From Shigella phage Henu12, in the sequence record OQ834936: a stretch of DNA of 64,000 bases, one strand, 5' to 3'. This document shows positions 1-64,000 of this stretch, in pieces (positions within the stretch are counted from its first letter, which is position 1; the number at the start of each line of letters is the position of its first letter). The notes beneath the pieces are model-generated. The model was not told the origin of the DNA. It worked only from the letters and a program-made list of their open reading frames with translations, and did no database searches. A program made the position numbers and the translations under genes.

Positions 1-229
1 CTTCGGTCTCGCTGTCCAGCTTAAGGGTAACATCAAAGGACACTTTAAATTTCTTCGTGATAGCCATAATAATTTCTCCTATAGAATTAGTGACATACGG
101 CCCAATTAGGCCCCATCTTACAGCAGATTCTTTTCCGTTGTCAACCACTTTACCATTTAGTTTTTTAGCAGTTGCGCGAGCGTCATCACGAGATTTTGCA
201 GATACAATGATGTTTTTGATAGTAGCCAT
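1..229 (-). CDS. hypothetical early protein, 3'-truncated by window edge (starts MATIKNIIVSAKSRDDARATAKKLNGKVV...)
   Basis: Minus-strand ATG at 227-229 preceded by GGAG RBS inside a conserved leader; frame stays open to position 1. Not in the ORF track because it runs off the window. Confidence 0.4.
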   Translation of the reverse strand, partial: MATIKNIIVSAKSRDDARATAKKLNGKVVDNGKESAVRWGLIGPYVTNSIGEIIMAITKKFKVSFDVTLKLDSETE

Positions 230-319
230 TTTGATACTCCAGTTTAGGTTGATTGTTGGTAAAGCTCTTTATCTGGGGCTTATCTTATCTAACTATAAAC
301 CCCATGTAAAGGACTTTAT
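230..319 (-). promoter_or_regulatory. repeated intergenic cassette copy A1: sigma70-like promoter (-35 TTTACA 310-305, 17-nt spacer, -10 TAAGAT 287-282), stem-loop, conserved leader with GGAG RBS
   Basis: Near-identical element recurs at 701-784 and partly at 1166-1200; hairpin GGGGUUUAU/AUAAGCCCC shows a compensatory base-pair change relative to copy A2. Confidence 0.5.
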
Positions 320-700
320 TTAATTAATTTTGAAAACTGTAACGTAGCCGTCACTACCAATAGTTTGGGATACTCCAGCTTTCTCTACATCATACCCCAT
401 TTTATCAAGATGATACATTGCATCTTCATATCCATATTTTCCGCCTTGATAGCGTCTTTTTTCGCATCGTATCACAGTTTTACCACGTCCTGCAATAGCA
501 TTTATGATAGCTTTTTCACCGGATAATGTACCGTCAAGCATAGTAGCTTTGTAGTGGTTGATACGGTTACCATTAACATCATACTTAAAATTGTAAGCGT
601 GAACAACAATTATTTTTCCTTTGAAGTTTTCTTTCATAGTTTCCTCTAAGATACTACGAAAGTTTTCTTTGTTGATAAATTTAGGCGCACGATATTTCAT
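320..700 (-). CDS. hypothetical protein (126 aa)
   Basis: ORF track; start directly preceded by conserved leader and GGAG RBS; co-oriented with neighbours. Confidence 0.55.
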   Translation of the reverse strand: MKYRAPKFINKENFRSILEETMKENFKGKIIVVHAYNFKYDVNGNRINHYKATMLDGTLSGEKAIINAIAGRGKTVIRCEKRRYQGGKYGYEDAMYHLDKMGYDVEKAGVSQTIGSDGYVTVFKIN

Positions 701-784
701 TTCAGATTCTCCAGTTTAGGATTGTTGGTAAAGCTCTTTATCTGGGGCTTAAGATACTAGCTTTTAAACCCCATGTAAAGTACT
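701..784 (-). promoter_or_regulatory. repeated intergenic cassette copy A2: promoter (-35 TTTACA 779-774, -10 TATCTT 756-751), stem-loop 745-772, conserved leader/RBS
   Basis: Direct repeat of the 230-319 element; conserved tail CCAACAATCCTAAACTGGAGAATCTGAA immediately before the ATG. Confidence 0.5.
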
Positions 785-946
785 TTATGCAATAATTTTT
801 ATAAAATCTTTCATGGTTATTTTATCGCCATTTGTAAGGGCTACACAATTATTACCCATAGCAGATTTATAGAGATAGAAGACTTTACCAATTTTTGGGT
901 ATCCGTCTAAATCTTTGTATTGTATTACATCGTTTTCTTTAATCAT
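785..946 (-). CDS. small hypothetical protein (53 aa, MIKENDVIQYKDLDGYPKIGKVFYLYKSAMGNNCVALTNGDKITMKDFIKIIA)
   Basis: Hand translation of minus strand; ATG 944-946 with GAAGG RBS; stop 785-787 abuts cassette A2. Below the track's 60-aa cutoff. Confidence 0.4.
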   Translation of the reverse strand: MIKENDVIQYKDLDGYPKIGKVFYLYKSAMGNNCVALTNGDKITMKDFIKIIA

Positions 947-958
947 TGTCAAGCCTTC

Positions 959-1165
959 TTAAACGTTGTAATAATAAATTGCTGTATGTCTTGTAAACTG
1001 TCTTGTATGATTTGTCAAGTAACAATCTGACCTGATTGACGTATTAACATATTTATCAAAATCTTTTTCTGAGATACGTTGCCAAACATCACAAATTAGC
1101 ATATAGAAACGACGTTTATTTGTTTTGTTGTTGTCAACAATCATTAACTCACGTTGATATAACAT
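959..1165 (-). CDS. hypothetical protein (68 aa)
   Basis: ORF track; preceded by the conserved leader/RBS (copy A3). Confidence 0.5.
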   Translation of the reverse strand: MLYQRELMIVDNNKTNKRRFYMLICDVWQRISEKDFDKYVNTSIRSDCYLTNHTRQFTRHTAIYYYNV

Positions 1166-1200
1166 TTTCAGATTCTCCAGTTTAGGATTGTTGGGATGTT
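1166..1200 (-). promoter_or_regulatory. partial copy A3 of conserved leader/RBS (CCAACAATCCTAAACTGGAGAATCTGAAA-ATG)
   Basis: Third occurrence of the leader, with a different upstream region. Confidence 0.45.
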
Positions 1201-1214
1201 TCCCGTTGATGCAA

Positions 1215-1243
1215 ATACTATAAGACTGGATTTATGAAGTCAA
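1215..1243 (-). promoter_or_regulatory. sigma70-like promoter (TTGACT-N17-TAGTAT) heading the small early gene block
   Basis: Read on minus strand: -35 at 1243-1238, -10 at 1220-1215; lies about 50 nt upstream of the 1165 start. Confidence 0.4.
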
Positions 1244-1412
1244 CAAAATTTTTAAAAATATTTTTGATGTTTCGTGAATAGAACGCACGTATGCGGATAC
1301 ACTAAAACAGGAATCTAGTCAAGAATTATTTTTGAGTTCTCTACAAATTTTTATCTTGACTTTTGGGAGGAAGGGGAGTAAGAGGGGATGGTGGGGCTGG
1401 TTTCCTACAGCT

Positions 1413-1650
1413 ACCTACCTGCACAAACTGAAAATGAATTTTCCCTTTGGAGTCCAACTGCATCTGCACAGATTGAAAATGAAAAACCCCTTTGGAGTCT
1501 AAACCTGCACAAATTTGAAATGAATTTTCCCTTTGGAGTTCAGCTAAAGAAATCTGTCCAGAGTTCTATGCAACTATACCTGCACAAATTTAAAATGAAA
1601 AAGCCCTCCTTACCTGAGATTTTAAACTCAAACTTTGGAGGGCTTGTCTA
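1413..1650. repeat. tandem array of four imperfect direct repeats of about 45 bp (core CTGCACAAAtTtGAAAATGAAttTTCCCTTTGGAGT), last unit ending in an inverted repeat
   Basis: Units start near 1418, 1463, 1504 and 1578; intergenic between the 959-1165 gene and the macro-domain gene. Confidence 0.7.
1590..1650 (-). terminator. putative intrinsic terminator downstream of macro-domain gene (stem AAGCCCUCC/GGAGGGCUU then U-rich run)
   Basis: Inverted repeat 1602-1610/1635-1643 followed on the minus-strand RNA by UUUUCAUUUUAAAUUU; the loop is large so efficiency is uncertain. Confidence 0.35.
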
Positions 1651-1669
1651 TGTTTATCTGGGTAACTTA

Positions 1670-2464
1670 TTAGTTACGTGCTTCAACATAGTTTACGTTT
1701 TCATGTGTGATATAATCTTCTGCAAACTCTTCTGTAGTCGCATTGATATATACACTTGCATCATCGCCAAACGTTACCGCTCTGTGGTGGTGGCCTTGTA
1801 ACGGGTGGGTAACTTGAGCGTTACTTCGATTGTACTTCTCAACCGGAGGGTAACTGGTGTGTACCTTGCCATTACGCTTCACCTTGAGGGTAACTTTATC
1901 CTTGCCTACCACAGCAACACCATCAAAGTATTGAGGCTCACTGAAGTTCTCCCAACCAGTAACAGGACTAGTCAACTGACTGTACATCTTATCTTCATAG
2001 ACATACATATAAACGTCAACATCCTTCATAGTCTGGTTGATAATGGACAGTACAGCCATGCTATCAAGACCACCAATCCCTGCACCAATCATCGGAAGCC
2101 CAACTTTCTTAAGTTGATTAACTTTACAGTAGTTGTTAAGACGCTGTAAAGCTGCTTCTAAGGCGTTGTATCGTGCATCTTTGCCAGTGATAACCTGAGT
2201 GTAAAGGTTAGCAATTCGACCCTGCTTAAAACGTGCTACAGAGATGTTACCAAGCATTAGATGCTTAGGGTTATGATTTTCACCACCTACTGTAGCATAA
2301 ACTTCAGCGTCAGTTTCATAAGCTTTTGGGTAGCGTTTAGCAATTGTTGCTGCGATACCTGCTGGCATCAAGTTCATGCAGTTACAACCGTGACCAATGA
2401 TATCAAACTTCTTACCATCAAAATCTTTAAAGATATCACCTTTAATAATTTTTACGATACCCAT
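1670..2464 (-). CDS. macro-domain protein, TARG1/DarG-like (putative ADP-ribose glycohydrolase) with C-terminal extension
   Basis: Motifs GHGCNCMNLMPAGIAATIAKRYP and GLPMIGAGIGGLD resemble the TARG1 HCISEDCRMGAGIA and PRIGCGLD signatures. Start moved to internal Met (MGIVKIIKGDIF) with GGGAG RBS and ATGA overlap with the upstream stop; the track ORF extends to 2521. Confidence 0.6.
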   Translation of the reverse strand: MGIVKIIKGDIFKDFDGKKFDIIGHGCNCMNLMPAGIAATIAKRYPKAYETDAEVYATVGGENHNPKHLMLGNISVARFKQGRIANLYTQVITGKDARYNALEAALQRLNNYCKVNQLKKVGLPMIGAGIGGLDSMAVLSIINQTMKDVDVYMYVYEDKMYSQLTSPVTGWENFSEPQYFDGVAVVGKDKVTLKVKRNGKVHTSYPPVEKYNRSNAQVTHPLQGHHHRAVTFGDDASVYINATTEEFAEDYITHENVNYVEARN

Positions 2465-2465
2465 A

Positions 2466-2666
2466 TTAGTAATGCTCCCAACGTTCGTTATCTTCAGATG
2501 GTTTAACTCGGTTACCTTCATGGTCTACCCATAAAGCACCGCAACCTTCACAGATTACTGGCATTGCTGAACCAGCTTTAAATTCTGCCTTTGTAAAGAG
2601 ACCTTTTAAGTCTCCTGTATCTTTTCCAAACATCTCAACAGAACACTTAGTGCAGAAATCAGCCAT
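2466..2666 (-). CDS. small zinc-ribbon protein (CxxC...CxxC)
   Basis: ORF track; two Cys pairs (CTKC, CEGC). Confidence 0.5.
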   Translation of the reverse strand: MADFCTKCSVEMFGKDTGDLKGLFTKAEFKAGSAMPVICEGCGALWVDHEGNRVKPSEDNERWEHY

Positions 2667-2880
2667 TTGATATTACCTCTTGGAAGTATGTATGATTACT
2701 GGTGAAAGTCTGTTTAAAACTTTCAACGTTTGAACGTAAGAAGCCTTCATCTAAATAATATTTGAAGGTTTCTTTATGTGAGAAAACCTCGGTAAACGGG
2801 ATTACTTCACTTCTCCCTACATAGATACCAGATGCTATAATTTGCCGTGTCTTTTTATTTCTGACGATTAGAACTTTCAT
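2659..2880 (-). CDS. hypothetical protein (73 aa)
   Basis: ORF track; co-oriented and tightly packed. Confidence 0.45.
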   Translation of the reverse strand: MKVLIVRNKKTRQIIASGIYVGRSEVIPFTEVFSHKETFKYYLDEGFLRSNVESFKQTFTSNHTYFQEVISNG

Positions 2881-3181
2881 ACATTACCTTTTCAGTTAGT
2901 TGATATAAGTCTACATGTTCAATGCCAACAATGTCAATACCAATTTTAGCGTAACGCTCTTTGATATCATTGTCGTTCATCCAAACGAGACACCAATGAT
3001 TTCTAACAGACTCTTCGAGCTTATGTACACAATCTTGGAATGTTGGGGTATCGCCTCTTGTACCAATCATGGCGATTACACCATATAGAAACTCACCATT
3101 GCCATATGTCACTTGGGCTACACCAATATCTTTCTCATTATCTGAGAAGACGGCTACAATGGTTTTACCATTAAGTTCCAT
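2855..3181 (-). CDS. hypothetical protein (108 aa)
   Basis: ORF track. Confidence 0.5.
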   Translation of the reverse strand: MELNGKTIVAVFSDNEKDIGVAQVTYGNGEFLYGVIAMIGTRGDTPTFQDCVHKLEESVRNHWCLVWMNDNDIKERYAKIGIDIVGIEHVDLYQLTEKVMYESSNRQK

Positions 3182-3337
3182 TATAGATTACCTCTTTAAT
3201 TTGTTGTAAGATTGCTTCTGAAGCTTCTTCCCATAAGGTAGAGTTTTCAATTGAATCTTTAACCTGTGCAATACCAATATTAAAACGGGTATCACCATAC
3301 TCTTCAATCAAGTTAAGAAGCTTCTGTTTGTCCACAA

Positions 3338-3607
3338 TCACTTCCTCGTTTTAAGGACTGCATAGATTTCTTTAGACTCTTCTCCGAACCATGTGTAGTG
3401 ATTCTCGTTGATTTCAGGATGGTTGTCAACACGTATTTTGCAATCTCTTCCAACATGTTTAAGTTGTGCAGAAACACCCTGCATAAAGATGTGACAAGTT
3501 ACATCATCCATAACCGTTGGCATAATGTCAAATCTCATGTAAGTGTTATTTGGTCTTGGTAACAGAAGATAACCTTCCACAAAAAATGTTTCATTCTTCT
3601 CTGTCAT
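3338..3607 (-). CDS. hypothetical protein (89 aa)
   Basis: ORF track; overlaps the downstream gene start by 4 nt. Confidence 0.5.
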   Translation of the reverse strand: MTEKNETFFVEGYLLLPRPNNTYMRFDIMPTVMDDVTCHIFMQGVSAQLKHVGRDCKIRVDNHPEINENHYTWFGEESKEIYAVLKTRK

Positions 3608-3873
3608 TGCTGCCTATTCCCTAACAAAATCATATCAATTAAATTGTTTGCCTTAATAGTACATTCATAGTAACCATCACGATAAAACTCAAGAGCACTT
3701 GCAAGGTCTTCACCTTTAGTGCCTTTAACCTCATATCGTGCTTCTTCTTGAGTGTACTTGTCACTCTCACTTACTTGGGAGTTTTTGAAGGTACTGTTCA
3801 CTTTGTTCGTTGAACACCCTGACATAAGGCTCAGTAGCACAATCATTAATAAAGACTGTCTTAGTTTTTTCAT
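3604..3873 (-). CDS. putative o-spanin (outer-membrane lipoprotein; signal peptide ending LMSGC)
   Basis: Lipobox-like signal; gene starts inside the 3' end of the upstream TM/coiled-coil gene in another frame, as in Rz/Rz1. Confidence 0.5.
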   Translation of the reverse strand: MKKLRQSLLMIVLLSLMSGCSTNKVNSTFKNSQVSESDKYTQEEARYEVKGTKGEDLASALEFYRDGYYECTIKANNLIDMILLGNRQQ

Positions 3874-4114
3874 AGTTCAATACCTCTTTGGTGTGTTTGT
3901 TTTTAGCAAGCACATCTTTCAAATCATTTTTGTAATTGGAGCTAAGATTTGATAAACCTTCTTGATAAGCATCTTTAGCAACACTTACAAGTCTCTGGTT
4001 AGTTAACTCCTTTTCATTAACTTGACTGGTCTTGTAAGTGTAACCTCCCCAAGCACCAACACCTATTAAGAAAATGATTACAAAAGCTGCTTGACAAAAT
4101 TCTTTAAACGTCAT
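3767..4114 (-). CDS. putative i-spanin (N-terminal TM helix plus periplasmic domain)
   Basis: N-terminal hydrophobic helix FVIIFLIGVGAWGG; overlaps the lipoprotein gene by about 107 nt. Confidence 0.5.
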   Translation of the reverse strand: MTFKEFCQAAFVIIFLIGVGAWGGYTYKTSQVNEKELTNQRLVSVAKDAYQEGLSNLSSNYKNDLKDVLAKNKHTKEVLNYEKTKTVFINDCATEPYVRVFNEQSEQYLQKLPSK

Positions 4115-4130
4115 TTAACTTCTCCTAGAA

Positions 4131-4156
4131 ATGAAAAAGGCTCCCGAAGGAGCCTC
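4131..4156 (-). terminator. intrinsic terminator GGCUCC-UUCG-GGAGCC plus U5
   Basis: Perfect hairpin with UUCG tetraloop and U-tract on the minus-strand RNA, just downstream of the 4167-4631 gene. Confidence 0.7.
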
Positions 4157-4166
4157 TATAATAACT

Positions 4167-4631
4167 TTAACCAAGAACTTTCGCAAGGACATTTGCTGCC
4201 ATTGTTGAGGCTTTTGAAGCAGCAGCTACGCCAGCCTTAATGGTATTATCCTTAATCGCAGAAACCGTTGCAGTATCTGTGAAGAGGTAAGTGGTAGTCT
4301 GAGAACCACTTGTAAAGGAAAGCATAAGAGCAGTTTCCAGATTGAAAGAACGGTAAGGAGCACCGGATTGTACAATCCCTTTTGCACCTAACTCTGAAGC
4401 CATACCCATATCATAGATAGTCATCAGATTTTCTTTATGAGCAGTAGTTGAACCAACACCTTTAACGTGTTTTGTGACATTCAACATTGCACGATACTCA
4501 CGAATGTTACCATCAGCTTTCACGTTTACTGCACGAAAGATTTTACCATCGAAATTACTTTTGATAATCTCACGAACTATCTGTGATTTGTTACCGGAAG
4601 CATCGATAGCTACTGTAATAATATTTTGCAT
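4167..4631 (-). CDS. hypothetical protein (154 aa)
   Basis: ORF track; followed by a terminator. Confidence 0.5.
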   Translation of the reverse strand: MQNIITVAIDASGNKSQIVREIIKSNFDGKIFRAVNVKADGNIREYRAMLNVTKHVKGVGSTTAHKENLMTIYDMGMASELGAKGIVQSGAPYRSFNLETALMLSFTSGSQTTTYLFTDTATVSAIKDNTIKAGVAAASKASTMAANVLAKVLG

Positions 4632-4642
4632 GGTTTACTCTC

Positions 4643-5338
4643 TCAGTTTTTAACAAGCATTGTTTTGATGTGTGGTAAGATTCTTTCAACCTTTGCCACG
4701 TTCTTCACTGTATCTTCTATAAAGCATACTACATCATAGTAAGGTAGAATGCAAGACTGAAGCATACGAACTTTCAAACTTTCTGCACTAATCTCATTGT
4801 CACCAAATCCACGCATAAACAGTAGGAAATCACTGTCTACATTCTCATTCAGGAAAAGATGTGTGACAACTCTTTGTGATTCTCCACGAGCAGTTAAGAA
4901 TCCTATATCAGCATTTCTTGATATACCACACAGGATGTTAAAAACATATGTTGGTTTAGCTCTGCGAGAGTCTACCAAGTTAGTATACTGTGAGTAAGTA
5001 CCATCATCTAACAAAGTTGCATTAAGCTCCTTATTAAAGCTTGTAAGAACACCGTCAATGTCTGCTAAGACCATTTTACGTTTTTCTTCCAAGTTCTTTG
5101 CAACCAAGATAAGGCTGTTACGACCAACATCTACAGTTTTACCTGTTAGCAAATCCTGACAAGGAATCTGTGTCTTTGTTGAGTGGAAGTCTTCAAATCT
5201 ACACACAACATTTCTTGCTGTATCTGCAAAGTCAGCTTTAGCAATATCTGACCAACTTGCAGAACTGATATCTAAATCAAGTGGCTTAATATCATAAGCA
5301 TGACACAGAACCATATCAAATTGTTTTGATTCGCTCAT
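4643..5338 (-). CDS. HAD-superfamily phosphatase-like protein
   Basis: Motif LADIDGVLT (DxDGxL/T), the HAD motif I. Confidence 0.45.
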   Translation of the reverse strand: MSESKQFDMVLCHAYDIKPLDLDISSASWSDIAKADFADTARNVVCRFEDFHSTKTQIPCQDLLTGKTVDVGRNSLILVAKNLEEKRKMVLADIDGVLTSFNKELNATLLDDGTYSQYTNLVDSRRAKPTYVFNILCGISRNADIGFLTARGESQRVVTHLFLNENVDSDFLLFMRGFGDNEISAESLKVRMLQSCILPYYDVVCFIEDTVKNVAKVERILPHIKTMLVKN

Positions 5339-5864
5339 ATTTTACCTTTTTAATGTTTGTTGCAAACTCACATTGAGCAAGCAGTTTCATGTTATTGTAC
5401 ACATCTTGAGAGTATTGTCTAGCCTTTGGAATCTTGTATTTGTAACCAGCATTATAAGAAGCTAGGACACGCTTCATAGAGTACTTTCCATCTGGGTTAC
5501 CATGAACCTTAGTCCAGAATAATAGCTCCTTATGAGCCTCTTTCGCTGAGTAATGGAAGTCACTTACTAGCTTCTTCTTAGCAACCTTTGGAGATACCTT
5601 GTTACGCTTTACAACAGTCTTCAAGTGATTTTGGAAAACACCATAATCATGAGTCTTTTTATTTTCTAACATGACACCTAATTGTGACTCTTGTAAGGCT
5701 ATAGCTGCTAAAGGGATTCCCCAACCTTTTCCCATCTGTCCTTCGCCATAGTTATATGCTTTTAACATATTAACTTTCTGGCTGATTGTAAGCTCTGGAC
5801 AGTCAGACGCTGTAGCTAAATGTGCTGTAAAGAATAAGCACAAACCTAAAACAAATTTCTTCAT
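5316..5864 (-). CDS. secreted lytic transglycosylase (SLT domain), candidate endolysin
   Basis: Signal peptide MKKFVLGLCLFFTAHLATA; SLT-like motifs ES, YGVFQ and YNAGY; start set at Met9 with AGGAG RBS (track start 5888). Confidence 0.55.
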   Translation of the reverse strand: MKKFVLGLCLFFTAHLATASDCPELTISQKVNMLKAYNYGEGQMGKGWGIPLAAIALQESQLGVMLENKKTHDYGVFQNHLKTVVKRNKVSPKVAKKKLVSDFHYSAKEAHKELLFWTKVHGNPDGKYSMKRVLASYNAGYKYKIPKARQYSQDVYNNMKLLAQCEFATNIKKVKYERIKTI

Positions 5865-5920
5865 TTGCACTCCTATTTTGTTAAACATGCAGATAATTAT
5901 ACACTAACCTGCACATTTTT

Positions 5921-5950
5921 CAAATAAAAAAGGCTGCCGAAGCAGCCCCT
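5921..5950 (-). terminator. intrinsic terminator GGCUGC-UUCG-GCAGCC plus U6
   Basis: Hairpin and U-tract on minus-strand RNA downstream of rIIB. Confidence 0.7.
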
Positions 5951-5965
5951 TTAGGAATTTACTTA

Positions 5966-7087
5966 TTAAACTTCACGTTTACGCTGAGAAATCAGTTCAC
6001 CAGCAGTACCTACAACTACGTGAAGTGCTTCTGAACCATCCCACTCTTTGATGATTTCACGGCGACTATTTACAATCGCTGCAACTTCATAACGGGAAGC
6101 TCGCATTTTCATGTCGTTGTAGTCAGTTGGTACTGAAACAACATCACGAGGATGAACACGAACTTTCAGGATAGTGTCACCAGAGAAGCTAGTTACATAA
6201 TCCCAAGCACCAACGTGCAGACCCTGAGAGCAGGTTACATGGCGGTTATTATCAACCATCCAACGTGGCATCTCTACAATGTTACCCAAATCATTTGGAA
6301 CTTTGCAGGTACGAGAGTCAAACAGTTTACCACCACGAGTTGTGACTTTCTTCCAACCGATGATATAACCTTCTTCATCAATTTCAACATCGAGGTGTGA
6401 TACGAAGCCCCAAAGTTGTTCTACAGAGTCTTTTGATGGGTTTTCCATCAGTTTTTCAAAGAATGCAATCAGTCGAACAAAGCCATTATCACCTTTCTTC
6501 ATCATATCCAGAATACGGTCTACCAGAGTTGAGCGCATCTGAACAGCACCGTAATACAGGTTGTCACCTTTGATGGTTACAGCACCTTGAGTGAAGTTCT
6601 CAATAGACTTGCGAATGTTCATCAGTTCAAAAGCTTTCTTGTACTCACCTGAAACAACAGCCATTACAATATCAGTGTAGTTAGGGTGAGTTGACTCAAC
6701 AATCTCAGACTCTGCACCGAAAGTCATGATAACAGAATCACCAGTAATCATGTATTCAATCTGGCTGTTATTCTGCATTGCTTCATGCAGAGCATTTACA
6801 GGTTCTGCTTTGACTGCTTCTTTAACAGCTTTTGCAACAGGTTTCTGCTTAGATACCTTCTTGGTCGCTTTAACTTTCTTAGCACTCTTTGCAATATCTT
6901 TCAGAGTCTTTGCAGGTTTTGCTTTGGTTTTCCCTGACAGCAGCGTTGCTTCATGGCGCTCTACAGCACGACCTACCGAACGGGTTGAAGTGTTATACTT
7001 CAGAGCGATTGCAGTTTTGGTCAGTTTACCTTCTTTAACCAGTGCATAGATTTCTGCGTCGATTTGTGCTTTAGTCTTAGTAGTCAT
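5966..7087 (-). CDS. rIIB: rIIB-like protein
   Basis: C-terminal half matches remembered T4 rIIB blocks (LVDRILD, ENPS, KVHPRDVVS-P-DYND-KMR); lies directly downstream of rIIA as in T4. Confidence 0.8.
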   Translation of the reverse strand: MTTKTKAQIDAEIYALVKEGKLTKTAIALKYNTSTRSVGRAVERHEATLLSGKTKAKPAKTLKDIAKSAKKVKATKKVSKQKPVAKAVKEAVKAEPVNALHEAMQNNSQIEYMITGDSVIMTFGAESEIVESTHPNYTDIVMAVVSGEYKKAFELMNIRKSIENFTQGAVTIKGDNLYYGAVQMRSTLVDRILDMMKKGDNGFVRLIAFFEKLMENPSKDSVEQLWGFVSHLDVEIDEEGYIIGWKKVTTRGGKLFDSRTCKVPNDLGNIVEMPRWMVDNNRHVTCSQGLHVGAWDYVTSFSGDTILKVRVHPRDVVSVPTDYNDMKMRASRYEVAAIVNSRREIIKEWDGSEALHVVVGTAGELISQRKREV

Positions 7088-7130
7088 TTCAATATCTCTC
7101 TTTGTTGTTTAAAATTACTTAGTGGTTCGT

Positions 7131-7159
7131 ATTCTAAGGGGCTTTTCAGCCCCTGTCAA
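7131..7159 (-). promoter_or_regulatory. sigma70-like promoter TTGACA-N17-TAGAAT upstream of rIIB, with the GGGGCUGAAAAGCCCC palindrome in the spacer
   Basis: -35 at 7159-7154, -10 at 7136-7131; 16-nt palindrome at 7138-7153. Confidence 0.45.
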
Positions 7160-7167
7160 ACTATTTT

Positions 7168-9540
7168 TTAATCCCAGCATACAGTATCTTCTGGAATGCT
7201 CTTAGTGTCAAAACCTAAAAACTTACCAACTTCGACGGGTGATACTTTATTCCAATCCAGATTAGAAAGCAAGAAGTTTTCTTTACGGCGTTTCTCAAAG
7301 TAATCTTTGAACTTACTTTCAAGACGCTTCTTAGCGTTATCCAGAACCTTTCTTGGCTTACAAGAGCCTCTCATATTCCTGCGAATGGTATCAAGAGTGC
7401 TGGTAATATCTTTGTAAGCAACTGGTGCAGCAGTGTATGCCAAGCGTCCAAACATTGCTTCTATAGCCTCTTCATTCCCCTCTAAGAAAATAGTCTTCTT
7501 AAAGTCTTTACTGTAAATGTGGCCTCTGGACTTACGCTTATCAGCAAACATAAAGTTTCGAGAAATCACATTACAATCAGTAATATCATGATTATTAGTC
7601 ATATATTGGTGAGTCAAGAAACGATGATACTCAATCCAATGTGTAGCATCAATGAAATCTTTCATCACTTGTTCATTGACTTCTGTCCAGTCTTCAGGAA
7701 TCTTTTTCCAGTTGGCTTTACGGAAGACATAAACTGACTGTCCAGTTAACTCTGTCATCAACGTTGCAGCACGTTCTGGTGAACATGAGAAGATTCCACC
7801 AATCACTTCATCACTCTGTGCTTTGATATACAGTTGTGGTTCTTCAATCTCATCAAAGTTCTCTTTAACCTCTGTATAACGAATCATGTAAGTATTTGGA
7901 CATATAAATGCTTTATACAGTTTTACAACACCACGTACAATAGTACGTTTTTCATAGTGGTGCTCTTTAGATGACATTGTATGCACACTTAACAGACTCT
8001 TGTCAAGCATATGCAAAGCTACAAACTCATCAAATTGCTGCTGACTGCTGAACAAGAAAGCAATACCATTGTAGCGACGGAAGTTAGAGTCTTCCTGTTC
8101 ACGGTCACGGCAAGCTCCACGGATAATCTGGTTTTTACCAGTTGTCTTCTCAGACCCGTTCTTGTTTCGACGGTCATTAATAAGGAACAAATAGTTGCTC
8201 AACTTGTCTTTACTCATTGCACCAAAGATACTAAACATTGCTGCATCTTGTGAATAAGTTGCTGAAGTTGCTCGAATACGGTTCTCCAGACTGCTGTACT
8301 TGTAGTATGCTACAGGTTCATACAGATTACCAATATTAGGAACTGGATTACCATCTTTGTCAAGCCTCAAGTTACCTGCATCATCTTTCAAGAATGACGG
8401 AGAACCATCTGCTTCAGTTAACTGACCACGACGGATACCTAACAGTTTTTGTTCAAGCTTTTTCAAGTTCTGGCCTTGCCATTCCAGAGAATCTTGGACG
8501 TGAATAAAGATTTCACGAGCCTCCTTCCTCATGGTATCATAGGCTTGAGCAGCATCAATCAGAGTTGGCTTGTTAGCAATCTCTTTTACCACATCTTCTA
8601 CGATTGTCTTAGTGATTTTCTTCACAGCTTCAACAATCTTGGTCTTAGTGGTCTCATTCATCTGCAATGCTTCACGAGATGCAGCAATAGCCACTGAACC
8701 AATTGGCATGTAGATGTTAACAAGGTCTACAGCACTACGGAAGAACTGAGGCAGAATGTTTGTAAACTCTGAGCCAAGCAACTCACCCATTTCAACCGGA
8801 TAAGCAATGTTACCCATGATTACATTGAAATGGACGCTGTTACTATTTGAGCGCCAGTTCTCTTTGTACTTCATTGCATCATAGACACCATCTTCACGAG
8901 AAATGGAAGTCATTGCTTCAAGAATGTCATAGTACTCAACATTACACTCTGGCTTAACTTTAAAGTACGAGTATACATTGCTCGCTTCTTCATGAAACTT
9001 GTTGATACGGTTATCGGATACCGCTACTCGAACAGCTAAACCATTTGGCTCTGTAGTTGGGTTAGTAGTCAACTTAGTTACTTGAGGGATACCATTCTCA
9101 AGGTAAACTGAGTATTTGTTAACTACACCATCAACATAGCTTGATACAGTGAATGACTGAGCAATTGCAAATGGGGACTTTGAACCGATACCCATAGCAC
9201 CAATGTAGTCGTTTGAATCGTTCTTTGTAGATTCTCCATAGGTCATGTAAAGTTTCATAACTTTATCATGAGTCAGTCCTGTACCAAAGTCACGAACTTC
9301 AAAGAATGGCTCGAAACGAGTTGGTAAGTGAACCAAGAAAGGTTTATCAACGTTACCAGAATCAATGTGAGCATCTACTGCGTTACATGACAATTCACGA
9401 ATTACAGCACGTTCTTTATATGTGTAAACACCTGAGCTTAGAAGACTGAACATTTCAGGTGTCATCTTAATCTGAGCCTGAGAGGTTTCCAGTGTACTTG
9501 AGCTTTTAATTACCGTTGCGTGGTCATTTACCATGCGCAT
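7168..9540 (-). CDS. rIIA: rIIA-like protein (GHKL ATPase-like N-terminus)
   Basis: N-terminus PEMFSLLSS...AVIRELSCNAVDAH...RDFGTGL...IGAMGIGSKSPF matches the T4 rIIA pattern as I recall it. Confidence 0.85.
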   Translation of the reverse strand: MRMVNDHATVIKSSSTLETSQAQIKMTPEMFSLLSSGVYTYKERAVIRELSCNAVDAHIDSGNVDKPFLVHLPTRFEPFFEVRDFGTGLTHDKVMKLYMTYGESTKNDSNDYIGAMGIGSKSPFAIAQSFTVSSYVDGVVNKYSVYLENGIPQVTKLTTNPTTEPNGLAVRVAVSDNRINKFHEEASNVYSYFKVKPECNVEYYDILEAMTSISREDGVYDAMKYKENWRSNSNSVHFNVIMGNIAYPVEMGELLGSEFTNILPQFFRSAVDLVNIYMPIGSVAIAASREALQMNETTKTKIVEAVKKITKTIVEDVVKEIANKPTLIDAAQAYDTMRKEAREIFIHVQDSLEWQGQNLKKLEQKLLGIRRGQLTEADGSPSFLKDDAGNLRLDKDGNPVPNIGNLYEPVAYYKYSSLENRIRATSATYSQDAAMFSIFGAMSKDKLSNYLFLINDRRNKNGSEKTTGKNQIIRGACRDREQEDSNFRRYNGIAFLFSSQQQFDEFVALHMLDKSLLSVHTMSSKEHHYEKRTIVRGVVKLYKAFICPNTYMIRYTEVKENFDEIEEPQLYIKAQSDEVIGGIFSCSPERAATLMTELTGQSVYVFRKANWKKIPEDWTEVNEQVMKDFIDATHWIEYHRFLTHQYMTNNHDITDCNVISRNFMFADKRKSRGHIYSKDFKKTIFLEGNEEAIEAMFGRLAYTAAPVAYKDITSTLDTIRRNMRGSCKPRKVLDNAKKRLESKFKDYFEKRRKENFLLSNLDWNKVSPVEVGKFLGFDTKSIPEDTVCWD

Positions 9541-9573
9541 AAGAATATCTCCTTAGTTGTCGATGTGGCAAAC

Positions 9574-9601
9574 TATATAATTTTATAGATGCCACTGTCA
9601 A
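9574..9601 (-). promoter_or_regulatory. sigma70-like promoter TTGACA-N16-TATATA for rIIA
   Basis: -35 at 9601-9596, -10 at 9579-9574, then AGGAGA RBS and the rIIA ATG at 9540. Confidence 0.55.
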
Positions 9602-9602
9602 G

Positions 9603-9782
9603 TTACTTTTTAAATTTCTTTCCAGTTCCATTACAGTAAGGGCAACAATGACCTATACCAACTACCCCAGAACCTTCACACTCATCACAAGGTTCAGTCT
9701 CTGAGAAGTACTTGCATAGTAACATTGCAATAGCAACTATACAACCGAGTGAAAGAACAATTTCTAACCAATAACCTTGCAT
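9603..9782 (-). CDS. small membrane-anchored protein with two CxxCxGxG (DnaJ-type) zinc-finger motifs (59 aa)
   Basis: Hand translation MQGYWLEIVLSLGCIVAIAMLLCKYFSETEPCDECEGSGVVGIGHCCPYCNGTGKKFKK; AGGAGA RBS 6 nt before the ATG; just under the track cutoff. Confidence 0.45.
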   Translation of the reverse strand: MQGYWLEIVLSLGCIVAIAMLLCKYFSETEPCDECEGSGVVGIGHCCPYCNGTGKKFKK

Positions 9783-10111
9783 ACCTTATCTCCTATAGTT
9801 CTGAATAGGACAAAACTTCTGTCATGAACAATACTCGAAGATACTGCAAAACTATTCTCAAGTATCTTTTTGTTTGGATTGTAAAATTCTTCTTGAAACA
9901 AATCAAGAGCTTCTTGATGGTTCTGTGGAAGACCTTTGATATAGACCTTCAAAGTAACCGTTGTATAAATCTCAGAAGCTAACTCTGATTGTGCTGCTTG
10001 AAACAGTTCATTGATAAACTTATGACCATCTTCAGGACGCTTAATGTTTTCCCAACGTTCTTCAATGATTAAATTAACATTCATCTGTTTAATTTTCATA
10101 GTAATCTCCAC
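9764..10111 (-). CDS. hypothetical protein (115 aa)
   Basis: ORF track; GGAG RBS after the upstream terminator. Confidence 0.5.
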   Translation of the reverse strand: MEITMKIKQMNVNLIIEERWENIKRPEDGHKFINELFQAAQSELASEIYTTVTLKVYIKGLPQNHQEALDLFQEEFYNPNKKILENSFAVSSSIVHDRSFVLFRTIGDKVCKVIG

Positions 10112-10113
10112 AA

Positions 10114-10140
10114 ATTAAAAAGGCTCCCGTAGGAGCCTCT
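10114..10140 (-). terminator. intrinsic terminator GGCUCC-UACG-GGAGCC plus U5
   Basis: Hairpin and U-tract downstream of the Nampt-like gene. Confidence 0.7.
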
Positions 10141-10152
10141 TATCATACTGTT

Positions 10153-11979
10153 TTAAAGTTGCTTGTCAATAGTATTTCGAACATCACGCAGGTTAACGTA
10201 ACCATAAGGTTGCGAGTTACTAAATACCAGTTTCAAAGCACTATGACAGTTGTCAATTGCACCTTCAAACTCTGCAAAGCCAAAACCATCTACAGCTACC
10301 AGCTTGTCACCATCCCACATAGGGACAACTCCACCAAAAGCAGACTTCTTAAGACCGCTGTCAGTTTTAGGGTCTTTAGCCAGCATAATTTCTTGACCAT
10401 CCATCTGTGCAAGAGTTGCTTTAACAGCAAATGCAAAGGTGTCACGAGTCAGGTACTGATAGGTGTATGAGCCTACACCAAACACTACGTTAGAACTTGC
10501 AAAACCTTTATCAGCAAGACGTGACAGAATCTCATTAGCCCTTTCCAGAGTGATAGAATCACCGTAGATTAGCCCAATGTGCTCATCCAGTACTTTGTAC
10601 CCTTTGGAGTTAACAGTGCCACCAAAGATGTTATACAGCGTGTGTATAGCTCCATCAATTTCTGCTGTTAACATACGCTTCACAGTAAACTGTCCAGTTT
10701 TCTGAGCGGTAATCAGGTTGATTGTGTCAATATAATCAAAATCTTCATTTTCAACAACCATCTCATAACCTTCAGAGATTAACCAAGCAGAGAACCCAAA
10801 ACCAATATCAGACATTTCACAATTCAAGATTGTGTCATGCAGATGGGTATTATCTGGTGCAAGACCTTTCATGTGCTTGTAGAACATTGACTTAGCAGTT
10901 TCCCATTCAACGGCTTTGTAACCTGTAACAATGTGAACAGGGTCTCCAGAGTCTGGACGAATTACCAACTTACCATCACGATTCAGAATTACATTACGTA
11001 GCTCTGGCAGAATCTGTGTAACAGTACGCCAGAAGTTGTAAGTATCTGATACGGCACTTGCAATACCAGTTGGGTAAACTTCTGTCAGAAGGCGATGGAA
11101 AGTTTCTACCTCACCACGCCAACGTTTGGCATCTAGTAATCCTTCAGACTGCATAATGTACTGTGAGTGAATATCCTCTTCTGTCAGGTCTTTCATATTC
11201 CATGAAATGTTTGCACACATCACAGAGTGTTCAGTTGCTGGTACAGAGTTGCCAATATCACTGATTGTCATAAACTGACCATAAGCACGTTTAGCAGTAT
11301 ACACAGCAGGGAAGCTGTCAGTACCTTTAAAGCTGGTCAAGTGACCTACAGCATTAAAAGCATCATCTGTGAAGCCAGACATACCACGCATTGCAAAATC
11401 ATGACACTGCCAAGGTAAATGGAAGTCATTGTCACAGGTCTTGTCAGCCCATTGTTTACAGATACGTTTGTAATGCAGTGCAATAGTTGCAATCGTACAA
11501 GCCTTCCAGATTTCAGCAGAGAAAGCATCTTCAAGGTAACCAGCTACCCAATGGAATCCCTCTACAGTGTTTTTAAAGACAATCATCGGGACACGCATAG
11601 GGACAATTGTACCTTCCTCTACAGAGTAGACTTCAACAGGTAGGTAACCCAAGTCATGAAGTTCTTCCCAATGTTGACGACCAATAGCATCTGCACCAAG
11701 GACACCATTCATGATTTCCAAGATTTCGTCAATGGCTTCTTTCTTATCACGTTCAAAGAACGTTGCATTCCAGTGGTCTACCAGATAGTCTTTTACAAAA
11801 CGCTGAATACCAAAGGCTACAACACCATCAATCTCTAACGGAGAGTTAAACCATTTATCTCCACGAGGTGTTAAGTTCAGCATAAGATACTGTGTAGCAT
11901 CTGGATACTGGTAGAAATGGCCAGATTTGTAGGCATCTGCATTAAGTGCTGCTGGTACTGCATAAAGTGATTTAGTCAT
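10153..11979 (-). CDS. nadV: nicotinamide phosphoribosyltransferase (Nampt/NadV)-like protein
   Basis: 608-aa protein with Nampt-family character (by my recognition of the translation); adjacent to the Prs-like gene. Confidence 0.8.
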   Translation of the reverse strand: MTKSLYAVPAALNADAYKSGHFYQYPDATQYLMLNLTPRGDKWFNSPLEIDGVVAFGIQRFVKDYLVDHWNATFFERDKKEAIDEILEIMNGVLGADAIGRQHWEELHDLGYLPVEVYSVEEGTIVPMRVPMIVFKNTVEGFHWVAGYLEDAFSAEIWKACTIATIALHYKRICKQWADKTCDNDFHLPWQCHDFAMRGMSGFTDDAFNAVGHLTSFKGTDSFPAVYTAKRAYGQFMTISDIGNSVPATEHSVMCANISWNMKDLTEEDIHSQYIMQSEGLLDAKRWRGEVETFHRLLTEVYPTGIASAVSDTYNFWRTVTQILPELRNVILNRDGKLVIRPDSGDPVHIVTGYKAVEWETAKSMFYKHMKGLAPDNTHLHDTILNCEMSDIGFGFSAWLISEGYEMVVENEDFDYIDTINLITAQKTGQFTVKRMLTAEIDGAIHTLYNIFGGTVNSKGYKVLDEHIGLIYGDSITLERANEILSRLADKGFASSNVVFGVGSYTYQYLTRDTFAFAVKATLAQMDGQEIMLAKDPKTDSGLKKSAFGGVVPMWDGDKLVAVDGFGFAEFEGAIDNCHSALKLVFSNSQPYGYVNLRDVRNTIDKQL

Positions 11980-11999
11980 CTTTTTATCTCTCTCAAAGT

Positions 12000-12015
12000 G
12001 GGGCTTTTCAGCCCC
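12000..12015 (-). other. conserved stem-loop GGGGCU-GAAA-AGCCCC between Prs-like and Nampt-like genes
   Basis: Perfect 6-bp stem with GNRA-type loop; same 16-mer at 7138-7153 and a variant at 45251-45266. Confidence 0.55.
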
Positions 12016-12023
12016 TAAAGTTG

Positions 12024-12923
12024 TTATTCAATATTTGCTACGGTCACTTGTGAGAAGTGGGAAAGACCACGGTCTTTTTCATCCCCTAGTGAGTTTGTAG
12101 TGTAGATATGGTCGATACCATTGTCAAGGAGATTTTCAACACCTTTAGAGAAAATCCCATGAGTGACATACAGTTCCACACGTTCTGCTCCAGCTTCACG
12201 AAGATACTTTGCAGCCTCGATAAAGGTTCGACCACCGTCACAGATATCATCCAGAATCATGACAGTCTTACCTGTCAAGTCTACATCATCAAGGATTCGC
12301 ATACCAGTGATTTCACCAGTTTTCAGGTTTCGTACCTTAGCCATTGTAATATAAGGTTTATCAACCTCTTTAGCAGCCTCTTCAGTCTTCTTAGCTGCAC
12401 CTGCATCTGGAGCCACTAAGTAATCAATGCGTGGGTCACTTGCAAAGTGGACTGCTGCCTCTTTTTGAGGGAGGTTGTAGAAGCTCTTAAACAAATTCTC
12501 TGCAACATTACTGTGAGTATCCAGAGCACATACTGCATCGAACTCCATAGCATTTACAAGATTTGCAAAGACTTTAAGTGCTGCTGCATCACCTTTAAAC
12601 ATGTGACGGTCATAGCGAGCATTTGGTAAGAATCCAAAGACAACAGTTTTCAGAGTTGCTTTCTGAGGAATCAAACGGTCAATTGCTTCTTTAGCCATAG
12701 CTAATGCAAAGAGTGTGTCTTTGTCATAACCTTGTACTGTGAAGACTACGTTTTCAATCTTACCAGCAGCATGTTCAGCAAAGTCTACTAAGTCTTCTGA
12801 GAAGTTACCACCAATCTCCCCAGAAGGGAACTGGATAATGTTGAAGGTCTCTTGATGAGAACCTTTGGAATTTGAATTAAGTAGAACTCGAATAGTAGTT
12901 TTCATAATATTTCTCTCAGTCAA
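12024..12923 (-). CDS. ribose-phosphate pyrophosphokinase (Prs)-like protein
   Basis: PRPP-binding loop VMILDDICDGGRT; 299 aa. Confidence 0.8.
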   Translation of the reverse strand: MTERNIMKTTIRVLLNSNSKGSHQETFNIIQFPSGEIGGNFSEDLVDFAEHAAGKIENVVFTVQGYDKDTLFALAMAKEAIDRLIPQKATLKTVVFGFLPNARYDRHMFKGDAAALKVFANLVNAMEFDAVCALDTHSNVAENLFKSFYNLPQKEAAVHFASDPRIDYLVAPDAGAAKKTEEAAKEVDKPYITMAKVRNLKTGEITGMRILDDVDLTGKTVMILDDICDGGRTFIEAAKYLREAGAERVELYVTHGIFSKGVENLLDNGIDHIYTTNSLGDEKDRGLSHFSQVTVANIE

Positions 12924-13221
12924 AAGTTACAAATGTTACAGCCATAGCTGATTTACATTTCTTTGGGTCTACAATGTGGTAGATAACTGAACAGTTTCCT
13001 GTTCCGTCTGGTACTGGTTTTGTCCAAGTACGTTCAATATTTGGCTCTCCAAACTCTTTATAGAATCCGTTGGAATAGTGGTTTACCATCTCAATAGCAA
13101 GTGCATCTGGAACGTGACCACGTATCATATACATCTCACAACCATTTCCACCATCACTCACTAGTGGTATAATATCCCATTGTTCTCTAGCCATGATAAG
13201 TTGCCTCATAAACTGTCTCAA
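12916..13221 (-). CDS. hypothetical protein (101 aa)
   Basis: ORF track. Confidence 0.45.
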   Translation of the reverse strand: MRQFMRQLIMAREQWDIIPLVSDGGNGCEMYMIRGHVPDALAIEMVNHYSNGFYKEFGEPNIERTWTKPVPDGTGNCSVIYHIVDPKKCKSAMAVTFVTFD

Positions 13222-13702
13222 GCTTCAACAAGAGAGATATTGCCAGAAATGCGTATTCCCTGTCAAGCATTGGTGGCATATTATTTATAAGATATGCTTC
13301 CTGTTCTTCCCAAGTCATCTTAGGAGCTTCTGGAAGCTTCTCTCCCTGCTTCTGGTTATCTTCTTGAGTCTGGATAAACCAGTTCGAGCAATGGTGCTCT
13401 CCACCTTTTGTCACGGGCTTATGGTGGCCTAATGTGAAAGCTTTCTTTCCAGAATATCTACAAAGCTTATTAAGAGTTGCAATAGTGTTCTTGACAACAC
13501 AGTATTCATAGAGGTTGTCAATAGTATAGTGAGGGTAGTACTGGAACAAGGCACTATCACGAAACTTACCACGGTTCCAAAGTACCATGTGGTTAGAATT
13601 TGAAGGGTCATACTGATGTGAATCGATGAACTCTTGACGCTCATCAAAATCAAGACGAAGAACAGACATTGCAGCAGCACGTTTCAGATTTGAATGGTAC
13701 AT
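13187..13702 (-). CDS. HNH endonuclease-like protein
   Basis: Motif GHHKPVTKGGEHHCSNW (His-His...Asn...His). Confidence 0.55.
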   Translation of the reverse strand: MYHSNLKRAAAMSVLRLDFDERQEFIDSHQYDPSNSNHMVLWNRGKFRDSALFQYYPHYTIDNLYEYCVVKNTIATLNKLCRYSGKKAFTLGHHKPVTKGGEHHCSNWFIQTQEDNQKQGEKLPEAPKMTWEEQEAYLINNMPPMLDREYAFLAISLLLKLETVYEATYHG

Positions 13703-13711
13703 GATTTCTCC

Positions 13712-13742
13712 AAAATAAAAAGGGAACCTTTTACAGTTCCCT
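13712..13742 (-). terminator. intrinsic terminator AGGGAAC-loop-GUUCCCU plus U-tract
   Basis: Hairpin followed by UUUUUAUUUU on minus RNA, then GGAG RBS of the HNH gene. Confidence 0.6.
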
Positions 13743-13754
13743 AATCATATACGT

Positions 13755-14066
13755 TTACTGAGCTATTTTCAAGACTTTTAAGAAACCTTCCTCACCAATT
13801 GCATCATAAACGTTTTCAGTTGGCTTGATAAGGTTATTCAAGCATACAATTTTCTTACGCTTCTTGTCATAAGTAAGCTTCAGTTGTTTCAACTCTTTGT
13901 CATCTTCAGGGTGCTCATTGTACATCTTCACAGCTTCTTTAAAGCTAATGTAGCCACCACCTAGAGTAAGGAAACCTGTACCACAATAGTGGGAGTTGTG
14001 TTTATCAGCCATAAACTGGCACAGGATAGAAATCTGAATTTTACGAGTGTTATAAACCTTTTCCAT
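13755..14066 (-). CDS. hypothetical protein (103 aa)
   Basis: ORF track. Confidence 0.5.
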   Translation of the reverse strand: MEKVYNTRKIQISILCQFMADKHNSHYCGTGFLTLGGGYISFKEAVKMYNEHPEDDKELKQLKLTYDKKRKKIVCLNNLIKPTENVYDAIGEEGFLKVLKIAQ

Positions 14067-14077
14067 TTTAATAATCC

Positions 14078-14335
14078 TTACTTGCTACGTTTACGGTTGC
14101 GAGCTTTTTTAGCTGCACGTTTAATTGCTGCTGCACCAGTTTGGCGATGAGCTTGCTTCTTACCACCTTTACCACGTCCAACATGGATGTAAGGTTGCTG
14201 TTCAATCTGGCTTGCAAGAACCTGTGCAACTGCTGAAGCGTCTACTCCAACCTGCTTACCAGTCATTGAAACGATAGCTGCTGCTTTTGCCAGAGCTGCT
14301 AAGAAACCTGCTTTCATGTTTGAAAAAATTCCCAT
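14078..14335 (-). CDS. hypothetical protein with basic C-terminus (85 aa)
   Basis: ORF track; Lys/Arg-rich tail. Confidence 0.5.
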   Translation of the reverse strand: MGIFSNMKAGFLAALAKAAAIVSMTGKQVGVDASAVAQVLASQIEQQPYIHVGRGKGGKKQAHRQTGAAAIKRAAKKARNRKRSK

Positions 14336-14350
14336 TTTAATATCTCTCTG

Positions 14351-14671
14351 TTAAAGTTTAATACAGAACTGCTTCAGTTCTTCTTCTGTTACTGCGACAA
14401 CTTTATCATCAACTCTCAAGTTTGTCGCGTAAAAGTTTGAGAAATGTGCTTTGTATTTTACTTTAAATACTCCGGCGTCCTCAATCTGCTTCAAGGCTGT
14501 CATTCCAGTGGAATCAAATAGGCTTTTTGTGTAGTTTCTCCACTCTTCAAGAGTTTCTGGATTGACTTTATAGCTACCAAACAGTGACATGTTACAAGCT
14601 ACCATAACAATCTCACCACGTTTGAATCCACCATTACTCTGTACGCCATTGACAGTCGCCTTGCCAGCCAT
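14351..14671 (-). CDS. hypothetical protein (about 106 aa)
   Basis: Start set at internal Met (MAGKATV) preceded by GGAGAAAAG RBS; track ORF extends to 14752 over nrdG. Confidence 0.45.
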   Translation of the reverse strand: MAGKATVNGVQSNGGFKRGEIVMVACNMSLFGSYKVNPETLEEWRNYTKSLFDSTGMTALKQIEDAGVFKVKYKAHFSNFYATNLRVDDKVVAVTEEELKQFCIKL

Positions 14672-15125
14672 ATTCTTTTCTCCACAAGTTTTGGTTATCT
14701 GAACCACGATATGGTTTGTTCGTTGGTTTAGAAGCATCATACTTACCATCAATCACTACGTCAACATATTTCATCACTTCTTTGTTAATTTTTTCATGAA
14801 GCTGAAATCCTGTCCACAGCCAGATAGTCTTGTCTGGATAGATAGACTTAACCTTCTGACAAATCTTGGTGACTTCCTCAATATTACGGTCATCAAGTGG
14901 TTCTCCACCAAGAATTGACAGACCACTTATAGAGTCATCTTCCAAGAGTCTTATAATGCCATAAAGGTTTGCATAAGTAAACTCTTTACCAGCATTAAAC
15001 TTCCAAGATTCCTTGTTAAAACAACCTTCACAGTGATGTTTGCAGCCAGCTACAAAAAGACTGACACGAGCACCTTCACCGTTCGCTGTATCGAATTTTC
15101 GTATTTCCATGTAGTTCATTAGCAC
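14634..15125 (-). CDS. nrdG: anaerobic ribonucleotide reductase activating protein (radical SAM)
   Basis: CxxxCxxC cluster (CKHHCEGC), about 160 aa, adjacent to nrdD. Confidence 0.8.
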   Translation of the reverse strand: MLMNYMEIRKFDTANGEGARVSLFVAGCKHHCEGCFNKESWKFNAGKEFTYANLYGIIRLLEDDSISGLSILGGEPLDDRNIEEVTKICQKVKSIYPDKTIWLWTGFQLHEKINKEVMKYVDVVIDGKYDASKPTNKPYRGSDNQNLWRKEYGWQGDCQWRTE

Positions 15126-15511
15126 ACCTCAACTTCAAAACTTACATGTTTTGTGACGTACTCTTCACAATGCTCTTTAATAAATTCCTGAAGCAGTTCA
15201 TCTTCCTGAGCACGAGTCATCAAAGCAACATACTTTGGATTTATTGTTTGCTGAATACTGTAGAAAGACATGTCACCAATTTCTGTACCATATGAATCTG
15301 ACCATGTTCCAGTTACTACTAAGACTTTATCACTCAACTCCGTAGGGAGTTCAATGTCATCATCCTTTGCGTCATCAATAACAGAGTCAGTTATTAAAAG
15401 AGTACATGCTATGTAAAACTCTGAGTATTTTCTGTGAGTTTTCTCACAAGAGCCACACTCTAAAGCATAGTCTTTAAGCCAGTTCATTTGATTTTTATTT
15501 AATTTAGTCAT
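15119..15511 (-). CDS. hypothetical protein (130 aa)
   Basis: ORF track. Confidence 0.5.
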   Translation of the reverse strand: MTKLNKNQMNWLKDYALECGSCEKTHRKYSEFYIACTLLITDSVIDDAKDDDIELPTELSDKVLVVTGTWSDSYGTEIGDMSFYSIQQTINPKYVALMTRAQEDELLQEFIKEHCEEYVTKHVSFEVEVC

Positions 15512-15608
15512 TTCTCTTTCCTTTCAATGTGTTGTATAAAAGCCCTAACAAGAAACCTAGTAAGACAGAGCCTACTAAGGTGACTAACAAGAATGTCTTA
15601 ATCATCAT
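15504..15608 (-). CDS. small hydrophobic single-TM peptide (34 aa, MMIKTFLLVTLVGSVLLGFLLGLLYNTLKGKRND)
   Basis: Hand translation; start overlaps the upstream TGA (TGATG) and stop overlaps the downstream ATG, so it is translationally coupled on both sides. Confidence 0.4.
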   Translation of the reverse strand: MMIKTFLLVTLVGSVLLGFLLGLLYNTLKGKRND

Positions 15609-15865
15609 CAATACCACCATATTGTTTGGTTGTTATCACAAACATACAGGTACTCTGTCCCGATTTGTGGGACGATGATTGTAGTGTTGCCTGATATGAC
15701 TGTCATATAGTATATGTATTCCCTGCTTTGTGATGTTTGCTGACAATTGTTTGCATTCATCCAAATTCTTGTTTGATAAGTGTCATATATTAGTAACCCT
15801 ACTAGTATTGCTAATGCAATTCCAAGGAACCATAACCAGAATTTAGGCCAAAAGTCATAACTCAT
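15608..15865 (-). CDS. hypothetical membrane protein
   Basis: Hydrophobic segment FWLWFLGIALAILVGLLIY; start set at Met10 (track start 15892). Confidence 0.45.
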   Translation of the reverse strand: MSYDFWPKFWLWFLGIALAILVGLLIYDTYQTRIWMNANNCQQTSQSREYIYYMTVISGNTTIIVPQIGTEYLYVCDNNQTIWWY

Positions 15866-16044
15866 ACTGTGACCTCTTGATAAACTTTCCAAACATTCTT
15901 TGTAAACTCTTCATCGTACCAAACACCGTTAGCAGCTTGCCAAGACACAGTGTATTTGTCTTCAGACACATGCTTGAGAACAGCCTCAAAAGTTCGATTA
16001 GATTTTCCTGCAACGAAAAGATAGACCTTACCAATTTCCAGCAT
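15862..16044 (-). CDS. hypothetical protein (60 aa)
   Basis: ORF track; preferred over the overlapping 15855-16058 frame on composition. Confidence 0.4.
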   Translation of the reverse strand: MLEIGKVYLFVAGKSNRTFEAVLKHVSEDKYTVSWQAANGVWYDEEFTKNVWKVYQEVTV

Positions 16045-16108
16045 TGTGGTATCTTCAATAAAAAAGGTGATGCAAGCCTATCAAGACCTACACCACCTTG
16101 TCAACTAC

Positions 16109-18249
16109 TTACATAGATTTTCTATCCTGAATCTCAGCAATTTTTGCATCGTTCATTCTGGAAGTGCCTTTAATCTTAGTCCAGCCAAGATAACCACAAA
16201 CACGGTTAATCACAGAGATATCATGTGAGTTGCACTTAGGACATAATTCAACATCTGCACTTGGACGGTGACCACAATTTTCACAGATTGCTAAATCAAA
16301 GTTAACACCTTGGTAGAAACCTTTACCCATACCTCTTGTCACACAAGCTCTGATAGCTTTATGGTTCTCTGGGTTAGCAATACGAACATATTGGATATGA
16401 CCACCATTACAAGAGTGGAAGAAAGGTTCTTCTAGGTCTTGCTTTTCAAATGGTGTAATATCTGCACCAACATTCATATGGAAGCTGTTTGTGAAGTATT
16501 CTTTATCAGAAACACCTTTAACAACCCCGAACATATTTCTAAACTGCTTCAATTGCGTACCACAAAGACTCTCAGCAGGTGTACCATAAAGTGCATACAG
16601 GAAGCCGTCTTCCTGCTTAAACTGCTCCAGCTTGCTATTCAGATAGCTTAAAACCTTGCTTGCAATATCACCATCAGACTCATGCAATCTTCTACCTTGA
16701 GCAAGCACTGTTAATTCATCTAATGCGGTCACACCAAAAGATGCTGTAAAAGACTTAACAGTGTCCCAACCAATCTTATCAGTTGGCTTCTTATGACCTT
16801 TATACAATCCACCTTGTGTAAATGCTAAAGGGTTAGAACTTGCTGGCATATTAGCAATCATCTCATAACGCTTCTTATGGAAGCTTCGAATCATTTCAAG
16901 GTATTTGTCAAGCTCTTTCCAGAAGTCTAAATCATTCTCTTCAGAGTACTTGTAAATCATCGGCAGATTAAGAGATACTGCACCAATGTTTGCTCTACCT
17001 GTGTAGAACTCTTTACCTTCCTCATCATAGTAAGGAGATAAGAAAGCCCTACAACCCATTGGAGAGATAACTGCACCTGAACGTTCAAAAGCTTCTGCAA
17101 CAGAACCATGACCAGACACACTTAAGAAGTCTGGATACATAGCTTTAGAGCAACACTCAATAGCCTTATCATAAAGCTGCCCCTGCCAAGGGTCTAACAT
17201 ATGTCTTGTTTCATCATAGATATAAACCAGTTTAGGGAACACAACAGGCTTCTTAGATTTACCTTGACCATTCATCCTAACATCTAGAATAGTCTTAGCA
17301 ACCATAAATTGCAAACGGTTATCTTCACTAGCCATGTCTGGTTCAAGTAAACCAAATGTTAATGTTGTGAATGCAAAGTCACCACGACTGCAAGGAACAG
17401 TGTTCAGTTTCATTTCCAAAGATTGGAATCCTTGAGTTAGTTCAATCTGGAGTTGCTCTTTAGCGTAGTGGTATACTTCCTTGCTTGGAATATTATATTG
17501 CTTTGCTTTTTCCAGATGATACTCAAAAGACTTCTTAGCATATGGCACAAGAACCTTGTCAATCTCTGGGATGGTGAATCCTCCAAACTGCTGTGCAGTT
17601 GCTGAAAGTACAACATCACCGATAACCTGTAAAGCTGAGAGTACAGACTTAGGTTCACAGTACTCAATGCCGGACATTTCAAAGCCACCTTTCAGGACAC
17701 TTCCAATGTCAAACAAGCAGCAGTTAATACCCCCGAAGATTAAATCTCTTAAGTCATGGATATAAATAAATCCATCCTCAATAGCTCTTGTTTCTTCTGG
17801 TGTTAAGTGGTACTGCTTAAAGATTTCTTTTGTCAGATACCCACGAATGATTGAACCTTTTGTAGAGATTAAGCTGCTGTCAAAGTTAGCATTCTCACGG
17901 TCACCTAAGAAGAGTGTGTCTTTAGTTTTCTGGTAAAGTTCATCCCAATTCTGTGCAACCTCTTTACGATAGTTTCTGTAGGTTGAGTATGACTCATAGA
18001 TTTCATGGTTTACCTCTGCCAGAGTTCCCTCTACAATACTGTGAACATCATCTACAGAGATGAGCATAGCATTCTGATTAGTTGCTCTGACAAGCAATCT
18101 CATAAAGGCTGATTCAAGAGCGTGAATAACTTCTAGTGGTAACTCTTTGTAGCCAACTCTATTAGCTGACTTGGTAACTGCTTCGACGATTTTATTTACA
18201 TTTGGTTTTTCCAGTGAACCGTCTTTCTTAATAATTTGTACTTTAACCA
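16109..18249 (-). CDS. nrdD: anaerobic ribonucleoside-triphosphate reductase
   Basis: C-terminal glycyl-radical motif RVCGYLG; start set at MVKVQIIKKDG with AGGAG RBS (track start 18319). Confidence 0.9.
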
Positions 18250-18263
18250 TTCTGACTCCTAAT

Positions 18264-18290
18264 GCAAAAAAGGTCTCCGAAGAGACCCTT
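18264..18290 (-). terminator. intrinsic terminator GGGUCUC-UUCG-GAGACC plus U6
   Basis: Hairpin and U-tract immediately upstream of the nrdD RBS. Confidence 0.7.
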
Positions 18291-18299
18291 ATATTAATT

Positions 18300-18500
18300 C
18301 TACTTAGAAAACTTTTCAATAAGCTTTTTAAGCTTTCCGCTCAAATCATGTTTGATATCTAATATCTCAAAGATAACCCATACTAACATAGCTCCAAACA
18401 GAGCACCTTGTTTTAAATCAGTAAATAGGCTAGTAACCATGAATGCCAGAGCAATCATCGGAGCATCTTCAACAAAACCATCCCATAAACGTTTAAGCAT
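18300..18500 (-). CDS. small membrane protein (66 aa)
   Basis: ORF track; two hydrophobic segments. Confidence 0.45.
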   Translation of the reverse strand: MLKRLWDGFVEDAPMIALAFMVTSLFTDLKQGALFGAMLVWVIFEILDIKHDLSGKLKKLIEKFSK

Positions 18501-18735
18501 TATTCACCTCTGCCATAAAGTTTTGTAGTGTTCCAACAGGTTTCATTTCATTATCTTCAACCTTCATAATGAAAGGCATCTGACGAACAGGTATCTTTGC
18601 AATATCCATCAGGTCACTTAGCTCATAATCTTTCCCAAGCATTCTAACAACATGGTCTAAGCCACGAGCCTGAGCAAAGTTCTTAGCAGTCACACACTGT
18701 GGGCATCCATCTTTTGAGTAAATTACATAAGTCAT
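18493..18735 (-). CDS. nrdH: glutaredoxin-like protein (NrdH-like)
   Basis: CPQC active-site motif near the N-terminus; 80 aa; next to nrdB. Confidence 0.7.
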   Translation of the reverse strand: MTYVIYSKDGCPQCVTAKNFAQARGLDHVVRMLGKDYELSDLMDIAKIPVRQMPFIMKVEDNEMKPVGTLQNFMAEVNNA

Positions 18736-19808
18736 TAAGGAACCTCTAAAAATCCTGAATTTAAATCATCAACAACAGTATTCAAAAGATACGCACCATT
18801 TTGTTGTTCTTGGTTAGCGTTTTGCTCTTTATCAATTTCCATCTTCTTAATCATATATTTCAAAGGTGGTTCTTTAGGAGCTACGAAGTCTCTTGGAATA
18901 CCAAACATATCATACAATGGAGCAGCGTTGTAGTAAACCCATTCGTGAAGAAGTTTTGTATTTAAACCTACAACAGCACGTCCTTCAGAGAAAATATAAT
19001 AAGACCATTTCTCTTCACTTTCAACTACCTCATCCAGAATTACTTTAATTTCTGGGAGTACTTGACGGAAAGCTTCTTGCCACTCTTCATCTTTCAAAGT
19101 TTCTTTTAATGCTTCGATATCAATCTTTGTGTGAATGATTTCGTCAAGCATAATTTTCTGTACTGCTTGTGCAATCCCTTGGAACTTATCTTGTGCATCA
19201 AGTGCAAAGGTACATGCAAAGGATGCCATGAAGGAAATACCCTCAAGTGCTGTTACTGCAAAGAGACCTTTTAAGATTACTTTGTGGAAGTGTAAAGGGT
19301 CTTTCTCCATTAGCTCTTGACGAACATATCTTAAACGATAGTTAATACCTTCGTCAAGAAGTTCTGCCAGTGCTCTGTTCACAGTCTTCAATCTGTCCTG
19401 AACAGCAGCGTTCTGGTTAATCTCATCAAGGATTGTTTCAGGGTTCTTGATACACTGACGAACAATCTCTGAATAAGTTAGTGCATGAAGGTTCTCAATT
19501 TCTGATTGCTTCATGATAGCAGTTGCATAGATATCATCAGAGATGAATGGTGCAAATGCAAAAGCTAAACTCTTAGCAACCTGTGTATCTGCTTCCCATT
19601 GCCATTTCAGAATCTCAAGCATTACACCAGACATTGATTGAGGGACACTCTCAAAGTCTAAACGTGACTGTTCAAATGGGAACTCATCTTCAGACCAGTC
19701 TTGTGCTTTCTGCTGCTTATACAGTTCAAAGATTTTTGGATAGTGTTTATTCAGTGAGTCGAAAGTTTTTCGTTCACCGCCTAAGAAAATTGGATGTGGA
19801 TTAATCAT
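18735..19808 (-). CDS. nrdB: ribonucleotide reductase class Ia beta subunit
   Basis: 357-aa protein with R2-family character by my recognition; directly downstream of nrdA. Confidence 0.88.
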   Translation of the reverse strand: MINPHPIFLGGERKTFDSLNKHYPKIFELYKQQKAQDWSEDEFPFEQSRLDFESVPQSMSGVMLEILKWQWEADTQVAKSLAFAFAPFISDDIYATAIMKQSEIENLHALTYSEIVRQCIKNPETILDEINQNAAVQDRLKTVNRALAELLDEGINYRLRYVRQELMEKDPLHFHKVILKGLFAVTALEGISFMASFACTFALDAQDKFQGIAQAVQKIMLDEIIHTKIDIEALKETLKDEEWQEAFRQVLPEIKVILDEVVESEEKWSYYIFSEGRAVVGLNTKLLHEWVYYNAAPLYDMFGIPRDFVAPKEPPLKYMIKKMEIDKEQNANQEQQNGAYLLNTVVDDLNSGFLEVP

Positions 19809-20080
19809 TCTGGTAAGATTCCTGTATCTAGAAAGTTTCTGGCTTCAGTTGTTGTCATAACAACCCATTTGTCCTTGTTGAACATATCAAGTGGTCTTGC
19901 ATATGTTTGCTTTGGATTAAAACAATCAACATATCGTATATGTTCTTTCCAAGAACCATCTGGCATCTTAACTTTTAAGTCTAAGTCTGCAATATAATAC
20001 AAAGACCGTCTTGGAATATAAAATAAATATAGTGAGTTATCTTTGCTACGTATTCTCGCATTGCGAATTAAATCTAGCAT
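19805..20080 (-). CDS. hypothetical protein between nrdA and nrdB
   Basis: Start set at internal Met with GGAGAAAGG RBS (track start 20188 overlaps nrdA). Confidence 0.45.
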   Translation of the reverse strand: MLDLIRNARIRSKDNSLYLFYIPRRSLYYIADLDLKVKMPDGSWKEHIRYVDCFNPKQTYARPLDMFNKDKWVVMTTTEARNFLDTGILPE

Positions 20081-20103
20081 ACCTTTCTCCAAGTTAATTT
20101 TAG

Positions 20104-20123
20104 AGGGTCTTTTACGACCCTCA
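20104..20123 (-). other. stem-loop GAGGGUC-loop-GACCCUC between nrdA and the downstream gene
   Basis: 7-bp perfect inverted repeat; no clear U-tract. Confidence 0.35.
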
Positions 20124-20135
20124 TAGTTATTCAAA

Positions 20136-22370
20136 CTAAACGCCACAACCCTCACAGTAGGCATCTTGTAGTGCTGATTTACCAACACCGATACGACTGT
20201 TAAGGTAGTACATAGTTTTCAAACCAACAAGGTTTGCATAAATCATGTACTTCAAAGCTTGCTCTAATGATACCTTCTTAGACTTCGAGTAGTCAACATA
20301 GAAATCTGAAGAGATAGCTTGACCAGTGAATTTTTGAACAATTGCATAGCAATCAATCATATCAAATGTGTCAATACCCCAAGCAATTTCATATACATAC
20401 TTCAACTCTTCATAATCAGGTACAATAAACAGAACGTTACCAGTTGCAGACTTCTTAGTTAAGATGAAGTCACGAATAGGGTACAGACCGTTTGTTGTGT
20501 TAGTTGCCAGAGAAGAACTCTCATTAGGCATGTAAGCCTCTAACACAGAGTTACGGATTCCTCCATTTTCTTTGATTCGCTGTGACAGGTCGTCCCAATC
20601 ATAACGAAGTTTTGCATCGTGCTTTTCATCAATTTTCTTGTTAGCAGTCTTAGGTGGAACCCAACCATCAGGGTACTTAGTAAACTGCATGTACTCTGGT
20701 ACACCACGCTCTTTTGCGAGTCTTAAAGATGCTTCATGCAAGAAGTAAGAGTGCATCTCAGCCAACTCATGAAGTTTAGTTTTACCAGCCCTTGATGAGT
20801 AGTTCACATAGTTCTTCGCAAGGTAGTGAGCCACATTAGTAAGGCCAATACCAACAGAACGACGCTTCTGAACATGGTTACGCATCGACGGATACGGATA
20901 ATCCATAAGGTCAATAACGGAGTCAACCATTGCCAGAGCATAATAAGCAACGTCAGCGTATTCATCTTCTGAGATTCTCCCTGCAACCAAACTAGCTAGG
21001 AAGCAAAGAGCAACTTCACCGTCTTCTTTCTTGGCTGTGTAGCTATACAGGTCTCTTTCATCCTCAAAACCGTGAACTGGTAAGACAATCTCCATACACA
21101 GGTTTGACATTTTCAAAGGCTCTTTGAAAGGTGTATGATAGTTTGCGTTGTTAGTAAAGAACGGGTAAACACGTCCTGTAGCATAACGTTGTTGAATAAA
21201 CAACTTGGCAACTTCACGAGCCTTTACACGTTTATGTTTAACACCTGTATGAACTGCGTGACCTACTGCCATAGCAAATTCATCAGCACTTGCTGTGTAG
21301 AACATGTCATACAGTCTTGGTGCATCTTTGTAAGAGAATAGCAACCAATCTGTATCGTACTGTACACATTGCCAGAAGTAATCATTTGCACCAAATGAGT
21401 AATCCATTTCATTAATACGCTTTGCAGGAACCGTTGTAGGGTGCTTCAAGCGTAGCAAATCCTCAATCTGTGGGTCTAATGCAGTGAAGAAGTTATTAGC
21501 TGAACCACCACGACTCTTCTGCTTATTAGCCTCTACAGCAGCACGTACAAGCTTATAATAAGGGAGTTTTCCCATATGCTCAATAGTGTTTTGTCGGATT
21601 CCATCACCAATTGTTCTGGTCTCCATCAGCATACCAATACCTGCTTGCTTAGTGGTCATGTCATAAGCTACTTTTGTAGCAATGCCAAGAGATTCAGCAG
21701 TATCATTTGCTTTAATTAGGCAGCAAGAAGCATAGCCAGATTTTGTAGCTCTCAGACCGTTCAGGTACGGTGTAGGAGCATTAATCTTCAGGTCAGATAG
21801 ATATGTGTAGAGCTTAATAACATCATCTAAACGACGCTGTTTAGGCTGTCTTTCAAAGGCTTTCATAGCCATACCCATGAACATAAACTGTGGAGACTCA
21901 AACAGTTTACCACTTTTAATATCACGAATGCCGTATTTATCACGGAACTGTTTCAGTACTGCATAACCGTATGAGATATCTTTTGAGTGAACGATGTGAC
22001 CTTGTAAATAGTCAATTTCTTCAGGTGTATAATCCATGTGCTCCCAAAGTCCCATCTGTTCCATCTTCATCACGAATGGAAGTAGCTGAGGAACCTTTGT
22101 AAATCCACCAAAAGCTTCTTTGTAGATAATGCCAAGAAGTAGTCTCCCAGCCATATCAGAGTACTCTTGAGTTTGTTTATCAATACAAACGTCAATCATA
22201 GCTTGGTGCATTTCTTTTGTTGTGCAACCTTCATAGACACGCTTCATAGCTTCCATTACAACCTCTGACCAGATAATTCCTCTCTTGTCAGCCCATGAAG
22301 CCCATTTATTTAAACGTTCTGGTTCGAATGGTACGATTGTACCGTCTGATTTGCGAATAGTAGTAATCAT
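20136..22370 (-). CDS. nrdA: ribonucleotide reductase class Ia alpha subunit
   Basis: 744 aa; C-terminal CxxC (YCEGCGV); N-terminal ATP-cone-like region. Confidence 0.92.
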   Translation of the reverse strand: MITTIRKSDGTIVPFEPERLNKWASWADKRGIIWSEVVMEAMKRVYEGCTTKEMHQAMIDVCIDKQTQEYSDMAGRLLLGIIYKEAFGGFTKVPQLLPFVMKMEQMGLWEHMDYTPEEIDYLQGHIVHSKDISYGYAVLKQFRDKYGIRDIKSGKLFESPQFMFMGMAMKAFERQPKQRRLDDVIKLYTYLSDLKINAPTPYLNGLRATKSGYASCCLIKANDTAESLGIATKVAYDMTTKQAGIGMLMETRTIGDGIRQNTIEHMGKLPYYKLVRAAVEANKQKSRGGSANNFFTALDPQIEDLLRLKHPTTVPAKRINEMDYSFGANDYFWQCVQYDTDWLLFSYKDAPRLYDMFYTASADEFAMAVGHAVHTGVKHKRVKAREVAKLFIQQRYATGRVYPFFTNNANYHTPFKEPLKMSNLCMEIVLPVHGFEDERDLYSYTAKKEDGEVALCFLASLVAGRISEDEYADVAYYALAMVDSVIDLMDYPYPSMRNHVQKRRSVGIGLTNVAHYLAKNYVNYSSRAGKTKLHELAEMHSYFLHEASLRLAKERGVPEYMQFTKYPDGWVPPKTANKKIDEKHDAKLRYDWDDLSQRIKENGGIRNSVLEAYMPNESSSLATNTTNGLYPIRDFILTKKSATGNVLFIVPDYEELKYVYEIAWGIDTFDMIDCYAIVQKFTGQAISSDFYVDYSKSKKVSLEQALKYMIYANLVGLKTMYYLNSRIGVGKSALQDAYCEGCGV

Positions 22371-22389
22371 TATATTAAATCCTACAGGT

Positions 22390-22416
22390 GAAAAAGGGTC
22401 TCCGAAGAGACCCCTT
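22390..22416 (-). terminator. intrinsic terminator GGGGUCUC-UUCG-GAGACCC plus U5
   Basis: Hairpin and U-tract upstream of nrdA. Confidence 0.7.
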
Positions 22417-22421
22417 AGAGA

Positions 22422-22757
22422 TTAAATGCTAAAAATCTTTTTACTTACCCAGAGTTCAACGAACTTCTGTGATACTTTTGTCAGTGAACCTTTAGACATT
22501 GCATTCATGTACCAGTAACGTTTACCTTCATCGAATGCCATGTCAAGTTTTTCACTAACATCATCTTCAAGTCGTGCAATTGAGAAGTTGCCACGTACTT
22601 TGCAGACAACACGACCAAATTTGATATCACTGCGACCTTTGCAATCTTCAGTGTACATTACAAAGTCACCATGACGGAGTGTCTCACCAAACTTATCAGT
22701 GCCTAATTCTTCGCCAGATTTAATTTCTTCTTTAGTTAACTTTTTAGCTTTAGACAT
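22422..22757 (-). CDS. hypothetical protein (111 aa)
   Basis: ORF track. Confidence 0.5.
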   Translation of the reverse strand: MSKAKKLTKEEIKSGEELGTDKFGETLRHGDFVMYTEDCKGRSDIKFGRVVCKVRGNFSIARLEDDVSEKLDMAFDEGKRYWYMNAMSKGSLTKVSQKFVELWVSKKIFSI

Positions 22758-23076
22758 GGTATCTATCCAAGTTTCGTTTCAAGTAAATCCACTGGTCATC
22801 TGTGCGCTCTACACCCATGAACAGGGGGGCTACAACAACTTTACCAAAAGTATTTCTGTGCTGGCAAATCTCGTAAGAGTACGGTTTATCAATATTCAGC
22901 CCATACTTATACAACACTGCTGCTAATACTTGTTCATTATCCAGAATCGTTTCTGGCTTCTCTCCGTACTTGTCTAACAGTGAATCATTCATAAACACTG
23001 TCATAGAGAGGTTGTAGTTGGAGAAGTGGCTTTTTGCCACCACTTCTTCACCTTTATTAATGTTCTGTGAATCCAT
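22750..23076 (-). CDS. hypothetical protein (108 aa)
   Basis: ORF track. Confidence 0.45.
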   Translation of the reverse strand: MDSQNINKGEEVVAKSHFSNYNLSMTVFMNDSLLDKYGEKPETILDNEQVLAAVLYKYGLNIDKPYSYEICQHRNTFGKVVVAPLFMGVERTDDQWIYLKRNLDRYHV

Positions 23077-23812
23077 TATAACCGACTCCTTTCAACCACT
23101 GCTTGAGGTTGATTGCATCATAATTCAATTTCGGATATGAGGTTACATGGAACTTCTCACCATCATAGTACACAATATCCGCAAGCCATAATCCATTCTC
23201 ACGGCAGAAATCTTTATCTGCTTTTGAAGAGATTGGTTCAACTTTAGAAAAGTTTTTAATGCCAAGACTACCAAGACTTCCAATCAGTCCTTGGCAGATA
23301 ACGCATGTGTCAGATGTTACCACAAATAATTCTTTTGCGTCAACTTCTGCAATAAAACTTTCAAGTTGAACTTTTGGAAGATTAGACTGTTTCATAATCT
23401 TACCATCAGACTTGCGAATAATTGCAAACCACTCTTTACCTTCAATAATTGATTGACGCAGGTAACATTCATCACCAGTACGTTTTTCAATATCAAACAT
23501 TCGCTGTACAGCTTCTTGATAGTCGTCTGTGTATTTGAGGTTGTTGTTTTCACAAACAGCCTTAATAGCACCATCATGGTCATGCTGTGTCAGGAAAATT
23601 AAACCGTCAAGTACATACTGCAAATCAGCTTGAGCATCAAGGGTCTCAACAGGGTCTTTGGCTTCTACTGCTGCGACTAACTCTCTAGCTTCTTCAAGCA
23701 TACACAGGGATTGACTTTTCAGTGATTCCCAATACTCTGTGCTGTATGGCTCTTTTGGATTATTGCCACAACGTAGATTCCAATCTCTTACGGATTCTCT
23801 GGAATTAAACAT
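23057..23812 (-). CDS. hypothetical protein, N-terminal region weakly MazG/NTP-pyrophosphohydrolase-like
   Basis: Helical acidic segment YWESLKSQSLCMLEEARELVAAVEA; weak call. Confidence 0.35.
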   Translation of the reverse strand: MFNSRESVRDWNLRCGNNPKEPYSTEYWESLKSQSLCMLEEARELVAAVEAKDPVETLDAQADLQYVLDGLIFLTQHDHDGAIKAVCENNNLKYTDDYQEAVQRMFDIEKRTGDECYLRQSIIEGKEWFAIIRKSDGKIMKQSNLPKVQLESFIAEVDAKELFVVTSDTCVICQGLIGSLGSLGIKNFSKVEPISSKADKDFCRENGLWLADIVYYDGEKFHVTSYPKLNYDAINLKQWLKGVGYNGFTEH

Positions 23813-24042
23813 TAAGCCTCCTTATCTTCAAACAACTTTTGTTGAGACTCAATATAGTCCATTCGTTCTTTGAGTTCAACACGTTTGCTTAACAGATGTT
23901 GAATTTGTGATTCCAGAGCATCCATCTCAGCTTCTGTAGCTGACTTAGCTTTATTGATAGTCTCCTTCAGTGCTGCTACGCCGCTCTGGATTTTAGAAAC
24001 ATGGTCATTTTTGATTTTATTAAACATTTTAAACTCTCTCAT
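23812..24042 (-). CDS. small coiled-coil protein (76 aa)
   Basis: ORF track; heptad-like charged sequence. Confidence 0.45.
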   Translation of the reverse strand: MREFKMFNKIKNDHVSKIQSGVAALKETINKAKSATEAEMDALESQIQHLLSKRVELKERMDYIESQQKLFEDKEA

Positions 24043-24529
24043 TAAGTTTCATGATTTTAGTGATTCTCTTCTCAGCTTCATCATAAGTCTCTTTTGTAAG
24101 AAACTTGATTGCTGCAATGTTTGCATTGTAGAAGAGTCGAAGCTTAGAGTCAATCCTTTTTGTCATGACGTCAAACTTATGTTGTAGGTTAGCTTCGCCG
24201 TAAACTAAGCCACCTCGCGTATAGTAAGTCTGGATAATGTAGAAGTCAAATTCTTTTTCACCAAATGCTTCAATATCTTTCTTGATGTACTCAGAAGAAG
24301 TTTGGTAGACCATCCAATCACTTTCTTTTGTCACTACTTTACGTCTGGTCTTTCCAGCAACCTTCTTCTTAGTGATACTGTTAAACTGCTTTTTACCCAA
24401 ATAATATTGACCAGTCTTTTTACAGTATACTAAGTAGACAAATCCGAAGTACTTAGCGGGGTCAATCTCCCCGCATAGTGAAATCCAGTGACCATAAGTA
24501 GGGCAATTGCCAAAACCTTTAATCTTCAT
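24029..24529 (-). CDS. GIY-YIG-like nuclease domain protein (possible homing endonuclease)
   Basis: Segment FGFVYLVYCKKTGQYYLGKK resembles the GIY-(10 aa)-YIG motif. Confidence 0.4.
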   Translation of the reverse strand: MKIKGFGNCPTYGHWISLCGEIDPAKYFGFVYLVYCKKTGQYYLGKKQFNSITKKKVAGKTRRKVVTKESDWMVYQTSSEYIKKDIEAFGEKEFDFYIIQTYYTRGGLVYGEANLQHKFDVMTKRIDSKLRLFYNANIAAIKFLTKETYDEAEKRITKIMKLNERV

Positions 24530-25026
24530 TCATAAGTTTCTCCGTGATTTGCAAACTCTCTGTGGAGTTCTTCTCTTTTCTTTCTAATTGCTTCTTTGGC
24601 ATCATCAACGTTATCAAACAGACCAAGGAAATGTGTTACACCGTGAACCATAATCCTTGCTCTCCACTTCTGTGAAGCTTTGTTGAATGATACACCTTTT
24701 ACACCAGATGTATTGTTGGAGTGTATTTTTCTATTCCAACAATTTTCAGCTTGAGTGCAAACTCTCAAGTTCATTCTTCGGTTGTCATCAGTAATTCCGT
24801 TACGATGGTCTACACGGTCTGGTAAGAACCCCTCTGTGTAAAGAATGGCTAAATCATGAGCCATGTATGATTTTCTCTTTATGGTAATCCTGATATAACC
24901 CCTTTTATGGGGTGTTCCAGCAACTGAACCAATGACTGTCCTATTAGCCGATTTCTTCAACCAAGTAAAGACCCCTGTTTCGGGGTCATAGTGTAGATAT
25001 TCTTTAAGAATCTGCCGAGTTAACAT
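24526..25026 (-). CDS. HNH homing endonuclease with AP2-like DNA-binding domain
   Basis: Motifs YDPETGVFTW, VDHRNGITDDNRRMNLRVCTQAENCWN and a C-terminal AP2-like block; paralogue of the 34605-35120 gene. Start set at internal Met (track 25062). Confidence 0.65.
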   Translation of the reverse strand: MLTRQILKEYLHYDPETGVFTWLKKSANRTVIGSVAGTPHKRGYIRITIKRKSYMAHDLAILYTEGFLPDRVDHRNGITDDNRRMNLRVCTQAENCWNRKIHSNNTSGVKGVSFNKASQKWRARIMVHGVTHFLGLFDNVDDAKEAIRKKREELHREFANHGETYE

Positions 25027-26077
25027 TTGGTGTCCACCCATACTTATCAAAAGTGAAATCATCTTTCTTATTTCTTTCCTGATAAGCTAAGAAAAAGTGT
25101 TGCTGCATTAACTCTAAAGGTGTTCTGGTAATTGTCTGACCATCCCATGAAACATAAGTGTAAGAGTCTTTCTTAGCATACAGTTCATAAATTGCATCAA
25201 GACATTCTTTGTAAGTAGTTTTACCTTCAAGAGCTTTCATTACTGCAACTTTACCAGCACCCTTTAAACCGAAGTAGTTATCTGCGTTATCACCAGCTAC
25301 GGCTTGGTAGCAGAGGAATTTAAATCCTACTCCAACTGTCTTCTTAGCTTTTGGTGTAGATTTTATTGGGCAATCCCAAATTTCACCAACGTTATTATCA
25401 GCGATAAAAATCAATGGGGCTTTCTCATAAGTCATATCAATGCAGTAAGTACCTTCAGCTTGTCGAAGGTCTTTGTCAATACTCATGAGGGCAGCTTTTT
25501 TACCCATCTTTTCAGCTTTTGCAATAACGATAGAGTCAGCTTCAAACCCATCAAGAATCAGCTTAAACTCTGGTCGTGACAGAAGATACTCACGACAAGC
25601 AACTAGGTGTGTAGGTGTTACAGCTTCTTTTCTGTTACCTTGGTATTGGTGTTCAAGACCTTTGATATCCTTGTGTTTGTGAACACCTTTCTCAGTAAGG
25701 TAACCCATCCATTTGCGTTCTTTACCAACGACTTTCAACCACTCCTGAAGAACTTGCTGTGTAGCCATAATTGCTTCAGCTTCACTTTTAGCTTCTTTCC
25801 AAGTCTGTCTTTCCCATTCATCTTCATCAAAGTCAAGTCCTAACTCTTCAGTTAAAACTCTTTGGTCAGACAACCATTGTGCTGCCAGTTTTGCACTATC
25901 AAAAGCATCGGATTCTTCAGCAGTGATTTTATTCACATACTTGTACTTTGCTTTTTCAACTACACAAGCACCTTTGTAAGCAATGCTATCAGAGTCAATA
26001 AAGACGTGTGTAACGCTCTCTGGGAGCTTTGTTAAGGTGTATTGTTCCATTGTACTCTCCATACGAAAAAGCCCCAT
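25004..26077 (-). CDS. 5'-3' exonuclease / flap endonuclease (RNase H-like)
   Basis: Motif AVAGDNADNYFGLKGAGKVAVMKALEG resembles the 5'-nuclease helix-3-turn-helix signature. Confidence 0.65.
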   Translation of the reverse strand: MGLFRMESTMEQYTLTKLPESVTHVFIDSDSIAYKGACVVEKAKYKYVNKITAEESDAFDSAKLAAQWLSDQRVLTEELGLDFDEDEWERQTWKEAKSEAEAIMATQQVLQEWLKVVGKERKWMGYLTEKGVHKHKDIKGLEHQYQGNRKEAVTPTHLVACREYLLSRPEFKLILDGFEADSIVIAKAEKMGKKAALMSIDKDLRQAEGTYCIDMTYEKAPLIFIADNNVGEIWDCPIKSTPKAKKTVGVGFKFLCYQAVAGDNADNYFGLKGAGKVAVMKALEGKTTYKECLDAIYELYAKKDSYTYVSWDGQTITRTPLELMQQHFFLAYQERNKKDDFTFDKYGWTPNVNSADS

Positions 26078-26096
26078 ACGTCTGTACAGGGCTTTG
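26066..26096 (-). terminator. putative intrinsic terminator (AAGCCC...GGGCUU plus U5)
   Basis: Hairpin with 14-nt loop and U-tract downstream of the SSB candidate. Confidence 0.45.
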
Positions 26097-26112
26097 TAGT
26101 AGTTACTGACTA

Positions 26113-26973
26113 TTACTCGTCGTCAGTTTCGAAATCATCTTCGTCGTCATCATCTGGGTTTGGCAGGTCGTCGTCATCGTCATCACCACCTTTACCTTCA
26201 TCACCAGAATCTTTTGCATCTTCTTCAGTGATTTCACCGTTGTCTTCAACACCTGCAAGACCAAGCATTGCCAGTTCATCTTCATCCAGTTCAGTCTCAG
26301 TAGCACCACCAGTACCACCAGTGTAAGGAACCAGAGTATCAATGATAAATTGTTCCTGAATTGGCTTGGTCAGAACGTTACCTTCAAATGTGTAGAAGTG
26401 AGTCGCCAGAATCACACTACCAAATGAACCGTTACCAACTGCAATATCTGGATGAATTACATCGTAAGTCTTATCATCATCGTGCTTATCAGATTTTGCT
26501 GCCTTGATTTTCTTCATAGGCTGCTTAACTGCAACACGCTTACCGTTGATTTCTTCAACCAGCATTACAGGGAAACTCTGTTTTGCTGACCACACAGCAC
26601 CGTCTTTATATGCTGCTGAACGGCTAACCTTCAGGATGTGATAGGTGTCAGCTTCAAACGGAGGCTCACAACCAAACTTCTCTTCGAAGTCATCTGCATC
26701 AACAGCCTCTGTAGTAACTTTATCCCAACCTTCAGGACTCTTTTTAGACTTGGTGAACTCTTTAAAGAGCTTGTTACCATCTTTTGCCAGAATTGAAACG
26801 CTGTAGTTACAATCTTTGCCCGGAAAATGCTTATCCACAGATTTACCCTTTTGAGGACGTGGAATAGTGTTCAGGTAATAGAACCAAACATCTTTCAGCA
26901 GGTAACGAAGAGTCTCACGTTCTTGACCATTGTACTTCTCTACCGGAGCTTTCATTTTAACAACTTTAGACAT
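26113..26973 (-). CDS. putative single-stranded DNA-binding protein (T7 gp2.5-like, acidic C-terminal tail)
   Basis: C-terminus GDDDDDDLPNPDDDDEDDFETDDE; sits among T7-type replication genes. Confidence 0.5.
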   Translation of the reverse strand: MSKVVKMKAPVEKYNGQERETLRYLLKDVWFYYLNTIPRPQKGKSVDKHFPGKDCNYSVSILAKDGNKLFKEFTKSKKSPEGWDKVTTEAVDADDFEEKFGCEPPFEADTYHILKVSRSAAYKDGAVWSAKQSFPVMLVEEINGKRVAVKQPMKKIKAAKSDKHDDDKTYDVIHPDIAVGNGSFGSVILATHFYTFEGNVLTKPIQEQFIIDTLVPYTGGTGGATETELDEDELAMLGLAGVEDNGEITEEDAKDSGDEGKGGDDDDDDLPNPDDDDEDDFETDDE

Positions 26974-27024
26974 TTTAATACCTCTTTCTCAAATTAACTT
27001 TCAACTCAACTATCAAGGAGTACA

Positions 27025-27053
27025 ATCTTACAGACTTCGTACTCCCTTGTCAA
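27025..27053 (-). promoter_or_regulatory. sigma70-like promoter TTGACAAGG-N-TAAGAT upstream of the SSB candidate
   Basis: -35 at 27053-27048, 17-nt spacer, -10 at 27030-27025. Confidence 0.45.
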
Positions 27054-27058
27054 ACACT

Positions 27059-27196
27059 TTAAGCAGATTTCTTAGCTGCTTTACGAGCCGTCTTACCTGT
27101 ACGAACTCGCTTCTGTACATAGTGTTCAGCAGATTTACCAGCAGTTGCTTTCATGGAATCGCCAAATACTTTCTCGAATGCTTTAGAATGTTTCAT
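27059..27196 (-). CDS. small basic protein (45 aa, MKHSKAFEKVFGDSMKATAGKSAEHYVQKRVRTGKTARKAAKKSA)
   Basis: Hand translation; GGAGAG RBS; ATGA overlap with the upstream stop at 27193. Confidence 0.4.
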   Translation of the reverse strand: MKHSKAFEKVFGDSMKATAGKSAEHYVQKRVRTGKTARKAAKKSA

Positions 27197-27474
27197 GAAT
27201 CTCTCCGATATATTTCATATTCAAAATGTTTATTAGTCAAGGTAAAGGTGTAAACTGTAGATAACCCATCAATCGCTAATGCAAATTGCTCAACATTATC
27301 TTTTGATAAGTGTTCAAACTTTACTTCATGTCCCTTGTTGATGAGTACTTTACCGAACTGCTCTATCTTAGTCAAGCACTCTTTTACAAATTTTTCTCTG
27401 CTTTTTTCTGAATAGAAGGGTTCAAAACCCTCCTTCAGATAACTATCAATCAGTTTCGAACGGACAGTCATCAT
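27193..27474 (-). CDS. hypothetical protein (93 aa)
   Basis: ORF track. Confidence 0.5.
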   Translation of the reverse strand: MMTVRSKLIDSYLKEGFEPFYSEKSREKFVKECLTKIEQFGKVLINKGHEVKFEHLSKDNVEQFALAIDGLSTVYTFTLTNKHFEYEIYRRDS

Positions 27475-29437
27475 TATCCTCGTTAATCACAGGTGGAATG
27501 GTGGAACTTTCACGTTGTTCTTGTGTGTAAATCTCTCCAGATTCACGGTCAAAATCAACATCTTCATAGTGTGGCATAGAGTCATCGTAATGGTCTTCAG
27601 CCTCACCAATACCAAACTGCTGACGAATATTCTCTGCTGCACCATCAATATCAACACCACATCCAGCAGCCTTTACAAGACGACCTGTATCTGGATTATA
27701 CCAAGTGTGACCAGCAATACCAGTTGACTTACCATGACGGCGACATTTTGTTAGCTTGATTTTTGTCAAGTTCTTTTTAACAGGGTCTGGGTCAACCTTG
27801 TTACGCATAAGCAAAATGTTGTTCATGGAAATCTGGAAGTATGCACCAGAACCCTTGATATCTTCTTCAGAAATATCACCACCTTCAGAGTTGGCCTTTT
27901 GACCACCTGCACTCTTACGAACGTGACATACGTTTACCTGAGCATACTGATAACGCTTACAGCGACGAAGTAACTCAGACAGAACTTCTTCTTCATCTGT
28001 ATCAGAGCGTGACAGTGCCAATGTAATAGGGTCAAGGATGATAATCTTACAATCGAGACTGTTAACCAGATAGTCAACAAACTCCAGCAGGTTATCTTGG
28101 TCAATTGCCCCTTGGTGGTCTACGATGTGAATACGACGACCTTTTGACAACTCAGCATGTGCAACCTTAATCTCATCCCAATTACGCTCATCGTAAGGAA
28201 TCTCTGAAATCTGCTTACTAAGATGGATTGCACAGAGCATTTCCATAAGTTCTTCGTAAGTATCTTCTACAGGAATTACACCGATGTTGTACTCAGTATC
28301 TTTCCATGCTTTGTAAATCATCTCACGAGTATATGCAGATTTACCTACAGATGAAGGTGCAGCAAGGGTTGTAATCTCACCTAAACCATACCCGCCATAA
28401 GTCAGCTTATTCAAATCCCCGAAAGAATCTGGGAAAGGAATTAAAGGAATCTGACCACGATTCTTCATAGCATCGAAACCATCTGCAAAGTTCTTGATAC
28501 CAGCAGGGCAGTAACGAGGTGCATTGTAGATTCGTTGTTTAAATCCTTCTAAGACTGTATCTTTGTCTTTGAAGAACTTAGTCCACCACTCACTAAGGTC
28601 TTTAATACCTTCAGGATACTGGAATAGTCTTACTTTCTCAATAGGTAAGATACCAGCAGCTTCCTTAGTTGCTTTAGCCCCTGCTTCATCATTATCAAAG
28701 CATAGGTAAATCTCATCAAAGGAAGTAATATACTGATAGTTCTCTTTGATAGACTTAACATTAGCACCAGATGGTACAGAAACGTGGCAGTAATTCTTAC
28801 GTCTAGACTTATCTTTAATTGCTAAAGAAGTCATGTAGATTGCTGTAGCACATTCCATCTCACCTTCCCAGATGAAAAGACGGTTACCACCTTCTGGAGC
28901 AATCCATGAACCGAACATAGCCAGTTCACCTTTAATATCTCCGACACCACCAGAAAAGTCTTTCAACTTCCCACGTAAGTGCTCTTTGTGATAGTCATCT
29001 GGATATTTGTGACGAACACGATAACCTACATGTTGCAACTTACCATCTTCATCCTTTTTGTATGTTGGATAGAAATGTGCATCAATATCACCGTTATCAT
29101 CAATATCAACTTTAATACCGAGACGCTCAAGGACTTTTGCAGGAATCTTCCTATCTTTTAAATCCATTGCTTCTAGGTTTTCTTTCACATCATCCAAATC
29201 CATACCACGAAATGTACGGTTTTTATTCTCTGAACCTGAAGTATGAGTACTCACAATCTGCCCTTTATCAAAATCCCACTCTGGAAAACCTTTTCCACAA
29301 CTGAAACATGTCATTGAATATGAACCGTCATCATGACGATATATAGAACCTGCATCTGAAGATAAACATTGAGGGCGTGGACATGCACAGTGGCCTACAA
29401 ATGTTCCAGCATCTTTCAGTTTTCTCTGTTTAGCCAT
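27446..29437 (-). CDS. DNA primase-helicase (T7 gp4-like)
   Basis: N-terminal zinc-binding CxxC...CxxC; C-terminal Walker A (SSVGKSAYT) helicase domain. Confidence 0.85.
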   Translation of the reverse strand: MAKQRKLKDAGTFVGHCACPRPQCLSSDAGSIYRHDDGSYSMTCFSCGKGFPEWDFDKGQIVSTHTSGSENKNRTFRGMDLDDVKENLEAMDLKDRKIPAKVLERLGIKVDIDDNGDIDAHFYPTYKKDEDGKLQHVGYRVRHKYPDDYHKEHLRGKLKDFSGGVGDIKGELAMFGSWIAPEGGNRLFIWEGEMECATAIYMTSLAIKDKSRRKNYCHVSVPSGANVKSIKENYQYITSFDEIYLCFDNDEAGAKATKEAAGILPIEKVRLFQYPEGIKDLSEWWTKFFKDKDTVLEGFKQRIYNAPRYCPAGIKNFADGFDAMKNRGQIPLIPFPDSFGDLNKLTYGGYGLGEITTLAAPSSVGKSAYTREMIYKAWKDTEYNIGVIPVEDTYEELMEMLCAIHLSKQISEIPYDERNWDEIKVAHAELSKGRRIHIVDHQGAIDQDNLLEFVDYLVNSLDCKIIILDPITLALSRSDTDEEEVLSELLRRCKRYQYAQVNVCHVRKSAGGQKANSEGGDISEEDIKGSGAYFQISMNNILLMRNKVDPDPVKKNLTKIKLTKCRRHGKSTGIAGHTWYNPDTGRLVKAAGCGVDIDGAAENIRQQFGIGEAEDHYDDSMPHYEDVDFDRESGEIYTQEQRESSTIPPVINEDNDDCPFETD

Positions 29438-29630
29438 TCACACCTCTTCGTTGTAGTTCTGCCTTAAGACCGTTTTCAATCTTATCAAGCTCATGGATTT
29501 CTTCTGCAATCTCTTTCCTTCTTGAAGCGACCCTTTCAAGTCGCTCCATCATAACTTCTTTGGAAAGAGATGAGAGTTCCACTGTACGGTGGTCAATTAC
29601 TTTAAAGTTATTATCTCTCATCTTCAACAC
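29430..29630 (-). CDS. small coiled-coil protein (66 aa)
   Basis: ORF track. Confidence 0.4.
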   Translation of the reverse strand: MLKMRDNNFKVIDHRTVELSSLSKEVMMERLERVASRRKEIAEEIHELDKIENGLKAELQRRGVNG

Positions 29631-29633
29631 CTT

Positions 29634-30374
29634 TTATAGATTGATAATGGTTTTAAGTTTACTCTCTAACTCTTCCATCGTTCCGTTATTCTGGATAATA
29701 TCACGGGAGAAGTTAGTGGAGATACCTTTTTCAGAACTGTGTGACGCAACCTGAATAGCATTGTTTCTGGTCACCTCAATTATCTGACTATCATAACTCT
29801 GAAGAAACTCTGCTTCAAGGTCAAATCGTAAATCACATATTAGAGCAATACCTATATGAGACTTGTTATGACATTCTCCAAAGAATGATTCCATTCTCTC
29901 AGCAAGGTCTCTTATCCAGAACTTCTCACCTAACACTTTACGGACAACTTCACTACCCCATATCTGCTGGATTTGGCGTGATGAGAATATGTACTCTTCT
30001 TTTAAACCGAGCCTTGTTTTGAAAGTCGGTTTAGCCACCTTCTTAATTTCAGTGATAAGTTTATCTGCAATTTCACCACACAATTTATCATCACTGTGGA
30101 TACCTTTGTCTTTCATAATTTTGTAGAAAGCCCACTTAACTTTTTGTAATACTTCTGAGAATGTCAAGTCAAACTTTTTAGGAGTTTCCTTTGTTGCCCC
30201 ATACAGGTCTTGCCAATCCAAATCAAAGATGAATCCAGCAGTTGCTTTTAAGTTGTCTGCAAACGCAAAAACTTTAACAGTATAGCCAGAGTCAATCAAG
30301 AGGTTTTTCACAAGTGTGCATGATGTATCTTTTCCAGAGCGAGCCTTTCCAGTGAATGCAATTACTGATTTCAT
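29634..30374 (-). CDS. deoxynucleoside monophosphate kinase (T4 gene 1-like)
   Basis: P-loop AFTGKARSGKDT and C-terminal NNGTMEELESKLKTI resemble T4 dNMP kinase. Confidence 0.7.
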   Translation of the reverse strand: MKSVIAFTGKARSGKDTSCTLVKNLLIDSGYTVKVFAFADNLKATAGFIFDLDWQDLYGATKETPKKFDLTFSEVLQKVKWAFYKIMKDKGIHSDDKLCGEIADKLITEIKKVAKPTFKTRLGLKEEYIFSSRQIQQIWGSEVVRKVLGEKFWIRDLAERMESFFGECHNKSHIGIALICDLRFDLEAEFLQSYDSQIIEVTRNNAIQVASHSSEKGISTNFSRDIIQNNGTMEELESKLKTIINL

Positions 30375-30384
30375 TGTGTATCTC

Positions 30385-30418
30385 CATAATAAAAAGCCCC
30401 CAATTAAGGAGGCTTAAA
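30385..30418 (-). terminator. putative intrinsic terminator (AGCCUCC...GGGGGCU plus U-tract)
   Basis: 7-bp stem with one G-U pair, followed by UUUUAUUAU. Confidence 0.45.
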
Positions 30419-30430
30419 AGTTAATAACTG

Positions 30431-31225
30431 TTACTGCAAGCGAGCACCAGACAGTTCACGTTCAGCCATGCTGTCTAACTGTTCAACAAACTCATCACCA
30501 AAGTTGATTGCCAGCTTAGTACTCAGTACTGCTGCACCAGTTTGCGTGAAGACTTCGTTAAGTGCTTTTGAGTGAGCACCTTGAGAGATTTCTTCAACAA
30601 ACGCAGGGTCTGCTTCAAGCATCTTAGAAACCTCTAAGAGAGCATGGATACCCATAATGCTGAAGATTGCATTGAGCATTGAAGTTAATTGAACCTGAAC
30701 AGGATTCATTTCAATATCTTCACTAATCTCAACAAGACGCTTCATAGTCTCTTCAGTGAGAGTCAGAACTCGTTCAGAGATTTCTTCAAAGCCCCAATCC
30801 AGTTTTGCATAACGTGGAGCTTGGTCACTCATACGTTTTTCAAGTGAAGCCATTACAGATGCAACAGATGCACAGATACACTTCATGATTTCTGCATCAG
30901 ACATGTTATCAAGTTCTTTGATACCAGCTTCAGTCATCTGGATATAACCACCAGAATACATCTCTGCAAATACGTATGCAGCAAAGGCATCAACACCAAT
31001 TGCAATGGTTTTCAAAGCAACTGTCTGGTTACTCAGAAGATATTCAACCTCTTTACGGAAATCTTCGTCATTCTCTACAGCGTTTTTTACAACACGCAGA
31101 GATTCAGGGATAAATTTTCCTGACAGTGAGTTGCTACGCATAATGATAGCAAGAGTCTCAACAGTGTTCAGCATGAATGCTTCGTCAATACCTTTTTCTT
31201 CCAGAATCTCATTTACAGTTTTCAT
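30431..31225 (-). CDS. hypothetical protein (264 aa)
   Basis: ORF track. Confidence 0.5.
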   Translation of the reverse strand: MKTVNEILEEKGIDEAFMLNTVETLAIIMRSNSLSGKFIPESLRVVKNAVENDEDFRKEVEYLLSNQTVALKTIAIGVDAFAAYVFAEMYSGGYIQMTEAGIKELDNMSDAEIMKCICASVASVMASLEKRMSDQAPRYAKLDWGFEEISERVLTLTEETMKRLVEISEDIEMNPVQVQLTSMLNAIFSIMGIHALLEVSKMLEADPAFVEEISQGAHSKALNEVFTQTGAAVLSTKLAINFGDEFVEQLDSMAERELSGARLQ

Positions 31226-31649
31226 CTTTAATCTCTCTCATTTTGTTAATAGTAAGTCGTGATAATCTTAAGCTTTCTTGTGAAGAGAAGTCAAGTCCTT
31301 TTTCAGACCGTGGGAAGTAATTTCTGTCCCACGTATTCTCTGCATCCTGAAGCAGTTGGGATAGACTATCTAAGTCCGTTCCATTTTGCAACTTATTTTT
31401 TAAGGTATCTATCAAAAAGATTGTGTCTTTCGCTTTACGTCTTTCTGAAGATATCTCTTTCATGTGCTCAAATACAGAACACTTTAAACCTTCGTCGTAT
31501 CCACTTGATAGTTCTATCTCATGCTGAACATCAACCATTCGACGATGTTGATAAGCATACTCCTTCTGAGCCTCGATGTAAAGTGCTTCAACTCTTTCTA
31601 AAGCTTGGACAAGGTTATTGATATCTGGGTGAACGTACATCCTCTGCAT
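31209..31649 (-). CDS. hypothetical protein (146 aa)
   Basis: ORF track; first gene of the minus block after the divergent region. Confidence 0.5.
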   Translation of the reverse strand: MQRMYVHPDINNLVQALERVEALYIEAQKEYAYQHRRMVDVQHEIELSSGYDEGLKCSVFEHMKEISSERRKAKDTIFLIDTLKNKLQNGTDLDSLSQLLQDAENTWDRNYFPRSEKGLDFSSQESLRLSRLTINKMREIKDENCK

Positions 31650-31908
31650 GATTGCCTCTGTTAAGTATCTATAAAGATTTTAATCTCTTATCTTTATGTA
31701 TGTTATACATATAACTTTAAAGCTTTTTAAAAGCTATTAAAAATCTTTTAAGACTTTTAAAGAAACTGTATAGTTAATCTATAAAGGGAGTCTATTAAGA
31801 TAAAACCCACTTCGAAAAGACTAACACCTTGTCAAGTAGTTTGTCAACTTGCTTTTTGCAGAAAATTGCTGTAGGGTATTATCCAGAATGATTTGAGAGG
31901 GAGTAAAA
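31650..31908. promoter_or_regulatory. AT-rich divergent intergenic region with short repeats and two TTGTCAA copies
   Basis: Strand-switch point between the minus and plus blocks; near-palindrome AGCTTTTTAAAAGCT. Confidence 0.5.
31855..31882 (+). promoter_or_regulatory. candidate sigma70-like promoter TTTGCA-N16-TATTAT for the DNA polymerase gene
   Basis: Read on plus strand; followed by GAGGGAG RBS and ATG at 31909. Confidence 0.4.
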
Positions 31909-34608
31909 ATGGACAATGTAGATTTCGAAAAATTACATTTGGTTGGTGATACAGAAACTGATGGGTTGCTCCTTGAGTTTACAAAAGCACACGTAATGGC
32001 TTTCGCAGACTATAAAGATGACAGTGATGAACCTGCTGTGTGGGTTTTCACTGATGAGCCTATTCTTGGTCACAAGTATACAAAATACATCAAAGGTGGT
32101 CTGCGTGAAGGTGTTGAGTTTGCACTGAAAGCTAAACGTCTTTGTATCCACAATGGTCTTGGTTATGACTGGTGGGTGTTTAATCACATTGCACCTGACC
32201 TGTGGAACTTTGAGAATCCTAAGTGTAAGCCTTGGAGTGACTTCTTTCAGGATTCACTTATCCAATCTCGCGTACAGTGGATGGATAGACCTACACCAAA
32301 AGGTTACAAAGGTGCTCATGGTTTGGCTGCATGGGGTGCTCGTGTTGGTGTTCGTAAACCAGAGATTGAAGAGTGGGGTGTATGGAATGCAGAGATTCTT
32401 ACTCGTGTTGTAGAAGATATTAAGATTAACGCCAAAACTAAACGTGCTCTTGATAATGAGTACCTTAAGCTTAAGAAGTGTGGTGTTGACACTTATGAAA
32501 CCTATATGCGAGCTAAAGAAACATCTTTCTGGATGAGCCAGCAAGCTATCAACGGTTGGAAAGCTGATGTAGAACTTATGCAGTTCCATGTTAAAGAACT
32601 TGACAAGTTAACTAATGAGTTAGCTGCTGAGGTTGAGCCACACCTGCCACCAACTATCAAGACAAAAGGTAAGGTCACAGGTGAAGAGTTTGCTAAGTCT
32701 TGGAATGAGTATGTGGATACATTTGGTCACGTTGACGGCTTAAAAAGGATTACCAAGTACCCTAAGACAAAGTATCGTGAACAGATGCGTGAAGGTGAGT
32801 TGAAGCAATACCCTATCAAGCCATATGGAAAGCCAACTACAAAGATTTTTAACGTTGAGAAACGTAACTGCTACACACCAACTAATACGGTTACCAAAGA
32901 AGAGTACCCTGAAGGTTTCGTAGCAATGAAAGATGCTCGTGCAGTTTGTAATGAACTGAATGAGAAGATTGGGAAGAAGTGTAAAGATTGGAAACCAGTT
33001 AAGACTGTGAAGATTGTGAAGTACTATAATGTGCATGTTGTAAATCACTTCGAGTTGGAGTCAAGTCGCTACACTGGTTTGATTGATGCACCATTCACAC
33101 CAATTGAGTTTGAAGTTTCACGAATGACTCAGGTAGCTGTGGTGAAGGATTACTTAAAATCTGTTGGTTGGATTCCTGATGATTGGAACTACAAAAAAGA
33201 TTCTGATGGTCGTCCGGTTAAGGTTTGCAGATTCAAAGACAACAAAAAGATGATTCGCAAACATCCTAAGTGGGATGAGATGGTTGAGCGTTGTGGGTTG
33301 AACTATATTGAGCATGAAGGTGTCTATTACATCGAGCATAACTGGTCTGTTAAGAAGTACACAGATGTGCTTGAGCCTTGCTTGATTAGGACTTCACCAA
33401 AGCTTACAGAGTCTTCTTATGATACAATCGAAGGTGAGCTTGGACAGAAGATTGCGAAGTACTATACTTTGATGCACCGACGCAGGACTATTGAGAACTC
33501 AAAGGATGATGAGAAAGGTTGGCTGAACCAGATTCGTCCAGATGGTCGTTTGAGTGCAGGTGCAATGGTGTTTGGTACTTCTACTGGACGTATGACTCAG
33601 TATGGTATTGTAAACGTACCTTCTGGTGCTGCTGTTTACGGTGAGCCAATGAGGGCAGTGTGGATTTGTGAAGAGGGAACCAACGTAGTATCTGTTGATA
33701 TGAACTCTGCACAGCTTGTACTACTCTGTAACTTCATGGGTGATAAAGACTTCACCAAAGCGGTAACAGAGGGTAAAGAAGAGATTGAGTTTGTTCGTCA
33801 AGAGGATGGAAGATACTACTGCAAACACTTTGACCAGTATCTGAATCCAGAGATTGACAAGTATCTGCGTTATGACTCTGAAAACGATTTGTACGTAGTT
33901 TACTCAGGGACTGATGCTCACACTCTGAACAGTATCTACTTCAGCCTTAATGATGAGCAAGATATCTTGACTTGTCGTGCTACTCAGGATGAGAATCTTC
34001 TTCATGAGATTAGCAAGGGACGTAAGAAAGCTAAGAATGGTATCTATGCCCTGTTGTTCGGTGCAGGTGATGAGAAGTTTGCTAAAACAATTAAAGCAGC
34101 AACTACTCAGGAAGGTGCATTGACTAAGCAGACTTACTTTGTGCGCTTGCCGAAGATTAAGAAACTGTTAGACAACTTGGAAGCTGATTTCAAAGCAACT
34201 AAGAAAGCACTTGAAGAGGTGTTTGGTAAAACTGCTGCGATAGCTAAAGGTGGTTTTGTGAAGGTTGCTGGAGCTTGGCTGTGGTGTAAGTCTCCACACA
34301 AGCTGTTAAATTACCTTTTGATGGGTTCAGAAAGTCAAGTCCAGAATGAAGCAATTAACCTTGCATGTCGTCGTATGATTGATGAAGGTTTGATGAAGTT
34401 GAATGGTCGTAAACCAGCTATTGGCGCTCGCTTACTCTGTGCTTACCACGACGAAACAAGTTGGGAATGTCCAGAGCACATGACAGCAGATGTGAAAGCA
34501 GTAACTGACTGGTATTATGGTCAAGCATCTAAGAACCTTGGACTAAGGAAAGAAACCTTGGTAACAGGTACTGGTAAAGTTGGTAAGAGCTGGTATGAGG
34601 TACATTGA
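31909..34608 (+). CDS. DNA polymerase, family A (T7 gp5-like) with 3'-5' exonuclease domain
   Basis: DTETDG exo motif; HGLAAWGARVG, YALLFGAGDEK and HDE blocks resemble T7 DNA polymerase. Confidence 0.9.
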   Translation: MDNVDFEKLHLVGDTETDGLLLEFTKAHVMAFADYKDDSDEPAVWVFTDEPILGHKYTKYIKGGLREGVEFALKAKRLCIHNGLGYDWWVFNHIAPDLWNFENPKCKPWSDFFQDSLIQSRVQWMDRPTPKGYKGAHGLAAWGARVGVRKPEIEEWGVWNAEILTRVVEDIKINAKTKRALDNEYLKLKKCGVDTYETYMRAKETSFWMSQQAINGWKADVELMQFHVKELDKLTNELAAEVEPHLPPTIKTKGKVTGEEFAKSWNEYVDTFGHVDGLKRITKYPKTKYREQMREGELKQYPIKPYGKPTTKIFNVEKRNCYTPTNTVTKEEYPEGFVAMKDARAVCNELNEKIGKKCKDWKPVKTVKIVKYYNVHVVNHFELESSRYTGLIDAPFTPIEFEVSRMTQVAVVKDYLKSVGWIPDDWNYKKDSDGRPVKVCRFKDNKKMIRKHPKWDEMVERCGLNYIEHEGVYYIEHNWSVKKYTDVLEPCLIRTSPKLTESSYDTIEGELGQKIAKYYTLMHRRRTIENSKDDEKGWLNQIRPDGRLSAGAMVFGTSTGRMTQYGIVNVPSGAAVYGEPMRAVWICEEGTNVVSVDMNSAQLVLLCNFMGDKDFTKAVTEGKEEIEFVRQEDGRYYCKHFDQYLNPEIDKYLRYDSENDLYVVYSGTDAHTLNSIYFSLNDEQDILTCRATQDENLLHEISKGRKKAKNGIYALLFGAGDEKFAKTIKAATTQEGALTKQTYFVRLPKIKKLLDNLEADFKATKKALEEVFGKTAAIAKGGFVKVAGAWLWCKSPHKLLNYLLMGSESQVQNEAINLACRRMIDEGLMKLNGRKPAIGARLLCAYHDETSWECPEHMTADVKAVTDWYYGQASKNLGLRKETLVTGTGKVGKSWYEVH

Positions 34609-35120
34609 TGCGAGATTGTGGATTCACACATGAACAGTTAAAGTCTTGGTTAAACTATGACCCCGAAACAGGGGTCTTAACGTGGATTGGCAGGCCTCCA
34701 CATAGTAGTAGGGTGGTTATTGGGAGCCAAGCCGGAGCAATCAAGCGCACAAGGTCTGGTGTGTATATGCACACACAGATTTTAGGATACAGGACAGGCA
34801 ATCACCGAATTGCTTGGTTCTGGATGACAGGCAAGTGGCCTGATAAACACATTGACCACAAAGATGGAGATGGTTTGAATAACGCTTGGGACAATCTCAG
34901 GGAGGCCACAAAAGAACAGAACATGTCTAATAGGAGACAACCCAGAACATCAAAAAACTTAAAAGGTACAAGTAGAAGCAAGTCTGGTAAGTGGATAGCC
35001 CAGATTAACCATAATGGCAAGACTATACATATAGGTACATACACAACAGAAGAAGAAGCCCATAAAGCTTACTGTGAAGCTGCTATTAAACTCCACGGAG
35101 AGTTTGCAAAACTAAGTTGA
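34605..35120 (+). CDS. HNH homing endonuclease with AP2-like domain
   Basis: YDPETGVLTW, IDHKDGDGLNNAWDNLREATKEQN and AP2-like C-terminus; ATGA overlap with the polymerase stop. Confidence 0.7.
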   Translation: MMRDCGFTHEQLKSWLNYDPETGVLTWIGRPPHSSRVVIGSQAGAIKRTRSGVYMHTQILGYRTGNHRIAWFWMTGKWPDKHIDHKDGDGLNNAWDNLREATKEQNMSNRRQPRTSKNLKGTSRSKSGKWIAQINHNGKTIHIGTYTTEEEAHKAYCEAAIKLHGEFAKLS

Positions 35121-35171
35121 CAAGGTGCTCATGGAAGAGTACCTTATACTATATCTTGTATAGGAGGTTAC

Positions 35172-35390
35172 ATGACACTTTCAGACGTTATCCAACAACT
35201 TCAGGTAAGTGGTTACACTCAAGAGCAAATTGATGAGCTAAACATCATATCCATGCCAAACCGTTTTGTTAAAGCTTTTGGGTTAGAAGTTGTAAGGATG
35301 GCACATATACTCATTGTGGATGGTCTTCTTATCAAAGACAGAACTGGTGCTTTGAAAGGTAAGAGAATCGATATCACGGAGATATTATGA
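35172..35390 (+). CDS. hypothetical protein (72 aa)
   Basis: ORF track; AGGAGG RBS. Confidence 0.45.
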   Translation: MTLSDVIQQLQVSGYTQEQIDELNIISMPNRFVKAFGLEVVRMAHILIVDGLLIKDRTGALKGKRIDITEIL

Positions 35391-35596
35391 GTCACCGTGG
35401 TAGAACTCATCTTGCCATGATGCAAGGGGCTTCAAAAGAGACTATCAAGAATCGTAAGAAAACTCTTTTTGACAGAATGAATAGACTCATTGACAATGCA
35501 AGTCTACCTAACTCTGAAAAGGTTTTCTTGAAAGGGAATCTGAAGAGTATTGCACAGGAACTTATTGACATTGAATTTTGGAGACACCAAAAATGA
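35387..35596 (+). CDS. hypothetical protein (69 aa)
   Basis: ORF track. Confidence 0.45.
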   Translation: MSHRGRTHLAMMQGASKETIKNRKKTLFDRMNRLIDNASLPNSEKVFLKGNLKSIAQELIDIEFWRHQK

Positions 35597-35796
35597 CTTA
35601 TGAAGAAGCTATTGAAGCCATGAAGAGTGGTCACAAAGTACGTAATGAAAATTTCACATCTGATGAGTTCTTCGAAATGAAAGATGGGAAGATTGTCTGT
35701 GAAATGGGTTACCCAATGGCTACATGGTATAAGGGAGAACCTTGGCAGAAAACTGGATGGAGTATCTTTAATGAAATTTTACACCATTTGGGGTAG
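35578..35796 (+). CDS. hypothetical protein (72 aa)
   Basis: ORF track; preferred over the overlapping 35684-35914 frame. Confidence 0.4.
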   Translation: METPKMTYEEAIEAMKSGHKVRNENFTSDEFFEMKDGKIVCEMGYPMATWYKGEPWQKTGWSIFNEILHHLG

Positions 35797-35903
35797 AGTC
35801 GGTAAAGGTTATGACTGGATTCTCCTTAAAACAAATGTTAAAAGTAATGAGATAGTTTACTACAAAGTCTATTACCATAAAACTTTTAGAGAGGTAGAGT
35901 ATC

Positions 35904-36155
35904 GTGAGCAGTAGAGAAGAAGAAGCTTTAGCAATCTTCAAGAATGAAGATAAATCAATATCTTTTGTATCAGAGGCTTGGTGCAGGGGCTTAGGTTATG
36001 ATTGGTATCTCTTCTTATGTGCTAAGAAAGATGTTAAACCAGTTGATGAAACCCGATTCAAAGAACTGTATACTGTCTGCCAAGAGGGTTATGAAGAACA
36101 CTACGAAGGCTCTTTGAATCCTGTAAATTCAAAAGCTTCAGATTTATTTTATTGA
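35904..36155 (+). CDS. hypothetical protein (83 aa)
   Basis: ORF track. Confidence 0.45.
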   Translation: MSSREEEALAIFKNEDKSISFVSEAWCRGLGYDWYLFLCAKKDVKPVDETRFKELYTVCQEGYEEHYEGSLNPVNSKASDLFY

Positions 36156-36165
36156 GAGGTCTAAA

Positions 36166-36402
36166 ATGTTAAAATTATTGATACCAGCTTTAGTAGTTCT
36201 ACTAGTTGGGTGTAACCCTTCTTACGAGAATAAGGATGCTTCTTACAGACTTCCTCCAGAAATGCAAGACTGCAAGATTTATAAGCTTAATGGTGATGCA
36301 ACTAGCAGGGATGTTATTGTAGTTCGCTGTCCAAATTCTCAGACGACTACTTCTTACAAGTATGGAAAGAATAGTCAGTCACATACTACTGTTTTTGATT
36401 GA
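36166..36402 (+). CDS. putative lipoprotein (signal peptide ending LLVGC)
   Basis: Lipobox-like LVGC after a hydrophobic signal. Confidence 0.5.
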   Translation: MLKLLIPALVVLLVGCNPSYENKDASYRLPPEMQDCKIYKLNGDATSRDVIVVRCPNSQTTTSYKYGKNSQSHTTVFD

Positions 36403-36412
36403 GGATATTAAT

Positions 36413-36619
36413 ATGCAGGTTCTGGTAAATTTTATCTATAAGTATGAAAACATCTTCAGCACCATGACTGAAGGTCAACGCAATCCAGTTATCCCACGGG
36501 AAGGGGAGATTGTTGAGATTAATGACTGGAACCACAGAGTTGCAGAGGTCAAGCATAAACTTAAAGATGGTTATGACCACCAAGTTGTAAATGTGTATTT
36601 AGAAGGTAAGTGGCAATGA
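36413..36619 (+). CDS. hypothetical protein (68 aa)
   Basis: Start set at internal Met with GAGGA RBS (track start 36362). Confidence 0.4.
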   Translation: MQVLVNFIYKYENIFSTMTEGQRNPVIPREGEIVEINDWNHRVAEVKHKLKDGYDHQVVNVYLEGKWQ

Positions 36620-36710
36620 GCATCTTACATATCATCTCTGAAGATTTTGGAGGGTGCTCTTGGCACTCATTTTTCACAAAAGGTTGTCTAGCTTGTGAGG
36701 CACGTAAAAA

Positions 36711-37811
36711 ATGACAATTCTGTACAAACAAAACAAAGATGGTTCTTTCAACGTTTGGTCATGTGTTGCTGTAGGTGATAAAGTTGTTACAACCTACGGT
36801 AAAGAAAATGGCAAGATGATGTTCGAAGAGTACACAGCAGAACCAAAGAACATTGGTAAGAAGAATGAGCGTAATGCTGAACAGCAAGCTCTCTTTGAAG
36901 TTGCTGCTAAGTACAAGAAGCAGGTTGACCGTAAAGGGTATGCTTACACAAAGTCTGAAGCAGAGAATGTTGAGAAGGTTGGTGTACAGCTTGCTCAGGA
37001 TGCTTCCAAGATAAGTCACAAGAAGTATCTGGTATTCCCTGCCGATGCTCAACCTAAACTTGATGGTGTTCGTTGCAGGATTTCAAGAGATGCTGACTCA
37101 GAAAGTTTTACGGCATATTCTCGTGAGAACACGGTATACAACATTCCTGTAGAGTTGATTCCTGATGTTCTTCTTATGCTGAAACTGCACAAAGATGTTG
37201 AGGATTTCGATGGTGAGATTTATGCTCATGGTTGGGACTTGGAAGATATTGTATCTATGATTAAGAATGCTGACAATCCAGACCGTCACCTTCTTAAGTT
37301 CTACTGGTATGATATCTGTGACAAGACTAAATCTTGGCCTGAGCGTCGTGAAGTTATTGAGACTTCACCTTTAAATGACCTGAGAAATGGCTGTAGAGTT
37401 GTCCCTGTTAAATCTCGTCGTGTTAACTCTTGGGAAGAATTTGACACTGCTCATGATAAGTGGGTTGAAGCGAAGTTTGAAGGGGCAATGTACCGTTCAA
37501 TCTCCCCAGATTCATTCTATGAGTGTGGTCACCGTTCATACTTCTTGATTAAACATAAGAAGATGCACACCAAAGAGTTCACAGTAACGGGTGTGAAGAC
37601 TGATAAGCGTGGTCATGGCAAGTTCGTTGTAGAGACTCTTCCTAACGTCTTTGTAGATGTTTCATGGAAAACTACACACGAGAAGAAAAAGTATCTTGCT
37701 GAACATCCTGAAGAGTTTATCGGGAAGCCTTTAACGGTTCAGTTCCAGAAGATGACTCGTAAGGGTTCTTTACAGTTCCCTGTTGGGCTAGTAATTCGAG
37801 ACTATGAATAG
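36711..37811 (+). CDS. ATP-dependent DNA ligase
   Basis: Adenylation motif I KLDGVR and overall size (366 aa) typical of phage ligases. Confidence 0.75.
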   Translation: MTILYKQNKDGSFNVWSCVAVGDKVVTTYGKENGKMMFEEYTAEPKNIGKKNERNAEQQALFEVAAKYKKQVDRKGYAYTKSEAENVEKVGVQLAQDASKISHKKYLVFPADAQPKLDGVRCRISRDADSESFTAYSRENTVYNIPVELIPDVLLMLKLHKDVEDFDGEIYAHGWDLEDIVSMIKNADNPDRHLLKFYWYDICDKTKSWPERREVIETSPLNDLRNGCRVVPVKSRRVNSWEEFDTAHDKWVEAKFEGAMYRSISPDSFYECGHRSYFLIKHKKMHTKEFTVTGVKTDKRGHGKFVVETLPNVFVDVSWKTTHEKKKYLAEHPEEFIGKPLTVQFQKMTRKGSLQFPVGLVIRDYE

Positions 37812-37819
37812 AGGCCAGT

Positions 37820-37969
37820 ATGTTTAGTGCAATTGTTCTGTTTATATTTGTTGTTTTATCATTGGCTTACTTCACAAGTAAACTCTTAAGTATAACATAC
37901 AAAGCAGCCTTAGCCCTTACTCTGTTGTCATTTGCAGTAAATGCAGCAGTTAGAATGTATTTAGTATAA
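37820..37969 (+). CDS. small hydrophobic membrane protein (49 aa)
   Basis: Hand translation MFSAIVLFIFVVLSLAYFTSKLLSITYKAALALTLLSFAVNAAVRMYLV; GAGG RBS 5 nt upstream. Confidence 0.35.
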   Translation: MFSAIVLFIFVVLSLAYFTSKLLSITYKAALALTLLSFAVNAAVRMYLV

Positions 37970-37974
37970 AATTG

Positions 37975-38003
37975 TTGACATGAGTAACCTGACGGGTATA
38001 CTA
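37975..38003 (+). promoter_or_regulatory. sigma70-like promoter TTGACA-N16/17-TATACT
   Basis: Good -35 and -10 about 40 nt upstream of the secreted-protein gene. Confidence 0.55.
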
Positions 38004-38046
38004 CCTATATAGAAAATTATATAGGAACCCGTCAGAAACCTCGGGG

Positions 38047-38433
38047 GTGTTTATGAAAAAGTTACTTGTTGGTGTCATTGCTCTTGGTATGAGTTTTAGT
38101 GCAGCAGCTATGAAGATGCCTGAAGCAAACTTTAATGGTATCGCTTTAGAATCTTGTAAGATTGTACAGAAAATCGCTTCAAATGCTGGAGAGTTGACTA
38201 AACCGTTGTCTGCTCAGACTGTTCAAGAAATGACTGATAAGATGGTTGACTACAACTACCATTTTATGGGAGATTACTATGACAGATTAGCAGATGAGAT
38301 GGTCACTCAGAACGTTGACCTTCTTGATAGCAAAGGTATTGAGACTGTAGAAGATGTGAAAGACAACTTTATGCGTGAGTCTTTCAAAGGTGTTCAATAC
38401 TTTATTGAAAATCGTCACTGCATGGGTTTATAA
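38047..38433 (+). CDS. secreted/periplasmic hypothetical protein (signal peptide)
   Basis: N-terminal signal MKKLLVGVIALGMSFSAAA. Confidence 0.5.
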   Translation: MFMKKLLVGVIALGMSFSAAAMKMPEANFNGIALESCKIVQKIASNAGELTKPLSAQTVQEMTDKMVDYNYHFMGDYYDRLADEMVTQNVDLLDSKGIETVEDVKDNFMRESFKGVQYFIENRHCMGL

Positions 38434-38435
38434 TC

Positions 38436-38639
38436 ATGAAGAAGAACATCTGTAGAACAGACTATGGTGAAGTGGTCGATGATGACGGAGTAGTTATTTA
38501 CAGAGTTTGGGCTAATGATTTTGCAACCGTTGTAGAATCTTTAGATAACTACATTAATGGGACTCGTGAAAACGTCAGAGCAACTAATCTTGATTCGTTA
38601 ATAGACACTTCTCGAAAACGGAGAAAGAAAGATGAATGA
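38436..38639 (+). CDS. hypothetical protein (67 aa)
   Basis: ORF track. Confidence 0.45.
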   Translation: MKKNICRTDYGEVVDDDGVVIYRVWANDFATVVESLDNYINGTRENVRATNLDSLIDTSRKRRKKDE

Positions 38640-38931
38640 AGTCTTTGACCCATATGCACCTCAAGATTCTTGGGAGGCTGATAGAGAGGCTGAAATGGAG
38701 AGTTATGTCTGTCCAATGGATATAGAAGAGATGAAAGACTTTGTATCTTTCAGATTCTTTAAAGAGATTGAGAAGCTAAAACTTTCTCAGGCTCAAGTAG
38801 CAACTGTTTGTGAAATCTCGCAGAGTCGTGTGTCAAATATCATTAACGACCCTCAAAAGATTTCTTTAGAGTACATGCTTAATGCTTGTACAAAACTTGG
38901 TGTAAATTTTAACTTAAGGCTGGCAGATTAA
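38632..38931 (+). CDS. helix-turn-helix DNA-binding protein
   Basis: HTH-like segment LSQAQVATVCEISQSRVSNI. Confidence 0.5.
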   Translation: MNEVFDPYAPQDSWEADREAEMESYVCPMDIEEMKDFVSFRFFKEIEKLKLSQAQVATVCEISQSRVSNIINDPQKISLEYMLNACTKLGVNFNLRLAD

Positions 38932-38932
38932 T

Positions 38933-39292
38933 ATGAAACGTGAAAATGCAATCTTTAATGATAACTTTGCAATTGGCTTCTATGGTAAACCAACTCCAGC
39001 AGAGAAACTTTATGGTAATGCAATTCTGGAGACCTTGAAAGAGGTTTACACAACTGGTGGTATGAAGCATACTGAAGCAAACCGTGTAAGAGGTTATATG
39101 GCAATTGGCTCTGCAATCTCTAACATCAAACTTGAAACTACAAGTGCTAAAAAGGTACGAGACCACTTCATCAAAGAGTTGTCAGATAACCTAGATGGTG
39201 TTGAAGTCAAGGCTGTCTGGTTAGATGTTGATGGTCACAACTACACAACTTTTGTGTTTAAAAATGAGGATATCAAATGTCTCTTCCCTTAA
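38933..39292 (+). CDS. hypothetical protein (119 aa)
   Basis: ORF track. Confidence 0.5.
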   Translation: MKRENAIFNDNFAIGFYGKPTPAEKLYGNAILETLKEVYTTGGMKHTEANRVRGYMAIGSAISNIKLETTSAKKVRDHFIKELSDNLDGVEVKAVWLDVDGHNYTTFVFKNEDIKCLFP

Positions 39293-39780
39293 AACTCGAT
39301 TTATACTTTGGGTACAGTGTATTGCAAGGCAGCATACTATCACTACCAAAGTCAGATTATCGTTGTGATTTAGGTTCTGTGAAACGTGCATCACACTTTA
39401 ACAACAACATCTTAGGCTTGCAGACACTTCACAGGTGGCTTGAGGAAGATGGACGGTTGAATGAATATCTTCACCAACTAGAACTAGCCAAAGAAGAAGG
39501 GCATATGGGTTGGGATTTACTACCCCATCTGTACAAGCCTGCAAGCCCTATGGAGATACGCTATAACGAACAAGCAATTGATAGTTATAACAAATATAAT
39601 ATAACTATTGGCTCCAGAGCTTGGAAGGAGTATATGAAACTCCGTGAAATCATCATACAGACTATTGGAAAGCGTGTAGCAAAAGGTCTTGCTTATGATG
39701 AAAAGGTTGACTGGAATACACAAAAGTGTATAAAATTCTTCAAGTACGATAATGACAAGGATACTTTTGTAGAGGTTTAA
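39277..39780 (+). CDS. hypothetical protein (167 aa)
   Basis: ORF track. Confidence 0.5.
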   Translation: MSLPLKLDLYFGYSVLQGSILSLPKSDYRCDLGSVKRASHFNNNILGLQTLHRWLEEDGRLNEYLHQLELAKEEGHMGWDLLPHLYKPASPMEIRYNEQAIDSYNKYNITIGSRAWKEYMKLREIIIQTIGKRVAKGLAYDEKVDWNTQKCIKFFKYDNDKDTFVEV

Positions 39781-39781
39781 C

Positions 39782-40297
39782 ATGAAAATTGGAATTACCT
39801 TTTGCCAGCCTGAAGCAGAGTTCTTGAAATCAATGTTGTCTGAGCATATGAAAGCTACAAATCATACTGAGAAGACATTCTTGATTGACACTAACTATGA
39901 TGCAGGAACTATTGAGTTCATTGATGAAGACACTGCTGACTCTCTGTGTGTTCTTCCTGCTCACTTATTTACTCCAGAGCTACGTGACAGTCGTTCTATT
40001 GAAGTTAATCTGGAGCCAAGTATTGAACTCTACTCAGACATACAGTATCCAAGAAGCTTTAAAGCATTGCTAAACATCTTCATAGCTGATATTGTAGAGA
40101 TTGTTAAGCAGACCGAAGGTGGTCATGTAGTAACTGCTGAGTATGAACAAGGGACTATCAAACTGACAGGTGACTTTGGTTCTATGAGTTTCTTAGACTT
40201 TGTTCCAAAACACTTTGAAGATTTCCTGTCAAGTGAAGTTGATGACCTTGATTTCATACTAAAATTTGAACGCACTTTTAAGGTAAACAAAAAATGA
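39782..40297 (+). CDS. hypothetical protein (171 aa)
   Basis: ORF track. Confidence 0.5.
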   Translation: MKIGITFCQPEAEFLKSMLSEHMKATNHTEKTFLIDTNYDAGTIEFIDEDTADSLCVLPAHLFTPELRDSRSIEVNLEPSIELYSDIQYPRSFKALLNIFIADIVEIVKQTEGGHVVTAEYEQGTIKLTGDFGSMSFLDFVPKHFEDFLSSEVDDLDFILKFERTFKVNKK

Positions 40298-40566
40298 AAA
40301 TCTTAAGCGGAGTATCACAGTGTTACATGAATGATGGTGAGCCAGTTAAATGCTGCCATTGTGGAGGTGAGAACTTCCAAGGTGAAGTTTCAGAGATTGT
40401 CTCTGGCAACATCGCTGAAGAGTACACCCGTTGCTGTGGATGTGGAAAGATTTTATCTTTTTGGGCTTATGGAAGTTATGAACCACAACCTCACCTTATT
40501 TACCATCCGAACAGGATTGTGAAGCGTGTTCTGAACTGGTTCATTATCAAAGGATTTACAAAATGA
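40294..40566 (+). CDS. zinc-ribbon protein (CxxC...CxxC)
   Basis: CCHCGG and CCGCG cysteine clusters. Confidence 0.45.
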   Translation: MKILSGVSQCYMNDGEPVKCCHCGGENFQGEVSEIVSGNIAEEYTRCCGCGKILSFWAYGSYEPQPHLIYHPNRIVKRVLNWFIIKGFTK

Positions 40567-41108
40567 TTAAGCTAATTTTTGCAAGTGGTATTAACGGGGA
40601 ATTTGGCACAGCTACTGGAATGCCTTGGCCTCGTAATAAACAAGATATGGCAGAGTTTAAGAAGCAGACTATTAACCAGTTAGTCTTGGTGGGTAGCGAA
40701 ACTTGGAAGACTCTTGGGAGCAAACCTTTGCCAAACCGTGAGAACCTTGTCTTGACAAACTCTCTTGACTTTTATGGTCTGGACTTTAAAGATGATTCTC
40801 ATTGCAAAGCAAAAGTTAAGTCTGAAGCTTTTGGGGCTTTCCTAAAGTATATTGATAGTTCTATTGATGAAGATGTTTTAGTAATCGGTGGAGCCAATAT
40901 CTTAATCTCAGCTTTGCCGTATGCTGACGTAGTTTTCCACAGTGTTATTAAGGAAGTTACTGAAGAGGCTACTGTCAAGCTACCTTATGAGGGTTTCTTC
41001 CAGTACTTGTATGACACAGAGTTATTTGCTAAAGTACAGTCCAAACCCTCAGAAGATAAGTCTGTGGTGTTTGATACCTATGTTCCACAAGTAAGAGGAC
41101 GTTTCTAA
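40563..41108 (+). CDS. frd: dihydrofolate reductase
   Basis: DHFR-like N-terminus (GMPWP...F) and VIGGANI glycine motif; directly upstream of thymidylate synthase. Confidence 0.75.
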   Translation: MIKLIFASGINGEFGTATGMPWPRNKQDMAEFKKQTINQLVLVGSETWKTLGSKPLPNRENLVLTNSLDFYGLDFKDDSHCKAKVKSEAFGAFLKYIDSSIDEDVLVIGGANILISALPYADVVFHSVIKEVTEEATVKLPYEGFFQYLYDTELFAKVQSKPSEDKSVVFDTYVPQVRGRF

Positions 41109-41109
41109 T

Positions 41110-42009
41110 ATGTCACAAGCAGATGTAAGCTACAAAGCTATTTTAAACCATGTTTTATCAGTTGGTGAGTTGCGTAAAACCCGAACTGGCTCAGTGATTT
41201 CGACCTTTGCTCCACCTGAGTTCCGTTTTGATATGCGTAGTGGATTCCCATTAATCACCTCAAAACAAACATTTATGCGTCAAGTCCTCGGTGAAGCATT
41301 ATGGTTTATGAACGGTGAAAACCAACTAGGCCATTTGCGTTACAGAACTTGGGGGGAGAACGACGGAGAGCGTTGGACTATCTGGACAGATGATTTTAAA
41401 CGTTGGTTGAAAACAACCTATGCTACAGAGAATGATTGGCTGGAGGACGCTGGAGGAAGAATCTACGGAGTACAATGGAGAGCCTACGAAGGTCATGGTG
41501 GCGTTGTTGTAGACCAGTTGAGTAATCTTGTAGAGAAGATGAGAAAGTCCCCTACAGACCGTTACATGCTCGTTAACGCATGGAATGCAGCAGATATCTC
41601 AAGTAACTCTATGGCATTAGCACCTTGTCATGTACTTTTTCAGATTTATATCTCGAACACTAATGAGGTGGATTTGAAATGGTATCAGCGTTCTTGTGAT
41701 ACGTTCTTAGGGTTACCGTTTAACATCGCTTCCTATGCCTTTATCTTGGAAGTGTTGTGTAAACTGACGGGATATACACCGCGATATCTGATAGGGACTT
41801 ATGGTGATACTCAAATATACCAGAACCATATGTCGCAGGTTTTTCAACTTCTTGGTAATGAAGAGTTTCCAGCACCTAAGTTTGAAATTCATCAAGATTT
41901 GAAGTCTCTTGAAGACTTGAGACATATGACAGCAGATGACTTTCTAGGTGGGTTGAAAGGGTATAAACATGCTGGTAAGATTGAAGCACCTTTATCAGTA
42001 GGTAAGTAG
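41110..42009 (+). CDS. thyA: thymidylate synthase
   Basis: Active-site block PCH-FQ and QRSCDTFLGLPFNIASYA. Confidence 0.92.
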   Translation: MSQADVSYKAILNHVLSVGELRKTRTGSVISTFAPPEFRFDMRSGFPLITSKQTFMRQVLGEALWFMNGENQLGHLRYRTWGENDGERWTIWTDDFKRWLKTTYATENDWLEDAGGRIYGVQWRAYEGHGGVVVDQLSNLVEKMRKSPTDRYMLVNAWNAADISSNSMALAPCHVLFQIYISNTNEVDLKWYQRSCDTFLGLPFNIASYAFILEVLCKLTGYTPRYLIGTYGDTQIYQNHMSQVFQLLGNEEFPAPKFEIHQDLKSLEDLRHMTADDFLGGLKGYKHAGKIEAPLSVGK

Positions 42010-42010
42010 A

Positions 42011-42050
42011 AACAAAAAAGGCTCCCGTAAAAAGGAGCCTTAGAATTATT
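42011..42050. terminator. bidirectional intrinsic terminator (GGCUCC-loop-GGAGCC flanked by A- and U-runs) at the convergence point
   Basis: Hairpin 42020-42039 with A6 upstream and U-rich downstream; sits between the thyA stop and the stop of the 42046-42420 gene. Confidence 0.6.
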
Positions 42051-42420
42051 TCTTTTTAGTGCTTTGGGTATTTTGTTCTGTAATTGCTTGCAAAGCTGAT
42101 ACAGATTGTGCTAAGTTGTTAACACTGTCAGAGAACTTATCAAGGGTCTTAGTCAACTTAGCGTTTTCTCCCTTAACATTCTCTAGCTGAACTTTCTGGT
42201 TCTCCATCCCTAATTGTAGGAGCTTCATATCAGACTGTAAATCACGAATAGCTGAATAGTTACCTTTTGAGTAACTATCCAACTGTTGTAACTTTGTGTT
42301 GATAGAAACTTCTTGCTTTCCATCAGAGACCTGCATCGTAGTGTACATGCCAATTACACTGAAAATACCTACAACAATTGCACCAATGTTGTTCTTAAAA
42401 GCCTCTTCAATCCACTTCAT
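42046..42420 (-). CDS. membrane protein with N-terminal TM helix and coiled-coil domain
   Basis: Hydrophobic helix IGAIVVGIFSVIGMY followed by heptad-like Q/L/K-rich sequence. Confidence 0.5.
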   Translation of the reverse strand: MKWIEEAFKNNIGAIVVGIFSVIGMYTTMQVSDGKQEVSINTKLQQLDSYSKGNYSAIRDLQSDMKLLQLGMENQKVQLENVKGENAKLTKTLDKFSDSVNNLAQSVSALQAITEQNTQSTKKK

Positions 42421-42614
42421 TATTTTTCACCCTTAAAAGCCTTTTCCAAGGTATCTACAAATTCATCATCGATAGGTGTGTCTGTTTTACTCGCAAGGTA
42501 TCTTGCAAGCTTAAAGAACACTTTTTCAATCATGTATTCGCTAAGAAGAGAAAGTAGAAGCTTCCAGAAGAATGCCCCAAGATTTTTCAAGAGGATTGCT
42601 AGAATGGTTGGCAT
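42420..42614 (-). CDS. small membrane protein (64 aa)
   Basis: Hydrophobic N-terminal half, charged C-terminus. Confidence 0.5.
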   Translation of the reverse strand: MPTILAILLKNLGAFFWKLLLSLLSEYMIEKVFFKLARYLASKTDTPIDDEFVDTLEKAFKGEK

Positions 42615-42663
42615 TTAATCACCTTACTTCTTGAGCCAAGATGGTGAGAATACCTACTAAGAA

Positions 42664-42692
42664 ATATTAACACCATCTTGACAGTTAGTCAA
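42664..42692 (-). promoter_or_regulatory. sigma70-like promoter TTGACT-N17-TAATAT bracketed by a perfect 10-bp inverted repeat (CAAGATGGTG, 42637-42646 and 42671-42680)
   Basis: -10 lies inside the 24-bp loop of the inverted repeat; operator-like arrangement. Confidence 0.45.
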
Positions 42693-42700
42693 CAAGGTAA

Positions 42701-45232
42701 TTATGCAGTTCTTACCCAAGCCATTAGTTTAATGTAAGTGTTAAGAACACTGAATGCTGCACCAGAACCAGTTGCCCCAGTGTTACCACTTAATGTGTGG
42801 GCATGAGCACCAATTGTCACAGTGTGTGTATGGTTACCATCGCCAGCAGCACTACCAGAGAATCCGTGAGCGTGGTCACCTACAGCTTCTGTTGCTTGAT
42901 AACCTGCAACACCAGCCCATTGACCAGCAGCACCGACATAAGCAAACTGCTGAGAAGTGTTCAGGTAACGAACTGCAACATTATGGGCGTGACCACCCGC
43001 ACCAGCCGTTGAACCAGACACAGAGTGTCCATGCCAACCATTTAATGAAGTCCCAATCGTCCCGTGGTCATGTGTAGATGTTGTTGCAGAGAAACTATGT
43101 GTATGACTTGGAAGATGACCTACAGCAATACTCTTAGAGTCTGAGCCACCTACAGAACCAACATCCTCACCAGTTGAAGAGGCAATTCTAATAGTTCTGA
43201 ACTGACCATTTGATAGGTAAGCCCAAGTAGTTCCTGCAAATGCTGTATTAGGGTTTACATTCGATGCAAAGAACGTTACCATACCAACTGGATAGATTTT
43301 GTTAAGGTCTGTTGAGTTAGAAATAGCTGTTGCAATCTTCTGGTCAGTCTCTGCTTTAGTGTAAGCTCCAACATCTCCAGCAGAAGGTTTCTGGAAAGTG
43401 TTGTAATCAATTACCACATAACCATCAACCGCATTAGCTGGCTTAGTAGATGACACAGTAGGAGCAGAATGGACAGTAATAACTGCACCATTGACACCCT
43501 GAAACTCTACCAGAGTACCCATCGCATATGGCCCAACTTGTAAGTAAACATCATAGTTATCTCCACCAACTGAAACAGTACATACATCAACACCAACACC
43601 ACTATCTGTACTTCTGTAAAGAACAGCATTTAGACCCGATGGGTTTGCATTTCCACTTCTCAATACTAGTTCATTTTTACCACACTGATTAAATGAACCA
43701 ACGTTGAAACCTGTACCACCATAGAGTCTTAAAGTTGCTGTTGATGGTGTTTGTGGCATTGTTACAGTAGCAATTTTCACCCAACCACTGTCATAAGTTG
43801 TTGCATTCATAGCAGTAGCTCTTGAGAATACAGTATTAGCAACACTTTGTGTGTAGTACCTTGCATCAAAGTTAGATACATCTGTAGGGATAACTTGACC
43901 TTCAACTCTTAAAGGTTTATTGAGATAAGCTACATCCCTTAACTCTAGATATGTATTCACCTTATAGTTGTGAAAGCGAATAACATCAGAACTGTCGAAA
44001 TTACCAATAAACCATCTACCAGCACCAGTACTATCTTTTGCAATAACCCCGTTGCTATTCATTGGCTGGGTATTCTGAAGAACTAGTGGAACTCCATCTG
44101 CAAGAATAGTTTGAGCACCTGTGAAAGTGTTTGCAGAGTTATTTCTTGCAAGACTACTTAATGTTGCAGCCGGAATATATCTTGAGTCAAAGTTAGCAAA
44201 GTCAGATGGTTTAACCTGACCAGTCACATTCAGAGGCTTGCTGAAGAAGAACTCTGTAGAGAGTCTCATAGTTGCACCTGTCATCTGGTTAAACAAGTTA
44301 ACATCCTGCTTAGTCCCATCAGGTTGACCAAGATACCAAGACTCTGAACCAGAACCTGCGTAGGCTTGAACAAATACTGCACCGTTTGCTGTAGCTGGTT
44401 TCAATCTAAGCAAAGACCCATCAGAAATAATTGTCTGATAGTTTGTGAAGTTGTTTGCACCTGAGAAGGTATTATTTTCAGTTAGTCTTGCAAATCTTTG
44501 GTCAGCAGCATTCTGAGTGAAGTATCTAGCATCTAAGTTAGAGAAGTCAGAAGGTTGAACTTGACCAGTGATTCTTAGTGTTTTATTGATAGCAATATCA
44601 TTAGTGAGATTAACTAGGGAACCGGTCTTGTTGTTGTAGAAAATAACATCGTCACTTCCTGAATCATTACCTACATACCACCTATTAGCTCCAGTACTAT
44701 CCTGGCCTCTGATATACAACGGTGAGTTCTCAGAAGAGTTTTTTAACCTAATAGCTTCACCATTTGCTTGAATAACTTGTTGGGAGGTAAAGATGTTATT
44801 TGCAGCTAGTCTTGAGTATCTTGCATCATTTTCCTCATTTGTTCTCATACCCAAATCAGCAGGGCTTGGTTTATTTAGAGTATGGTAAACAAATGCTGTT
44901 CTTGTTGCATCAGAAACCTTCAAAGCTAACCCATTAGCGTTAATTTTAAAAGTCTTGGCAACATCCCCTAAAATAATCTCAGAAGAACCTGTTGGGTCTA
45001 ATAAATCTTTTCCACCGTAAGTTAACTTAACAATACCCAGATTACCTGTCATATTCCCGCCAGCTAATTGCAAGAATCTTTCAAGTCTGAATGAAGCTAA
45101 GAAGTTTGCATAGGTCATTTTACGGTCTTCATCACCTAGCATATCTGACCTTTTAATTACTCTCAAATGTAATAGGTCGTCTGAGCGAACTGTATCAATT
45201 GTGTTTAGTTCACTTAGTTTGTATTCAGCCAT
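42701..45232 (-). CDS. tail fibre protein with internal roughly 100-aa repeats and C-terminal His-x-His repeat domain
   Basis: Three tandem modules each ending (V/I)xGQVxPxDxxNFDxRY; C-terminal HxH motifs (HGHSV, HAHNV, HAHGF, HTHTV, HAHTL). Confidence 0.75.
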   Translation of the reverse strand: MAEYKLSELNTIDTVRSDDLLHLRVIKRSDMLGDEDRKMTYANFLASFRLERFLQLAGGNMTGNLGIVKLTYGGKDLLDPTGSSEIILGDVAKTFKINANGLALKVSDATRTAFVYHTLNKPSPADLGMRTNEENDARYSRLAANNIFTSQQVIQANGEAIRLKNSSENSPLYIRGQDSTGANRWYVGNDSGSDDVIFYNNKTGSLVNLTNDIAINKTLRITGQVQPSDFSNLDARYFTQNAADQRFARLTENNTFSGANNFTNYQTIISDGSLLRLKPATANGAVFVQAYAGSGSESWYLGQPDGTKQDVNLFNQMTGATMRLSTEFFFSKPLNVTGQVKPSDFANFDSRYIPAATLSSLARNNSANTFTGAQTILADGVPLVLQNTQPMNSNGVIAKDSTGAGRWFIGNFDSSDVIRFHNYKVNTYLELRDVAYLNKPLRVEGQVIPTDVSNFDARYYTQSVANTVFSRATAMNATTYDSGWVKIATVTMPQTPSTATLRLYGGTGFNVGSFNQCGKNELVLRSGNANPSGLNAVLYRSTDSGVGVDVCTVSVGGDNYDVYLQVGPYAMGTLVEFQGVNGAVITVHSAPTVSSTKPANAVDGYVVIDYNTFQKPSAGDVGAYTKAETDQKIATAISNSTDLNKIYPVGMVTFFASNVNPNTAFAGTTWAYLSNGQFRTIRIASSTGEDVGSVGGSDSKSIAVGHLPSHTHSFSATTSTHDHGTIGTSLNGWHGHSVSGSTAGAGGHAHNVAVRYLNTSQQFAYVGAAGQWAGVAGYQATEAVGDHAHGFSGSAAGDGNHTHTVTIGAHAHTLSGNTGATGSGAAFSVLNTYIKLMAWVRTA

Positions 45233-45250
45233 TTATCAATCCTCTTTATA

Positions 45251-45266
45251 GGGGCTGTGTAGCCCC
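45251..45266 (-). other. stem-loop GGGGCU-N4-AGCCCC between the two tail fibre genes
   Basis: Same arms as the 7138-7153 and 12000-12015 elements; 18 nt upstream of the fibre ATG. Confidence 0.5.
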
Positions 45267-45277
45267 TTTATAAATTT

Positions 45278-46486
45278 TTAAGCAACTCTCTTCCACACAT
45301 AAACAACATAAGATGGTTGTTCAACACTGAAAGCTTGTCCACCACCAGTGCTACCAGAAGTACCAGAGTGAGTGTGGTCAGCATTAGCAATGTTAACCGT
45401 AATGTTGTGTGAGTGAGCACCAATAGCTACAGAGTGGCTATGTGAGCCAATTGCTACAGAGTGAGCGTGAGCACCAACATACAAAGAGTGGTTGTGTGCT
45501 CCAATCGTCACAACGTGAGAGTGGTCACCTGCCCCATAAGTTGGTTGTGAAGTTGATGTTACACCACCATCACCACCTGCTGCAAAGTTGTTGTTACCAC
45601 GTCCACCAACGTTCTGTACAAGAGCTTGGTGAGTGTGATTGCCAGAGTTGTTTGTATTCCTTGAACCATAGTCAAAAGTACTGGTATACTTAGTTCCATA
45701 GTCAAAGTCACTTGTAGATTTTGTACCATAATCAAACACACTCGTTGTCTTATTTCCGTGGTCGAAACTTGAAGCTGACGCACTATTACCATGCGTGTGA
45801 GTTCCACCAGTTAAATAAATAGAGTGGGTGTGTGGTGGTAAGTTATTCTGAGAAAGTGCTACAGATGCACTACCAAAATTAGTTTCAACTGGTCTTGTGT
45901 CAGAATCATAACCAACTAATGCTCTACCTTTAGAGACAAGTTCCCAAGTCCCTCCGCACAGTAAATATGTAGCAGGGTTTGCAGGGTTAACTGACAAATG
46001 AATAGTACCAATTGGATAGCTATTCTGGATAGCTCTATATAAAGCATTCACAGCTTTTGCAGTAGCATACTTATCAGCATCTTCAGAGTAAGAGTTTGAA
46101 TATGTCCAGTTTTGAATATTAGACAAACCTACTTGAATCTTGTTAGTGTTGTGAGGGTTATTCTTGTCATTAATGTGATTTTGAATAAGGGCATTAACTT
46201 CATCACTTGAAAGGATTCCAAGGTTTAATCTAGCCTCAGCAACATTTACCACGTCTGACAAGTTATTAGCAGCCACTAATTGGAGTGCGTTAACAACATT
46301 ACCAAGTTCTACGTGAACCTTTGTAACACCGTGTGGGTTATTTCTTAAAGATGCGTGTGGAGCAAGTAATTGCTCAAGTGTGCATCGTTTATCCTCAATA
46401 CCTTGCTTAAGGTGAAAGATATCACTTAAATCAATAGGCAACGAGGCTTGAGGTAATGCACTAATTTGAATTTCACCTACTGGCAT
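45278..46486 (-). CDS. tail fibre protein with FDYGTK repeats and His-x-His repeats
   Basis: Repeats FDHGNKTTSV/FDYGTKSTSD/FDYGTKYTST/FDYGSRNTNN; C-terminus GAHNHS/GAHAHS/GSHSHS/GAHSHN similar to the C-terminus of the 843-aa fibre. Confidence 0.75.
   Translation of the reverse strand: MPVGEIQISALPQASLPIDLSDIFHLKQGIEDKRCTLEQLLAPHASLRNNPHGVTKVHVELGNVVNALQLVAANNLSDVVNVAEARLNLGILSSDEVNALIQNHINDKNNPHNTNKIQVGLSNIQNWTYSNSYSEDADKYATAKAVNALYRAIQNSYPIGTIHLSVNPANPATYLLCGGTWELVSKGRALVGYDSDTRPVETNFGSASVALSQNNLPPHTHSIYLTGGTHTHGNSASASSFDHGNKTTSVFDYGTKSTSDFDYGTKYTSTFDYGSRNTNNSGNHTHQALVQNVGGRGNNNFAAGGDGGVTSTSQPTYGAGDHSHVVTIGAHNHSLYVGAHAHSVAIGSHSHSVAIGAHSHNITVNIANADHTHSGTSGSTGGGQAFSVEQPSYVVYVWKRVA
45646..45772 (-). 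repeat. intragenic tandem repeat of about 27-30 bp encoding (F)DYGTKxTSx four times
   Basis: Direct DNA repeats visible on plus strand (ccatagtcaaa...); approximate coordinates. Confidence 0.5.
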
Positions 46487-46488
46487 TA

Positions 46489-46788
46489 TTAGCTCCCTTT
46501 ATATTCGTATGTGTAAAGGTTAGTCGTGCTAGTGGGTGCAGTTCCTGTTACTGTGTCAATTAATTCCCAACCATTGGAAACTAAATCAGGTTGCTCTGTA
46601 GCAAATGAACGAACCTCTCCAACCGTACCATTTACTTTGTTAAGCAAATAGTTGATAATATAGTTAAACCACTGACGACCCATAGGCTCACCCCTTAATA
46701 GGCCAGTGGCTTGAATTTCTGGAGGTGGTAAAACTTTAAGCTGGTTACCATCAGCATCAACTGTGTCTGTAGACCATGAAAGAGACAT
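46489..46788 (-). CDS. hypothetical tail/fibre-associated protein (99 aa)
   Basis: ORF track; located between baseplate and fibre genes. Confidence 0.45.
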
Positions 46789-47684
46789 TATGAACTTCCT
46801 TCTTGTTGAGATTTATCTTTTCTGCCTTTGACGATTTGGGCGACTTCTGCCATAATCCCATAATCACCACCTGCTACTGTTTCTTTACCAGCAATGAAAT
46901 AGTCGTTGCTATTGTTTGTTTTGCTGACTTTTAAATAATCTTTACTGGTACTTCCACCAGTTTTATCCACTCTTACATAACCATCTCTTACACCTGCATC
47001 TGCAAAACTACCTAATTTATTTGCTTCTAGAGAGCCACCTGTGTTGTTCGTAATAAGACCCTTGTTAGTGTTTGTTACAAACCAGTTATTGTTCTCATCA
47101 GTAATTGCCAGAGATGAATCAGCAACCTCTACAGGAGTCCAAGCAGTACCATTTAAGGTAACATCTCTAAGGATAACTGCTGAACCAATAGTTGTTGCAG
47201 CAATCTTAGAAAGTGTGTATGCTGTATCTAACACGTTATTACGAGTGTTTACACGGATAACAATTCCACCAGTCATTGGTGTGATATGTTCAAAGATTTG
47301 ACTAAACGTTGCATTGTAAAGGGTCATAACAGCCCTTTGTAAGAAGCTTGGTGTGGTATCAGAACGTCTTAAGAAAATTTGAATGTAGAGGATAGCTCTG
47401 TAAGTGTCATCATCAGCACCAATAGGTCTAGGGACTTTAATCAAAGCCCCAATGTTATCAAGTTGTGTGCCAACACCTACACGAATATTTCTTTCAGTAT
47501 ATAACTGATTACTGATATCCTCTAATAATTGTAACTCATCTGTGATAGATTTCAATAGACTCGTGTAAATAAACTTATCTTTGAATTGAGTTACAGTTCT
47601 TTCGTCCAATGTTTTCTCATAAAAGTTTTCAATCTTTTTAAACATTGTTACTCCTTGGTAATTGTATACTGTGAGCTTTCCCAA
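46788..47684 (-). CDS. baseplate/fibre-attachment protein (P2 gpI-like position)
   Basis: Synteny: follows a J-like gene and precedes the fibres. Confidence 0.45.
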
Positions 47685-49117
47685 ACAGTGTACTGGTCAC
47701 CATCAATAGTGATTCTTGAAGTTGTGTACTGCCCCTCAGCAGGTGGAATTGCTTGGTTATTTGAAAGTGCTACTTTGATTTCATTAATCTCGATACCTTG
47801 AATCACATCATAGATATGTCCATAGATTCTGTTAGGGATTACATCGTTACCAACTTTCAAAGTTCTACCGTAGGCATTAATACCTTGAACAATTCTGTCA
47901 TGAATATCCTGTTCAGGGATGTTAAGAGTTTCTTCATCGTAAAGAGAGTAAGTAACCTTGACAAAAACGTATTTAGGCATTGGTCTACTAAAGTAAACGT
48001 CGTGAGGTAATGAACCTAAGTCATATGCAGTACCAAAGATAGTACCAAATGCACGAATACCAGCAGGTTTCGTGTCCCAGATTGCCTGTGCAATATTATC
48101 ATTCTGACCACCAACTACAACAATCTTAAAAGACTTCGGAGGAAGACCATCAGCGTTTGTTGTCTCAGTATCATTTTCTACACCAGAAGCATCAGACACA
48201 CCTTGAACCCTCTTGACAGCAGCCACAATAGCGTCTAAAGTACCTACACCAGTAACGGCTAAGGATTCTAGGTAACGCTGTCTAAGCTCTGTGTCAGTTT
48301 CTTCGTTACGACCAGTTACTAAATCATATCTGTTGAATACACTATCAAGACCATCTACAGTTGTCTCAATTTCAATAAGTGTCCCTGCTAAGGTCTGGAT
48401 AGCTCCAGTTTCTTCAGCTACAACGTCACTAATTGACACAATCTTTGTAAATGTTAGGAAGGTTGTTGCAGTTACAACCATAGGGTTTGTTCTTGCAATG
48501 ATATCTCCAGTATCTTTGTAGATTCTTAATAGGGAGCCATCATTAATAACTTCAGCCTTTGCAACAATACCACCATTAATAGCATCTGCTAAGTTTTGTA
48601 GCAGGGTTGTGATGGTGTCGGAACTTGTAGGGTGATAAGAGTACTCAACGTTATCAATGATAATAACATAGTTTGCATCAGTACGTAAAGAGTTAACTTC
48701 CAAATTTGCTTCAACACAGTAAGAAGGTGTCAATGTAAATGTATTCACAGGGTAAAAGATATTACCTGCTGTGCTTCTTAATCTTGTAGTGGCTGGTACA
48801 GGAGCACCAGAATTACCAGTGAACTCAGCTTGGCCTCTTGTAGCCTGTGCCACATATCTGTATACAGCATTCAAAGCTGTTACATCATCTAAACTGAATC
48901 CTTCAGCTTTGTCAATAGTACCACCGTCATAAATTTCTGACAAGATTTCATGAACGTCTGCAAGACCCCGGCAAACAGAAGCTAAGAATAACCCAAGTTC
49001 GCTATCTTCAGAAACATCAAGGTTTGGTGAGATATCTCTATACAGACTTGCTTTAACATCATCCAAGATTTCTTGATATCTTTTTGTTTGTAAACCTGTA
49101 GTTGTTAATCCAGCCAT
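47648..49117 (-). CDS. baseplate J-like protein
   Basis: Size (489 aa) and position in a V-W-J-I-fibre order. Confidence 0.55.
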
Positions 49118-49532
49118 TAAATGTTTACCTCTGTATTAATTTCAACATCGTCAGCAGTTGTCGTTGCATTAAATCTTACTGACACTTTCCTCATTGCATT
49201 ATCCATTGTTGAAGAGTAGTTGTAGATGTTTGTTACATCTCTCGTTTCAACAAGGTAACCTTTCATATAATTATCAAAAATAGAGGTCTTCTGCTTGAAC
49301 TTAGCAAGCTGTAAATAAGGGAATCCAGCAGATGTATTAAAGAATACCTCTCCAGCCCTTAGAAGACACCTAATATGTAATCTTTGAGCTACCTGAGTAG
49401 CTTTATCGTCTTCTGGGATAATTCTAATCTGATTACCCGTAATTTTTAAATCTCCGTGAGCAACGTATACAGAATCATTTCCTAATTTAGCTACGTAGTC
49501 ACCACCAAGATTAATTGCAAAATCTGTTTTCA

Positions 49533-49533
<1 letters not shown>
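49117..49533 (-). CDS. baseplate protein (gpW/gp25-like position)
   Basis: 138 aa, between V-like and J-like genes. Confidence 0.45.
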
Positions 49534-52294
<2,761 letters not shown>

Positions 52295-52295
<1 letters not shown>

Positions 52296-54532
52296 TATTC
52301 ATCCTCTGGGTAGCTAGAGTTTAACAGAATATCTTCCTGACTCTTATCAGTGATATCCACCATCTTAGTAGCAATCTGCTTACCATCCAGATTAAAGGAA
52401 ACGTTAAGCGTCTGCTTAGTTTGCAATGGTAGTCCAGAGGGAGTCATCATCATAGGTGTCTGGTTAAACTTGTTTGCAAAGTTATTTAGAGACTCAGACA
52501 GGTTGTTCATGATAATATCCCAATTTGACAAACCATTATCAACCCTCTGAATATTTCCAGAAGTGTCTGTGGTATATTGTGCAAACTGAAGTTGCCCATT
52601 CTGGTCAAAGAACATTGGACGTTTTGGATTAGTGATTCCTGAGATAGCTTCATTGAAAGGATTAGGTGTGTTAACCTCGTTAAATCTCTTTCCAGCATTC
52701 TTGTCAACTGAACCAGATAACATTAATGCAGAACCACCTACACCAAGAGCCATTCTGGTTGCTGATACACCAGCCGTTGTAGCTGCTGTTTCTGCTGCTG
52801 TAGTTAATCCAAACTTCTGTGCAATCTTAGCTAAGATACCTTCTTCAAAGATACTCTTGACAAATGCTACAGTACCACCAAAGATTTTAGCGACTTTTGT
52901 AATAGCTGCAATTGAGACACCAATAGCGGTGAACGTAGCAACTAACTCAGCAGAATCCTTGATTAGTTTCTGTTGACTAGCATCTAATTCCTTGAAATAG
53001 CCCATTGAGGTATAGTACAATGAAGAAATGCGGTACATGATATCTGTCACGAAGTCTAGAAGGTTACTAGCACCTTTTAAAAGGTAACCAATACCTGTAC
53101 CAAGTGCTTCAGATGTACCAAGGGAACCTTGCAAGAACATTGCAACTGAGTTAGAGAGTTGTGAGATACCTTCGCTAGAGTTGTTAAACAAAGCTACAAG
53201 GGTGTTATCCCACATTGCCTTTGCTTGACCCATAGAGGTAGCTGTCTGCTTAGAAACTGCATTCATACCACCTGCTGCTTCAACAAGCTCTCTCATTTTT
53301 TCTGAGACTTTTGGTAGAACGTCTTTTGCAAGAAGCTGACCATCTTTCATCATCTTGTCAAGTTCTTGTGGAGTTTTACCAATAGCATCAGCAAATAACT
53401 GAACCGCACCTGCCAAACGGTCACCTAACTGACCACGAAGTTCTTCAGCCTGAATCTTACCTTTAGATGCCATTTGCTGGAAAGCAACCATGATACCTTT
53501 CAAGTCTTCATCAGAAGCACCACGAATACGTGAGAACATAGCAGCATTTTTATAGAACTCTTGAGTTCCTTTAAAACCTAACTCTGGTTGAGCACCAGCA
53601 GCGAAGTTTGAGTACTGCTTCATAGTGTCTGTGTAGTTCTGACCAATCTGGTGAGAGAACGTAGCAGCGAACATTCTAGCTTGCTGTGTATCCCCTCCAA
53701 AGATAGCTGTTGAGGCTAACTGTGCAGACTGTCTCTTTACACCTGCATCAATAGTCTTCTGAGCTAATTCCAGCATAGCATACGCTGAAACAAAACCACC
53801 TACAAGCTGTCTTAGTGAAGAGTTTGCTCTGTCTTGTAACCAAGCTGACTCTCTGACTGCCTTAAGTCTAGCATTTTCTGCAATAACCCAACGTTTGGTA
53901 GTGTCAATGAGTTTCTTGACTTCCATCTCATACTCACCAACTTTACCACTACCTTTGTACTTATTATAGATTCCTTGTAAGCTTCCTCTGAAGGAAGTAG
54001 CCATTTGGTTACCTTGTCCACCAATTGTTTCAAGACGACGAGTCAAACCAGAATAGAAGTTGTTGTTAAACATTCTTTCCATCTGTCTTTGAGCAATATC
54101 AGGTCTAACTCTAGGTGAACCACCACCTCCAACCGGAGGGATAGTGTTACCACGGCCTCTACCAACTCCACCACGAACATTGACTTTACCTTCAACATTC
54201 ATAGCTTGTCTTAGAGCCTTATTAATTTCTTTGGCTGTTTTCTTACCCTGTGTTTCTAATCTACGAAGTGATTTTACACCTTGTGAATCTAAATTCATAG
54301 CATTGTTTAGGGATTTATTGATTCTGCCTGAAGCAGTCTGAGCGTTTTTTACAAGTCTGTTTAGAGCGTCTTGTGAACTTCTATTAGGCTTCACATCAAA
54401 GGCTTTATTGATATTGCGTTCAATACGTTGAGCAGACTGCATAGCCATTTTCTCAACTCTTTGCAAACCCTTAATAACCTTTTCACTGAATCCAAGTTCA
54501 ACAATAAAACTATCAACTGTATATTGTGCCAT
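52295..54532 (-). CDS. tail tape measure protein
   Basis: 745 aa, helical repetitive composition, G-rich segment, glycine-zipper-like hydrophobic stretch; positioned after the chaperones. Confidence 0.75.
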
Positions 54533-54821
54533 TAAATTTTACCTGCTTTTCTGAGTTCGTTGTAAGCCATTTCTTCTTTATATGACTTCTGGATTTCTAA
54601 ATATTGACGTAGAGATAATAAATCAACGAAGGTCATATCAAAAAGTTGGTTGAGTGTTTCTTTACACCCATCCATACCATAAATAGCAAGCACAAATTTC
54701 ATCTCATCTGCTTCATCATAAGTTGCCTTTACAGCCCCGTCAGTCAGCGGGGTCTGCATAGAATAACTTAAGCTTCCTGTTGAGAAGTTAGGCTTTTGAA
54801 AATGCTTGCCTCGAAAAAACT
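54532..54821 (-). CDS. tail assembly chaperone -1 frameshift extension (fusion with the 54768-55169 product)
   Basis: The -1 frame is open from 54855 to the stop at 54532 and passes through slippery heptamer U UUU UUC (54819-54813). Confidence 0.5.
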
Positions 54822-55169
54822 TCCGAAGTTTGCCTCCAAAGCAAAAGCTAAAAAGTCAATAAATTCACCGTAGTTCGCTTGGAAGTAACTATCAATTTTC
54901 AGTGGGAAGTCATTAACTGTTGCCCCCTGAAATAGTGTCTCTGCCATTGCATCAATATCTAGTTCATCAACCTTTTCAAAGCAAGCTTCAACGAGTTCTT
55001 TAAATGGGATTTTAGATTCCCCATCTTTAGAGGTTAAACCAGAGAACATCTGTGCAAATGCTGGTACAACTGCTTTACCAAGTTTCATAGAGATACGGAT
55101 ACCATCTCTTGCTCCAAGAAGAATAATAGTTACCTTCTTGCCATTAATCATTTTAGTTTCAGTCTTCAT
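54768..55169 (-). CDS. tail assembly chaperone
   Basis: 133-aa acidic protein between tail tube and tape measure; followed by the frameshift-accessible ORF. Confidence 0.6.
   Translation of the reverse strand: MKTETKMINGKKVTIILLGARDGIRISMKLGKAVVPAFAQMFSGLTSKDGESKIPFKELVEACFEKVDELDIDAMAETLFQGATVNDFPLKIDSYFQANYGEFIDFLAFALEANFGSFFEASIFKSLTSQQEA
54813..54819 (-). other. slippery heptanucleotide UUUUUUC (X XXY YYZ) for programmed -1 ribosomal frameshift
   Basis: In the upstream gene's frame reads AGU UUU UUC GAG; the -1 frame reads UUU UUU CGA. Confidence 0.5.
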
Positions 55170-55192
55170 TGTGATTCCTTAAAAGTTATGCT

Positions 55193-55233
55193 ATAAAAAC
55201 ACAAAAGGGGAAGACCTTTTACAGTCTCCCCCT
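55193..55233 (-). terminator. intrinsic terminator (GGGGGAGAC-loop-GUCUUCCCC plus U-rich run) after the tail tube gene
   Basis: 9-bp stem and UUUUGUGUUUUU on minus RNA. Confidence 0.6.
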
Positions 55234-55245
55234 TATTAGGATTTG

Positions 55246-55692
55246 TTAAACGCTTGACGCAGGGATTGTTGAAGTGTAGTCTAACTTCTCACAACCGAAA
55301 ATCCAAGTTTTCGAGTTCTGGTCACGACCTAATTCAATCTGTGGAAGCTCTTGCAACCAAGCATTAATACCTGTTGCCAGAACTGAACCAGATGGGTCGT
55401 AAATTACAAAGTTAGATGAGATATCTTCTTCAAGTTCCATGTCATCTTGTTTAGCTTGAATTGCAGAAAGCATCTGGTTTGATAGAGAAGTCTGCATTAG
55501 CTCAATCTCAATCGTACCTGTCTTGTCTGCATTTCTTGTCAGAGCTACTTGACCACCTGCACCTACAACTGGCGTAACAAGTGGAGAAGTTCTCTGAAGA
55601 CGCAAGAATGAGTCTGGTGCAAAACCTTCAATGGCAATGCCATTCCAGCTACAAACTACATCTTTAGGGGAATATTGCTGATACATAGCCAT
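55246..55692 (-). CDS. tail tube protein
   Basis: 148 aa, immediately downstream of the sheath gene. Confidence 0.6.
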   Translation of the reverse strand: MAMYQQYSPKDVVCSWNGIAIEGFAPDSFLRLQRTSPLVTPVVGAGGQVALTRNADKTGTIEIELMQTSLSNQMLSAIQAKQDDMELEEDISSNFVIYDPSGSVLATGINAWLQELPQIELGRDQNSKTWIFGCEKLDYTSTIPASSV

Positions 55693-55706
55693 TCCTAATT
55701 ACTCCT

Positions 55707-57059
55707 TTATTCGTAAGCCACTGTGCCTTTCAAGTCAACATCCAAGATAGCCCCTGCAAGAATACCGTGGAAGGTAACGTCTTTCAGGATACGTGCTTTC
55801 TTATCTGCCAATGCAACTTGTGAGGCTTTAGGAACAGTAACGGTGTAAGTTGACAAAAAGTTTCTGTTAACTGCTCGCTGAAGAGATGTTTCAATGACCT
55901 GACGAATACGGGTAATACCAGTATCATCATAAGTAATCTTACCACCCTTCTGATTAATTAGCAAGTCTCTCAGAGATGTTTTCAAATCAGATTCAAGCCA
56001 ATCAACACCACGTACAATATCAATCCATTCACCACCAGAAGTGATACCTCTACGCACTACAGGAACCCCACCATCGAGGTCAATGAAATTACAGCTACGG
56101 GTATCCAAAGCTGACTTCTGAATGCTTGTCAGTGGTCTCTGGTTAGCAGGTTGTAGAGATGCTGCAACACCAGTTAATTGAGCGTTACCCCAAGCAATTG
56201 AACCTGCATCATATGGAGAACCATATGCGATGTAAGCCATTTCTGGGTAGTCATACTCGGCTGTGTGATGCCACAAGCAAACTGTACGAGTGTACTTGCT
56301 CTTAGCTAACTGTGCCGGAACGTCAGTAGCAGAAGCCAGTTCAGTTCCTTGCAGAGCTTTCACGTCATTGCTTGCTGTGAAGAAAATCTTTCTGCGAGCC
56401 TGAATCTCAGAAGCCATTGCAGTAACGAACTGTGAAGTTCTGTCTTCAGTTGCAATAAAGTACCAATCAGTTGAGTACGTTTCAATTGCAGCCAGAGCTA
56501 CAGAAGCACTATCAGCAGTTGTTGCAGAGATTGAAAGAGTCTGTGCAGTTGTTGTAACTTTTACGAAATCATTCTCTCCAGCTTTTGTGATAATCATCGT
56601 AGCAGAACCAGCAGAACCGGAAACGCTAACTGTTACATTATCCTTCAAAGCAGGGTTTGCTTCAATCTGTGTCTTAAACTGAGTCAGTACAACTTCAGCA
56701 GTGTCATCAGACTGAGCAGTGTACTGGAACGGTTGAGAAACACCGCCACCTACAGCAACTGTCAGAGAGTAATCTGTACTTTCAGTAACTTCGTCAGGAA
56801 TAGAAACAGTATATTGCATAGTTCTTCTACCAATATACAGTTGAGTTACTTTTGGAGTTTGGCTCCATAGCTGTTTTGCAGCTTTATACGCAGCAGTACT
56901 TTCATCAAAGTCTTCAGCTACTTCTGTTAATGAAGTATAACCACGGATTCTTTCTTCAAAGTTATCTGTTGAAGCAAGGAATAATGGTAAACCAAAACCT
57001 TCTCTTGTAGTTCCTGCTGTGTTCAATGTAATATCTACATTAACAATTGGATTCCACAT
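55707..57059 (-). CDS. contractile tail sheath protein
   Basis: 450 aa; position and general character of sheath proteins. Confidence 0.7.
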   Translation of the reverse strand: MWNPIVNVDITLNTAGTTREGFGLPLFLASTDNFEERIRGYTSLTEVAEDFDESTAAYKAAKQLWSQTPKVTQLYIGRRTMQYTVSIPDEVTESTDYSLTVAVGGGVSQPFQYTAQSDDTAEVVLTQFKTQIEANPALKDNVTVSVSGSAGSATMIITKAGENDFVKVTTTAQTLSISATTADSASVALAAIETYSTDWYFIATEDRTSQFVTAMASEIQARRKIFFTASNDVKALQGTELASATDVPAQLAKSKYTRTVCLWHHTAEYDYPEMAYIAYGSPYDAGSIAWGNAQLTGVAASLQPANQRPLTSIQKSALDTRSCNFIDLDGGVPVVRRGITSGGEWIDIVRGVDWLESDLKTSLRDLLINQKGGKITYDDTGITRIRQVIETSLQRAVNRNFLSTYTVTVPKASQVALADKKARILKDVTFHGILAGAILDVDLKGTVAYE

Positions 57060-57659
57060 TTATTTTACCCCTTTGGAGTCTACATCTAGATGGATAGTAT
57101 ATTCTGGTGGCTCCTGTCCTTCCTCGTAAACCAATTCACCATCCACAATGACACGTTCAATAATACTTCCACGTTCATCTTTTAATACTGAATTTTTTAC
57201 AAGGGTTACAACAAGAGGTGCAGAATTTTCAAAATCTGTGTTGAGATAAGTATAATCATTTGGGATAGCCCCTGTATCAAGTACTGAAGCACCTGTCATG
57301 TCAGCTAGATAATCTCTTGTAGTACTCATCTCTAATCTTTGTTTTAGCTCAAGCATAATACTGTGAGCACCTTTACCATTTACAGTAATCAGTACAGGAA
57401 TCTGAAAAGCAATTCTATAACAAACTACATCATCTTCCACGAACTTATCAAGAACCCAACCATAAGGTGTGGTAGCATCTTGACAGTATACTGTAATAAA
57501 AGGCTGGTCTGGTTTTAGACCTTTATCATTGGAATTATCTGAAGGGTAAGCCCTAATAACATTTGGTCTGTTATTCTTGTCTCTCGCTAAACGGTGACCA
57601 ATAACATCAACCAAAACTCGGACAATACCTTTCTCAAGTTCTGCTGTTTCTAACTGCAT
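57060..57659 (-). CDS. neck/tail completion protein (putative)
   Basis: Synteny between capsid and sheath. Confidence 0.4.
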   Translation of the reverse strand: MQLETAELEKGIVRVLVDVIGHRLARDKNNRPNVIRAYPSDNSNDKGLKPDQPFITVYCQDATTPYGWVLDKFVEDDVVCYRIAFQIPVLITVNGKGAHSIMLELKQRLEMSTTRDYLADMTGASVLDTGAIPNDYTYLNTDFENSAPLVVTLVKNSVLKDERGSIIERVIVDGELVYEEGQEPPEYTIHLDVDSKGVK

Positions 57660-58035
57660 TCATCTTATCCCTTCTAATAATGATATACTCATAATGGGAT
57701 GTGTGAGCTAATTGTTCAGACCAATCCATTGTCATAAAGACTTCGTATTCGTGTCCCTTAATCATGACAATATCCGCTTCAGTCCAATCAACATCATCAG
57801 ACGTTCTTAACTCAGCTACAGTGAAAAGGATTCTTGTATCTGTCAATCTGATACCTTCAGGTAAAACAATCTGTGTACCATTCTTTACAGAACCCTTAAT
57901 ATAAGGTTGAATATTACCTTTACAGTTAATTGATACAATATCCTGTGAAGCTACCCAATCACCATCTTCATTGTAATAACCATCTTCAGATACCTTCCTT
58001 TTAACTACAAAGCTGTGTCTATTTAAGAGTCTCAT
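57634..58035 (-). CDS. head-tail joining protein (putative)
   Basis: Synteny. Confidence 0.4.
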   Translation of the reverse strand: MRLLNRHSFVVKRKVSEDGYYNEDGDWVASQDIVSINCKGNIQPYIKGSVKNGTQIVLPEGIRLTDTRILFTVAELRTSDDVDWTEADIVMIKGHEYEVFMTMDWSEQLAHTSHYEYIIIRRDKMNAVRNSRT

Positions 58036-58514
58036 TTTTTAATACCTTTCTTAGTAGAGATTTTATAAACAAGGTTATCTCGTAAATCTCCAGTTTCCAC
58101 AAGAGGGGCATTGAAACCTTTCTTTTTAACTGTAGATGGAGCGTTAGGAGGCAATATAGCCGTATTACCAAAACCTCTTTTAATTGCTTTCTGAGCACTC
58201 TTTGCAAATGCTTCTAAAGTATCTGAGGGGTCAGTATTAAGACTGTTTAATTGCTTATAGAGATTCTTCTTAGTCTGCTCTAACAAGGCCTGTCTGTGTA
58301 ACATCATAGTAATTTCAAACAACCTACGATATACTTTGCCTGAAGCTGCTGGTACACCAATAACTTCATGCAAGTACATTAAAGCAGAGTAAGAAAAACC
58401 AGAGCTATGTTGACCTTGTTCCTGAAAATACCCAACTTGAGCATTAGCCGTATGCAAGTTCTTCATAGCCCCGACTAATTTAGCTCTAGCGGGGTGAATA
58501 ACCCTTTTAACCAT
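58032..58514 (-). CDS. head-tail adaptor / virion morphogenesis protein (putative)
   Basis: Synteny. Confidence 0.4.
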   Translation of the reverse strand: MVKRVIHPARAKLVGAMKNLHTANAQVGYFQEQGQHSSGFSYSALMYLHEVIGVPAASGKVYRRLFEITMMLHRQALLEQTKKNLYKQLNSLNTDPSDTLEAFAKSAQKAIKRGFGNTAILPPNAPSTVKKKGFNAPLVETGDLRDNLVYKISTKKGIKK

Positions 58515-58963
58515 TATTCATCTCGCTCGATAATAAATACACCGTTGACACGTTCACAGTAATCTCTACCATAGTATCTAACAGCATCGCCATATTCAGT
58601 ATATTTCTTGACAGAGCAAGGATTTTGACGACGCATGTCAATATCACACTGGTTAATACCACCCGCATAAGGGAGGCCACTAACAGAGCTTTTAACTAGG
58701 TCGTCATAGACAGCTTTCAGAGATTTGAATCTGGAAGAGTTTCGTAAATAAACACCACCAACTTTCTCATCTCCCATCTTGGCTACTTGAAAGAGTAAAT
58801 ATTTAAGAGCTTTGATGGCTGCTTTCTTTTCATCCTTTCCAGATTCTTGGTAGAACCACTCTAGCACCGATTGGTCAATGAGGATTTCATTGTTGTCAGT
58901 ATCGGTGCAGAGGATTCGAACTCTATCAAGAGGGTTATTAGCGGGGTCGCCTGTATAACACAT
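58514..58963 (-). CDS. head completion protein (putative)
   Basis: Synteny directly downstream of the major capsid gene. Confidence 0.4.
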   Translation of the reverse strand: MCYTGDPANNPLDRVRILCTDTDNNEILIDQSVLEWFYQESGKDEKKAAIKALKYLLFQVAKMGDEKVGGVYLRNSSRFKSLKAVYDDLVKSSVSGLPYAGGINQCDIDMRRQNPCSVKKYTEYGDAVRYYGRDYCERVNGVFIIERDE

Positions 58964-58985
58964 TTATAACCCTCCTTTCAAGTTA

Positions 58986-60089
58986 TTACTCAGCGTCTGA
59001 ACGAACGTCAACAAGCAGTTGAGGACGTGTGCAGTATGGCAGCATGTAAGAGTGGGCTTCGAAGTCAATACCTTCGTCACGGTCTTTCTCATATTCGAAC
59101 ACATACAGTTCCTGACCCAGAGTGTTTGCATAACCCATCTTAGGACATGGAGCGTAAGCAACTTCGAAGATGTTGTTAGCTTCACCCAACATTGCTACGT
59201 TAGGGAATGCGTGACCTACACCAACATTAGTATCAGATACACCGTCAATGCTAACCAGAGTATGAGTCTTACCACGCTTATCTTTGAACTTACCGTTGTA
59301 CTGTACGAATACAACACCACCGTAGTAGAAGCGGTTCATGTGAGCCTGAACACCATCAGTACCACCAGTTCTCAGAGAACCAGTAATCTGTTGCCAAGCC
59401 AGCGGAGTCTGCTGTGCAAGGTATGCGTCACGAATCTTAGGATGCTTGATAAGCTTGCTGAAGAAAGTTCTGTCAACAACGATGTGAATTTCTTCACCGT
59501 TGATTACAGTACCTGTCTTAGCTTCATCTTCCATGTGCATACGCAGGTCTTCAATGTGCGCATCGATATCAGAGTTCGGGTTGTCCAAGTCGAAGTAGAT
59601 AGTCTTCTTAGTTACATCGAACTGCTTGTACAGGTCTGCGTACAGAACACCGTTAGCGTCGATAACTTTACCCTTCAGGGCTTGCATAAACAAGAACTCA
59701 CGAGTAATATCAAACTTGGTACGAATCTTCATCAGCTTCTTAGCACGTACAACTGCTTCAGTAGTCAGTTCATTTGCAGTGCCTGGCTGACGAACACCCT
59801 GAATCTCATCAGGAGTGATGCTCTCAACTTCCTTGAAGTACATCATCGGGAAGCTAATCTGACGAACACGCTCAGGAGCGCTAGTCTCAGCTTTACGGCT
59901 GGTACGGTCTACCGCATCCAGTAAGCTGATATCCCAATCAGTCAAGTCCATCAGGAAAGTAGTCTGTGTTTGTGGAGCAGAACGGAACAGTCCCAGACCA
60001 GAGATATATCCGTAAGTATTTGGAATAGACTGGACTTCACCAGTTAAGTCAGCAAGGAAAAATCTGCTTTTTTCAGAATTAGTCAACAT
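58986..60089 (-). CDS. major capsid protein
   Basis: 367 aa, downstream of protease/scaffold and decoration genes. Confidence 0.7.
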   Translation of the reverse strand: MLTNSEKSRFFLADLTGEVQSIPNTYGYISGLGLFRSAPQTQTTFLMDLTDWDISLLDAVDRTSRKAETSAPERVRQISFPMMYFKEVESITPDEIQGVRQPGTANELTTEAVVRAKKLMKIRTKFDITREFLFMQALKGKVIDANGVLYADLYKQFDVTKKTIYFDLDNPNSDIDAHIEDLRMHMEDEAKTGTVINGEEIHIVVDRTFFSKLIKHPKIRDAYLAQQTPLAWQQITGSLRTGGTDGVQAHMNRFYYGGVVFVQYNGKFKDKRGKTHTLVSIDGVSDTNVGVGHAFPNVAMLGEANNIFEVAYAPCPKMGYANTLGQELYVFEYEKDRDEGIDFEAHSYMLPYCTRPQLLVDVRSDAE

Positions 60090-60120
60090 TGTAAAATTCT
60101 CCAGAATGTCTTATTATTAA

Positions 60121-60498
60121 TTACAGGCCAGTTGGGACGAAATCAATACCTTTCGCCTTAAGAGCAGACTTGACAGCAGCAGCATCAACACTATCTGCCA
60201 GAGTTAGCATGTCTTTCAGTTCAGCGTCACGGTAAATACCAACAACTTTTAACTGACCGTGGTAAGACAGTTGTAGGTCTGCGTAGAAGTTAACGATACA
60301 TACAGAATCTGCCTGAGCTTCTTCACCTGCTGCAACTTTAGTACCATCAGCTTTCAGAACTTCACCTACACGATACTCAGTGCTGGCTACTGGAGCGTAC
60401 TCTTTACGAGAGTGACCAGTTGGTGTAATCTGTTCCCAAAGGATGATATCGTTCAGAGGTTCTCTGTTACCTAATTTAGTAAAACCTTGATATGCCAT
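60121..60498 (-). CDS. head decoration protein (putative)
   Basis: 125 aa, between protease/scaffold and capsid genes (lambda gpD-like position). Confidence 0.5.
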   Translation of the reverse strand: MAYQGFTKLGNREPLNDIILWEQITPTGHSRKEYAPVASTEYRVGEVLKADGTKVAAGEEAQADSVCIVNFYADLQLSYHGQLKVVGIYRDAELKDMLTLADSVDAAAVKSALKAKGIDFVPTGL

Positions 60499-60510
60499 TA
60501 TTTGTGTTCC

Positions 60511-61857
60511 TTATTTGATAAGAGTTTTCAAAGCATTCTGGAGAGCCAGTTTGCGTTGGTCAGCGTTAGCATTAGCATTTGCTTCTGGAGCGGTGTCTTT
60601 ACCGTCATCCACTTCTGCTTCGCCGTCATTGCCAAGTTCTTCCATAGCGTTTGAGTGTTCCAGAACAGCACCAGCAGTTTCTTTCAGCTTAGTGATTTCA
60701 GAATCCTTCTCAGACATGGCAGAAGCATGGGACGCGATAGTTTCATTAAGTTTCTGGTTAGCACCTTCCATAGCATTCATAAACAGAACACTCAGAGGGT
60801 TGTCAAGACCAGCACCTAAAATAGCTGTTGCAGCTTCTTTTGCATCAAACCCAAAAGCTTCAGCAGATGCAGAAATCTTACCAGTTAAATCTGTAAGAAC
60901 TGTTTCCTGTTCCTTAGCTTTCATTTGAGCAACCTGAAGACGCAGAGCTTCTAGTTCTTGCTTTTCTTGTTCAGTCATTTCTTCACCTGAATTGTTTGTG
61001 TTTAAACTTACAGGAGCTTCTTCAGAACCTTGTAAGTAATTTAAGAAATCATCTTGAGACATGATAGAGTTAATTAAACCAAGTTCAAGAGCTTCCTGAG
61101 CAGAATAAACATTCGCCTCAGTATTCTTTACAGCTTCTTCAGAGATATTACGTGAGTCTGCAACAAAACTAGTAAAAGTCTTGTAAGTGTCATCAATTCT
61201 CTTTTGAAGTCTATTCTTGCTTTCTTCTGATAATGCTTGGAATGGGGAACCCATACCTTTAAATTCACCAGCTTTAATAACGTTAATAGTTACGCCATTC
61301 TTTTCAAATGCTTTAGTTAATTCTTGGTGAACCATAATCACACCAATTGAACCAACATCTGCATCTGGTGATGCAATAATTTCTTCAGCGGAAGATGCAA
61401 GAGCGTATGCAGCAGAGCAAGCAAACTCATCTACATAAGCAATAATTTTCTTTTGGCCTCTTGAAGCCATGATGTGACGTGCCAACTCAAAACAACCTGA
61501 CGCTTCACCACCACCTGAATCAACGTGCAGCACGATAGTCTTAATAGACTCATCTGCTAGGGCTTCGTCAAAGCCTCTGCGTAAACCTTCATAAGAACTT
61601 AGTCCACCAGTACACATTGCATCCATGAAGGTCATACGATGTGTTAGGCCACCCATAATAGGGATGATAGCAATGTCTTCTTTAACTTTTAAAAGACTTC
61701 TTGCTTCACCTTTTGGCTTATCGAAGTTTACTGCTGCTTGTACCTCACCTAACAAGCGGTTATTAACATAAGTCGCTGCTGAGTGGGCTAATGATTCTGT
61801 AGCTAGTAAAGGTTGGTTGAATAATCTGTCAGCAAGTCTGAAGATATTCGAACTCAT
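60511..61857 (-). CDS. prohead protease (S49/ClpP-like) fused to scaffold-like C-terminal domain
   Basis: S49-like core with G-rich turn before the nucleophile region (VDSGGGEASG...AYVDEFACSAAY); C-terminal half coiled-coil and Ala/Glu-rich. Confidence 0.7.
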   Translation of the reverse strand: MSSNIFRLADRLFNQPLLATESLAHSAATYVNNRLLGEVQAAVNFDKPKGEARSLLKVKEDIAIIPIMGGLTHRMTFMDAMCTGGLSSYEGLRRGFDEALADESIKTIVLHVDSGGGEASGCFELARHIMASRGQKKIIAYVDEFACSAAYALASSAEEIIASPDADVGSIGVIMVHQELTKAFEKNGVTINVIKAGEFKGMGSPFQALSEESKNRLQKRIDDTYKTFTSFVADSRNISEEAVKNTEANVYSAQEALELGLINSIMSQDDFLNYLQGSEEAPVSLNTNNSGEEMTEQEKQELEALRLQVAQMKAKEQETVLTDLTGKISASAEAFGFDAKEAATAILGAGLDNPLSVLFMNAMEGANQKLNETIASHASAMSEKDSEITKLKETAGAVLEHSNAMEELGNDGEAEVDDGKDTAPEANANANADQRKLALQNALKTLIK

Positions 61858-61868
61858 TTTTACTCACC

Positions 61869-62201
61869 CTATTTATTTAAGTCAATGGATACTGAAGAGA
61901 TAACATAAATTCCTTCTTCAGCAAAGAACTGAGGGCTACTTAGAGCACCTGTTGCCACGCACTTAGAGTTGTCATCCCATAAACTAAAATGAGAAACTGT
62001 AGCAGAAGCCGGAACAGTAATATTAACTGTGTCTTCTGAGGCAATTAATCCATTGTTAGGTTCTGAGAAGAAGATAGCCACTGGCTGAGTAACCTTGTTT
62101 GCTGTAGGGTCTGCCGTTGGGTCTACATTGTGTAATACAATAGTTGTCGGGGTTAGTGTGGCTAGGATTTTATTCTTACCATCAATCGTTAATGTTCCCA
62201 T
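61869..62201 (-). CDS. hypothetical head protein (110 aa)
   Basis: ORF track. Confidence 0.4.
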   Translation of the reverse strand: MGTLTIDGKNKILATLTPTTIVLHNVDPTADPTANKVTQPVAIFFSEPNNGLIASEDTVNITVPASATVSHFSLWDDNSKCVATGALSSPQFFAEEGIYVISSVSIDLNK

Positions 62202-62701
62202 TAATTAAACCTTACTTTTTGTTTAAGGATTGTTGAATGGTTACCAGATTCATCTACCACATTTACAATCATATCATAAACTTTACCTTTGACAAGTACT
62301 TTGTAATCATTTTGTGAAAAAATGTACTCAAGTCTGTTAGACTCTTTATTTACTGTCATTGGAGATTGAAATGCTGTATCAATGGTAATGAATGCAGCTT
62401 CAACACTATTAACGTTAACACGTTTATTCTCACAGTTATATAACTTTACACCCAAAAGGCATGAACTGTCAAATGGAATTTTAACAATTTCGTTACAATT
62501 GTTTGAAATAAACTGTTTTCCGCTCATTGGAGCATCAAGTAACCTGCAAATAGTGAAAACGTCAGAGGTTCCACCATCACTAACATACCCTGAAAGGCTG
62601 ACCCTTGAGCCAGCCTCTACAGTTAATTCATCAGTGATAATTAAGACACCTCTATAAGAATGCACTCGCGTAGCATTGGAAATAGAGATAACTTCTGCCA
62701 T
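62201..62701 (-). CDS. hypothetical head protein (166 aa)
   Basis: ORF track. Confidence 0.4.
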   Translation of the reverse strand: MAEVISISNATRVHSYRGVLIITDELTVEAGSRVSLSGYVSDGGTSDVFTICRLLDAPMSGKQFISNNCNEIVKIPFDSSCLLGVKLYNCENKRVNVNSVEAAFITIDTAFQSPMTVNKESNRLEYIFSQNDYKVLVKGKVYDMIVNVVDESGNHSTILKQKVRFN

Positions 62702-64000
62702 TATTTGTTTGCCTTATTAGCCGTACTTGGGTCTTTAGCTGAAGGAGTTTTAGCAGTCCCTTCTCCAGCAGTTTGATAACCATCACCAGAACGACTTTGA
62801 GTGTTTGGAGATAGCTTCTCAGATACTGGTTTAGACTCATCAGCAGGTTCAAGGTCAAGATATTCTCTAAGCTTGTTAGACAATGGTTTGTCAACTTCCA
62901 GAGCACCAACTGCAACGGTCTTCTGAATAAAGGATGCAATAGCTTCCAAATCTGGAGTCTCAATATCATCATACACAATTTCTACGTGTTCTTCATCATC
63001 CCACATATTCAGTGCATAAGTCTGAGCAACCAAATCACGGTTAATTACATTCTTCACTTGCTTCAGAAGAATATCAACTGACATTGCCAGTAAGCTTGTC
63101 TTAGAATCTGCCAGAGAGAATGAGCCATACTTTGACTGTCCCATAGCAAGAACATCAGACATAAACGCCATCATAATTTGCTTAGAGTATCTATCAATGA
63201 TAGAACCTGTATCATAAGCTTTAGCACCCTGTCGAGAAACTAATGAGAACTCAAAGATATCTTCTTTAGTTTCTGGGTCGATAAATCTAGGCCAAATTAA
63301 ACCTGCTCTGTCATTAGCAATTAAATCATTTACTACTTCTTGGCAGTATTTAACAAAAGCTTTCTTTTCAGGTTCTGCATCTTCACCTAAGTAATCAGGT
63401 GGAAGACCAATCTTTGGCATACCTACTAAGTCTCTGGAAACACCAACTGCTTCAAACTCTTCAATTTGAACTTTGTATTTCCAAGGAACATAAGCATTAA
63501 GTAATGGTGAACGTCCCTCTGGGTTACCATATTCATCGTCATACTTGAACAATAAGAATTTACTTCTAGGAAGCTTTCTTGTCAATGGTTGTTCACCAAG
63601 ATTAATTGCTCCTGCAATATGGGAAACATTACGCAGGTTCTGTCTAACACCAATGACTTTTCTATAGTCAGAGTCAAAGTACCATTTGTCTAATGTAGTC
63701 TGATTACGGATTGGTAATTTAGCCCAACCAATTAAACCATCATTATATTTTGAAGGGTACTTACCTTTCTTGCCTTGACGTTTCTTATAAACTTTCTCGT
63801 TTACACAGAAACCGTAAGTACAGAATGACATTACAGAGTTAATAAAGTCAGCCCAATCGTGCTCCATGTCATTCATTAGTGAGTTAAAGAAATTAGCCCT
63901 TTCAATCATCTTGGCATCTTTCTCTTTTCCCTTCGGTGGTACGAATCTCCAGTTAACCTTTCTGACAAACATCTTAATAATATTTACAGAGGCTGCTACT
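62701..64000 (-). CDS. portal protein (5' end probably beyond the window)
   Basis: Large ORF at the head of the head module upstream of the protease; track begins at Met 63972 but the frame may continue upstream. Confidence 0.55.
   Translation of the reverse strand, partial: VAASVNIIKMFVRKVNWRFVPPKGKEKDAKMIERANFFNSLMNDMEHDWADFINSVMSFCTYGFCVNEKVYKKRQGKKGKYPSKYNDGLIGWAKLPIRNQTTLDKWYFDSDYRKVIGVRQNLRNVSHIAGAINLGEQPLTRKLPRSKFLLFKYDDEYGNPEGRSPLLNAYVPWKYKVQIEEFEAVGVSRDLVGMPKIGLPPDYLGEDAEPEKKAFVKYCQEVVNDLIANDRAGLIWPRFIDPETKEDIFEFSLVSRQGAKAYDTGSIIDRYSKQIMMAFMSDVLAMGQSKYGSFSLADSKTSLLAMSVDILLKQVKNVINRDLVAQTYALNMWDDEEHVEIVYDDIETPDLEAIASFIQKTVAVGALEVDKPLSNKLREYLDLEPADESKPVSEKLSPNTQSRSGDGYQTAGEGTAKTPSAKDPSTANKANK

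What the first reader, a model, noticed from the sequence alone, without database searches (positions are those of the whole stretch)
9603..9782. Unannotated 59-aa membrane-anchored protein with two CxxCxGxG zinc-finger motifs upstream of rIIA
Seen: minus-strand ORF with AGGAGA RBS encodes an N-terminal TM helix followed by CDECEGSG and CPYCNGTG, the CxxCxGxG pattern of DnaJ-type zinc fingers. It sits just upstream of the strong rIIA promoter. Inference: a small membrane-tethered zinc-binding protein, possibly modulating a host chaperone or membrane complex.
Basis: seen in the sequence. Interest (0 to 1): 0.5.

Follow-up and report, generated by a model that had tools for sequence, protein, structure and literature searches.

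The report
Small membrane-anchored zinc-knuckle phage protein
This is a real, conserved 59-residue early phage gene for a membrane-anchored protein with one DnaJ/anti-TRAP-type zinc knuckle; it was missed in this genome's annotation but is already catalogued in relatives as a hypothetical membrane protein, is dispensable on laboratory hosts, and has no known function.

Summary
Window 9603-9782(-) encodes a 59-aa protein with an AGGAGA RBS, an N-terminal TM helix and two CxxCxGxG motifs. The window is Shigella phage Henu11 (Mooglevirus, Ounavirinae). The ORF is unannotated there, but relatives annotate it (FelixO1 ORF131 'hypothetical membrane protein'; PHROG 3931, unknown function). It is under purifying selection (dN/dS 0.05-0.46). 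It lies directly upstream of rIIA in every Ounavirinae lineage checked, about 295 records. A homologue in RB49-like T4-type phages sits after nrdH instead. Four Cys and three Gly are invariant. A family profile matches the DnaJ cysteine-rich domain (E 2e-7), and the model superposes on anti-TRAP (0.9 A over 29 residues). That implies one Zn(Cys)4 knuckle about 8 residues from the membrane. Charge distribution predicts N-out/C-in. There is no J domain, so it is not a DnaJ. The SUSP1 orthologue is 'Not Fit' in a knockdown screen, and the Bas63 orthologue lies in a non-essential segment between validated counter-defence genes. My best reading (inferred) is an early, conditionally useful membrane-tethered protein-binding knuckle that acts on a membrane-proximal host or phage target. 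The host-chaperone idea has no support. It is an ordinary new member of a known, uncharacterised family; interest is modest.

The parts
9603..9782 (-). CDS of the 59-aa membrane-anchored zinc-knuckle protein (stop codon included); orthologue of FelixO1 ORF131 / SUSP1 agp080 / Bas63 g83; PHROG 3931
9789..9794 (-). Shine-Dalgarno AGGAGA, 6 nt upstream of the ATG; lies inside the 3' end of gp33
   Evidence: an RBS is annotated at the same place in Mijalis and Mordin
9714..9767 (-). Codons 6-23: the single transmembrane helix (LEIVLSLGCIVAIAMLLC); predicted N-out/C-in
   Evidence: hydropathy and charge counts; AF2 helix 4-28
9666..9689 (-). First CxxCxGxG motif (CDECEGSG, residues 32-39)
   Evidence: C32, C35 and G37 invariant in 13 homologues
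9621..9644 (-). Second CxxCxGxG motif (CPYCNGTG, residues 47-54), preceded by a non-invariant extra Cys46
   Evidence: C47, C50, G52 and G54 invariant; C46 is Pro in P0002
9572..9601 (-). Sigma-70-like promoter TTGACA-18-TATAGT for rIIA, starting 2 nt after the stop codon; present in Mooglevirus and Suspvirus, absent in Felixounavirus and P778
9764..10099 (-). Upstream gene gp33 (111 aa, PHROG 4262, unknown function); its last 19 nt overlap the start of the small ORF, an arrangement typical of translational coupling
10118..10169 (-). Intrinsic terminator hairpin of NAMPT (10141..10118) with an overlapping sigma-70-like promoter (10169..10142, TTGACA-16-TATGAT); likely start of the gp33 / small ORF (/ rIIA) transcription unit
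7168..9540 (-). rIIA (790 aa, GHKL-type ATPase domain), the invariant downstream neighbour throughout Ounavirinae

Best explanation
This is a genuine early accessory gene of FelixO1-like (Ounavirinae) phages. It encodes a bitopic inner-membrane protein. The first 5-7 residues (conserved MQxYWxE) face the periplasm, one TM helix spans the membrane, and a conserved Lys marks the cytoplasmic boundary. About 8 residues further on, a 23-24-residue hairpin made of two CxxCxGxG motifs folds around a single Zn(Cys)4 centre, as in Bacillus anti-TRAP or half of the DnaJ cysteine-rich domain. The protein has no J domain or catalytic domain. The knuckle therefore most likely works as a protein-binding surface held flush against the cytoplasmic face of the membrane. 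There it could bind, and so inhibit, hold or recruit, a membrane-proximal partner. The gene is expressed with the early host-takeover and counter-defence genes (Prs/NAMPT upstream, rIIA/rIIB downstream). It is dispensable on laboratory E. coli, so its benefit is conditional, most plausibly counter-defence or host takeover at the membrane. Shown here: the gene is real and under purifying selection, it has a TM segment, the 4 Cys/3 Gly pattern is invariant, it resembles DnaJ-CR and anti-TRAP, its synteny is conserved, and its orthologues are non-essential. Inferred: zinc binding, N-out/C-in topology and early expression. Speculative: the partner. Candidates include a membrane-bound host protease such as FtsH (by analogy with plant FIP), a membrane-associated defence effector, or the RII proteins.
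For: Coding and selection: pairwise dN/dS is 0.05-0.11 within genera at dS 0.3-0.5, and 0.09-0.58 between genera. Conservation: 256 phage records by tblastn, plus 36 Kolesnikvirus and 3 Arno18/P778-type records, against 301 records with a near-full-length rIIA match. Zinc knuckle: C32, C35, G37, C47, C50, G52 and G54 are invariant across 13 homologues that share only 31-85% identity with the Henu11 protein. The profile matches PDB DnaJ CR 1exk at E 2.2e-7, DNAJA3 at 3e-5 and anti-TRAP at 0.04. Foldseek's top hits are 1exk, anti-TRAP (rmsd 0.9 A over 29 residues, 34% id) and BSD2. The 6-7-residue spacer between motifs equals that of anti-TRAP, whose alignment is shown. Topology: there is no K/R N-terminal of the best 17-residue hydrophobic window in any of 15 family members (Arno18's K4 falls inside that window), and 2-8 K/R in the C-terminal part. 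Expression context: RBS, 19-nt overlap with gp33, promoter/terminator layout, and a 17-28-nt spacer to rIIA in the Felix and P778 lineages. Dispensability and context: SUSP1 agp080 is 'Not Fit' (PMC11879866 suppl. 16). The Bas63 46-66 kb segment containing g83 is non-essential on 4 hosts, while its neighbours g79/g80 and g84/g85 are validated counter-defence genes (10.1101/2024.10.10.617714). Precedent for this architecture binding a membrane protease: Arabidopsis FIP has a TM plus a two-CXXCXGXG C4 finger on the stromal side and binds FtsH5 (PMC5915565).
Against: There is no direct evidence for zinc binding, topology, expression or any partner. The AF2 model has only moderate confidence (pLDDT 73, 9-sequence alignment), and the Foldseek E-values are non-significant because the domain is tiny. 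Bacterial proteins with signal peptides and many CxxCxGxG repeats exist (P0037, P0109), so the motif alone does not prove a cytoplasmic location. In Henu11 the stretch between the TM and the first Cys is net acidic, and Arno18 has a Lys at position 4. Bas63 g83 was not named as a counter to any of the 12 defence systems scored. The counter-defence idea therefore rests on gene neighbourhood only.
Confidence: 0.45

Rival explanations
1. It is a dedicated third component of the rII module: a membrane anchor or adaptor that recruits the TM-less RIIA/RIIB proteins to the inner membrane so they can block membrane-depolarising defences (RexAB, QatABCD).
For: It lies immediately upstream of rIIA in all six Ounavirinae lineages examined (Felixouna-, Moogle-, Susp- and Kolesnikvirus, Arno18, P778). 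This holds even though rIIA identity falls to 33% and the genes between NAMPT and the small ORF come and go. The spacer to rIIA is only 17-28 nt in the P778 and Felix lineages, implying co-transcription. SUSP1 knockdown fitness (1.05) is higher than its upstream neighbours and in the direction of rIIA (1.83), although it was called 'Not Fit' and could be a polar effect.
Against: The RB49-type homologue is not next to rIIA; it overlaps the end of nrdH. T4, Vequintavirus, Kuttervirus and Litunavirus have rIIA/B but unrelated genes upstream: rIIA.1, SleB hydrolase, a soluble 117-aa protein and an HNH protein. In Bas63 only g84 and g85 were reported as QatABCD counters and as co-essential, not g83. 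Conserved adjacency within one subfamily can be simple vertical inheritance.
Confidence: 0.15
2. The topology is the opposite (N-in/C-out). The Cys-rich domain would then be periplasmic and disulfide-bonded or redox-active, acting for example in superinfection exclusion, envelope protection or thiol-disulfide exchange.
For: CxxC motifs are also redox motifs. Exported bacterial proteins with CxxCxGxG repeats behind signal peptides or lipoboxes exist (P0035, P0037, P0109). The Krischvirus homologue is translationally coupled to the redoxin NrdH (11-nt overlap). The juxtamembrane C-flank is net acidic in Henu11, and Arno18 has K4.
Against: There is no K/R N-terminal of the hydrophobic window in any of the 15 family members (Arno18's K4 lies inside that window), and Asp/Glu is frequent there. 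This is the reverse of a Sec signal or type II anchor. A basic residue (K24, KK, KY-R) follows the TM in most members, and the C-terminus is usually basic. The closest structural relatives (DnaJ CR, anti-TRAP, BSD2) are zinc proteins of reducing compartments.
Confidence: 0.12
3. One reading: it mimics the DnaJ zinc-finger domain to modulate the host DnaK/DnaJ chaperone system.
For: There is sequence and fold similarity to the DnaJ cysteine-rich domain. Some Erwinia phage records even label the orthologue 'dnaJ: chaperone protein'.
Against: Only two of the four motifs are present, so one of the two zinc centres. No J domain, G/F region or C-terminal substrate domain is detected. All DnaJ family models score far below their cut-offs (18.4 vs 32.7 bits in Pfam; 12-17 vs 338-556 bits in NCBIfam). 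A membrane tether 8 residues long is not expected for a regulator of a soluble chaperone. The same two-motif knuckle occurs in many unrelated small phage proteins, so it is a generic module.
Confidence: 0.06
4. The peptide itself is unimportant. The ORF would persist as a translated spacer or upstream ORF that sets rIIA expression, or it is a gene-call artefact.
For: It is very short, was missed by the Henu11 annotators, sits directly upstream of rIIA, and is non-essential. A few Felix-like genomes carry frameshifted versions (P0009, P0011-P0013).
Against: dN/dS is well below 1 with many synonymous changes. The Cys and Gly positions are invariant across lineages whose DNA no longer aligns. A homologue occurs in a different genomic context in Krischvirus. 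In Mooglevirus, rIIA has its own promoter and RBS.
Confidence: 0.03

Closest known systems
PHROG 3931 / FelixO1 ORF131 (Felix01p243), SUSP1 AVU07_agp080, Bas63 bas63_0083
   Same: Full-length homologues (HMM E 4e-33 over 59/59 positions) with the same position upstream of rIIA and the same TM plus two-motif architecture.
   Different: Nothing substantive. The Henu11 record simply lacks the CDS call. The family has no assigned function.
Bacillus anti-TRAP (RtpA/YczA; PDB 2bx9, 3ld0, 3lcz)
   Same: A protein of about 53 aa whose single Zn(Cys)4 site is built from two adjacent CxxC-type knuckles 6 residues apart. The model superposes at 0.9-1.2 A over 29 residues with 34% identity. It acts purely by binding another protein (TRAP).
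   Different: Anti-TRAP is soluble, trimerises through a C-terminal helix, and is restricted to Bacilli. The phage protein has an N-terminal TM helix instead and scores below both anti-TRAP family cut-offs.
DnaJ/Hsp40 cysteine-rich (zinc-finger) domain, Pfam PF00684
   Same: The CxxCxGxG signature. The profile-to-PDB match to E. coli DnaJ CR has E 2.2e-7, aligning to the motif 3-4 half.
   Different: It has half the domain (2 of 4 motifs, one zinc centre rather than two), no J domain, no G/F region and no C-terminal domains, and it is membrane-anchored. It is not a DnaJ.
Arabidopsis FIP (At5g02160) and other plastid J-less DnaJ-like zinc-finger proteins (BSD2, LQY1, OR, PSA2)
   Same: FIP has the same architecture: a short N-terminal segment on the lumenal (periplasm-equivalent) side, one TM, and a C4 finger with exactly two CXXCXGXG repeats on the stromal (cytoplasm-equivalent) side. 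It binds the membrane protease FtsH5 (PMC5915565). BSD2 appears among the fold hits.
   Different: These are eukaryotic, plastid-targeted proteins with a transit peptide, restricted to land plants. Homology to the phage family was not tested here and is probably only at the level of the shared knuckle. The other plant proteins carry four repeats.
RB49p046 (Krischvirus, T4-like phages)
   Same: 52 aa, with a TM plus CxxCxGxG-x5-CCxxCxGxGK. There are reciprocal tblastn hits to FelixO1-type proteins (42% identity over residues 3-48) and hhalign probability is 97%.
   Different: It is located after nrdH (11-nt overlap), not next to rIIA, and lacks the MQxYWxE N-terminus.

Membership tests
PHROG 3931 (phage protein family, unknown function) | Full-length match to the family HMM | tested here: met
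   E 4.1e-33, 114 bits, residues 1-59 on profile 1-59/59. SUSP1 agp080 was assigned phrog_3931 by Adler et al..
PHROG 3931 / Ounavirinae ORF131 orthologues | Positional orthology: immediately upstream of rIIA and downstream of NAMPT | tested here: met
   Same order in Henu11, KPS64, Mijalis, Mordin, SUSP1, SUSP2, FelixO1, allfine, SWJM-02, Bas63, phiEa21-4, Arno18 and P778.
DnaJ central cysteine-rich domain (Pfam PF00684 DnaJ_CXXCXGXG) | Score at or above the Pfam gathering threshold (32.7 bits); four CxxCxGxG repeats forming two zinc centres | tested here: not met
   18.4 bits, E 0.0027, covering only profile positions 31-65/65. Only two repeats are present.
DnaJ/Hsp40 co-chaperone | J domain with HPD motif | tested here: not met
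   No J-domain hit in Pfam at E<=1. NCBIfam DnaJ models score 12-17 bits against cut-offs of 338-556. The 59-aa sequence has no room for a J domain.
Anti-TRAP (Pfam PF15777; NCBIfam NF058604 RtpA) | Family HMM score above the cut-off | tested here: not met
   PF15777 11.8 bits vs 32; NF058604 17.0 bits vs 65. The structural resemblance covers the knuckle only.
Anti-TRAP-like single Zn(Cys)4 knuckle (structural class) | Two CxxC knuckles 6-7 residues apart, four invariant Cys, fold superposable on the anti-TRAP zinc domain | tested here: met
   Spacer is 6-7 residues in all 15 members. The four Cys are invariant. Rmsd is 0.9-1.2 A over 29 residues to 3ld0, 2bx9 and 3lcz. Actual zinc binding cannot be tested with these tools.
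Zinc-binding protein | Stoichiometric zinc bound by the four Cys | not testable with these tools
   Requires metal analysis of purified protein.
Plant FIP-type membrane-anchored C4 zinc-finger proteins | Sequence homology to At5g02160; interaction with FtsH | not tested
   The architecture is the same according to PMC5915565.
rII module component | Co-occurrence with rIIA/B in all rII-bearing phages, and a shared knockout phenotype | tested here: not met
   Absent upstream of rIIA in T4, Vequintavirus, Kuttervirus and Litunavirus. Unlinked from rIIA in RB49. Bas63 g83 is not reported among QatABCD counters.
Known anti-phage defence or RNA families | Match to PADLOC or Rfam models | tested here: not met
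   No PADLOC hit for the ORF. No Rfam hit inside 9603-9782.

The most novel reading that the evidence does not exclude
The TM-tethered single-zinc knuckle could be a new type of phage counter-defence or host-takeover effector. It would dock onto the cytoplasmic juxtamembrane face of a host inner-membrane machine, such as the FtsH protease (as plant FIP does) or a membrane-embedded abortive-infection effector, and neutralise it. Alternatively it could be the missing membrane anchor of the RIIA/RIIB system in FelixO1-like phages.
Probability: 0.2. Interest if true: 0.6.

Novelty: new member of a known kind. Interest (0 to 1): 0.3.

Why it matters
The practical outcome is an annotation fix: Henu11 lacks a CDS that about 350 related phage genomes carry. 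Biologically, the gene is near-universal in FelixO1-like phages, which are widely used for Salmonella and E. coli typing and biocontrol. It sits between two experimentally validated counter-defence modules, NAD+ reconstitution and rII. That position makes it a reasonable, cheap candidate for targeted knockout on defence-rich natural hosts. If a partner were found, it would give a function to a very common small phage module, the two-motif DnaJ/anti-TRAP-type knuckle. As it stands, it is one more conserved hypothetical protein.

Tried and rejected
1. T4 rIIA.1 as a positional analogue: it is a soluble acidic protein with no Cys and is unrelated.
2. General 'small TM protein upstream of rIIA' rule: rejected after checking Vequintavirus ime, Kuttervirus pertopsoe and Litunavirus P121.
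3. gp33 as an obligate partner: gp33 is absent in Arno18 and P778, and phiEa21-4 gp116 shows no significant similarity to it.
4. Word-indexed and exhaustive protein searches. Full-length relatives are confined to a few clusters (P0001, P0005, P0006, P0014; weak P0111 and P0116). The other approximately 430 hits are multi-repeat CxxCxGxG proteins.
5. Context of metagenomic look-alike P0111: no Pfam or PHROG hits in any neighbour, so uninformative.
6. The search for related loci with the diverse alignment failed because there was no conserved 7-10-column stretch.
They hold many soluble two-motif mini-proteins but no additional TM-anchored ones.
8. Rfam on 9300-10300 gave only sub-threshold hits on the NAMPT terminator hairpin.
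9. PADLOC gave nothing for the ORF and an insignificant SduA hit for gp33. The PDB sequence search for gp33 gave nothing.
10. Literature searches for RB49p046, Felix01p243, phrog_3931 and Felixounavirus transcriptomics found no paper on this gene and no expression data.
11. HIDEN-SEQ does not cover a Felix-like phage. The PhageMaP supplementary tables are not held, so the per-gene score of Bas63 g83 could not be read.

Full report
**1. Is it there?**

Yes. On the minus strand an ATG at 9782 opens a 59-codon frame ending in TAA at 9605-9603. The product is MQGYWLEIVLSLGCIVAIAMLLCKYFSETEPCDECEGSGVVGIGHCCPYCNGTGKKFKK. AGGAGA lies 6 nt upstream at 9794-9789.

Residues 6-22 form the best hydrophobic window, with mean Kyte-Doolittle 2.6. 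AlphaFold2 predicts one helix over residues 4-28, followed by a small beta-hairpin-like knuckle (pLDDT 73). The two motifs CDECEGSG and CPYCNGTG are 7 residues apart. The whole 64-kb window contains only three CxxCxGxG matches in six frames, two of them in this ORF, while shuffled windows give a mean of 0.28.

A TTGACA-18-TATAGT promoter-like site at 9601..9572 follows the stop codon and precedes rIIA at 7168..9540.

**2. Where is it from, and is it really unannotated?**

The window is 100% identical to Shigella phage Henu11 (OM953433; Mooglevirus, Ounavirinae).

Relatives do annotate the same ORF:
- KPS64 gp2, 'membrane protein'
- Mijalis, 'putative cytoplasmic membrane protein'
- FelixO1 ORF131/Felix01p243, 'hypothetical membrane protein'
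- SUSP1 AVU07_agp080
- Bas63 bas63_0083, 'putative membrane protein'

It matches PHROG 3931 (unknown function) end to end at E 4e-33. The finding is therefore an annotation gap, not a new gene.

**3. Is it a real gene?**

tblastn finds it in 256 phage records, 252 of them at 80% coverage or more. Nei-Gojobori estimates give dN/dS of 0.05-0.11 for within-genus pairs at dS 0.3-0.5, and 0.09-0.58 between genera. This is clear purifying selection on the peptide.

Positional orthologues that tblastn with the Henu11 protein cannot reach have the same architecture:
- Erwinia phage phiEa21-4 gp117, where rIIA is only 33% identical, plus 35 other Kolesnikvirus-type records
- Pectobacterium phage Arno18 orf147 and Yersinia phage P778 ORF109

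Together that is about 295 records, against 301 with a near-full-length rIIA match. The gene is therefore essentially universal in the subfamily.

A homologue also exists in about 59 RB49-like T4-type phages (Krischvirus). RB49p046 gives reciprocal tblastn hits to FelixO1-type proteins at 42% identity over residues 3-48, and hhalign probability is 97%.

An exhaustive HMM search of 1.84 billion representatives found full-length relatives only in a handful of clusters. All other hits were multi-repeat CxxCxGxG proteins.

**4. Anatomy**

Thirteen homologues that share only 31-85% identity with the Henu11 protein were aligned. The invariant positions after Met1 are C32, C35, G37, C47, C50, G52 and G54. 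G39 and P48 are nearly invariant. The extra Cys46 is Pro in one member, and the TM cysteines vary. Four Cys are therefore the conserved ligand set, which implies one tetrahedral metal site.

Similarity searches all point to the same fold:
- A family profile hits the NMR structure of the E. coli DnaJ cysteine-rich domain at E 2.2e-7, human DNAJA3 at 3e-5 and anti-TRAP at 0.04.
- Pfam DnaJ_CXXCXGXG matches only its second half and stays below the gathering score, 18.4 vs 32.7 bits.
- Foldseek ranks DnaJ CR, anti-TRAP (rmsd 0.9 A over 29 residues, 34% identity) and BSD2 first. The E-values are non-significant, as expected for a domain of about 30 residues.
- BFVD returns the same phage family plus many uncharacterised small viral 'DnaJ-like' or 'anti-TRAP domain' proteins.

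With only two motifs and a 6-7-residue spacer, which is the same spacing as in anti-TRAP, the anti-TRAP arrangement of one Zn shared by two adjacent knuckles is the natural reading. Zinc itself is inferred.

**5. Topology**

No K/R lies N-terminal of the best 17-residue hydrophobic window in any of the 15 family members, and Asp/Glu is frequent there. The C-terminal part carries 2-8 K/R. A basic residue usually follows the TM directly: K24 in the Felix, Moogle and Susp lineages, KK in RB49, and K-Y-R in phiEa21-4.

By the positive-inside rule (established knowledge) this predicts N-out/C-in. That orientation places the knuckle in the reducing cytoplasm, about 8 residues from the bilayer.

There are caveats. 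The juxtamembrane stretch is net acidic in Henu11, and Arno18 has Lys4, which falls inside the window the script chose. Exported bacterial CxxCxGxG-repeat proteins also exist. I put about 75% on C-in.

**6. Transcription context**

NAMPT ends at 10153 and is followed by a strong hairpin-plus-T-run terminator at 10141..10118. A TTGACA-16-TATGAT promoter-like site at 10169..10142 overlaps it, so a start site would fall inside the hairpin. This layout fits a separate unit of gp33, the small ORF and, by read-through, rIIA.

The small ORF starts 19 nt before the gp33 stop. The rIIA promoter after the ORF is conserved in Mooglevirus and Suspvirus. It is absent in Felixounavirus (28-nt spacer) and P778 (17-nt spacer), where the ORF and rIIA must share a transcript.

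No Rfam family and no conserved antisense ORF lies in the interval.

**7. What the neighbourhood and the literature say**

Upstream lie ribose-phosphate pyrophosphokinase and NAMPT. Downstream lie rIIA and rIIB.

In the Felixounavirus Bas63, the orthologous g79/g80 counter Sir2-HerA, retron Ec86 and hhe. The orthologous g84/g85 (rIIA/B) counter QatABCD, with EOP losses of 10^4-10^5. The 46-66 kb segment that contains g83 is uniformly non-essential on four E. coli hosts (10.1101/2024.10.10.617714). g83 is not named among the hits. The per-gene table is not held, so this is absence of a report, not a measured null.

In SUSP1, rII knockdown sensitises the phage to RexAB. The genome-wide CRISPRi-ART screen scores agp080 as 'Not Fit' (7 guides, fitness 1.05), rIIA as 'Semi-Fit' and rIIB as 'Not Fit' (PMC11879866).

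The gene is therefore a dispensable accessory gene embedded in a counter-defence cluster. No paper in the library mentions RB49p046, Felix01p243 or phrog_3931.

**8. Is it part of the rII system?**

In favour: adjacency to rIIA is invariant across Ounavirinae, while the genes between NAMPT and the ORF vary. There are 0 such genes in Arno18 and P778, 1 in Henu11 and FelixO1, and 2 in Mijalis, SUSP1, Bas63 and phiEa21-4. In addition, phiEa21-4 gp116 is not detectably similar to gp33.

Against:
- The Krischvirus homologue sits after nrdH, overlapping it by 11 nt. The metagenomic look-alike P0116 has the same arrangement.
- T4, Vequintavirus, Kuttervirus and Litunavirus run rII modules with unrelated upstream genes.
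- Only g84 and g85 were reported as co-essential against QatABCD.

I rate this rival at about 0.15.

**9. Most likely mechanism**

The domain has no catalytic signature. Its characterised relatives work by binding proteins. According to the papers read here, anti-TRAP binds TRAP (abstracts), and the zinc finger of DnaJ proteins interacts with the substrate (PMC5915565). From prior knowledge, not tested or read here, BSD2 binds the Rubisco large subunit. The plant protein FIP has the same layout: lumenal N-terminus, one TM, and a two-repeat C4 finger on the stromal side. It binds the membrane protease FtsH5 (PMC5915565).

I therefore commit to the following model. The protein is an early-made, N-out/C-in inner-membrane protein whose single Zn(Cys)4 knuckle serves as a membrane-proximal protein-binding module. 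It gives a conditional advantage, through counter-defence or host takeover.

The partner is unknown. FtsH, a membrane-associated defence effector and RIIA/B are all candidates. Confidence in the whole statement is 0.45. The gene and architecture parts are near-certain, topology and zinc are about 0.75, and the functional class is about 0.4.

**10. Comparison with known families and novelty**

It is a member of PHROG 3931. It is not a DnaJ, because it has no J domain, only half a CR domain, and scores below every DnaJ cut-off. It is not an anti-TRAP family member either, again by cut-offs. It does share the anti-TRAP-type single knuckle. Labels such as 'dnaJ: chaperone protein' in some Erwinia phage records are over-annotations.

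Small soluble proteins with the same two-motif knuckle are common in viral contigs. The TM-anchored form was seen only in Ounavirinae and Krischvirus, plus two weak metagenomic look-alikes (P0111, P0116).

The verdict is a new member of a known, uncharacterised kind. Interest is modest at 0.3. It would rise to about 0.6 if a defined membrane target or counter-defence role were shown, which I rate at about 0.2.

Noticed in passing
window 10118-10169 (-): The intrinsic terminator after NAMPT (10141..10118) is overlapped by a near-consensus sigma-70-like promoter (TTGACA-16-TATGAT, 10169..10142). The promoter's start site would fall inside the hairpin. Upstream transcripts would terminate here, while transcripts initiated here would lack the 5' arm and read on into gp33 and the small ORF.
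   Followed up: partly
window 10153-12923 (-): NAMPT (608 aa) and ribose-phosphate pyrophosphokinase (299 aa) lie just upstream. Their Bas63 orthologues g80/g79 are experimentally validated counters of NAD+-depleting defences (Sir2-HerA, retron Ec86, hhe), according to 10.1101/2024.10.10.617714. Together with rIIA/rIIB, the region looks like a counter-defence gene cluster.
   Followed up: partly
window ~10100-10153, compared with L003, L008, L009, L015, L021: The gene content between NAMPT and gp33 varies among close relatives. Mijalis, Mordin, SUSP1 and contig L015 carry an extra 71-73-aa ORF (DUF7279 / phrog_2375). SWJM-02 and Bas63 carry a 114-aa ORF. Henu11 has none, which explains the ~212-bp gap that splits several megablast hits into two pieces.
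   Followed up: partly
window 9572-9601 vs L007:1640-1726 and L018:2553-2628: The rIIA promoter after the small ORF is a lineage-specific insertion of about 35 nt (Mooglevirus and Suspvirus). Felixounavirus and phage P778 have spacers of only 28 and 17 nt with an RBS and no promoter.
   Followed up: yes
proteins P0009, P0011, P0012, P0013 (63 aa) and P0010 (41 aa): A few singleton FelixO1-like entries (e.g. phage phiWec177, NJ12) carry versions frameshifted at different positions, or N-terminally truncated. These versions lose the zinc knuckle or the TM. They are either sequencing errors or sporadic pseudogenisation, which would be consistent with dispensability.
   Followed up: partly
L019:9884-10042 (RB49) and L014:520-699: In RB49-like phages the homologue overlaps the 3' end of the glutaredoxin-like nrdH gene by 11 nt. 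A metagenomic look-alike (P0116) has the same arrangement next to a thioredoxin-domain gene. This recurrent coupling of a Cys-rich mini-protein to a redoxin is unexplained.
   Followed up: partly
phage records OQ818707, OQ818703, OQ818706, OQ818709, PP278848, PP854833: The 54-aa orthologue is annotated as 'dnaJ: chaperone protein' or 'chaperone protein' in several Erwinia phage genomes. This is an over-annotation based on the half-domain motif match.
   Followed up: yes
GU169904.1 Staphylococcus phage SA1, 120084-120257; two 'Campylobacter' phage records: Records labelled as Staphylococcus or Campylobacter phages contain this FelixO1-type locus. This suggests chimeric assemblies or mislabelled entries in the public collection.
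   Followed up: no
window 10099-10111 (-): The mechanical ORF list starts gp33 at GTG 10111 (115 aa). The deposited CDS, and a GGAG Shine-Dalgarno, favour ATG 10099 (111 aa).
   Followed up: partly
loci L022-L141 (viral contigs): Small soluble proteins (31-100 aa) that consist of little more than one CxxCxGxG-x6-CxxCxGxG knuckle are frequent in uncultivated viral genomes. This module is common but functionally uncharacterised.
   Followed up: partly

What the first reader, a model, noticed from the sequence alone, without database searches (positions are those of the whole stretch)
10153..12923. Adjacent Prs-like and Nampt-like genes: classical NAD+ salvage or NARP1-type NAD+ reconstitution?
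Seen: a 299-aa Prs-like protein (PRPP loop VMILDDICDGGRT) lies immediately upstream of a 608-aa Nampt-like protein, with only a conserved stem-loop between them. Established (from memory, to be verified): phage NadV/NatV salvage is known, and a recently described pathway (NARP1) uses a Prs homologue (Adps, ADP-ribose pyrophosphokinase) plus a Nampt homologue (Namat) to rebuild NAD+ from ADP-ribose and nicotinamide, countering NAD+-depleting immunity such as Thoeris, DSR and SIR2 systems. Inference: this pair has exactly that two-gene architecture and may be Adps/Namat rather than housekeeping-type Prs/Nampt. The Nampt-like protein is over 100 aa longer than typical Nampt.
Basis: partly seen in the sequence, partly recalled or inferred. 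Interest (0 to 1): 0.7.

Follow-up and report, generated by a model that had tools for sequence, protein, structure and literature searches.

The report
Known phage NAD+ rebuilding operon (NARP1)
The two adjacent genes are the already-described phage NARP1 pair (Adps plus Namat), which rebuilds NAD+ from ADP-ribose and nicotinamide to defeat NAD+-depleting bacterial immunity. Proteins identical to these are already listed in the paper that discovered the pathway.

Summary
On the minus strand, a Prs-like gene (12024..12905, 293 aa from its likely ATG; 299 aa as the maximal ORF) lies 44 nt upstream of a 608-aa Nampt-like gene (10153..11979). A GC-rich hairpin sits between them.

The window is a Mooglevirus (Ounavirinae) phage, 99% identical to Shigella phage Henu11. 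Both proteins are 100% identical to Henu11 gp31 and gp32. Osterman et al. (the NARP1 discovery paper) already list these in their supplementary tables as an Adps-clade protein associated with Namat, and as an Adps-associated Namat.

The proteins are 81% and 75% identical, in the same gene order, to Bas63 genes 79 and 80, the operon whose deletion defined NARP1.

- **Namat residues:** the catalytic core, the signature GSYTYQYLTRD and the Bas63-type K-W clamp loop are all present.
- **Adps residues:** the catalytic lysine, the ADPR-binding residues and the missing Prs C-terminal helices are all as expected.

The roughly 100 extra residues are two insertions shared with Bas63 Namat, so they do not argue against NARP1.

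No Nmnat (NARP2), Macro-domain (NARP1-AP) or RyR accessory gene was found.

The only undescribed detail is the insertion subdomain in Namat.

The parts
12024..12905 (-). adps: ADP-ribose pyrophosphokinase (ADPR-PP synthetase), 293 aa from the ATG at 12905. The maximal ORF extends to the TTG at 12923 (299 aa).
   Evidence: It is 100% identical to Henu11 gp31 and 81% identical to Bas63_0079. It is listed in the Adps clade in the Osterman supplement. Catalytic K190 and the ADPR-site residues F26, R97, H131, D167 and D219/D220 are conserved relative to ICP1 Adps.
12225..12251 (-). Adps PP loop, DDICDGGRT (residues 219-227 in 293-aa numbering). In ICP1 Adps this loop binds the ATP-derived pyrophosphate donor.
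   Evidence: Alignment with ICP1 Adps, which reads DDICDGAAS. The role of the loop is taken from PMC13586617.
12000..12015 (-). Intergenic hairpin GGGGCU-GAAA-AGCCCC, followed by ACUUUG, and then the GAGAGAGA Shine-Dalgarno of namat.
   Evidence: -12.8 kcal/mol, z = -3.6. The stem is invariant and the loop variable in Bas63, EC6, HP1 and Henu11. It does not meet the terminator scan's U-tract rule. No Rfam match.
10153..11979 (-). namat: nicotinamide ADP-ribose transferase, 608 aa.
   Evidence: It is 100% identical to Henu11 gp32 and 75% identical to Bas63_0080. The best PDB sequence hit is SPbetaL1 Namat 9W5W/9W5X at 2e-125, against 1e-41 for human NAMPT. The AF2 model's best structural hit is 9W5X, with target-normalised TM-score 0.94.
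10441..10473 (-). Namat selectivity-clamp helix motif GSYTYQYLTRD (residues 503-513). Y505 and Y509 correspond to the adenine-stacking residues F392 and Y396 of SPbetaL1 Namat.
   Evidence: One search gives the residue mapping. The motif is defined in PMC12774641. True Nampt enzymes read GGALLQKVDRD (Xcc) or GAQTYQRNTRD (HdNadV) at this position.
11851..11862 (-). Namat selectivity-clamp loop G40-D41-K42-W43, following T37-P38-R39. This is the Bas63 type: Lys at the third position and an aromatic stacking residue at the fourth.
   Evidence: The rule comes from PMC12774641.
11119..11205 (-). Namat insertion 1 (residues 259-287), absent from SPbetaL1 and FADO Namat.
   Evidence: It is predicted helical and has no Pfam hit.
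10654..10887 (-). Namat insertion 2 (residues 365-442, part of a predicted alpha/beta subdomain spanning about 356-442). It is shared with Bas63 and other Namats of 590-610 aa.
   Evidence: The AF2 10-residue block mean pLDDT is 79-95 across the region. No Pfam hit. Not mentioned in the Namat structure paper.
10118..10141 (-). Intrinsic terminator directly after the namat stop codon: a 10-bp stem followed by a U tract.
   Evidence: The sequence is identical in Bas63.
13721..13742 (-). Upstream intrinsic terminator. It marks the likely 5' limit of the transcription unit that contains adps and namat.
12916..13702 (-). Two upstream ORFs that appear to be co-transcribed with adps and namat: 171 aa (13187..13702, HNH-like, phrog_3500) and 101 aa (12916..13221, phrog_4726). 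They are probably not part of NARP1.
   Evidence: The 171-aa protein is also upstream of adps in Erwinia phage Coenus. In Stephanstirmvirinae phages it lies next to a UvrD helicase instead.

Best explanation
The pair is a NARP1 operon (NAD+ reconstitution pathway 1) of a Mooglevirus phage.

When a host defence system (SIR2, TIR or SEFIR type, such as SIR2-HerA, DSR1/2 or type I Thoeris) cleaves NAD+ into ADP-ribose and nicotinamide, two steps follow:
1. Adps (12024..12905, minus strand) transfers the beta-gamma pyrophosphate of ATP to the 1'' hydroxyl of ADPR, producing ADPR-PP.
2. Namat (10153..11979, minus strand) replaces that pyrophosphate with nicotinamide, regenerating NAD+ directly. No NMN intermediate or host NadR/PncC is needed.

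Shown here: identity, orthology, gene order and signature residues. Inferred from homologues: the enzyme chemistry (assayed for the SPbetaL1 and ICP1 enzymes) and the anti-defence phenotype (Bas63 and FADO deletions).

The two genes probably lie in one transcription unit bounded by intrinsic terminators. A conserved hairpin between them may attenuate read-through or stabilise the transcript; this last point is inference only.
For: 1. Both proteins are 100% identical to Henu11 gp31/gp32. These are listed in the Osterman et al. supplementary tables as Adps ('Yes', Namat-associated) and Namat ('Adps-associated').
2. They are 81% and 75% identical to Bas63_0079/0080, with the same NrdG ... adps-namat ... 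rIIA gene order. Deleting that Bas63 operon sensitised the phage to SIR2-HerA. It also removed ADPR-PP from infected cells, and the protection did not need host pncC/nadR.
3. Namat features. The catalytic residues D15, Y17, F195, R198, D221, H251, R341, D343 and G473/D474 are conserved. [quoted passage not shown] The clamp loop has the Bas63-type K-W. Bona fide Nampt enzymes lack these aromatics.
4. The best sequence and structure matches in the PDB are SPbetaL1 Namat.
5. Adps features. The catalytic Lys (K190, equivalent to ICP1 K185 and SPbetaL1 K162) and the ADPR-site residues are conserved. The Prs C-terminal alpha11-alpha12 module is absent. The protein fails every NCBIfam Prs equivalog cut-off, for example 100 bits against a cut-off of 297. 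In a small NJ tree it groups with the validated Adps enzymes, with E. coli Prs as the chosen outgroup.
Against: No enzyme from this phage or genus has been assayed. The chemistry was measured on enzymes only 30-47% identical (SPbetaL1, ICP1). Bas63 Adps could not be purified.

SPbetaL1 Namat retains some PRPP-to-NMN activity in vitro, so a minor salvage contribution cannot be excluded.

The PP loop differs from ICP1's at three positions (GGRT against GAAS), and F92 and F223 of ICP1 are not conserved.

The two Namat insertions have no known role.
Confidence: 0.93

Rival explanations
1. Classical salvage: the first enzyme is a true PRPP synthetase and the second a true Nampt/NadV. Together they would make NMN, which host NadR or PncC-dependent routes then convert to NAD+.
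For: The database names say so. Pfam, PHROGs and the GenBank records call them ribose-phosphate pyrophosphokinase and nicotinamide phosphoribosyltransferase. The Nampt-like protein passes the NCBIfam NF006629 cut-off, 465 bits against 405. SPbetaL1 Namat can make NMN from PRPP when ADPR-PP is absent.
Against: The 75-81% identical Bas63 operon worked in a pncC nadR double mutant and produced ADPR-PP in vivo. No product was detected when SPbetaL1 Adps was tested for PRPP synthesis. The window Prs-like protein fails all Prs equivalog cut-offs and lacks the Prs C-terminal module. The Nampt-like protein carries the Namat-specific adenine clamp, which real Nampt enzymes lack.
Confidence: 0.04
2. A NARP2-type or NARP3-type pathway: Nampt plus Nmnat as in KVP40, or PnuC plus a NadR-like enzyme as in Bas30.
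For: A Nampt-family protein is present.
Against: NARP2 Nampt proteins form a separate clade and are accompanied by an Nmnat rather than an Adps. No phage was found with both pathways. A six-frame scan of the window found no NMNAT-type HxGH motif and no Nudix-box motif. The Henu11 annotation for record positions 1-50000 names no Nmnat, PnuC or NadR gene; most genes there are annotated only as hypothetical proteins, so this is weak evidence. NARP3 uses unrelated proteins.
Confidence: 0.01
3. NARP1 chemistry plus an added function carried by the lineage-specific Namat insertion subdomain. Possibilities include docking to the Adps hexamer to channel the labile ADPR-PP, regulation, or resistance to a host inhibitor.
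For: The insertion at 356-442 is conserved across Namats of 590-610 aa from several phage groups. It is predicted with good confidence as a compact alpha/beta unit. It begins about a dozen residues after the catalytic RPD strand. SPbetaL1 Namat, which lacks it, does not bind Adps stably.
Against: There is no homology to any Pfam family and no experimental hint. Namats without the insertion are fully functional. Insertions at this site vary widely in length between lineages, which is typical of neutral surface decoration.
Confidence: 0.15

Closest known systems
NARP1 operon of Escherichia phage JohannRWettstein (Bas63), genes 79-80 (Osterman et al., bioRxiv 10.1101/2024.02.11.579819)
   Same: Same subfamily (Ounavirinae). 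Same gene order, NrdG ... adps-namat ... rIIA. 81% and 75% protein identity. The same long Namat with both insertions. The same intergenic hairpin stem and the same downstream terminator.
   Different: Different genus (Mooglevirus against Felixounavirus). Namat is 15 aa longer, in insertion 1. The hairpin loop is GAAA rather than UGAA. The window phage itself has not been tested experimentally.
Shigella phage Henu11 gp31/gp32 (OM953433)
   Same: Both proteins are 100% identical. The surrounding DNA is about 99% identical. Both are already tabulated as NARP1.
   Different: Henu11 carries a 929-nt insert with two paralogous 149-aa ORFs between the 101-aa ORF and adps. The window lacks this insert.
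SPbetaL1 Adps/Namat (biochemically characterised; Namat structures 9W5X and 9W5W)
   Same: Same two-gene order. The catalytic residues, clamp motif and catalytic Lys are conserved. It is the best structural match, with target-normalised TM-score 0.94.
   Different: Only 45% (Namat) and about 31-33% (Adps) identity. SPbetaL1 Namat is 491 aa without the insertions, uses Arg40 rather than K-W in the clamp loop, and its gene overlaps adps with no hairpin.
Vibrio phage ICP1 Adps (structures in PMC13586617)
   Same: PRPS-like fold. Catalytic Lys, F18, R87, H121, D161 and D212/D213 equivalents, C215-D216 of the PP loop and F221 are conserved. The Prs alpha11-alpha12 module is absent.
   Different: 31-35% identity. 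The PP-loop tail is GGRT rather than GAAS. The F92 and F223 equivalents are M and E.
Canonical Nampt/NadV (human NAMPT, Xanthomonas Nampt 7YQO, Haemophilus ducreyi NadV 9KE8, KVP40 Nampt of NARP2)
   Same: Same fold and the same nicotinamide/ribose-phosphate catalytic core.
   Different: They lack the aromatic adenine-clamp residues and prefer PRPP. They are not paired with an Adps. Sequence E-values are 1e-41 to 1e-100, against 1e-125 for Namat.

Membership tests
NARP1 - Adps (ADPR-PP synthetase) | PRPS-like protein that falls in the phage Adps clade rather than with cellular Prs | tested here: met
   The identical Henu11 protein is listed in the published Adps/Prs table as Namat-associated. 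The protein is 81% identical to Bas63 Adps. In a small NJ tree with E. coli Prs as the chosen outgroup, it groups with ICP1, SPbetaL1, FADO and Bas63 Adps. It fails all NCBIfam Prs equivalog cut-offs.
NARP1 - Adps (ADPR-PP synthetase) | Catalytic beta-hairpin lysine (SPbetaL1 K162, ICP1 K185) | tested here: met
   K190 in 293-aa numbering (K196 in the 299-aa ORF) aligns with both.
NARP1 - Adps (ADPR-PP synthetase) | ADPR acceptor-groove residues (ICP1 F18', R87, H121, D161, D212, D213) | tested here: met
   F26, R97, H131, D167, D219 and D220 are conserved. ICP1 F92 is M102 in the window.
NARP1 - Adps (ADPR-PP synthetase) | Remodelled PP loop that binds the ATP donor (ICP1 C215-S220, with F221/F223 as a lid) | tested here: inconclusive
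   The window reads DDICDGGRTF against ICP1 DDICDGAASF. C, D and the first F are conserved, but GRT replaces AAS and F223 is E. SPbetaL1 and FADO differ further, so the sequence rule is loose.
NARP1 - Adps (ADPR-PP synthetase) | Loss of the Prs C-terminal alpha11-alpha12 filament and regulatory module | tested here: met
   In the alignments, the window protein ends roughly 20-25 residues before the C-terminus of E. coli Prs, as do all Adps proteins aligned.
NARP1 - Adps (ADPR-PP synthetase) | Converts ADPR and ATP to ADPR-PP, and does not convert ribose-5-phosphate to PRPP | not testable with these tools
   Needs enzyme assays. This has been shown only for SPbetaL1 and ICP1 Adps.
NARP1 - Namat (nicotinamide ADPR transferase) | Nampt-like catalytic core (SPbetaL1 D13, Y15, F189, R192, D215, catalytic His, R306, D308, G360/D361, G390/S391) | tested here: met
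   All are conserved: D15, Y17, F195, R198, D221, H251, R341, D343, G473/D474 and G503/S504.
NARP1 - Namat (nicotinamide ADPR transferase) | [quoted passage not shown] | tested here: met
   GSYTYQYLTRD at residues 503-513, with Y505 and Y509. Xcc Nampt reads GGALLQKVDRD and HdNadV reads GAQTYQRNTRD. The motif definition is from PMC12774641.
NARP1 - Namat (nicotinamide ADPR transferase) | Selectivity-clamp loop with a stacking residue (Arg at the third position, or Lys/Tyr followed by a stacking fourth residue) | tested here: met
   TPR-G-D-K-W matches the stacking part of Bas63's TPR-S-D-K-W.
NARP1 - Namat (nicotinamide ADPR transferase) | Encoded next to an adps gene | tested here: met
   There are 44 nt between the adps stop codon and the namat start codon, on the same strand.
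NARP1 - Namat (nicotinamide ADPR transferase) | Prefers ADPR-PP over PRPP and makes NAD+ directly | not testable with these tools
   Needs enzyme assays. This has been shown for SPbetaL1 Namat.
NARP1 as an anti-defence system | Loss of the operon sensitises the phage to NAD+-depleting defence systems | not testable with these tools
   Shown for Bas63 (SIR2-HerA) and FADO (DSR2), not for this phage.
NARP1-AP (with Macro-domain Adpp phosphatase) or RyDEP-extended NARP1 | A Macro-domain or RyR-domain gene within or next to the operon | tested here: not met
   Pfam and PHROGs scans covered four ORFs upstream and two ORFs downstream of the pair (plus two further upstream ORFs in Pfam only). None has a Macro or RyR hit. 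hmmscan is less sensitive than the HHpred search used in the paper.
NARP2 (Nampt plus Nmnat, KVP40 type) | A partner Nmnat gene, and a Nampt protein of the PRPP-preferring clade | tested here: not met
   No NMNAT HxGH motif or Nudix-box motif in any frame of the window. The protein carries the Namat clamp. The publication reports that no phage has both pathways. About 25 kb of the genome lies outside the window and was not scanned here.
Cellular ribose-phosphate diphosphokinase (Prs) | Scores above the NCBIfam Prs equivalog cut-offs and has the full-length C-terminal module | tested here: not met
   The best equivalog score is 107.5 bits against a cut-off of 296. Only the broad TIGR01251 subfamily model passes. 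The C-terminal module is absent. Identity to E. coli Prs is 24-28%.

The most novel reading that the evidence does not exclude
The two lineage-specific insertions in Namat of Ounavirinae-type phages give the enzyme a property that the characterised 491-aa Namat lacks. These are residues 259-287 and, above all, the confidently predicted alpha/beta subdomain at about 356-442. The property might be physical coupling to the Adps hexamer to channel the hydrolysis-prone ADPR-PP, or evasion of a host counter-measure. No paper I could read describes this subdomain.
Probability: 0.15. Interest if true: 0.4.

Novelty: already known. Interest (0 to 1): 0.12.

Why it matters
NARP1 is an important and recently discovered viral counter-defence. 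It rebuilds NAD+ from the products that SIR2, TIR and SEFIR defence systems generate, through two reactions not known before 2024.

This locus adds nothing new to that picture. It is a catalogued copy in a sister genus of the phage in which the pathway was found.

Its practical value is for annotation. GenBank, PHROGs, Pfam and NCBIfam still call these genes ribose-phosphate pyrophosphokinase and nicotinamide/nicotinate phosphoribosyltransferase. Those names predict the wrong chemistry. The clamp motif GS[YF]T[YF]Q[YF]xTRD, together with an adjacent short Prs-like gene, is a simple rule for correcting such records.

Tried and rejected
1. **Upstream ORFs as NARP1 accessory genes.** The two upstream ORFs (171 aa HNH-like, 101 aa) appear to be co-transcribed. 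The 171-aa protein is also upstream of adps in the distant Erwinia phage Coenus (50% identity). However, in Stephanstirmvirinae phages its homologue lies beside a UvrD-type helicase with no adps or namat nearby. The 101-aa ORF has no homologue at the matching Coenus position. I rejected this as lineage gene order rather than functional linkage.

2. **Macro-domain (Adpp) or RyR-domain (RyDEP) neighbours.** None was found by Pfam or PHROGs.

3. **NARP2.** No NMNAT or Nudix motifs in six frames.

4. **Identity of the Namat insertions.** No Pfam hit even at E = 10, and no mention in the Namat structure paper.

5. **Hairpin as a known RNA family.** Rfam returned only one chance hit below the gathering score, on the downstream terminator. 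No compensatory changes are available, because the stem is invariant.

6. **Failed or wasted calls.** One supplement search timed out and was repeated. Guessing the Bas63 accession took three calls (17, 19, 21).
Full report
**Observation.** The two ORFs are present, both on the minus strand. The upstream one is Prs-like. Its maximal ORF is 12024..12923 (299 aa, TTG start). The real start is almost certainly the ATG at 12905 (293 aa). That ATG has a GAGAGA Shine-Dalgarno 7-8 nt upstream and matches the annotated starts of the Henu11 and Bas63 orthologues. The protein hits Pfam Pribosyltran and Pribosyl_synth, TIGR01251 and phrog_619. The downstream ORF (10153..11979, 608 aa) hits NAPRTase, NAMPT_N and phrog_448.

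The 44-nt spacer holds a hairpin, GGGGCU-GAAA-AGCCCC (12000..12015). Its free energy is -12.8 kcal/mol, z = -3.6 against shuffles. The namat ribosome-binding site follows it.

**Source of the window.** The window is an Ounavirinae phage of the genus Mooglevirus. It is about 99% identical to Shigella phage Henu11 and 92-96% identical to Sf13-Sf19, KPS64 and Citrobacter phage Michonne.

**Identity of the pair.** NARP1 was discovered in BASEL phage Bas63 (JohannRWettstein, genus Felixounavirus, same subfamily). Deleting its genes 79-80 made the phage sensitive to SIR2-HerA and removed ADPR-PP from infected cells. Protection did not need host pncC or nadR. The enzymology was done with the SPbetaL1 homologues: Adps converts ADPR and ATP to ADPR-PP, and no product was detected when it was tested for PRPP synthesis. 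Namat converts ADPR-PP and nicotinamide to NAD+, and prefers ADPR-PP over PRPP.

I fetched Bas63 (MZ501086).
- The window proteins are 81% (Adps) and 75% (Namat) identical to Bas63_0079/0080 over their full length.
- The neighbourhood is the same: NrdG, small ORFs, adps, namat, small ORFs, rIIA.
- Both window proteins are 100% identical to Henu11 gp31 and gp32.
- The supplementary tables of the discovery paper already list OM953433_00041 as a Namat-associated Adps-family protein and OM953433_00042 as an Adps-associated Namat. Sf13, Michonne and Moogle are listed in the same way.

The locus is therefore a catalogued NARP1 operon.

In the window protein:
- Every core residue is conserved: D15, Y17, F195, R198, D221, H251, R341, D343, G473/D474 and G503/S504.
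- The motif reads GSYTYQYLTRD, with Y505 and Y509.
- The loop reads TPR-GDKW, the Bas63-type K-W arrangement.

By contrast, Xanthomonas Nampt reads GGALLQKVDRD and Haemophilus ducreyi NadV reads GAQTYQRNTRD at the motif.

SPbetaL1 Namat is the best PDB match by sequence, at 2e-125 against 1e-41 for human NAMPT. It is also the best match by structure: the AF2 model has pLDDT 88 and pTM 0.88, and the target-normalised TM-score to 9W5X is 0.94.

**Residue-level tests, Adps.** The ICP1 Adps structures (PMC13586617) define a catalytic beta-hairpin lysine (K185), an ADPR groove (F18', R87, F92, H121, D161, D212, D213), a PP loop repurposed to hold the ATP donor, and loss of the Prs alpha11-alpha12 module.

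- The window protein has K190, F26, R97, H131, D167 and D219/D220.
- Its PP loop is DDICDGGRTF, against ICP1's DDICDGAASF.
- It ends well before the E. coli Prs C-terminus.
- ICP1 F92 and F223 are not conserved, and the PP-loop tail differs, so I score that one feature as inconclusive.
- The protein fails every NCBIfam Prs equivalog cut-off.
- In a small NJ tree with E. coli Prs as the chosen outgroup, it groups with the validated Adps enzymes.

**The extra length.** Relative to SPbetaL1 Namat, the window protein has two insertions, residues 259-287 and 365-442. Bas63 Namat (593 aa) has both. So do many Namats of 590-610 aa from Ounavirinae-like phages of Yersinia, Pectobacterium, Erwinia and Salmonella. 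Other lineages have shorter insertions at the same sites.

The larger insertion is predicted with good confidence as a small alpha/beta subdomain. It has no Pfam match and is not mentioned in the structure paper. It is therefore not evidence against NARP1. It is the one feature here that appears undescribed.

**Operon anatomy.** Terminator-like hairpins with U tracts lie at 13721..13742 and 10118..10141 on the minus strand. They bracket four genes: the 171-aa ORF, the 101-aa ORF, adps and namat. The downstream terminator is identical in Bas63.

The adps-namat hairpin stem is identical in Henu11, HP1, Bas63 and EC6, and only the loop varies. The hairpin is missing from Coenus, SPbetaL1 and FADO. 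It has only 3-4 U residues after it and fails the terminator rule. A leaky attenuator or an mRNA-stabilising element is plausible but unproven. Rfam has nothing for it.

**Rivals.**
- Classical Prs/Nampt salvage rests only on database names and on the residual PRPP activity of Namat in vitro. The Bas63 genetics and the signature residues contradict it.
- NARP2 needs an Nmnat, and no HxGH or Nudix motif exists in the window. The published survey found no phage with both pathways.
- NARP3 uses PnuC and NadR-like proteins.
- NARP1-AP (Macro-domain Adpp) and the RyDEP extension are not present among the flanking ORFs scanned.

**Accessory-gene test.** The 171-aa HNH-like protein lies upstream of adps even in Erwinia phage Coenus. 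In Stephanstirmvirinae phages it lies next to a UvrD helicase, away from any NARP1 genes. I therefore reject a functional link.

**Verdict.** The NARP1 interpretation is supported with high confidence. The novelty class is 'already known', and interest is low. The remaining open point is the role, if any, of the Namat insertion subdomain.

Noticed in passing
window 10654..10887 and 11119..11205 (minus strand; Namat residues 365-442 and 259-287): There are two insertions relative to the crystallised 491-aa Namat. The larger one is predicted as a confident alpha/beta subdomain. Both are shared by Bas63 and other Namats of 590-610 aa. They have no Pfam match and are not discussed in the Namat structure paper.
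   Followed up: partly
window about 12902..12939; Henu11 locus L007 24333..25579: Henu11 is otherwise about 99% identical to the window. It carries a 929-nt insert with two paralogous 149-aa ORFs of unknown function (gp29, gp30), exactly between the 101-aa ORF and adps. About 38 nt are duplicated at the junction. Several other Moogleviruses also align in two pieces here, so this looks like a variable cargo site just upstream of NARP1.
   Followed up: partly
window 13187..13702 (minus strand): This 171-aa protein contains an HNH-like motif (GHHKPVTKGGEHHCSNW...N). It matches phrog_3500, with weak hits to HNH endonuclease PHROGs. It is conserved upstream of adps in Ounavirinae and in Erwinia phage Coenus, but lies beside a UvrD helicase in Stephanstirmvirinae phages.
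   Followed up: yes
L010 3211..6491 (Klebsiella michiganensis chromosome): A chromosomal NrtR-type regulator (Nudix plus winged helix) is transcribed divergently from two genes. One is a 289-aa Prs-like gene, 44-48% identical to the window Adps and 28% to E. coli Prs. The other is a 496-aa Nampt-like gene carrying the Namat motif GSFTYQYNTRD. This looks like a bacterial NARP1-type pair next to an NrtR-type regulator; from memory, not checked here, NrtR regulators respond to ADP-ribose. Many Enterobacteriaceae have the 496-aa protein.
   Followed up: partly
L008 about 3218..3352 (Vibrio phage ICP1 isolate 2019_Dha_007): The namat reading frame starts about 45 nt after adps. It meets an in-frame TAG after 32 codons, which include the conserved D-x-YK-x-x-H segment. 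The annotated CDS restarts at 3353. The gene may be disrupted in this isolate, or there may be a sequencing or annotation problem.
   Followed up: no
window 9603..9782 (minus strand): This 59-aa ORF between namat and rIIA has a predicted N-terminal hydrophobic segment and two CxxC pairs (CDECEGSG ... CPYCNGTG). It gives a weak match to the DnaJ central zinc-finger domain and matches phrog_3931. The Bas63 orthologue is annotated as a putative membrane protein.
   Followed up: no
window 10153..11979 and public records: NCBIfam NF006629 (an 'equivalog' named nicotinate phosphoribosyltransferase) scores this Namat above its cut-off, 465 bits against 405. All GenBank records call the pair Prs and Nampt/NAPRTase. 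Current annotation pipelines therefore mislabel NARP1 systematically.
   Followed up: partly
window 32001..42000: GC skew turns positive (+0.13 to +0.20) only in this 10-kb block and is negative elsewhere. This probably marks a block of genes on the opposite strand.
   Followed up: no

What the first reader, a model, noticed from the sequence alone, without database searches (positions are those of the whole stretch)
13187..35120. Multiple free-standing homing-endonuclease-like genes, including two HNH-AP2 paralogues
Seen: HNH-AP2 genes at 24526-25026 and 34605-35120 share YDPETGV(F/L)TW and the HNH core; the latter overlaps the DNA polymerase stop. A GIY-YIG-like gene (24029-24529) abuts the first, and a further HNH gene lies at 13187-13702. 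Established: such endonucleases are selfish mobile genes in virulent phages. Inference: insertion next to the polymerase and exonuclease genes suggests recent mobility and marker exclusion against related phages.
Basis: partly seen in the sequence, partly recalled or inferred. Interest (0 to 1): 0.45.

Follow-up and report, generated by a model that had tools for sequence, protein, structure and literature searches.

The report
Known homing endonuclease genes in phage
This Felix O1-like phage carries two selfish HNH-AP2 endonuclease genes that comparison with relatives shows were exchanged recently, plus two nuclease-like genes that are fixed in the whole subfamily; the pattern is real, but it is ordinary and already annotated in close relatives.

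Summary
The window is a Mooglevirus (Ounavirinae, Felix O1-like). Its closest record is Shigella phage Henu11. All four ORFs exist as described.

Two are canonical HNH_3+AP2 genes, at 24526-25026(-) and 34608-35120(+). They are 35% identical paralogues. Both behave as free-standing homing endonuclease genes:
- They are clean ~500-nt cassettes at gene boundaries, present or absent in all four combinations within the genus.
- The polymerase-adjacent copy is 97-98% identical in nucleotides to copies in another genus (dS 0.09-0.14). The adjoining polymerase 3' end has dS ~1.0 to the same phage.
- The exonuclease-adjacent copy sits in a backbone 100% identical to Henu11. Its core (24588-24958) matches the Moogle allele at 183 of 183 informative sites.
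- dN/dS is 0-0.13.

The other two genes are not sporadic. The SegE-type GIY-YIG gene (24029-24529) and the 171-aa gene (13187-13702) occur in essentially all Ounavirinae, and their identity tracks phylogeny. The 171-aa protein has no Pfam hit and only a weak, indirectly supported HNH-like core.

Cleavage and marker exclusion remain untested. Close relatives already annotate these genes as homing endonucleases, and the published literature describes the phenomenon. Interest is low.

The parts
34608..35120 (+). HNH-AP2 free-standing homing endonuclease gene next to the DNA polymerase ('F-type' allele). It has no recognisable promoter of its own and its start overlaps the polymerase stop (TGATG).
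   Evidence: Pfam HNH_3 and AP2 are both above cut-off. It is absent from Moogle, Sf14 and Sf17 as a clean gap. It is 100% identical to the Henu11 copy and 98.2/97.3% nt identical to the Felixounavirus EC106 and heid copies, but only 83.9% to same-genus Michonne. dN/dS is 0-0.05.
24526..25026 (-). HNH-AP2 free-standing homing endonuclease gene between the exonuclease and GIY-YIG genes ('A' allele). An alternative start lies at 25062.
   Evidence: Pfam HNH_3 is above cut-off; AP2 is below it. PHROG 99 scores 1.8e-72. The gene is absent from Michonne, Sf17, EC106 and mistaenkt. It is 97.6% aa identical in Moogle, 83% in the wV8/heid type and 55-58% in Henu11 and Sf14, all at the same locus.
24588..24958 (.). 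Conversion tract: the core of the exonuclease-adjacent HNH-AP2 gene (residues 23-147) is of Moogle type inside a Henu11-type backbone.
   Evidence: The window equals Moogle at 183 of 183 sites where Henu11 and Moogle differ. Flanks 24476-24565 and 24991-25142 equal Henu11. A second short Moogle-like patch lies at 24428-24470. Sliding identity supports this.
24961..24990 (-). Block coding for YDPETGVFTW. It contains a perfect inverted repeat (GACCCC-GAAACA-GGGGTC, 24970-24987) and is the right-hand crossover interval of the allele swap.
   Evidence: It is 28/30 nt identical to the block in the other HNH-AP2 gene, with a 23-nt identical run. It is identical in the A, A' and B alleles. There are no informative sites at 24959-24990. 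The pattern occurs only twice in the window against 0.02 expected.
34656..34685 (+). The same YDPETGVLTW / inverted-repeat block in the polymerase-adjacent gene (repeat at 34659-34676).
   Evidence: It is not conserved at nucleotide level in about 60 non-Ounavirinae homologues.
24029..24529 (-). Single-domain SegE-type GIY-YIG nuclease gene. It is a fixed core gene of the subfamily and its start overlaps the HNH-AP2 stop (ATGA).
   Evidence: Pfam PF19835 scores 1.7e-26 over residues 22-138 of 166, with no second domain. About 296 phage records hold a copy at >=60% identity; values are 98.8% in Henu11, ~95% in Mooglevirus, ~86% in Felixounavirus and ~62% in Erwinia phages. In the Felixounavirus, Mooglevirus and Suspvirus rows listed, it lies next to the exonuclease or the HNH gene.
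13187..13702 (-). 171-aa conserved gene with an HNH-like (H-N-N) beta-beta-alpha core. It is a core gene, not sporadic.
   Evidence: tblastn identity is 100% in Henu11, 96-98% in Mooglevirus, 92% in SUSP1, 76-80% in Felixounavirus, 50% in Erwinia phages and 42-46% in phi92-like phages, with one copy per record in nearly all records. The family has only 19 clusters among 1.84 billion representatives.
25004..26077 (-). 5'-3' exonuclease gene (flank). Its last ~12 codons are remodelled where the HNH-AP2 cassette begins, and its 3' ~600 nt are mosaic.
   Evidence: Junction sequences are. In the 25050-25125 bin the window is 98% identical to EC106 and 97% to Si3 (both Felixounavirus), against 70-77% to Mooglevirus. 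From 25650 onward the order reverses.
31909..34608 (+). Family A DNA polymerase gene (flank). It is intact and has no intron in this window.
   Evidence: Relatives EC106 and Si3 carry a group I intron at the position matching window ~34050.
34372..34530 (+). Dimorphic patch in the polymerase 3' end, 80-240 nt upstream of the endonuclease gene.
   Evidence: The window is 72-73% identical to Henu11 here but 100% on both sides. The window haplotype is 99.5% Michonne-like; the Henu11 haplotype is 100% Sf13/ESh20-like.
34586..34607 (+). Last polymerase codons, recoded in genomes that carry the endonuclease gene (SWYEVH* versus SWLEVH*). The recoding creates a GAGG ribosome-binding site for that gene. 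This is a candidate target or immunity region (inference).
   Evidence: Alignments. All carriers have TA(T/C)GAGGT(A/G)CATTGATG. Genomes without the gene have (C/T)T(T/A)GAAGT(C/T)CACTAATAGTG.
35116..35171 (+). Conserved intergenic block that directly follows the polymerase stop in genomes lacking the endonuclease gene. It marks the right edge of the cassette.
   Evidence: No canonical sigma-70 promoter is called here.
11994..12024 (.). Empty site of a third HNH-AP2 locus, at the junction of the nicotinamide phosphoribosyltransferase and ribose-phosphate pyrophosphokinase genes. Moogle carries a gene there (gp6).
   Evidence: Moogle has 502 extra nt here. Its product has HNH_3 (1e-17) and a weak AP2 hit.

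Best explanation
The region holds two different kinds of nuclease gene.

(1) Two HNH_3+AP2 genes, one next to the exonuclease and one next to the polymerase, are free-standing homing endonuclease genes of a long-known family.
- Each is a ~500-nt cassette placed exactly at a gene boundary.
- Each appears to be expressed by read-through and translational coupling from the upstream replication gene. This is inferred from the overlapping stop and start codons and the lack of a recognisable promoter.
- During co-infection the enzyme presumably cuts or nicks the allele that lacks the cassette, near the insertion point. Recombinational repair then copies the cassette, with some flanking sequence, into the recipient. 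This step is inferred and not tested.
- The comparative record shows that these cassettes, or their cores, have moved recently between genomes and between genera, and that they are under purifying selection.

(2) The SegE-type GIY-YIG gene and the 171-aa HNH-like gene are fixed, vertically inherited core genes of the Ounavirinae. They either went to fixation long ago or serve the phage. One possible role is a DNA-processing or host-DNA nuclease, by analogy with T4 endonuclease II, which is also a small GIY-YIG enzyme; that comparison rests on my own knowledge and was not tested. They are not currently mobile.
For: Identity of the phage: megablast gives 96% to Henu11 and 93-94% to Michonne, Moogle and the Sf phages.

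Domains. The catalytic DH...N...N residues are kept in all six aligned alleles.

Sporadic distribution: within Mooglevirus all four states occur.
- Window and Henu11 carry both genes.
- Michonne carries only the polymerase-adjacent gene.
- Moogle and Sf14 carry only the exonuclease-adjacent gene.
- Sf17 carries neither.

Only ~48 records hold the polymerase-adjacent gene at >=60% identity. Only 27 hold the exonuclease-adjacent A or A' alleles at >=80%. About 270-300 Ounavirinae records exist in the collection.

Clean junctions.

Incongruence: the polymerase-adjacent gene has dS 0.09 and 0.14 to EC106 and heid, while the polymerase 3' 600 nt have dS 1.03 to heid. Against Michonne the gene has dS 1.12 and the polymerase 0.27.

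Recent swap: 183 of 183 informative sites inside flanks that are 100% identical to Henu11.

Selection: dN/dS is 0-0.13.

Core status of the other two genes: with synteny.

Literature:
- Six endonuclease sequences have been described in Felix O1 (PMC8300805).
- HNH+AP2 is a described family of homing endonuclease genes, and nuclease genes sit at boundaries of genetic exchange between phages (PMC10448857, citing Magnani 2004).
Against: No cleavage or cross data exist for these proteins.

Mosaic patches between the window and Henu11 also occur away from any endonuclease gene (12900-13100, 14400-14900, 29700-31000). Ordinary homologous recombination could therefore account for the exchanges without endonuclease action.

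The AP2 hit of the exonuclease-adjacent protein is below Pfam's cut-off.

Strong purifying selection is also what a domesticated gene would show.

For the 171-aa protein the HNH assignment rests on weak or indirect matches.
Confidence: 0.8

Rival explanations
1. All four genes are currently mobile free-standing homing endonuclease genes.
For: All four have nuclease-type cores. GenBank records of relatives label the GIY-YIG gene 'GIY-YIG homing endonuclease'.
Against: The GIY-YIG and 171-aa genes are present in about all Ounavirinae records, and the loci examined show them at the same position. Their identity tracks genus. None of the five Mooglevirus relatives whose loci cover the 171-aa locus lacks that gene, and none of the nine loci covering the GIY-YIG locus lacks the GIY-YIG gene. 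The GIY-YIG protein has no detectable DNA-binding domain.
Confidence: 0.07
2. The HNH-AP2 genes are passively shuffled accessory genes. The presence/absence pattern and mosaic tracts come from ordinary homologous recombination between co-infecting Ounavirinae, not from endonuclease-initiated homing. The proteins may be inactive or serve another role, such as DNA binding or regulation through AP2.
For: Mosaic patches unrelated to nuclease genes are common between the window and Henu11. The crossovers of the allele swap lie in short blocks of shared sequence, as simple homologous recombination predicts. EC106 lacks the exonuclease-adjacent gene yet shares the 98%-identical exonuclease flank.
Against: Catalytic residues are intact in every allele. 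dN/dS is 0-0.13 over the whole gene, nuclease domain included. The cassettes are exact single-gene units at gene boundaries. Several divergent alleles occupy the same site. The family is an established class of homing endonuclease genes (PMC10448857).
Confidence: 0.12
3. The polymerase-adjacent HNH-AP2 works by 'collaborative homing': it cuts the intron insertion site in motif B of intron-less polymerase genes and mobilises the group I intron found in Felixounavirus polymerases.
For: A group I intron lies ~555 nt upstream of the gene in EC106 (Rfam 62.9 bits) and Si3. It occurs in roughly 100 Ounavirinae records. Many intron-bearing records also carry this HNH-AP2 gene.
Against: The window, Henu11, heid, Michonne and mistaenkt carry the gene but no intron. 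The window's intron-insertion site is identical to that of Sf14, which lacks the gene, so the window would be cutting its own polymerase. The larger intron versions carry their own 'endonuclease VII' ORF. Several intron-bearing records are not in the gene list.
Confidence: 0.03

Closest known systems
HNH-AP2 homing endonuclease family (Pfam HNH_3 + AP2; Magnani, Sjolander and Hake 2004, as cited in PMC10448857)
   Same: The architecture is the same: an N-terminal YDPETG motif, an HNH_3 nuclease domain and a C-terminal AP2 DNA-binding domain. The family is found in phages. The same genes are already annotated as 'HNH homing endonuclease, contains AP2/ERF domain' in Michonne gp037 and Sf14 gp075.
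   Different: Nothing substantive differs. The exonuclease-adjacent copy scores below Pfam's AP2 cut-off but aligns throughout with copies that pass it.
T4 free-standing homing endonuclease genes (mobA-E of HNH type, segA-G of GIY-YIG type), which drive marker exclusion and co-conversion (e.g. SegG, Liu et al. 2003, cited in PMC10448857)
   Same: They are intergenic cassettes between conserved replication or nucleotide-metabolism genes. They are sporadic among relatives and are flanked by mosaic tracts.
   Different: The DNA-binding module differs (AP2). Activity, target site and exclusion are untested here. The window's SegE-type GIY-YIG gene is fixed in the subfamily and lacks a DNA-binding domain, unlike the Seg proteins (my recollection of their architecture).
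I-HmuI (PDB 1U3E), the intron-encoded HNH nicking endonuclease in the phage SPO1 DNA polymerase gene
   Same: The HNH core matches only weakly, above the usual significance threshold (E 0.05). It is also associated with a phage DNA polymerase gene.
   Different: I-HmuI is intron-encoded and has a different DNA-binding module (both points from my own knowledge). The window gene is free-standing and lies downstream of an intron-less polymerase gene.
ICP1 'IPA-HNH' and T5orf172 nuclease genes at boundaries of genetic exchange (Barth et al. 2023, PMC10448857)
   Same: Nuclease genes sit at recombination breakpoints between related phages, and their domains are shuffled.
   Different: IPA-HNH domains are too divergent for the HNH_3 profile. 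The window genes are canonical HNH_3.

Membership tests
Pfam HNH_3 (PF13392) | Profile score above the gathering cut-off (24.8 bits) | tested here: met
   53.9 bits for 34608-35120 and 32.7 bits for 24526-25062. The 13187-13702 protein has no hit.
Pfam AP2 (PF00847) | Profile score above the gathering cut-off (33.3 bits) | tested here: inconclusive
   The polymerase-adjacent protein scores 38.1 bits (met) and matches plant AP2 structures (WRI1, 2.9e-8). The exonuclease-adjacent protein scores 19.3 bits (below cut-off) but aligns to the same columns.
Free-standing homing endonuclease gene | Sporadic presence or absence at one locus among close relatives | tested here: met
   Met for both HNH-AP2 genes. 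Not met for the GIY-YIG and 171-aa genes.
Free-standing homing endonuclease gene | A discrete cassette between intact conserved genes, not inside an intron or intein | tested here: met
   The polymerase and exonuclease ORFs are intact.
Free-standing homing endonuclease gene | Phylogeny of the gene disagrees with that of its flanks (horizontal spread) | tested here: met
   dS values of the gene and its flank are.
Free-standing homing endonuclease gene | Site-specific cleavage of the allele lacking the gene, and biased inheritance in crosses | not testable with these tools
   This needs biochemistry and phage crosses.
GIY-YIG homing endonuclease (Seg-like) | GIY-YIG catalytic domain | tested here: met
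   PF19835 SegE_GIY-YIG scores 93.3 bits against a cut-off of 25.
GIY-YIG homing endonuclease (Seg-like) | Separate DNA-binding domain and sporadic distribution | tested here: not met
   The domain covers residues 22-138 of 166 and no other domain is found. The gene is present in ~296 records with identity tracking taxonomy.
HNH / His-Me finger superfamily (171-aa protein) | Beta-beta-alpha-metal core with conserved His and Asn residues, detectable by profile or by fold | tested here: inconclusive
   No Pfam hit. HNH PHROGs score 2.6e-5 and 6e-4. H93, N107 and N116 are conserved. The family profile hits P0037 at 1.3e-7, and its matched stretch is Pfam HNH and HNH_5. The model has pLDDT 61, and Foldseek top hits are HNH domains but with E above 1.

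The most novel reading that the evidence does not exclude
The Ounavirinae HNH-AP2 genes may be built for cassette exchange. Short blocks conserved at the nucleotide level bracket a highly divergent nuclease and AP2 core, and could serve as fixed recombination joints. One block is the 23-nt YDPETGV block with its GACCCC-N6-GGGGTC inverted repeat. It is identical in the A, A' and B alleles and in the paralogue at the other locus. The other is the IRKKREEL block. Through such joints, cores of different specificity could displace one another at one locus and perhaps move between loci. Because AP2 domains are reported to prefer G/C runs, the inverted repeat could also be a binding or autoregulatory site for the enzyme itself.
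Probability: 0.12. Interest if true: 0.45.

Novelty: already known. Interest (0 to 1): 0.18.

Why it matters
The practical value is small.
- These genes mark the places where Felix O1-like genomes recombine, so those segments should be masked in phylogenies and watched when therapeutic phages are mixed.
- The window and Henu11 form a near-isogenic pair that differs by one endonuclease core. Moogle, Sf14, Sf17 and Michonne supply natural empty sites. Together they would make a convenient system for testing homing and marker exclusion by an HNH-AP2 enzyme, for which I found no activity data in the papers searched.
- The two fixed nuclease-fold genes are candidates for a domesticated or housekeeping role, but nothing here shows what that role is.

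Tried and rejected
- PDB sequence searches. The 171-aa protein and the GIY-YIG protein gave nothing meaningful. The GIY-YIG protein did not match T4 endonuclease II at sequence level.
- Structure of the 171-aa protein. The model was low-confidence (pLDDT 61) and no Foldseek match reached E<=0.001. I use it only as a weak hint.
- Promoter and terminator scan around the polymerase-adjacent gene. No canonical promoter is called at the conserved intergenic block, so I do not call it a promoter.
- Collaborative homing with the polymerase group I intron. I rejected this because the intron-insertion site is unchanged in intron-less carriers of the gene, and because intron and gene occur independently.
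- A family-wide RNA or DNA hairpin in the YDPETGV codons. I rejected this because ~60 diverse viral homologues keep the amino acids but vary the codons (2-4 of 6 pairs). Only the Ounavirinae copies have the perfect repeat. Local RNA folds are not unusually stable (z -0.9 and -1.4).
- A search for further endonuclease paralogues in the window found none.
- The 103-aa ORF at 13755-14066, labelled 'putative homing endonuclease' in Sf17, is DUF7390 / PHROG 4462 with no nuclease signal.

Full report
**What the window is.** Megablast of 23000-36000 finds 279 phage records, all Felix O1-like (Ounavirinae). The best is Shigella phage Henu11 at 96%, followed by Citrobacter phages Michonne and Moogle and Shigella phages Sf13-Sf19 at 93-94%. 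All of these are genus Mooglevirus. Felixounavirus and Suspvirus records score ~83%. The finding lies in the replication and nucleotide-metabolism module. That module holds the ribonucleotide reductase genes, exonuclease, primase/helicase, dNMP kinase, DNA polymerase and ligase.

The four ORFs are present as stated.
- The polymerase-adjacent protein has Pfam HNH_3 (53.9 bits) and AP2 (38.1 bits), both above cut-off.
- The exonuclease-adjacent protein has HNH_3 (32.7 bits) and a sub-threshold AP2 hit (19.3 bits).
- The 24029-24529 protein is SegE_GIY-YIG (1.7e-26).
- The 13187-13702 protein has no Pfam hit.

The two HNH-AP2 proteins are 35% identical. They have no other paralogue in the 64 kb.

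The polymerase stop and the ATG at 34608 share one base (TGATG). The stop of the exonuclease-adjacent HNH gene overlaps the GIY-YIG start (ATGA). Its own start lies inside the last codons of the exonuclease gene.

I fetched nine relatives and located both loci in each.

| Phage | Genus | Exonuclease-adjacent locus | Polymerase-adjacent locus |
|---|---|---|---|
| Henu11 | Mooglevirus | divergent 'B' allele, 55% aa | 100% |
| Michonne | Mooglevirus | empty | 88.8% aa |
| Moogle | Mooglevirus | 'A' allele, 97.6% aa | empty |
| Sf14 | Mooglevirus | 'B' allele, 58% aa | empty |
| Sf17 | Mooglevirus | empty | empty |
| heid | Felixounavirus | 'A'' allele, 82.5% aa | 99.4% aa |
| EC106 | Felixounavirus | empty | 100% aa |
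| Si3 | Felixounavirus | 'B'-like copy, 51% aa, matching from residue 15 only | 99.4% aa |
| mistaenkt | Suspvirus | empty | 90% aa |

All four combinations therefore occur within one genus. Database-wide, ~48 records hold the polymerase-adjacent gene at >=60% identity. Only 27 hold the A or A' alleles at >=80%. About 270-300 Ounavirinae records are in the collection.

**Both cassettes have clean edges.** Where the polymerase-adjacent gene is absent, the polymerase stop is followed after 5 nt by a conserved intergenic block (TTGACAAGGTGCTCATGG...). In the window, ~505 nt lie exactly between the two, and the gene's own TGA sits inside that block. The last polymerase codons are recoded almost synonymously in all carriers (SWYEVH* versus SWLEVH*). 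The recoding creates a GAGG ribosome-binding site. I suggest, as inference only, that this stretch or the nearby dimorphic patch contains the target and immunity determinants. At the other locus, ~500 nt replace ~25 nt between the exonuclease and GIY-YIG genes, and the last ~12 exonuclease codons are remodelled.

**Evidence for recent movement.**

Polymerase-adjacent gene:

| Compared with | dS of the endonuclease gene | dS of the adjacent polymerase 3' 600 nt |
|---|---|---|
| EC106 (Felixounavirus) | 0.09 (98.2% nt identity) | not computable (range spans the EC106 intron) |
| heid (Felixounavirus) | 0.14 (97.3% nt identity) | 1.03 |
| Michonne (same genus) | 1.12 (83.9% nt identity) | 0.27 |

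The gene's history is the reverse of its flank's, so it crossed genus boundaries recently. dN/dS is 0-0.05.

Exonuclease-adjacent gene: the window and Henu11 are 100% identical on both sides, but only ~50% identical across 24600-24975. At the 256 sites where Henu11 and Moogle differ, the window follows this pattern:
- Henu11 at 24302-24419 (18 sites)
- Moogle at 24428-24470 (12 sites)
- Henu11 at 24476-24565 (9 sites)
- Moogle at 24588-24958 (183 sites, no exception)
- Henu11 at 24991-25142 (34 sites)

This is a patchy conversion tract. It replaces residues 23-147, which cover the nuclease and most of AP2, in an otherwise identical backbone.

Flanking mosaicism:
- The exonuclease 3' ~600 nt of the window is closer to Felixounavirus than to Mooglevirus; in the 25050-25125 bin it is 98% identical to EC106 and 97% to Si3.
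- The polymerase 3' patch 34372-34530 exists as two ~75%-identical haplotypes that are shuffled within the genus. The window has the Michonne type and Henu11 has the Sf13/ESh20 type.

**A caution on the mosaic evidence.** The window and Henu11 differ at about seven patches in 27 kb. Several have no endonuclease gene nearby, for example 29700-31000. Ordinary recombination alone could therefore produce such patterns. The nuclease's role in starting these exchanges remains an inference.

**The other two genes are not sporadic.**
- GIY-YIG gene: ~296 records hold a copy at >=60% identity. Values are 98.8% in Henu11, ~95% in Mooglevirus, ~86% in Felixounavirus and ~62% in Erwinia phages. In the Felixounavirus, Mooglevirus and Suspvirus rows listed, the gene lies next to the exonuclease or the HNH gene. 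Distant homologues are widespread in cyanomyophages, where they are mislabelled 'NAD synthetase' (PHROG 447). The protein is essentially a bare catalytic domain (residues 22-138 of 166).
- 171-aa gene: there is one copy per record in nearly all records. Identity is 100% in Henu11, 96-98% in Mooglevirus, 92% in SUSP1, 76-80% in Felixounavirus, 50% in Erwinia phages and 42-46% in phi92-like phages. The gene is syntenic in all five Mooglevirus relatives whose fetched loci cover that locus.

The HNH character of the 171-aa protein is plausible but weak.
- H93, G100, G101, N107 and N116 are conserved.
- PHROG HNH hits score 2.6e-5 and 6e-4.
- A profile search of 1.84 billion representatives finds only 19 clusters. 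One of them, P0037, carries Pfam HNH and HNH_5 exactly where the profile matches.
- The model and fold search are not significant.

**A small oddity.**
- TATGACCCCGAAACAGGGGTCTT is identical in both window genes and in the A, A' and B alleles.
- It contains a perfect 6-bp inverted repeat, found only at these two places in the window against 0.02 expected.
- The right-hand crossover of the allele swap falls inside it.
- About 60 diverse viral homologues keep the peptide but not the codons.
- The local RNA folds are not unusually stable.

So this is not a family-wide structural element. The simplest reading is a shared homology block that serves as a recombination joint within the Ounavirinae. 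I leave it as unexplained.

**Comparison with what is known.** HNH+AP2 is a described homing endonuclease family (Magnani et al. 2004, as cited in PMC10448857). Six endonuclease sequences were reported for Felix O1 (PMC8300805). The link between phage nuclease genes, gene conversion and recombination boundaries is published (PMC10448857, PMC8594841). The very genes in this window are annotated as HNH/AP2 or GIY-YIG homing endonucleases in Michonne, Moogle, Sf14, Sf17 and heid.

**Verdict.** The result is ordinary and already known, and I score interest at 0.18.

Noticed in passing
L004 (EC106) 13122-13397; L008 (Si3) ~12642-13446; corresponds to window ~34050: Felixounavirus relatives carry a group I intron (Rfam RF00028, 62.9 bits in EC106) in DNA polymerase motif B (KNGIYA|LLFGAG). 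Larger versions hold an ORF annotated 'endonuclease VII'. The query matched 126 phage records in all, roughly 100 of them Ounavirinae. The window's polymerase has no intron.
   Followed up: partly
window 24970-24987 and 34659-34676: A perfect inverted repeat, GACCCC-N6-GGGGTC, lies inside the YDPETGV codons of both HNH-AP2 genes. It is part of a 23-nt block identical between genes that are only 35% identical in protein. The block is conserved only in Ounavirinae copies and its function is unknown.
   Followed up: partly
window 29700-31000: A 1.3-kb patch covering the dNMP kinase gene and the gene annotated 'minor tail protein' is only 65-87% identical to Henu11. The backbone on either side is >=99% identical, and no nuclease gene is nearby.
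   Followed up: no
window 12902-12939 junction; L001 (Henu11) 1649-2576: Henu11 has two extra 149-aa genes (gp29 and gp30, no significant Pfam family) between the ribose-phosphate pyrophosphokinase gene and the 101-aa ORF. They are absent from the window and from Michonne, Moogle, Sf14 and Sf17.
   Followed up: partly
window 35172-35390: The small gene just downstream of the polymerase-adjacent endonuclease gene is a variable slot. The window and Michonne have a 72-aa ORF (PHROG 4230). Moogle, Sf14, Sf17 and mistaenkt have an unrelated 66-aa gene there. heid and EC106 have nothing.
   Followed up: partly
window 13755-14066: This 103-aa ORF is annotated 'putative homing endonuclease' in Sf17. 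It is DUF7390 / PHROG 4462 with no nuclease signal, so the label looks unfounded.
   Followed up: yes
window 11994-12024; L005 (Moogle) 1463-1954: A third HNH-AP2 locus lies between the nicotinamide phosphoribosyltransferase and ribose-phosphate pyrophosphokinase genes. Moogle carries a gene there, and SUSP1-type phages appear to from IMG/VR loci. The site is empty in the window.
   Followed up: partly
L008 (Si3) 3104-3580: The exonuclease-adjacent HNH-AP2 copy in Si3 matches only from residue 15 and is annotated as a 177-nt fragment. It may be a decaying copy.
   Followed up: no
window ~31650-31910 and ~42010-42050: GC skew changes sign at these points, together with gene orientation. The first point is a divergent intergenic region between the 31209-31649(-) gene and the polymerase gene.
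   Followed up: no
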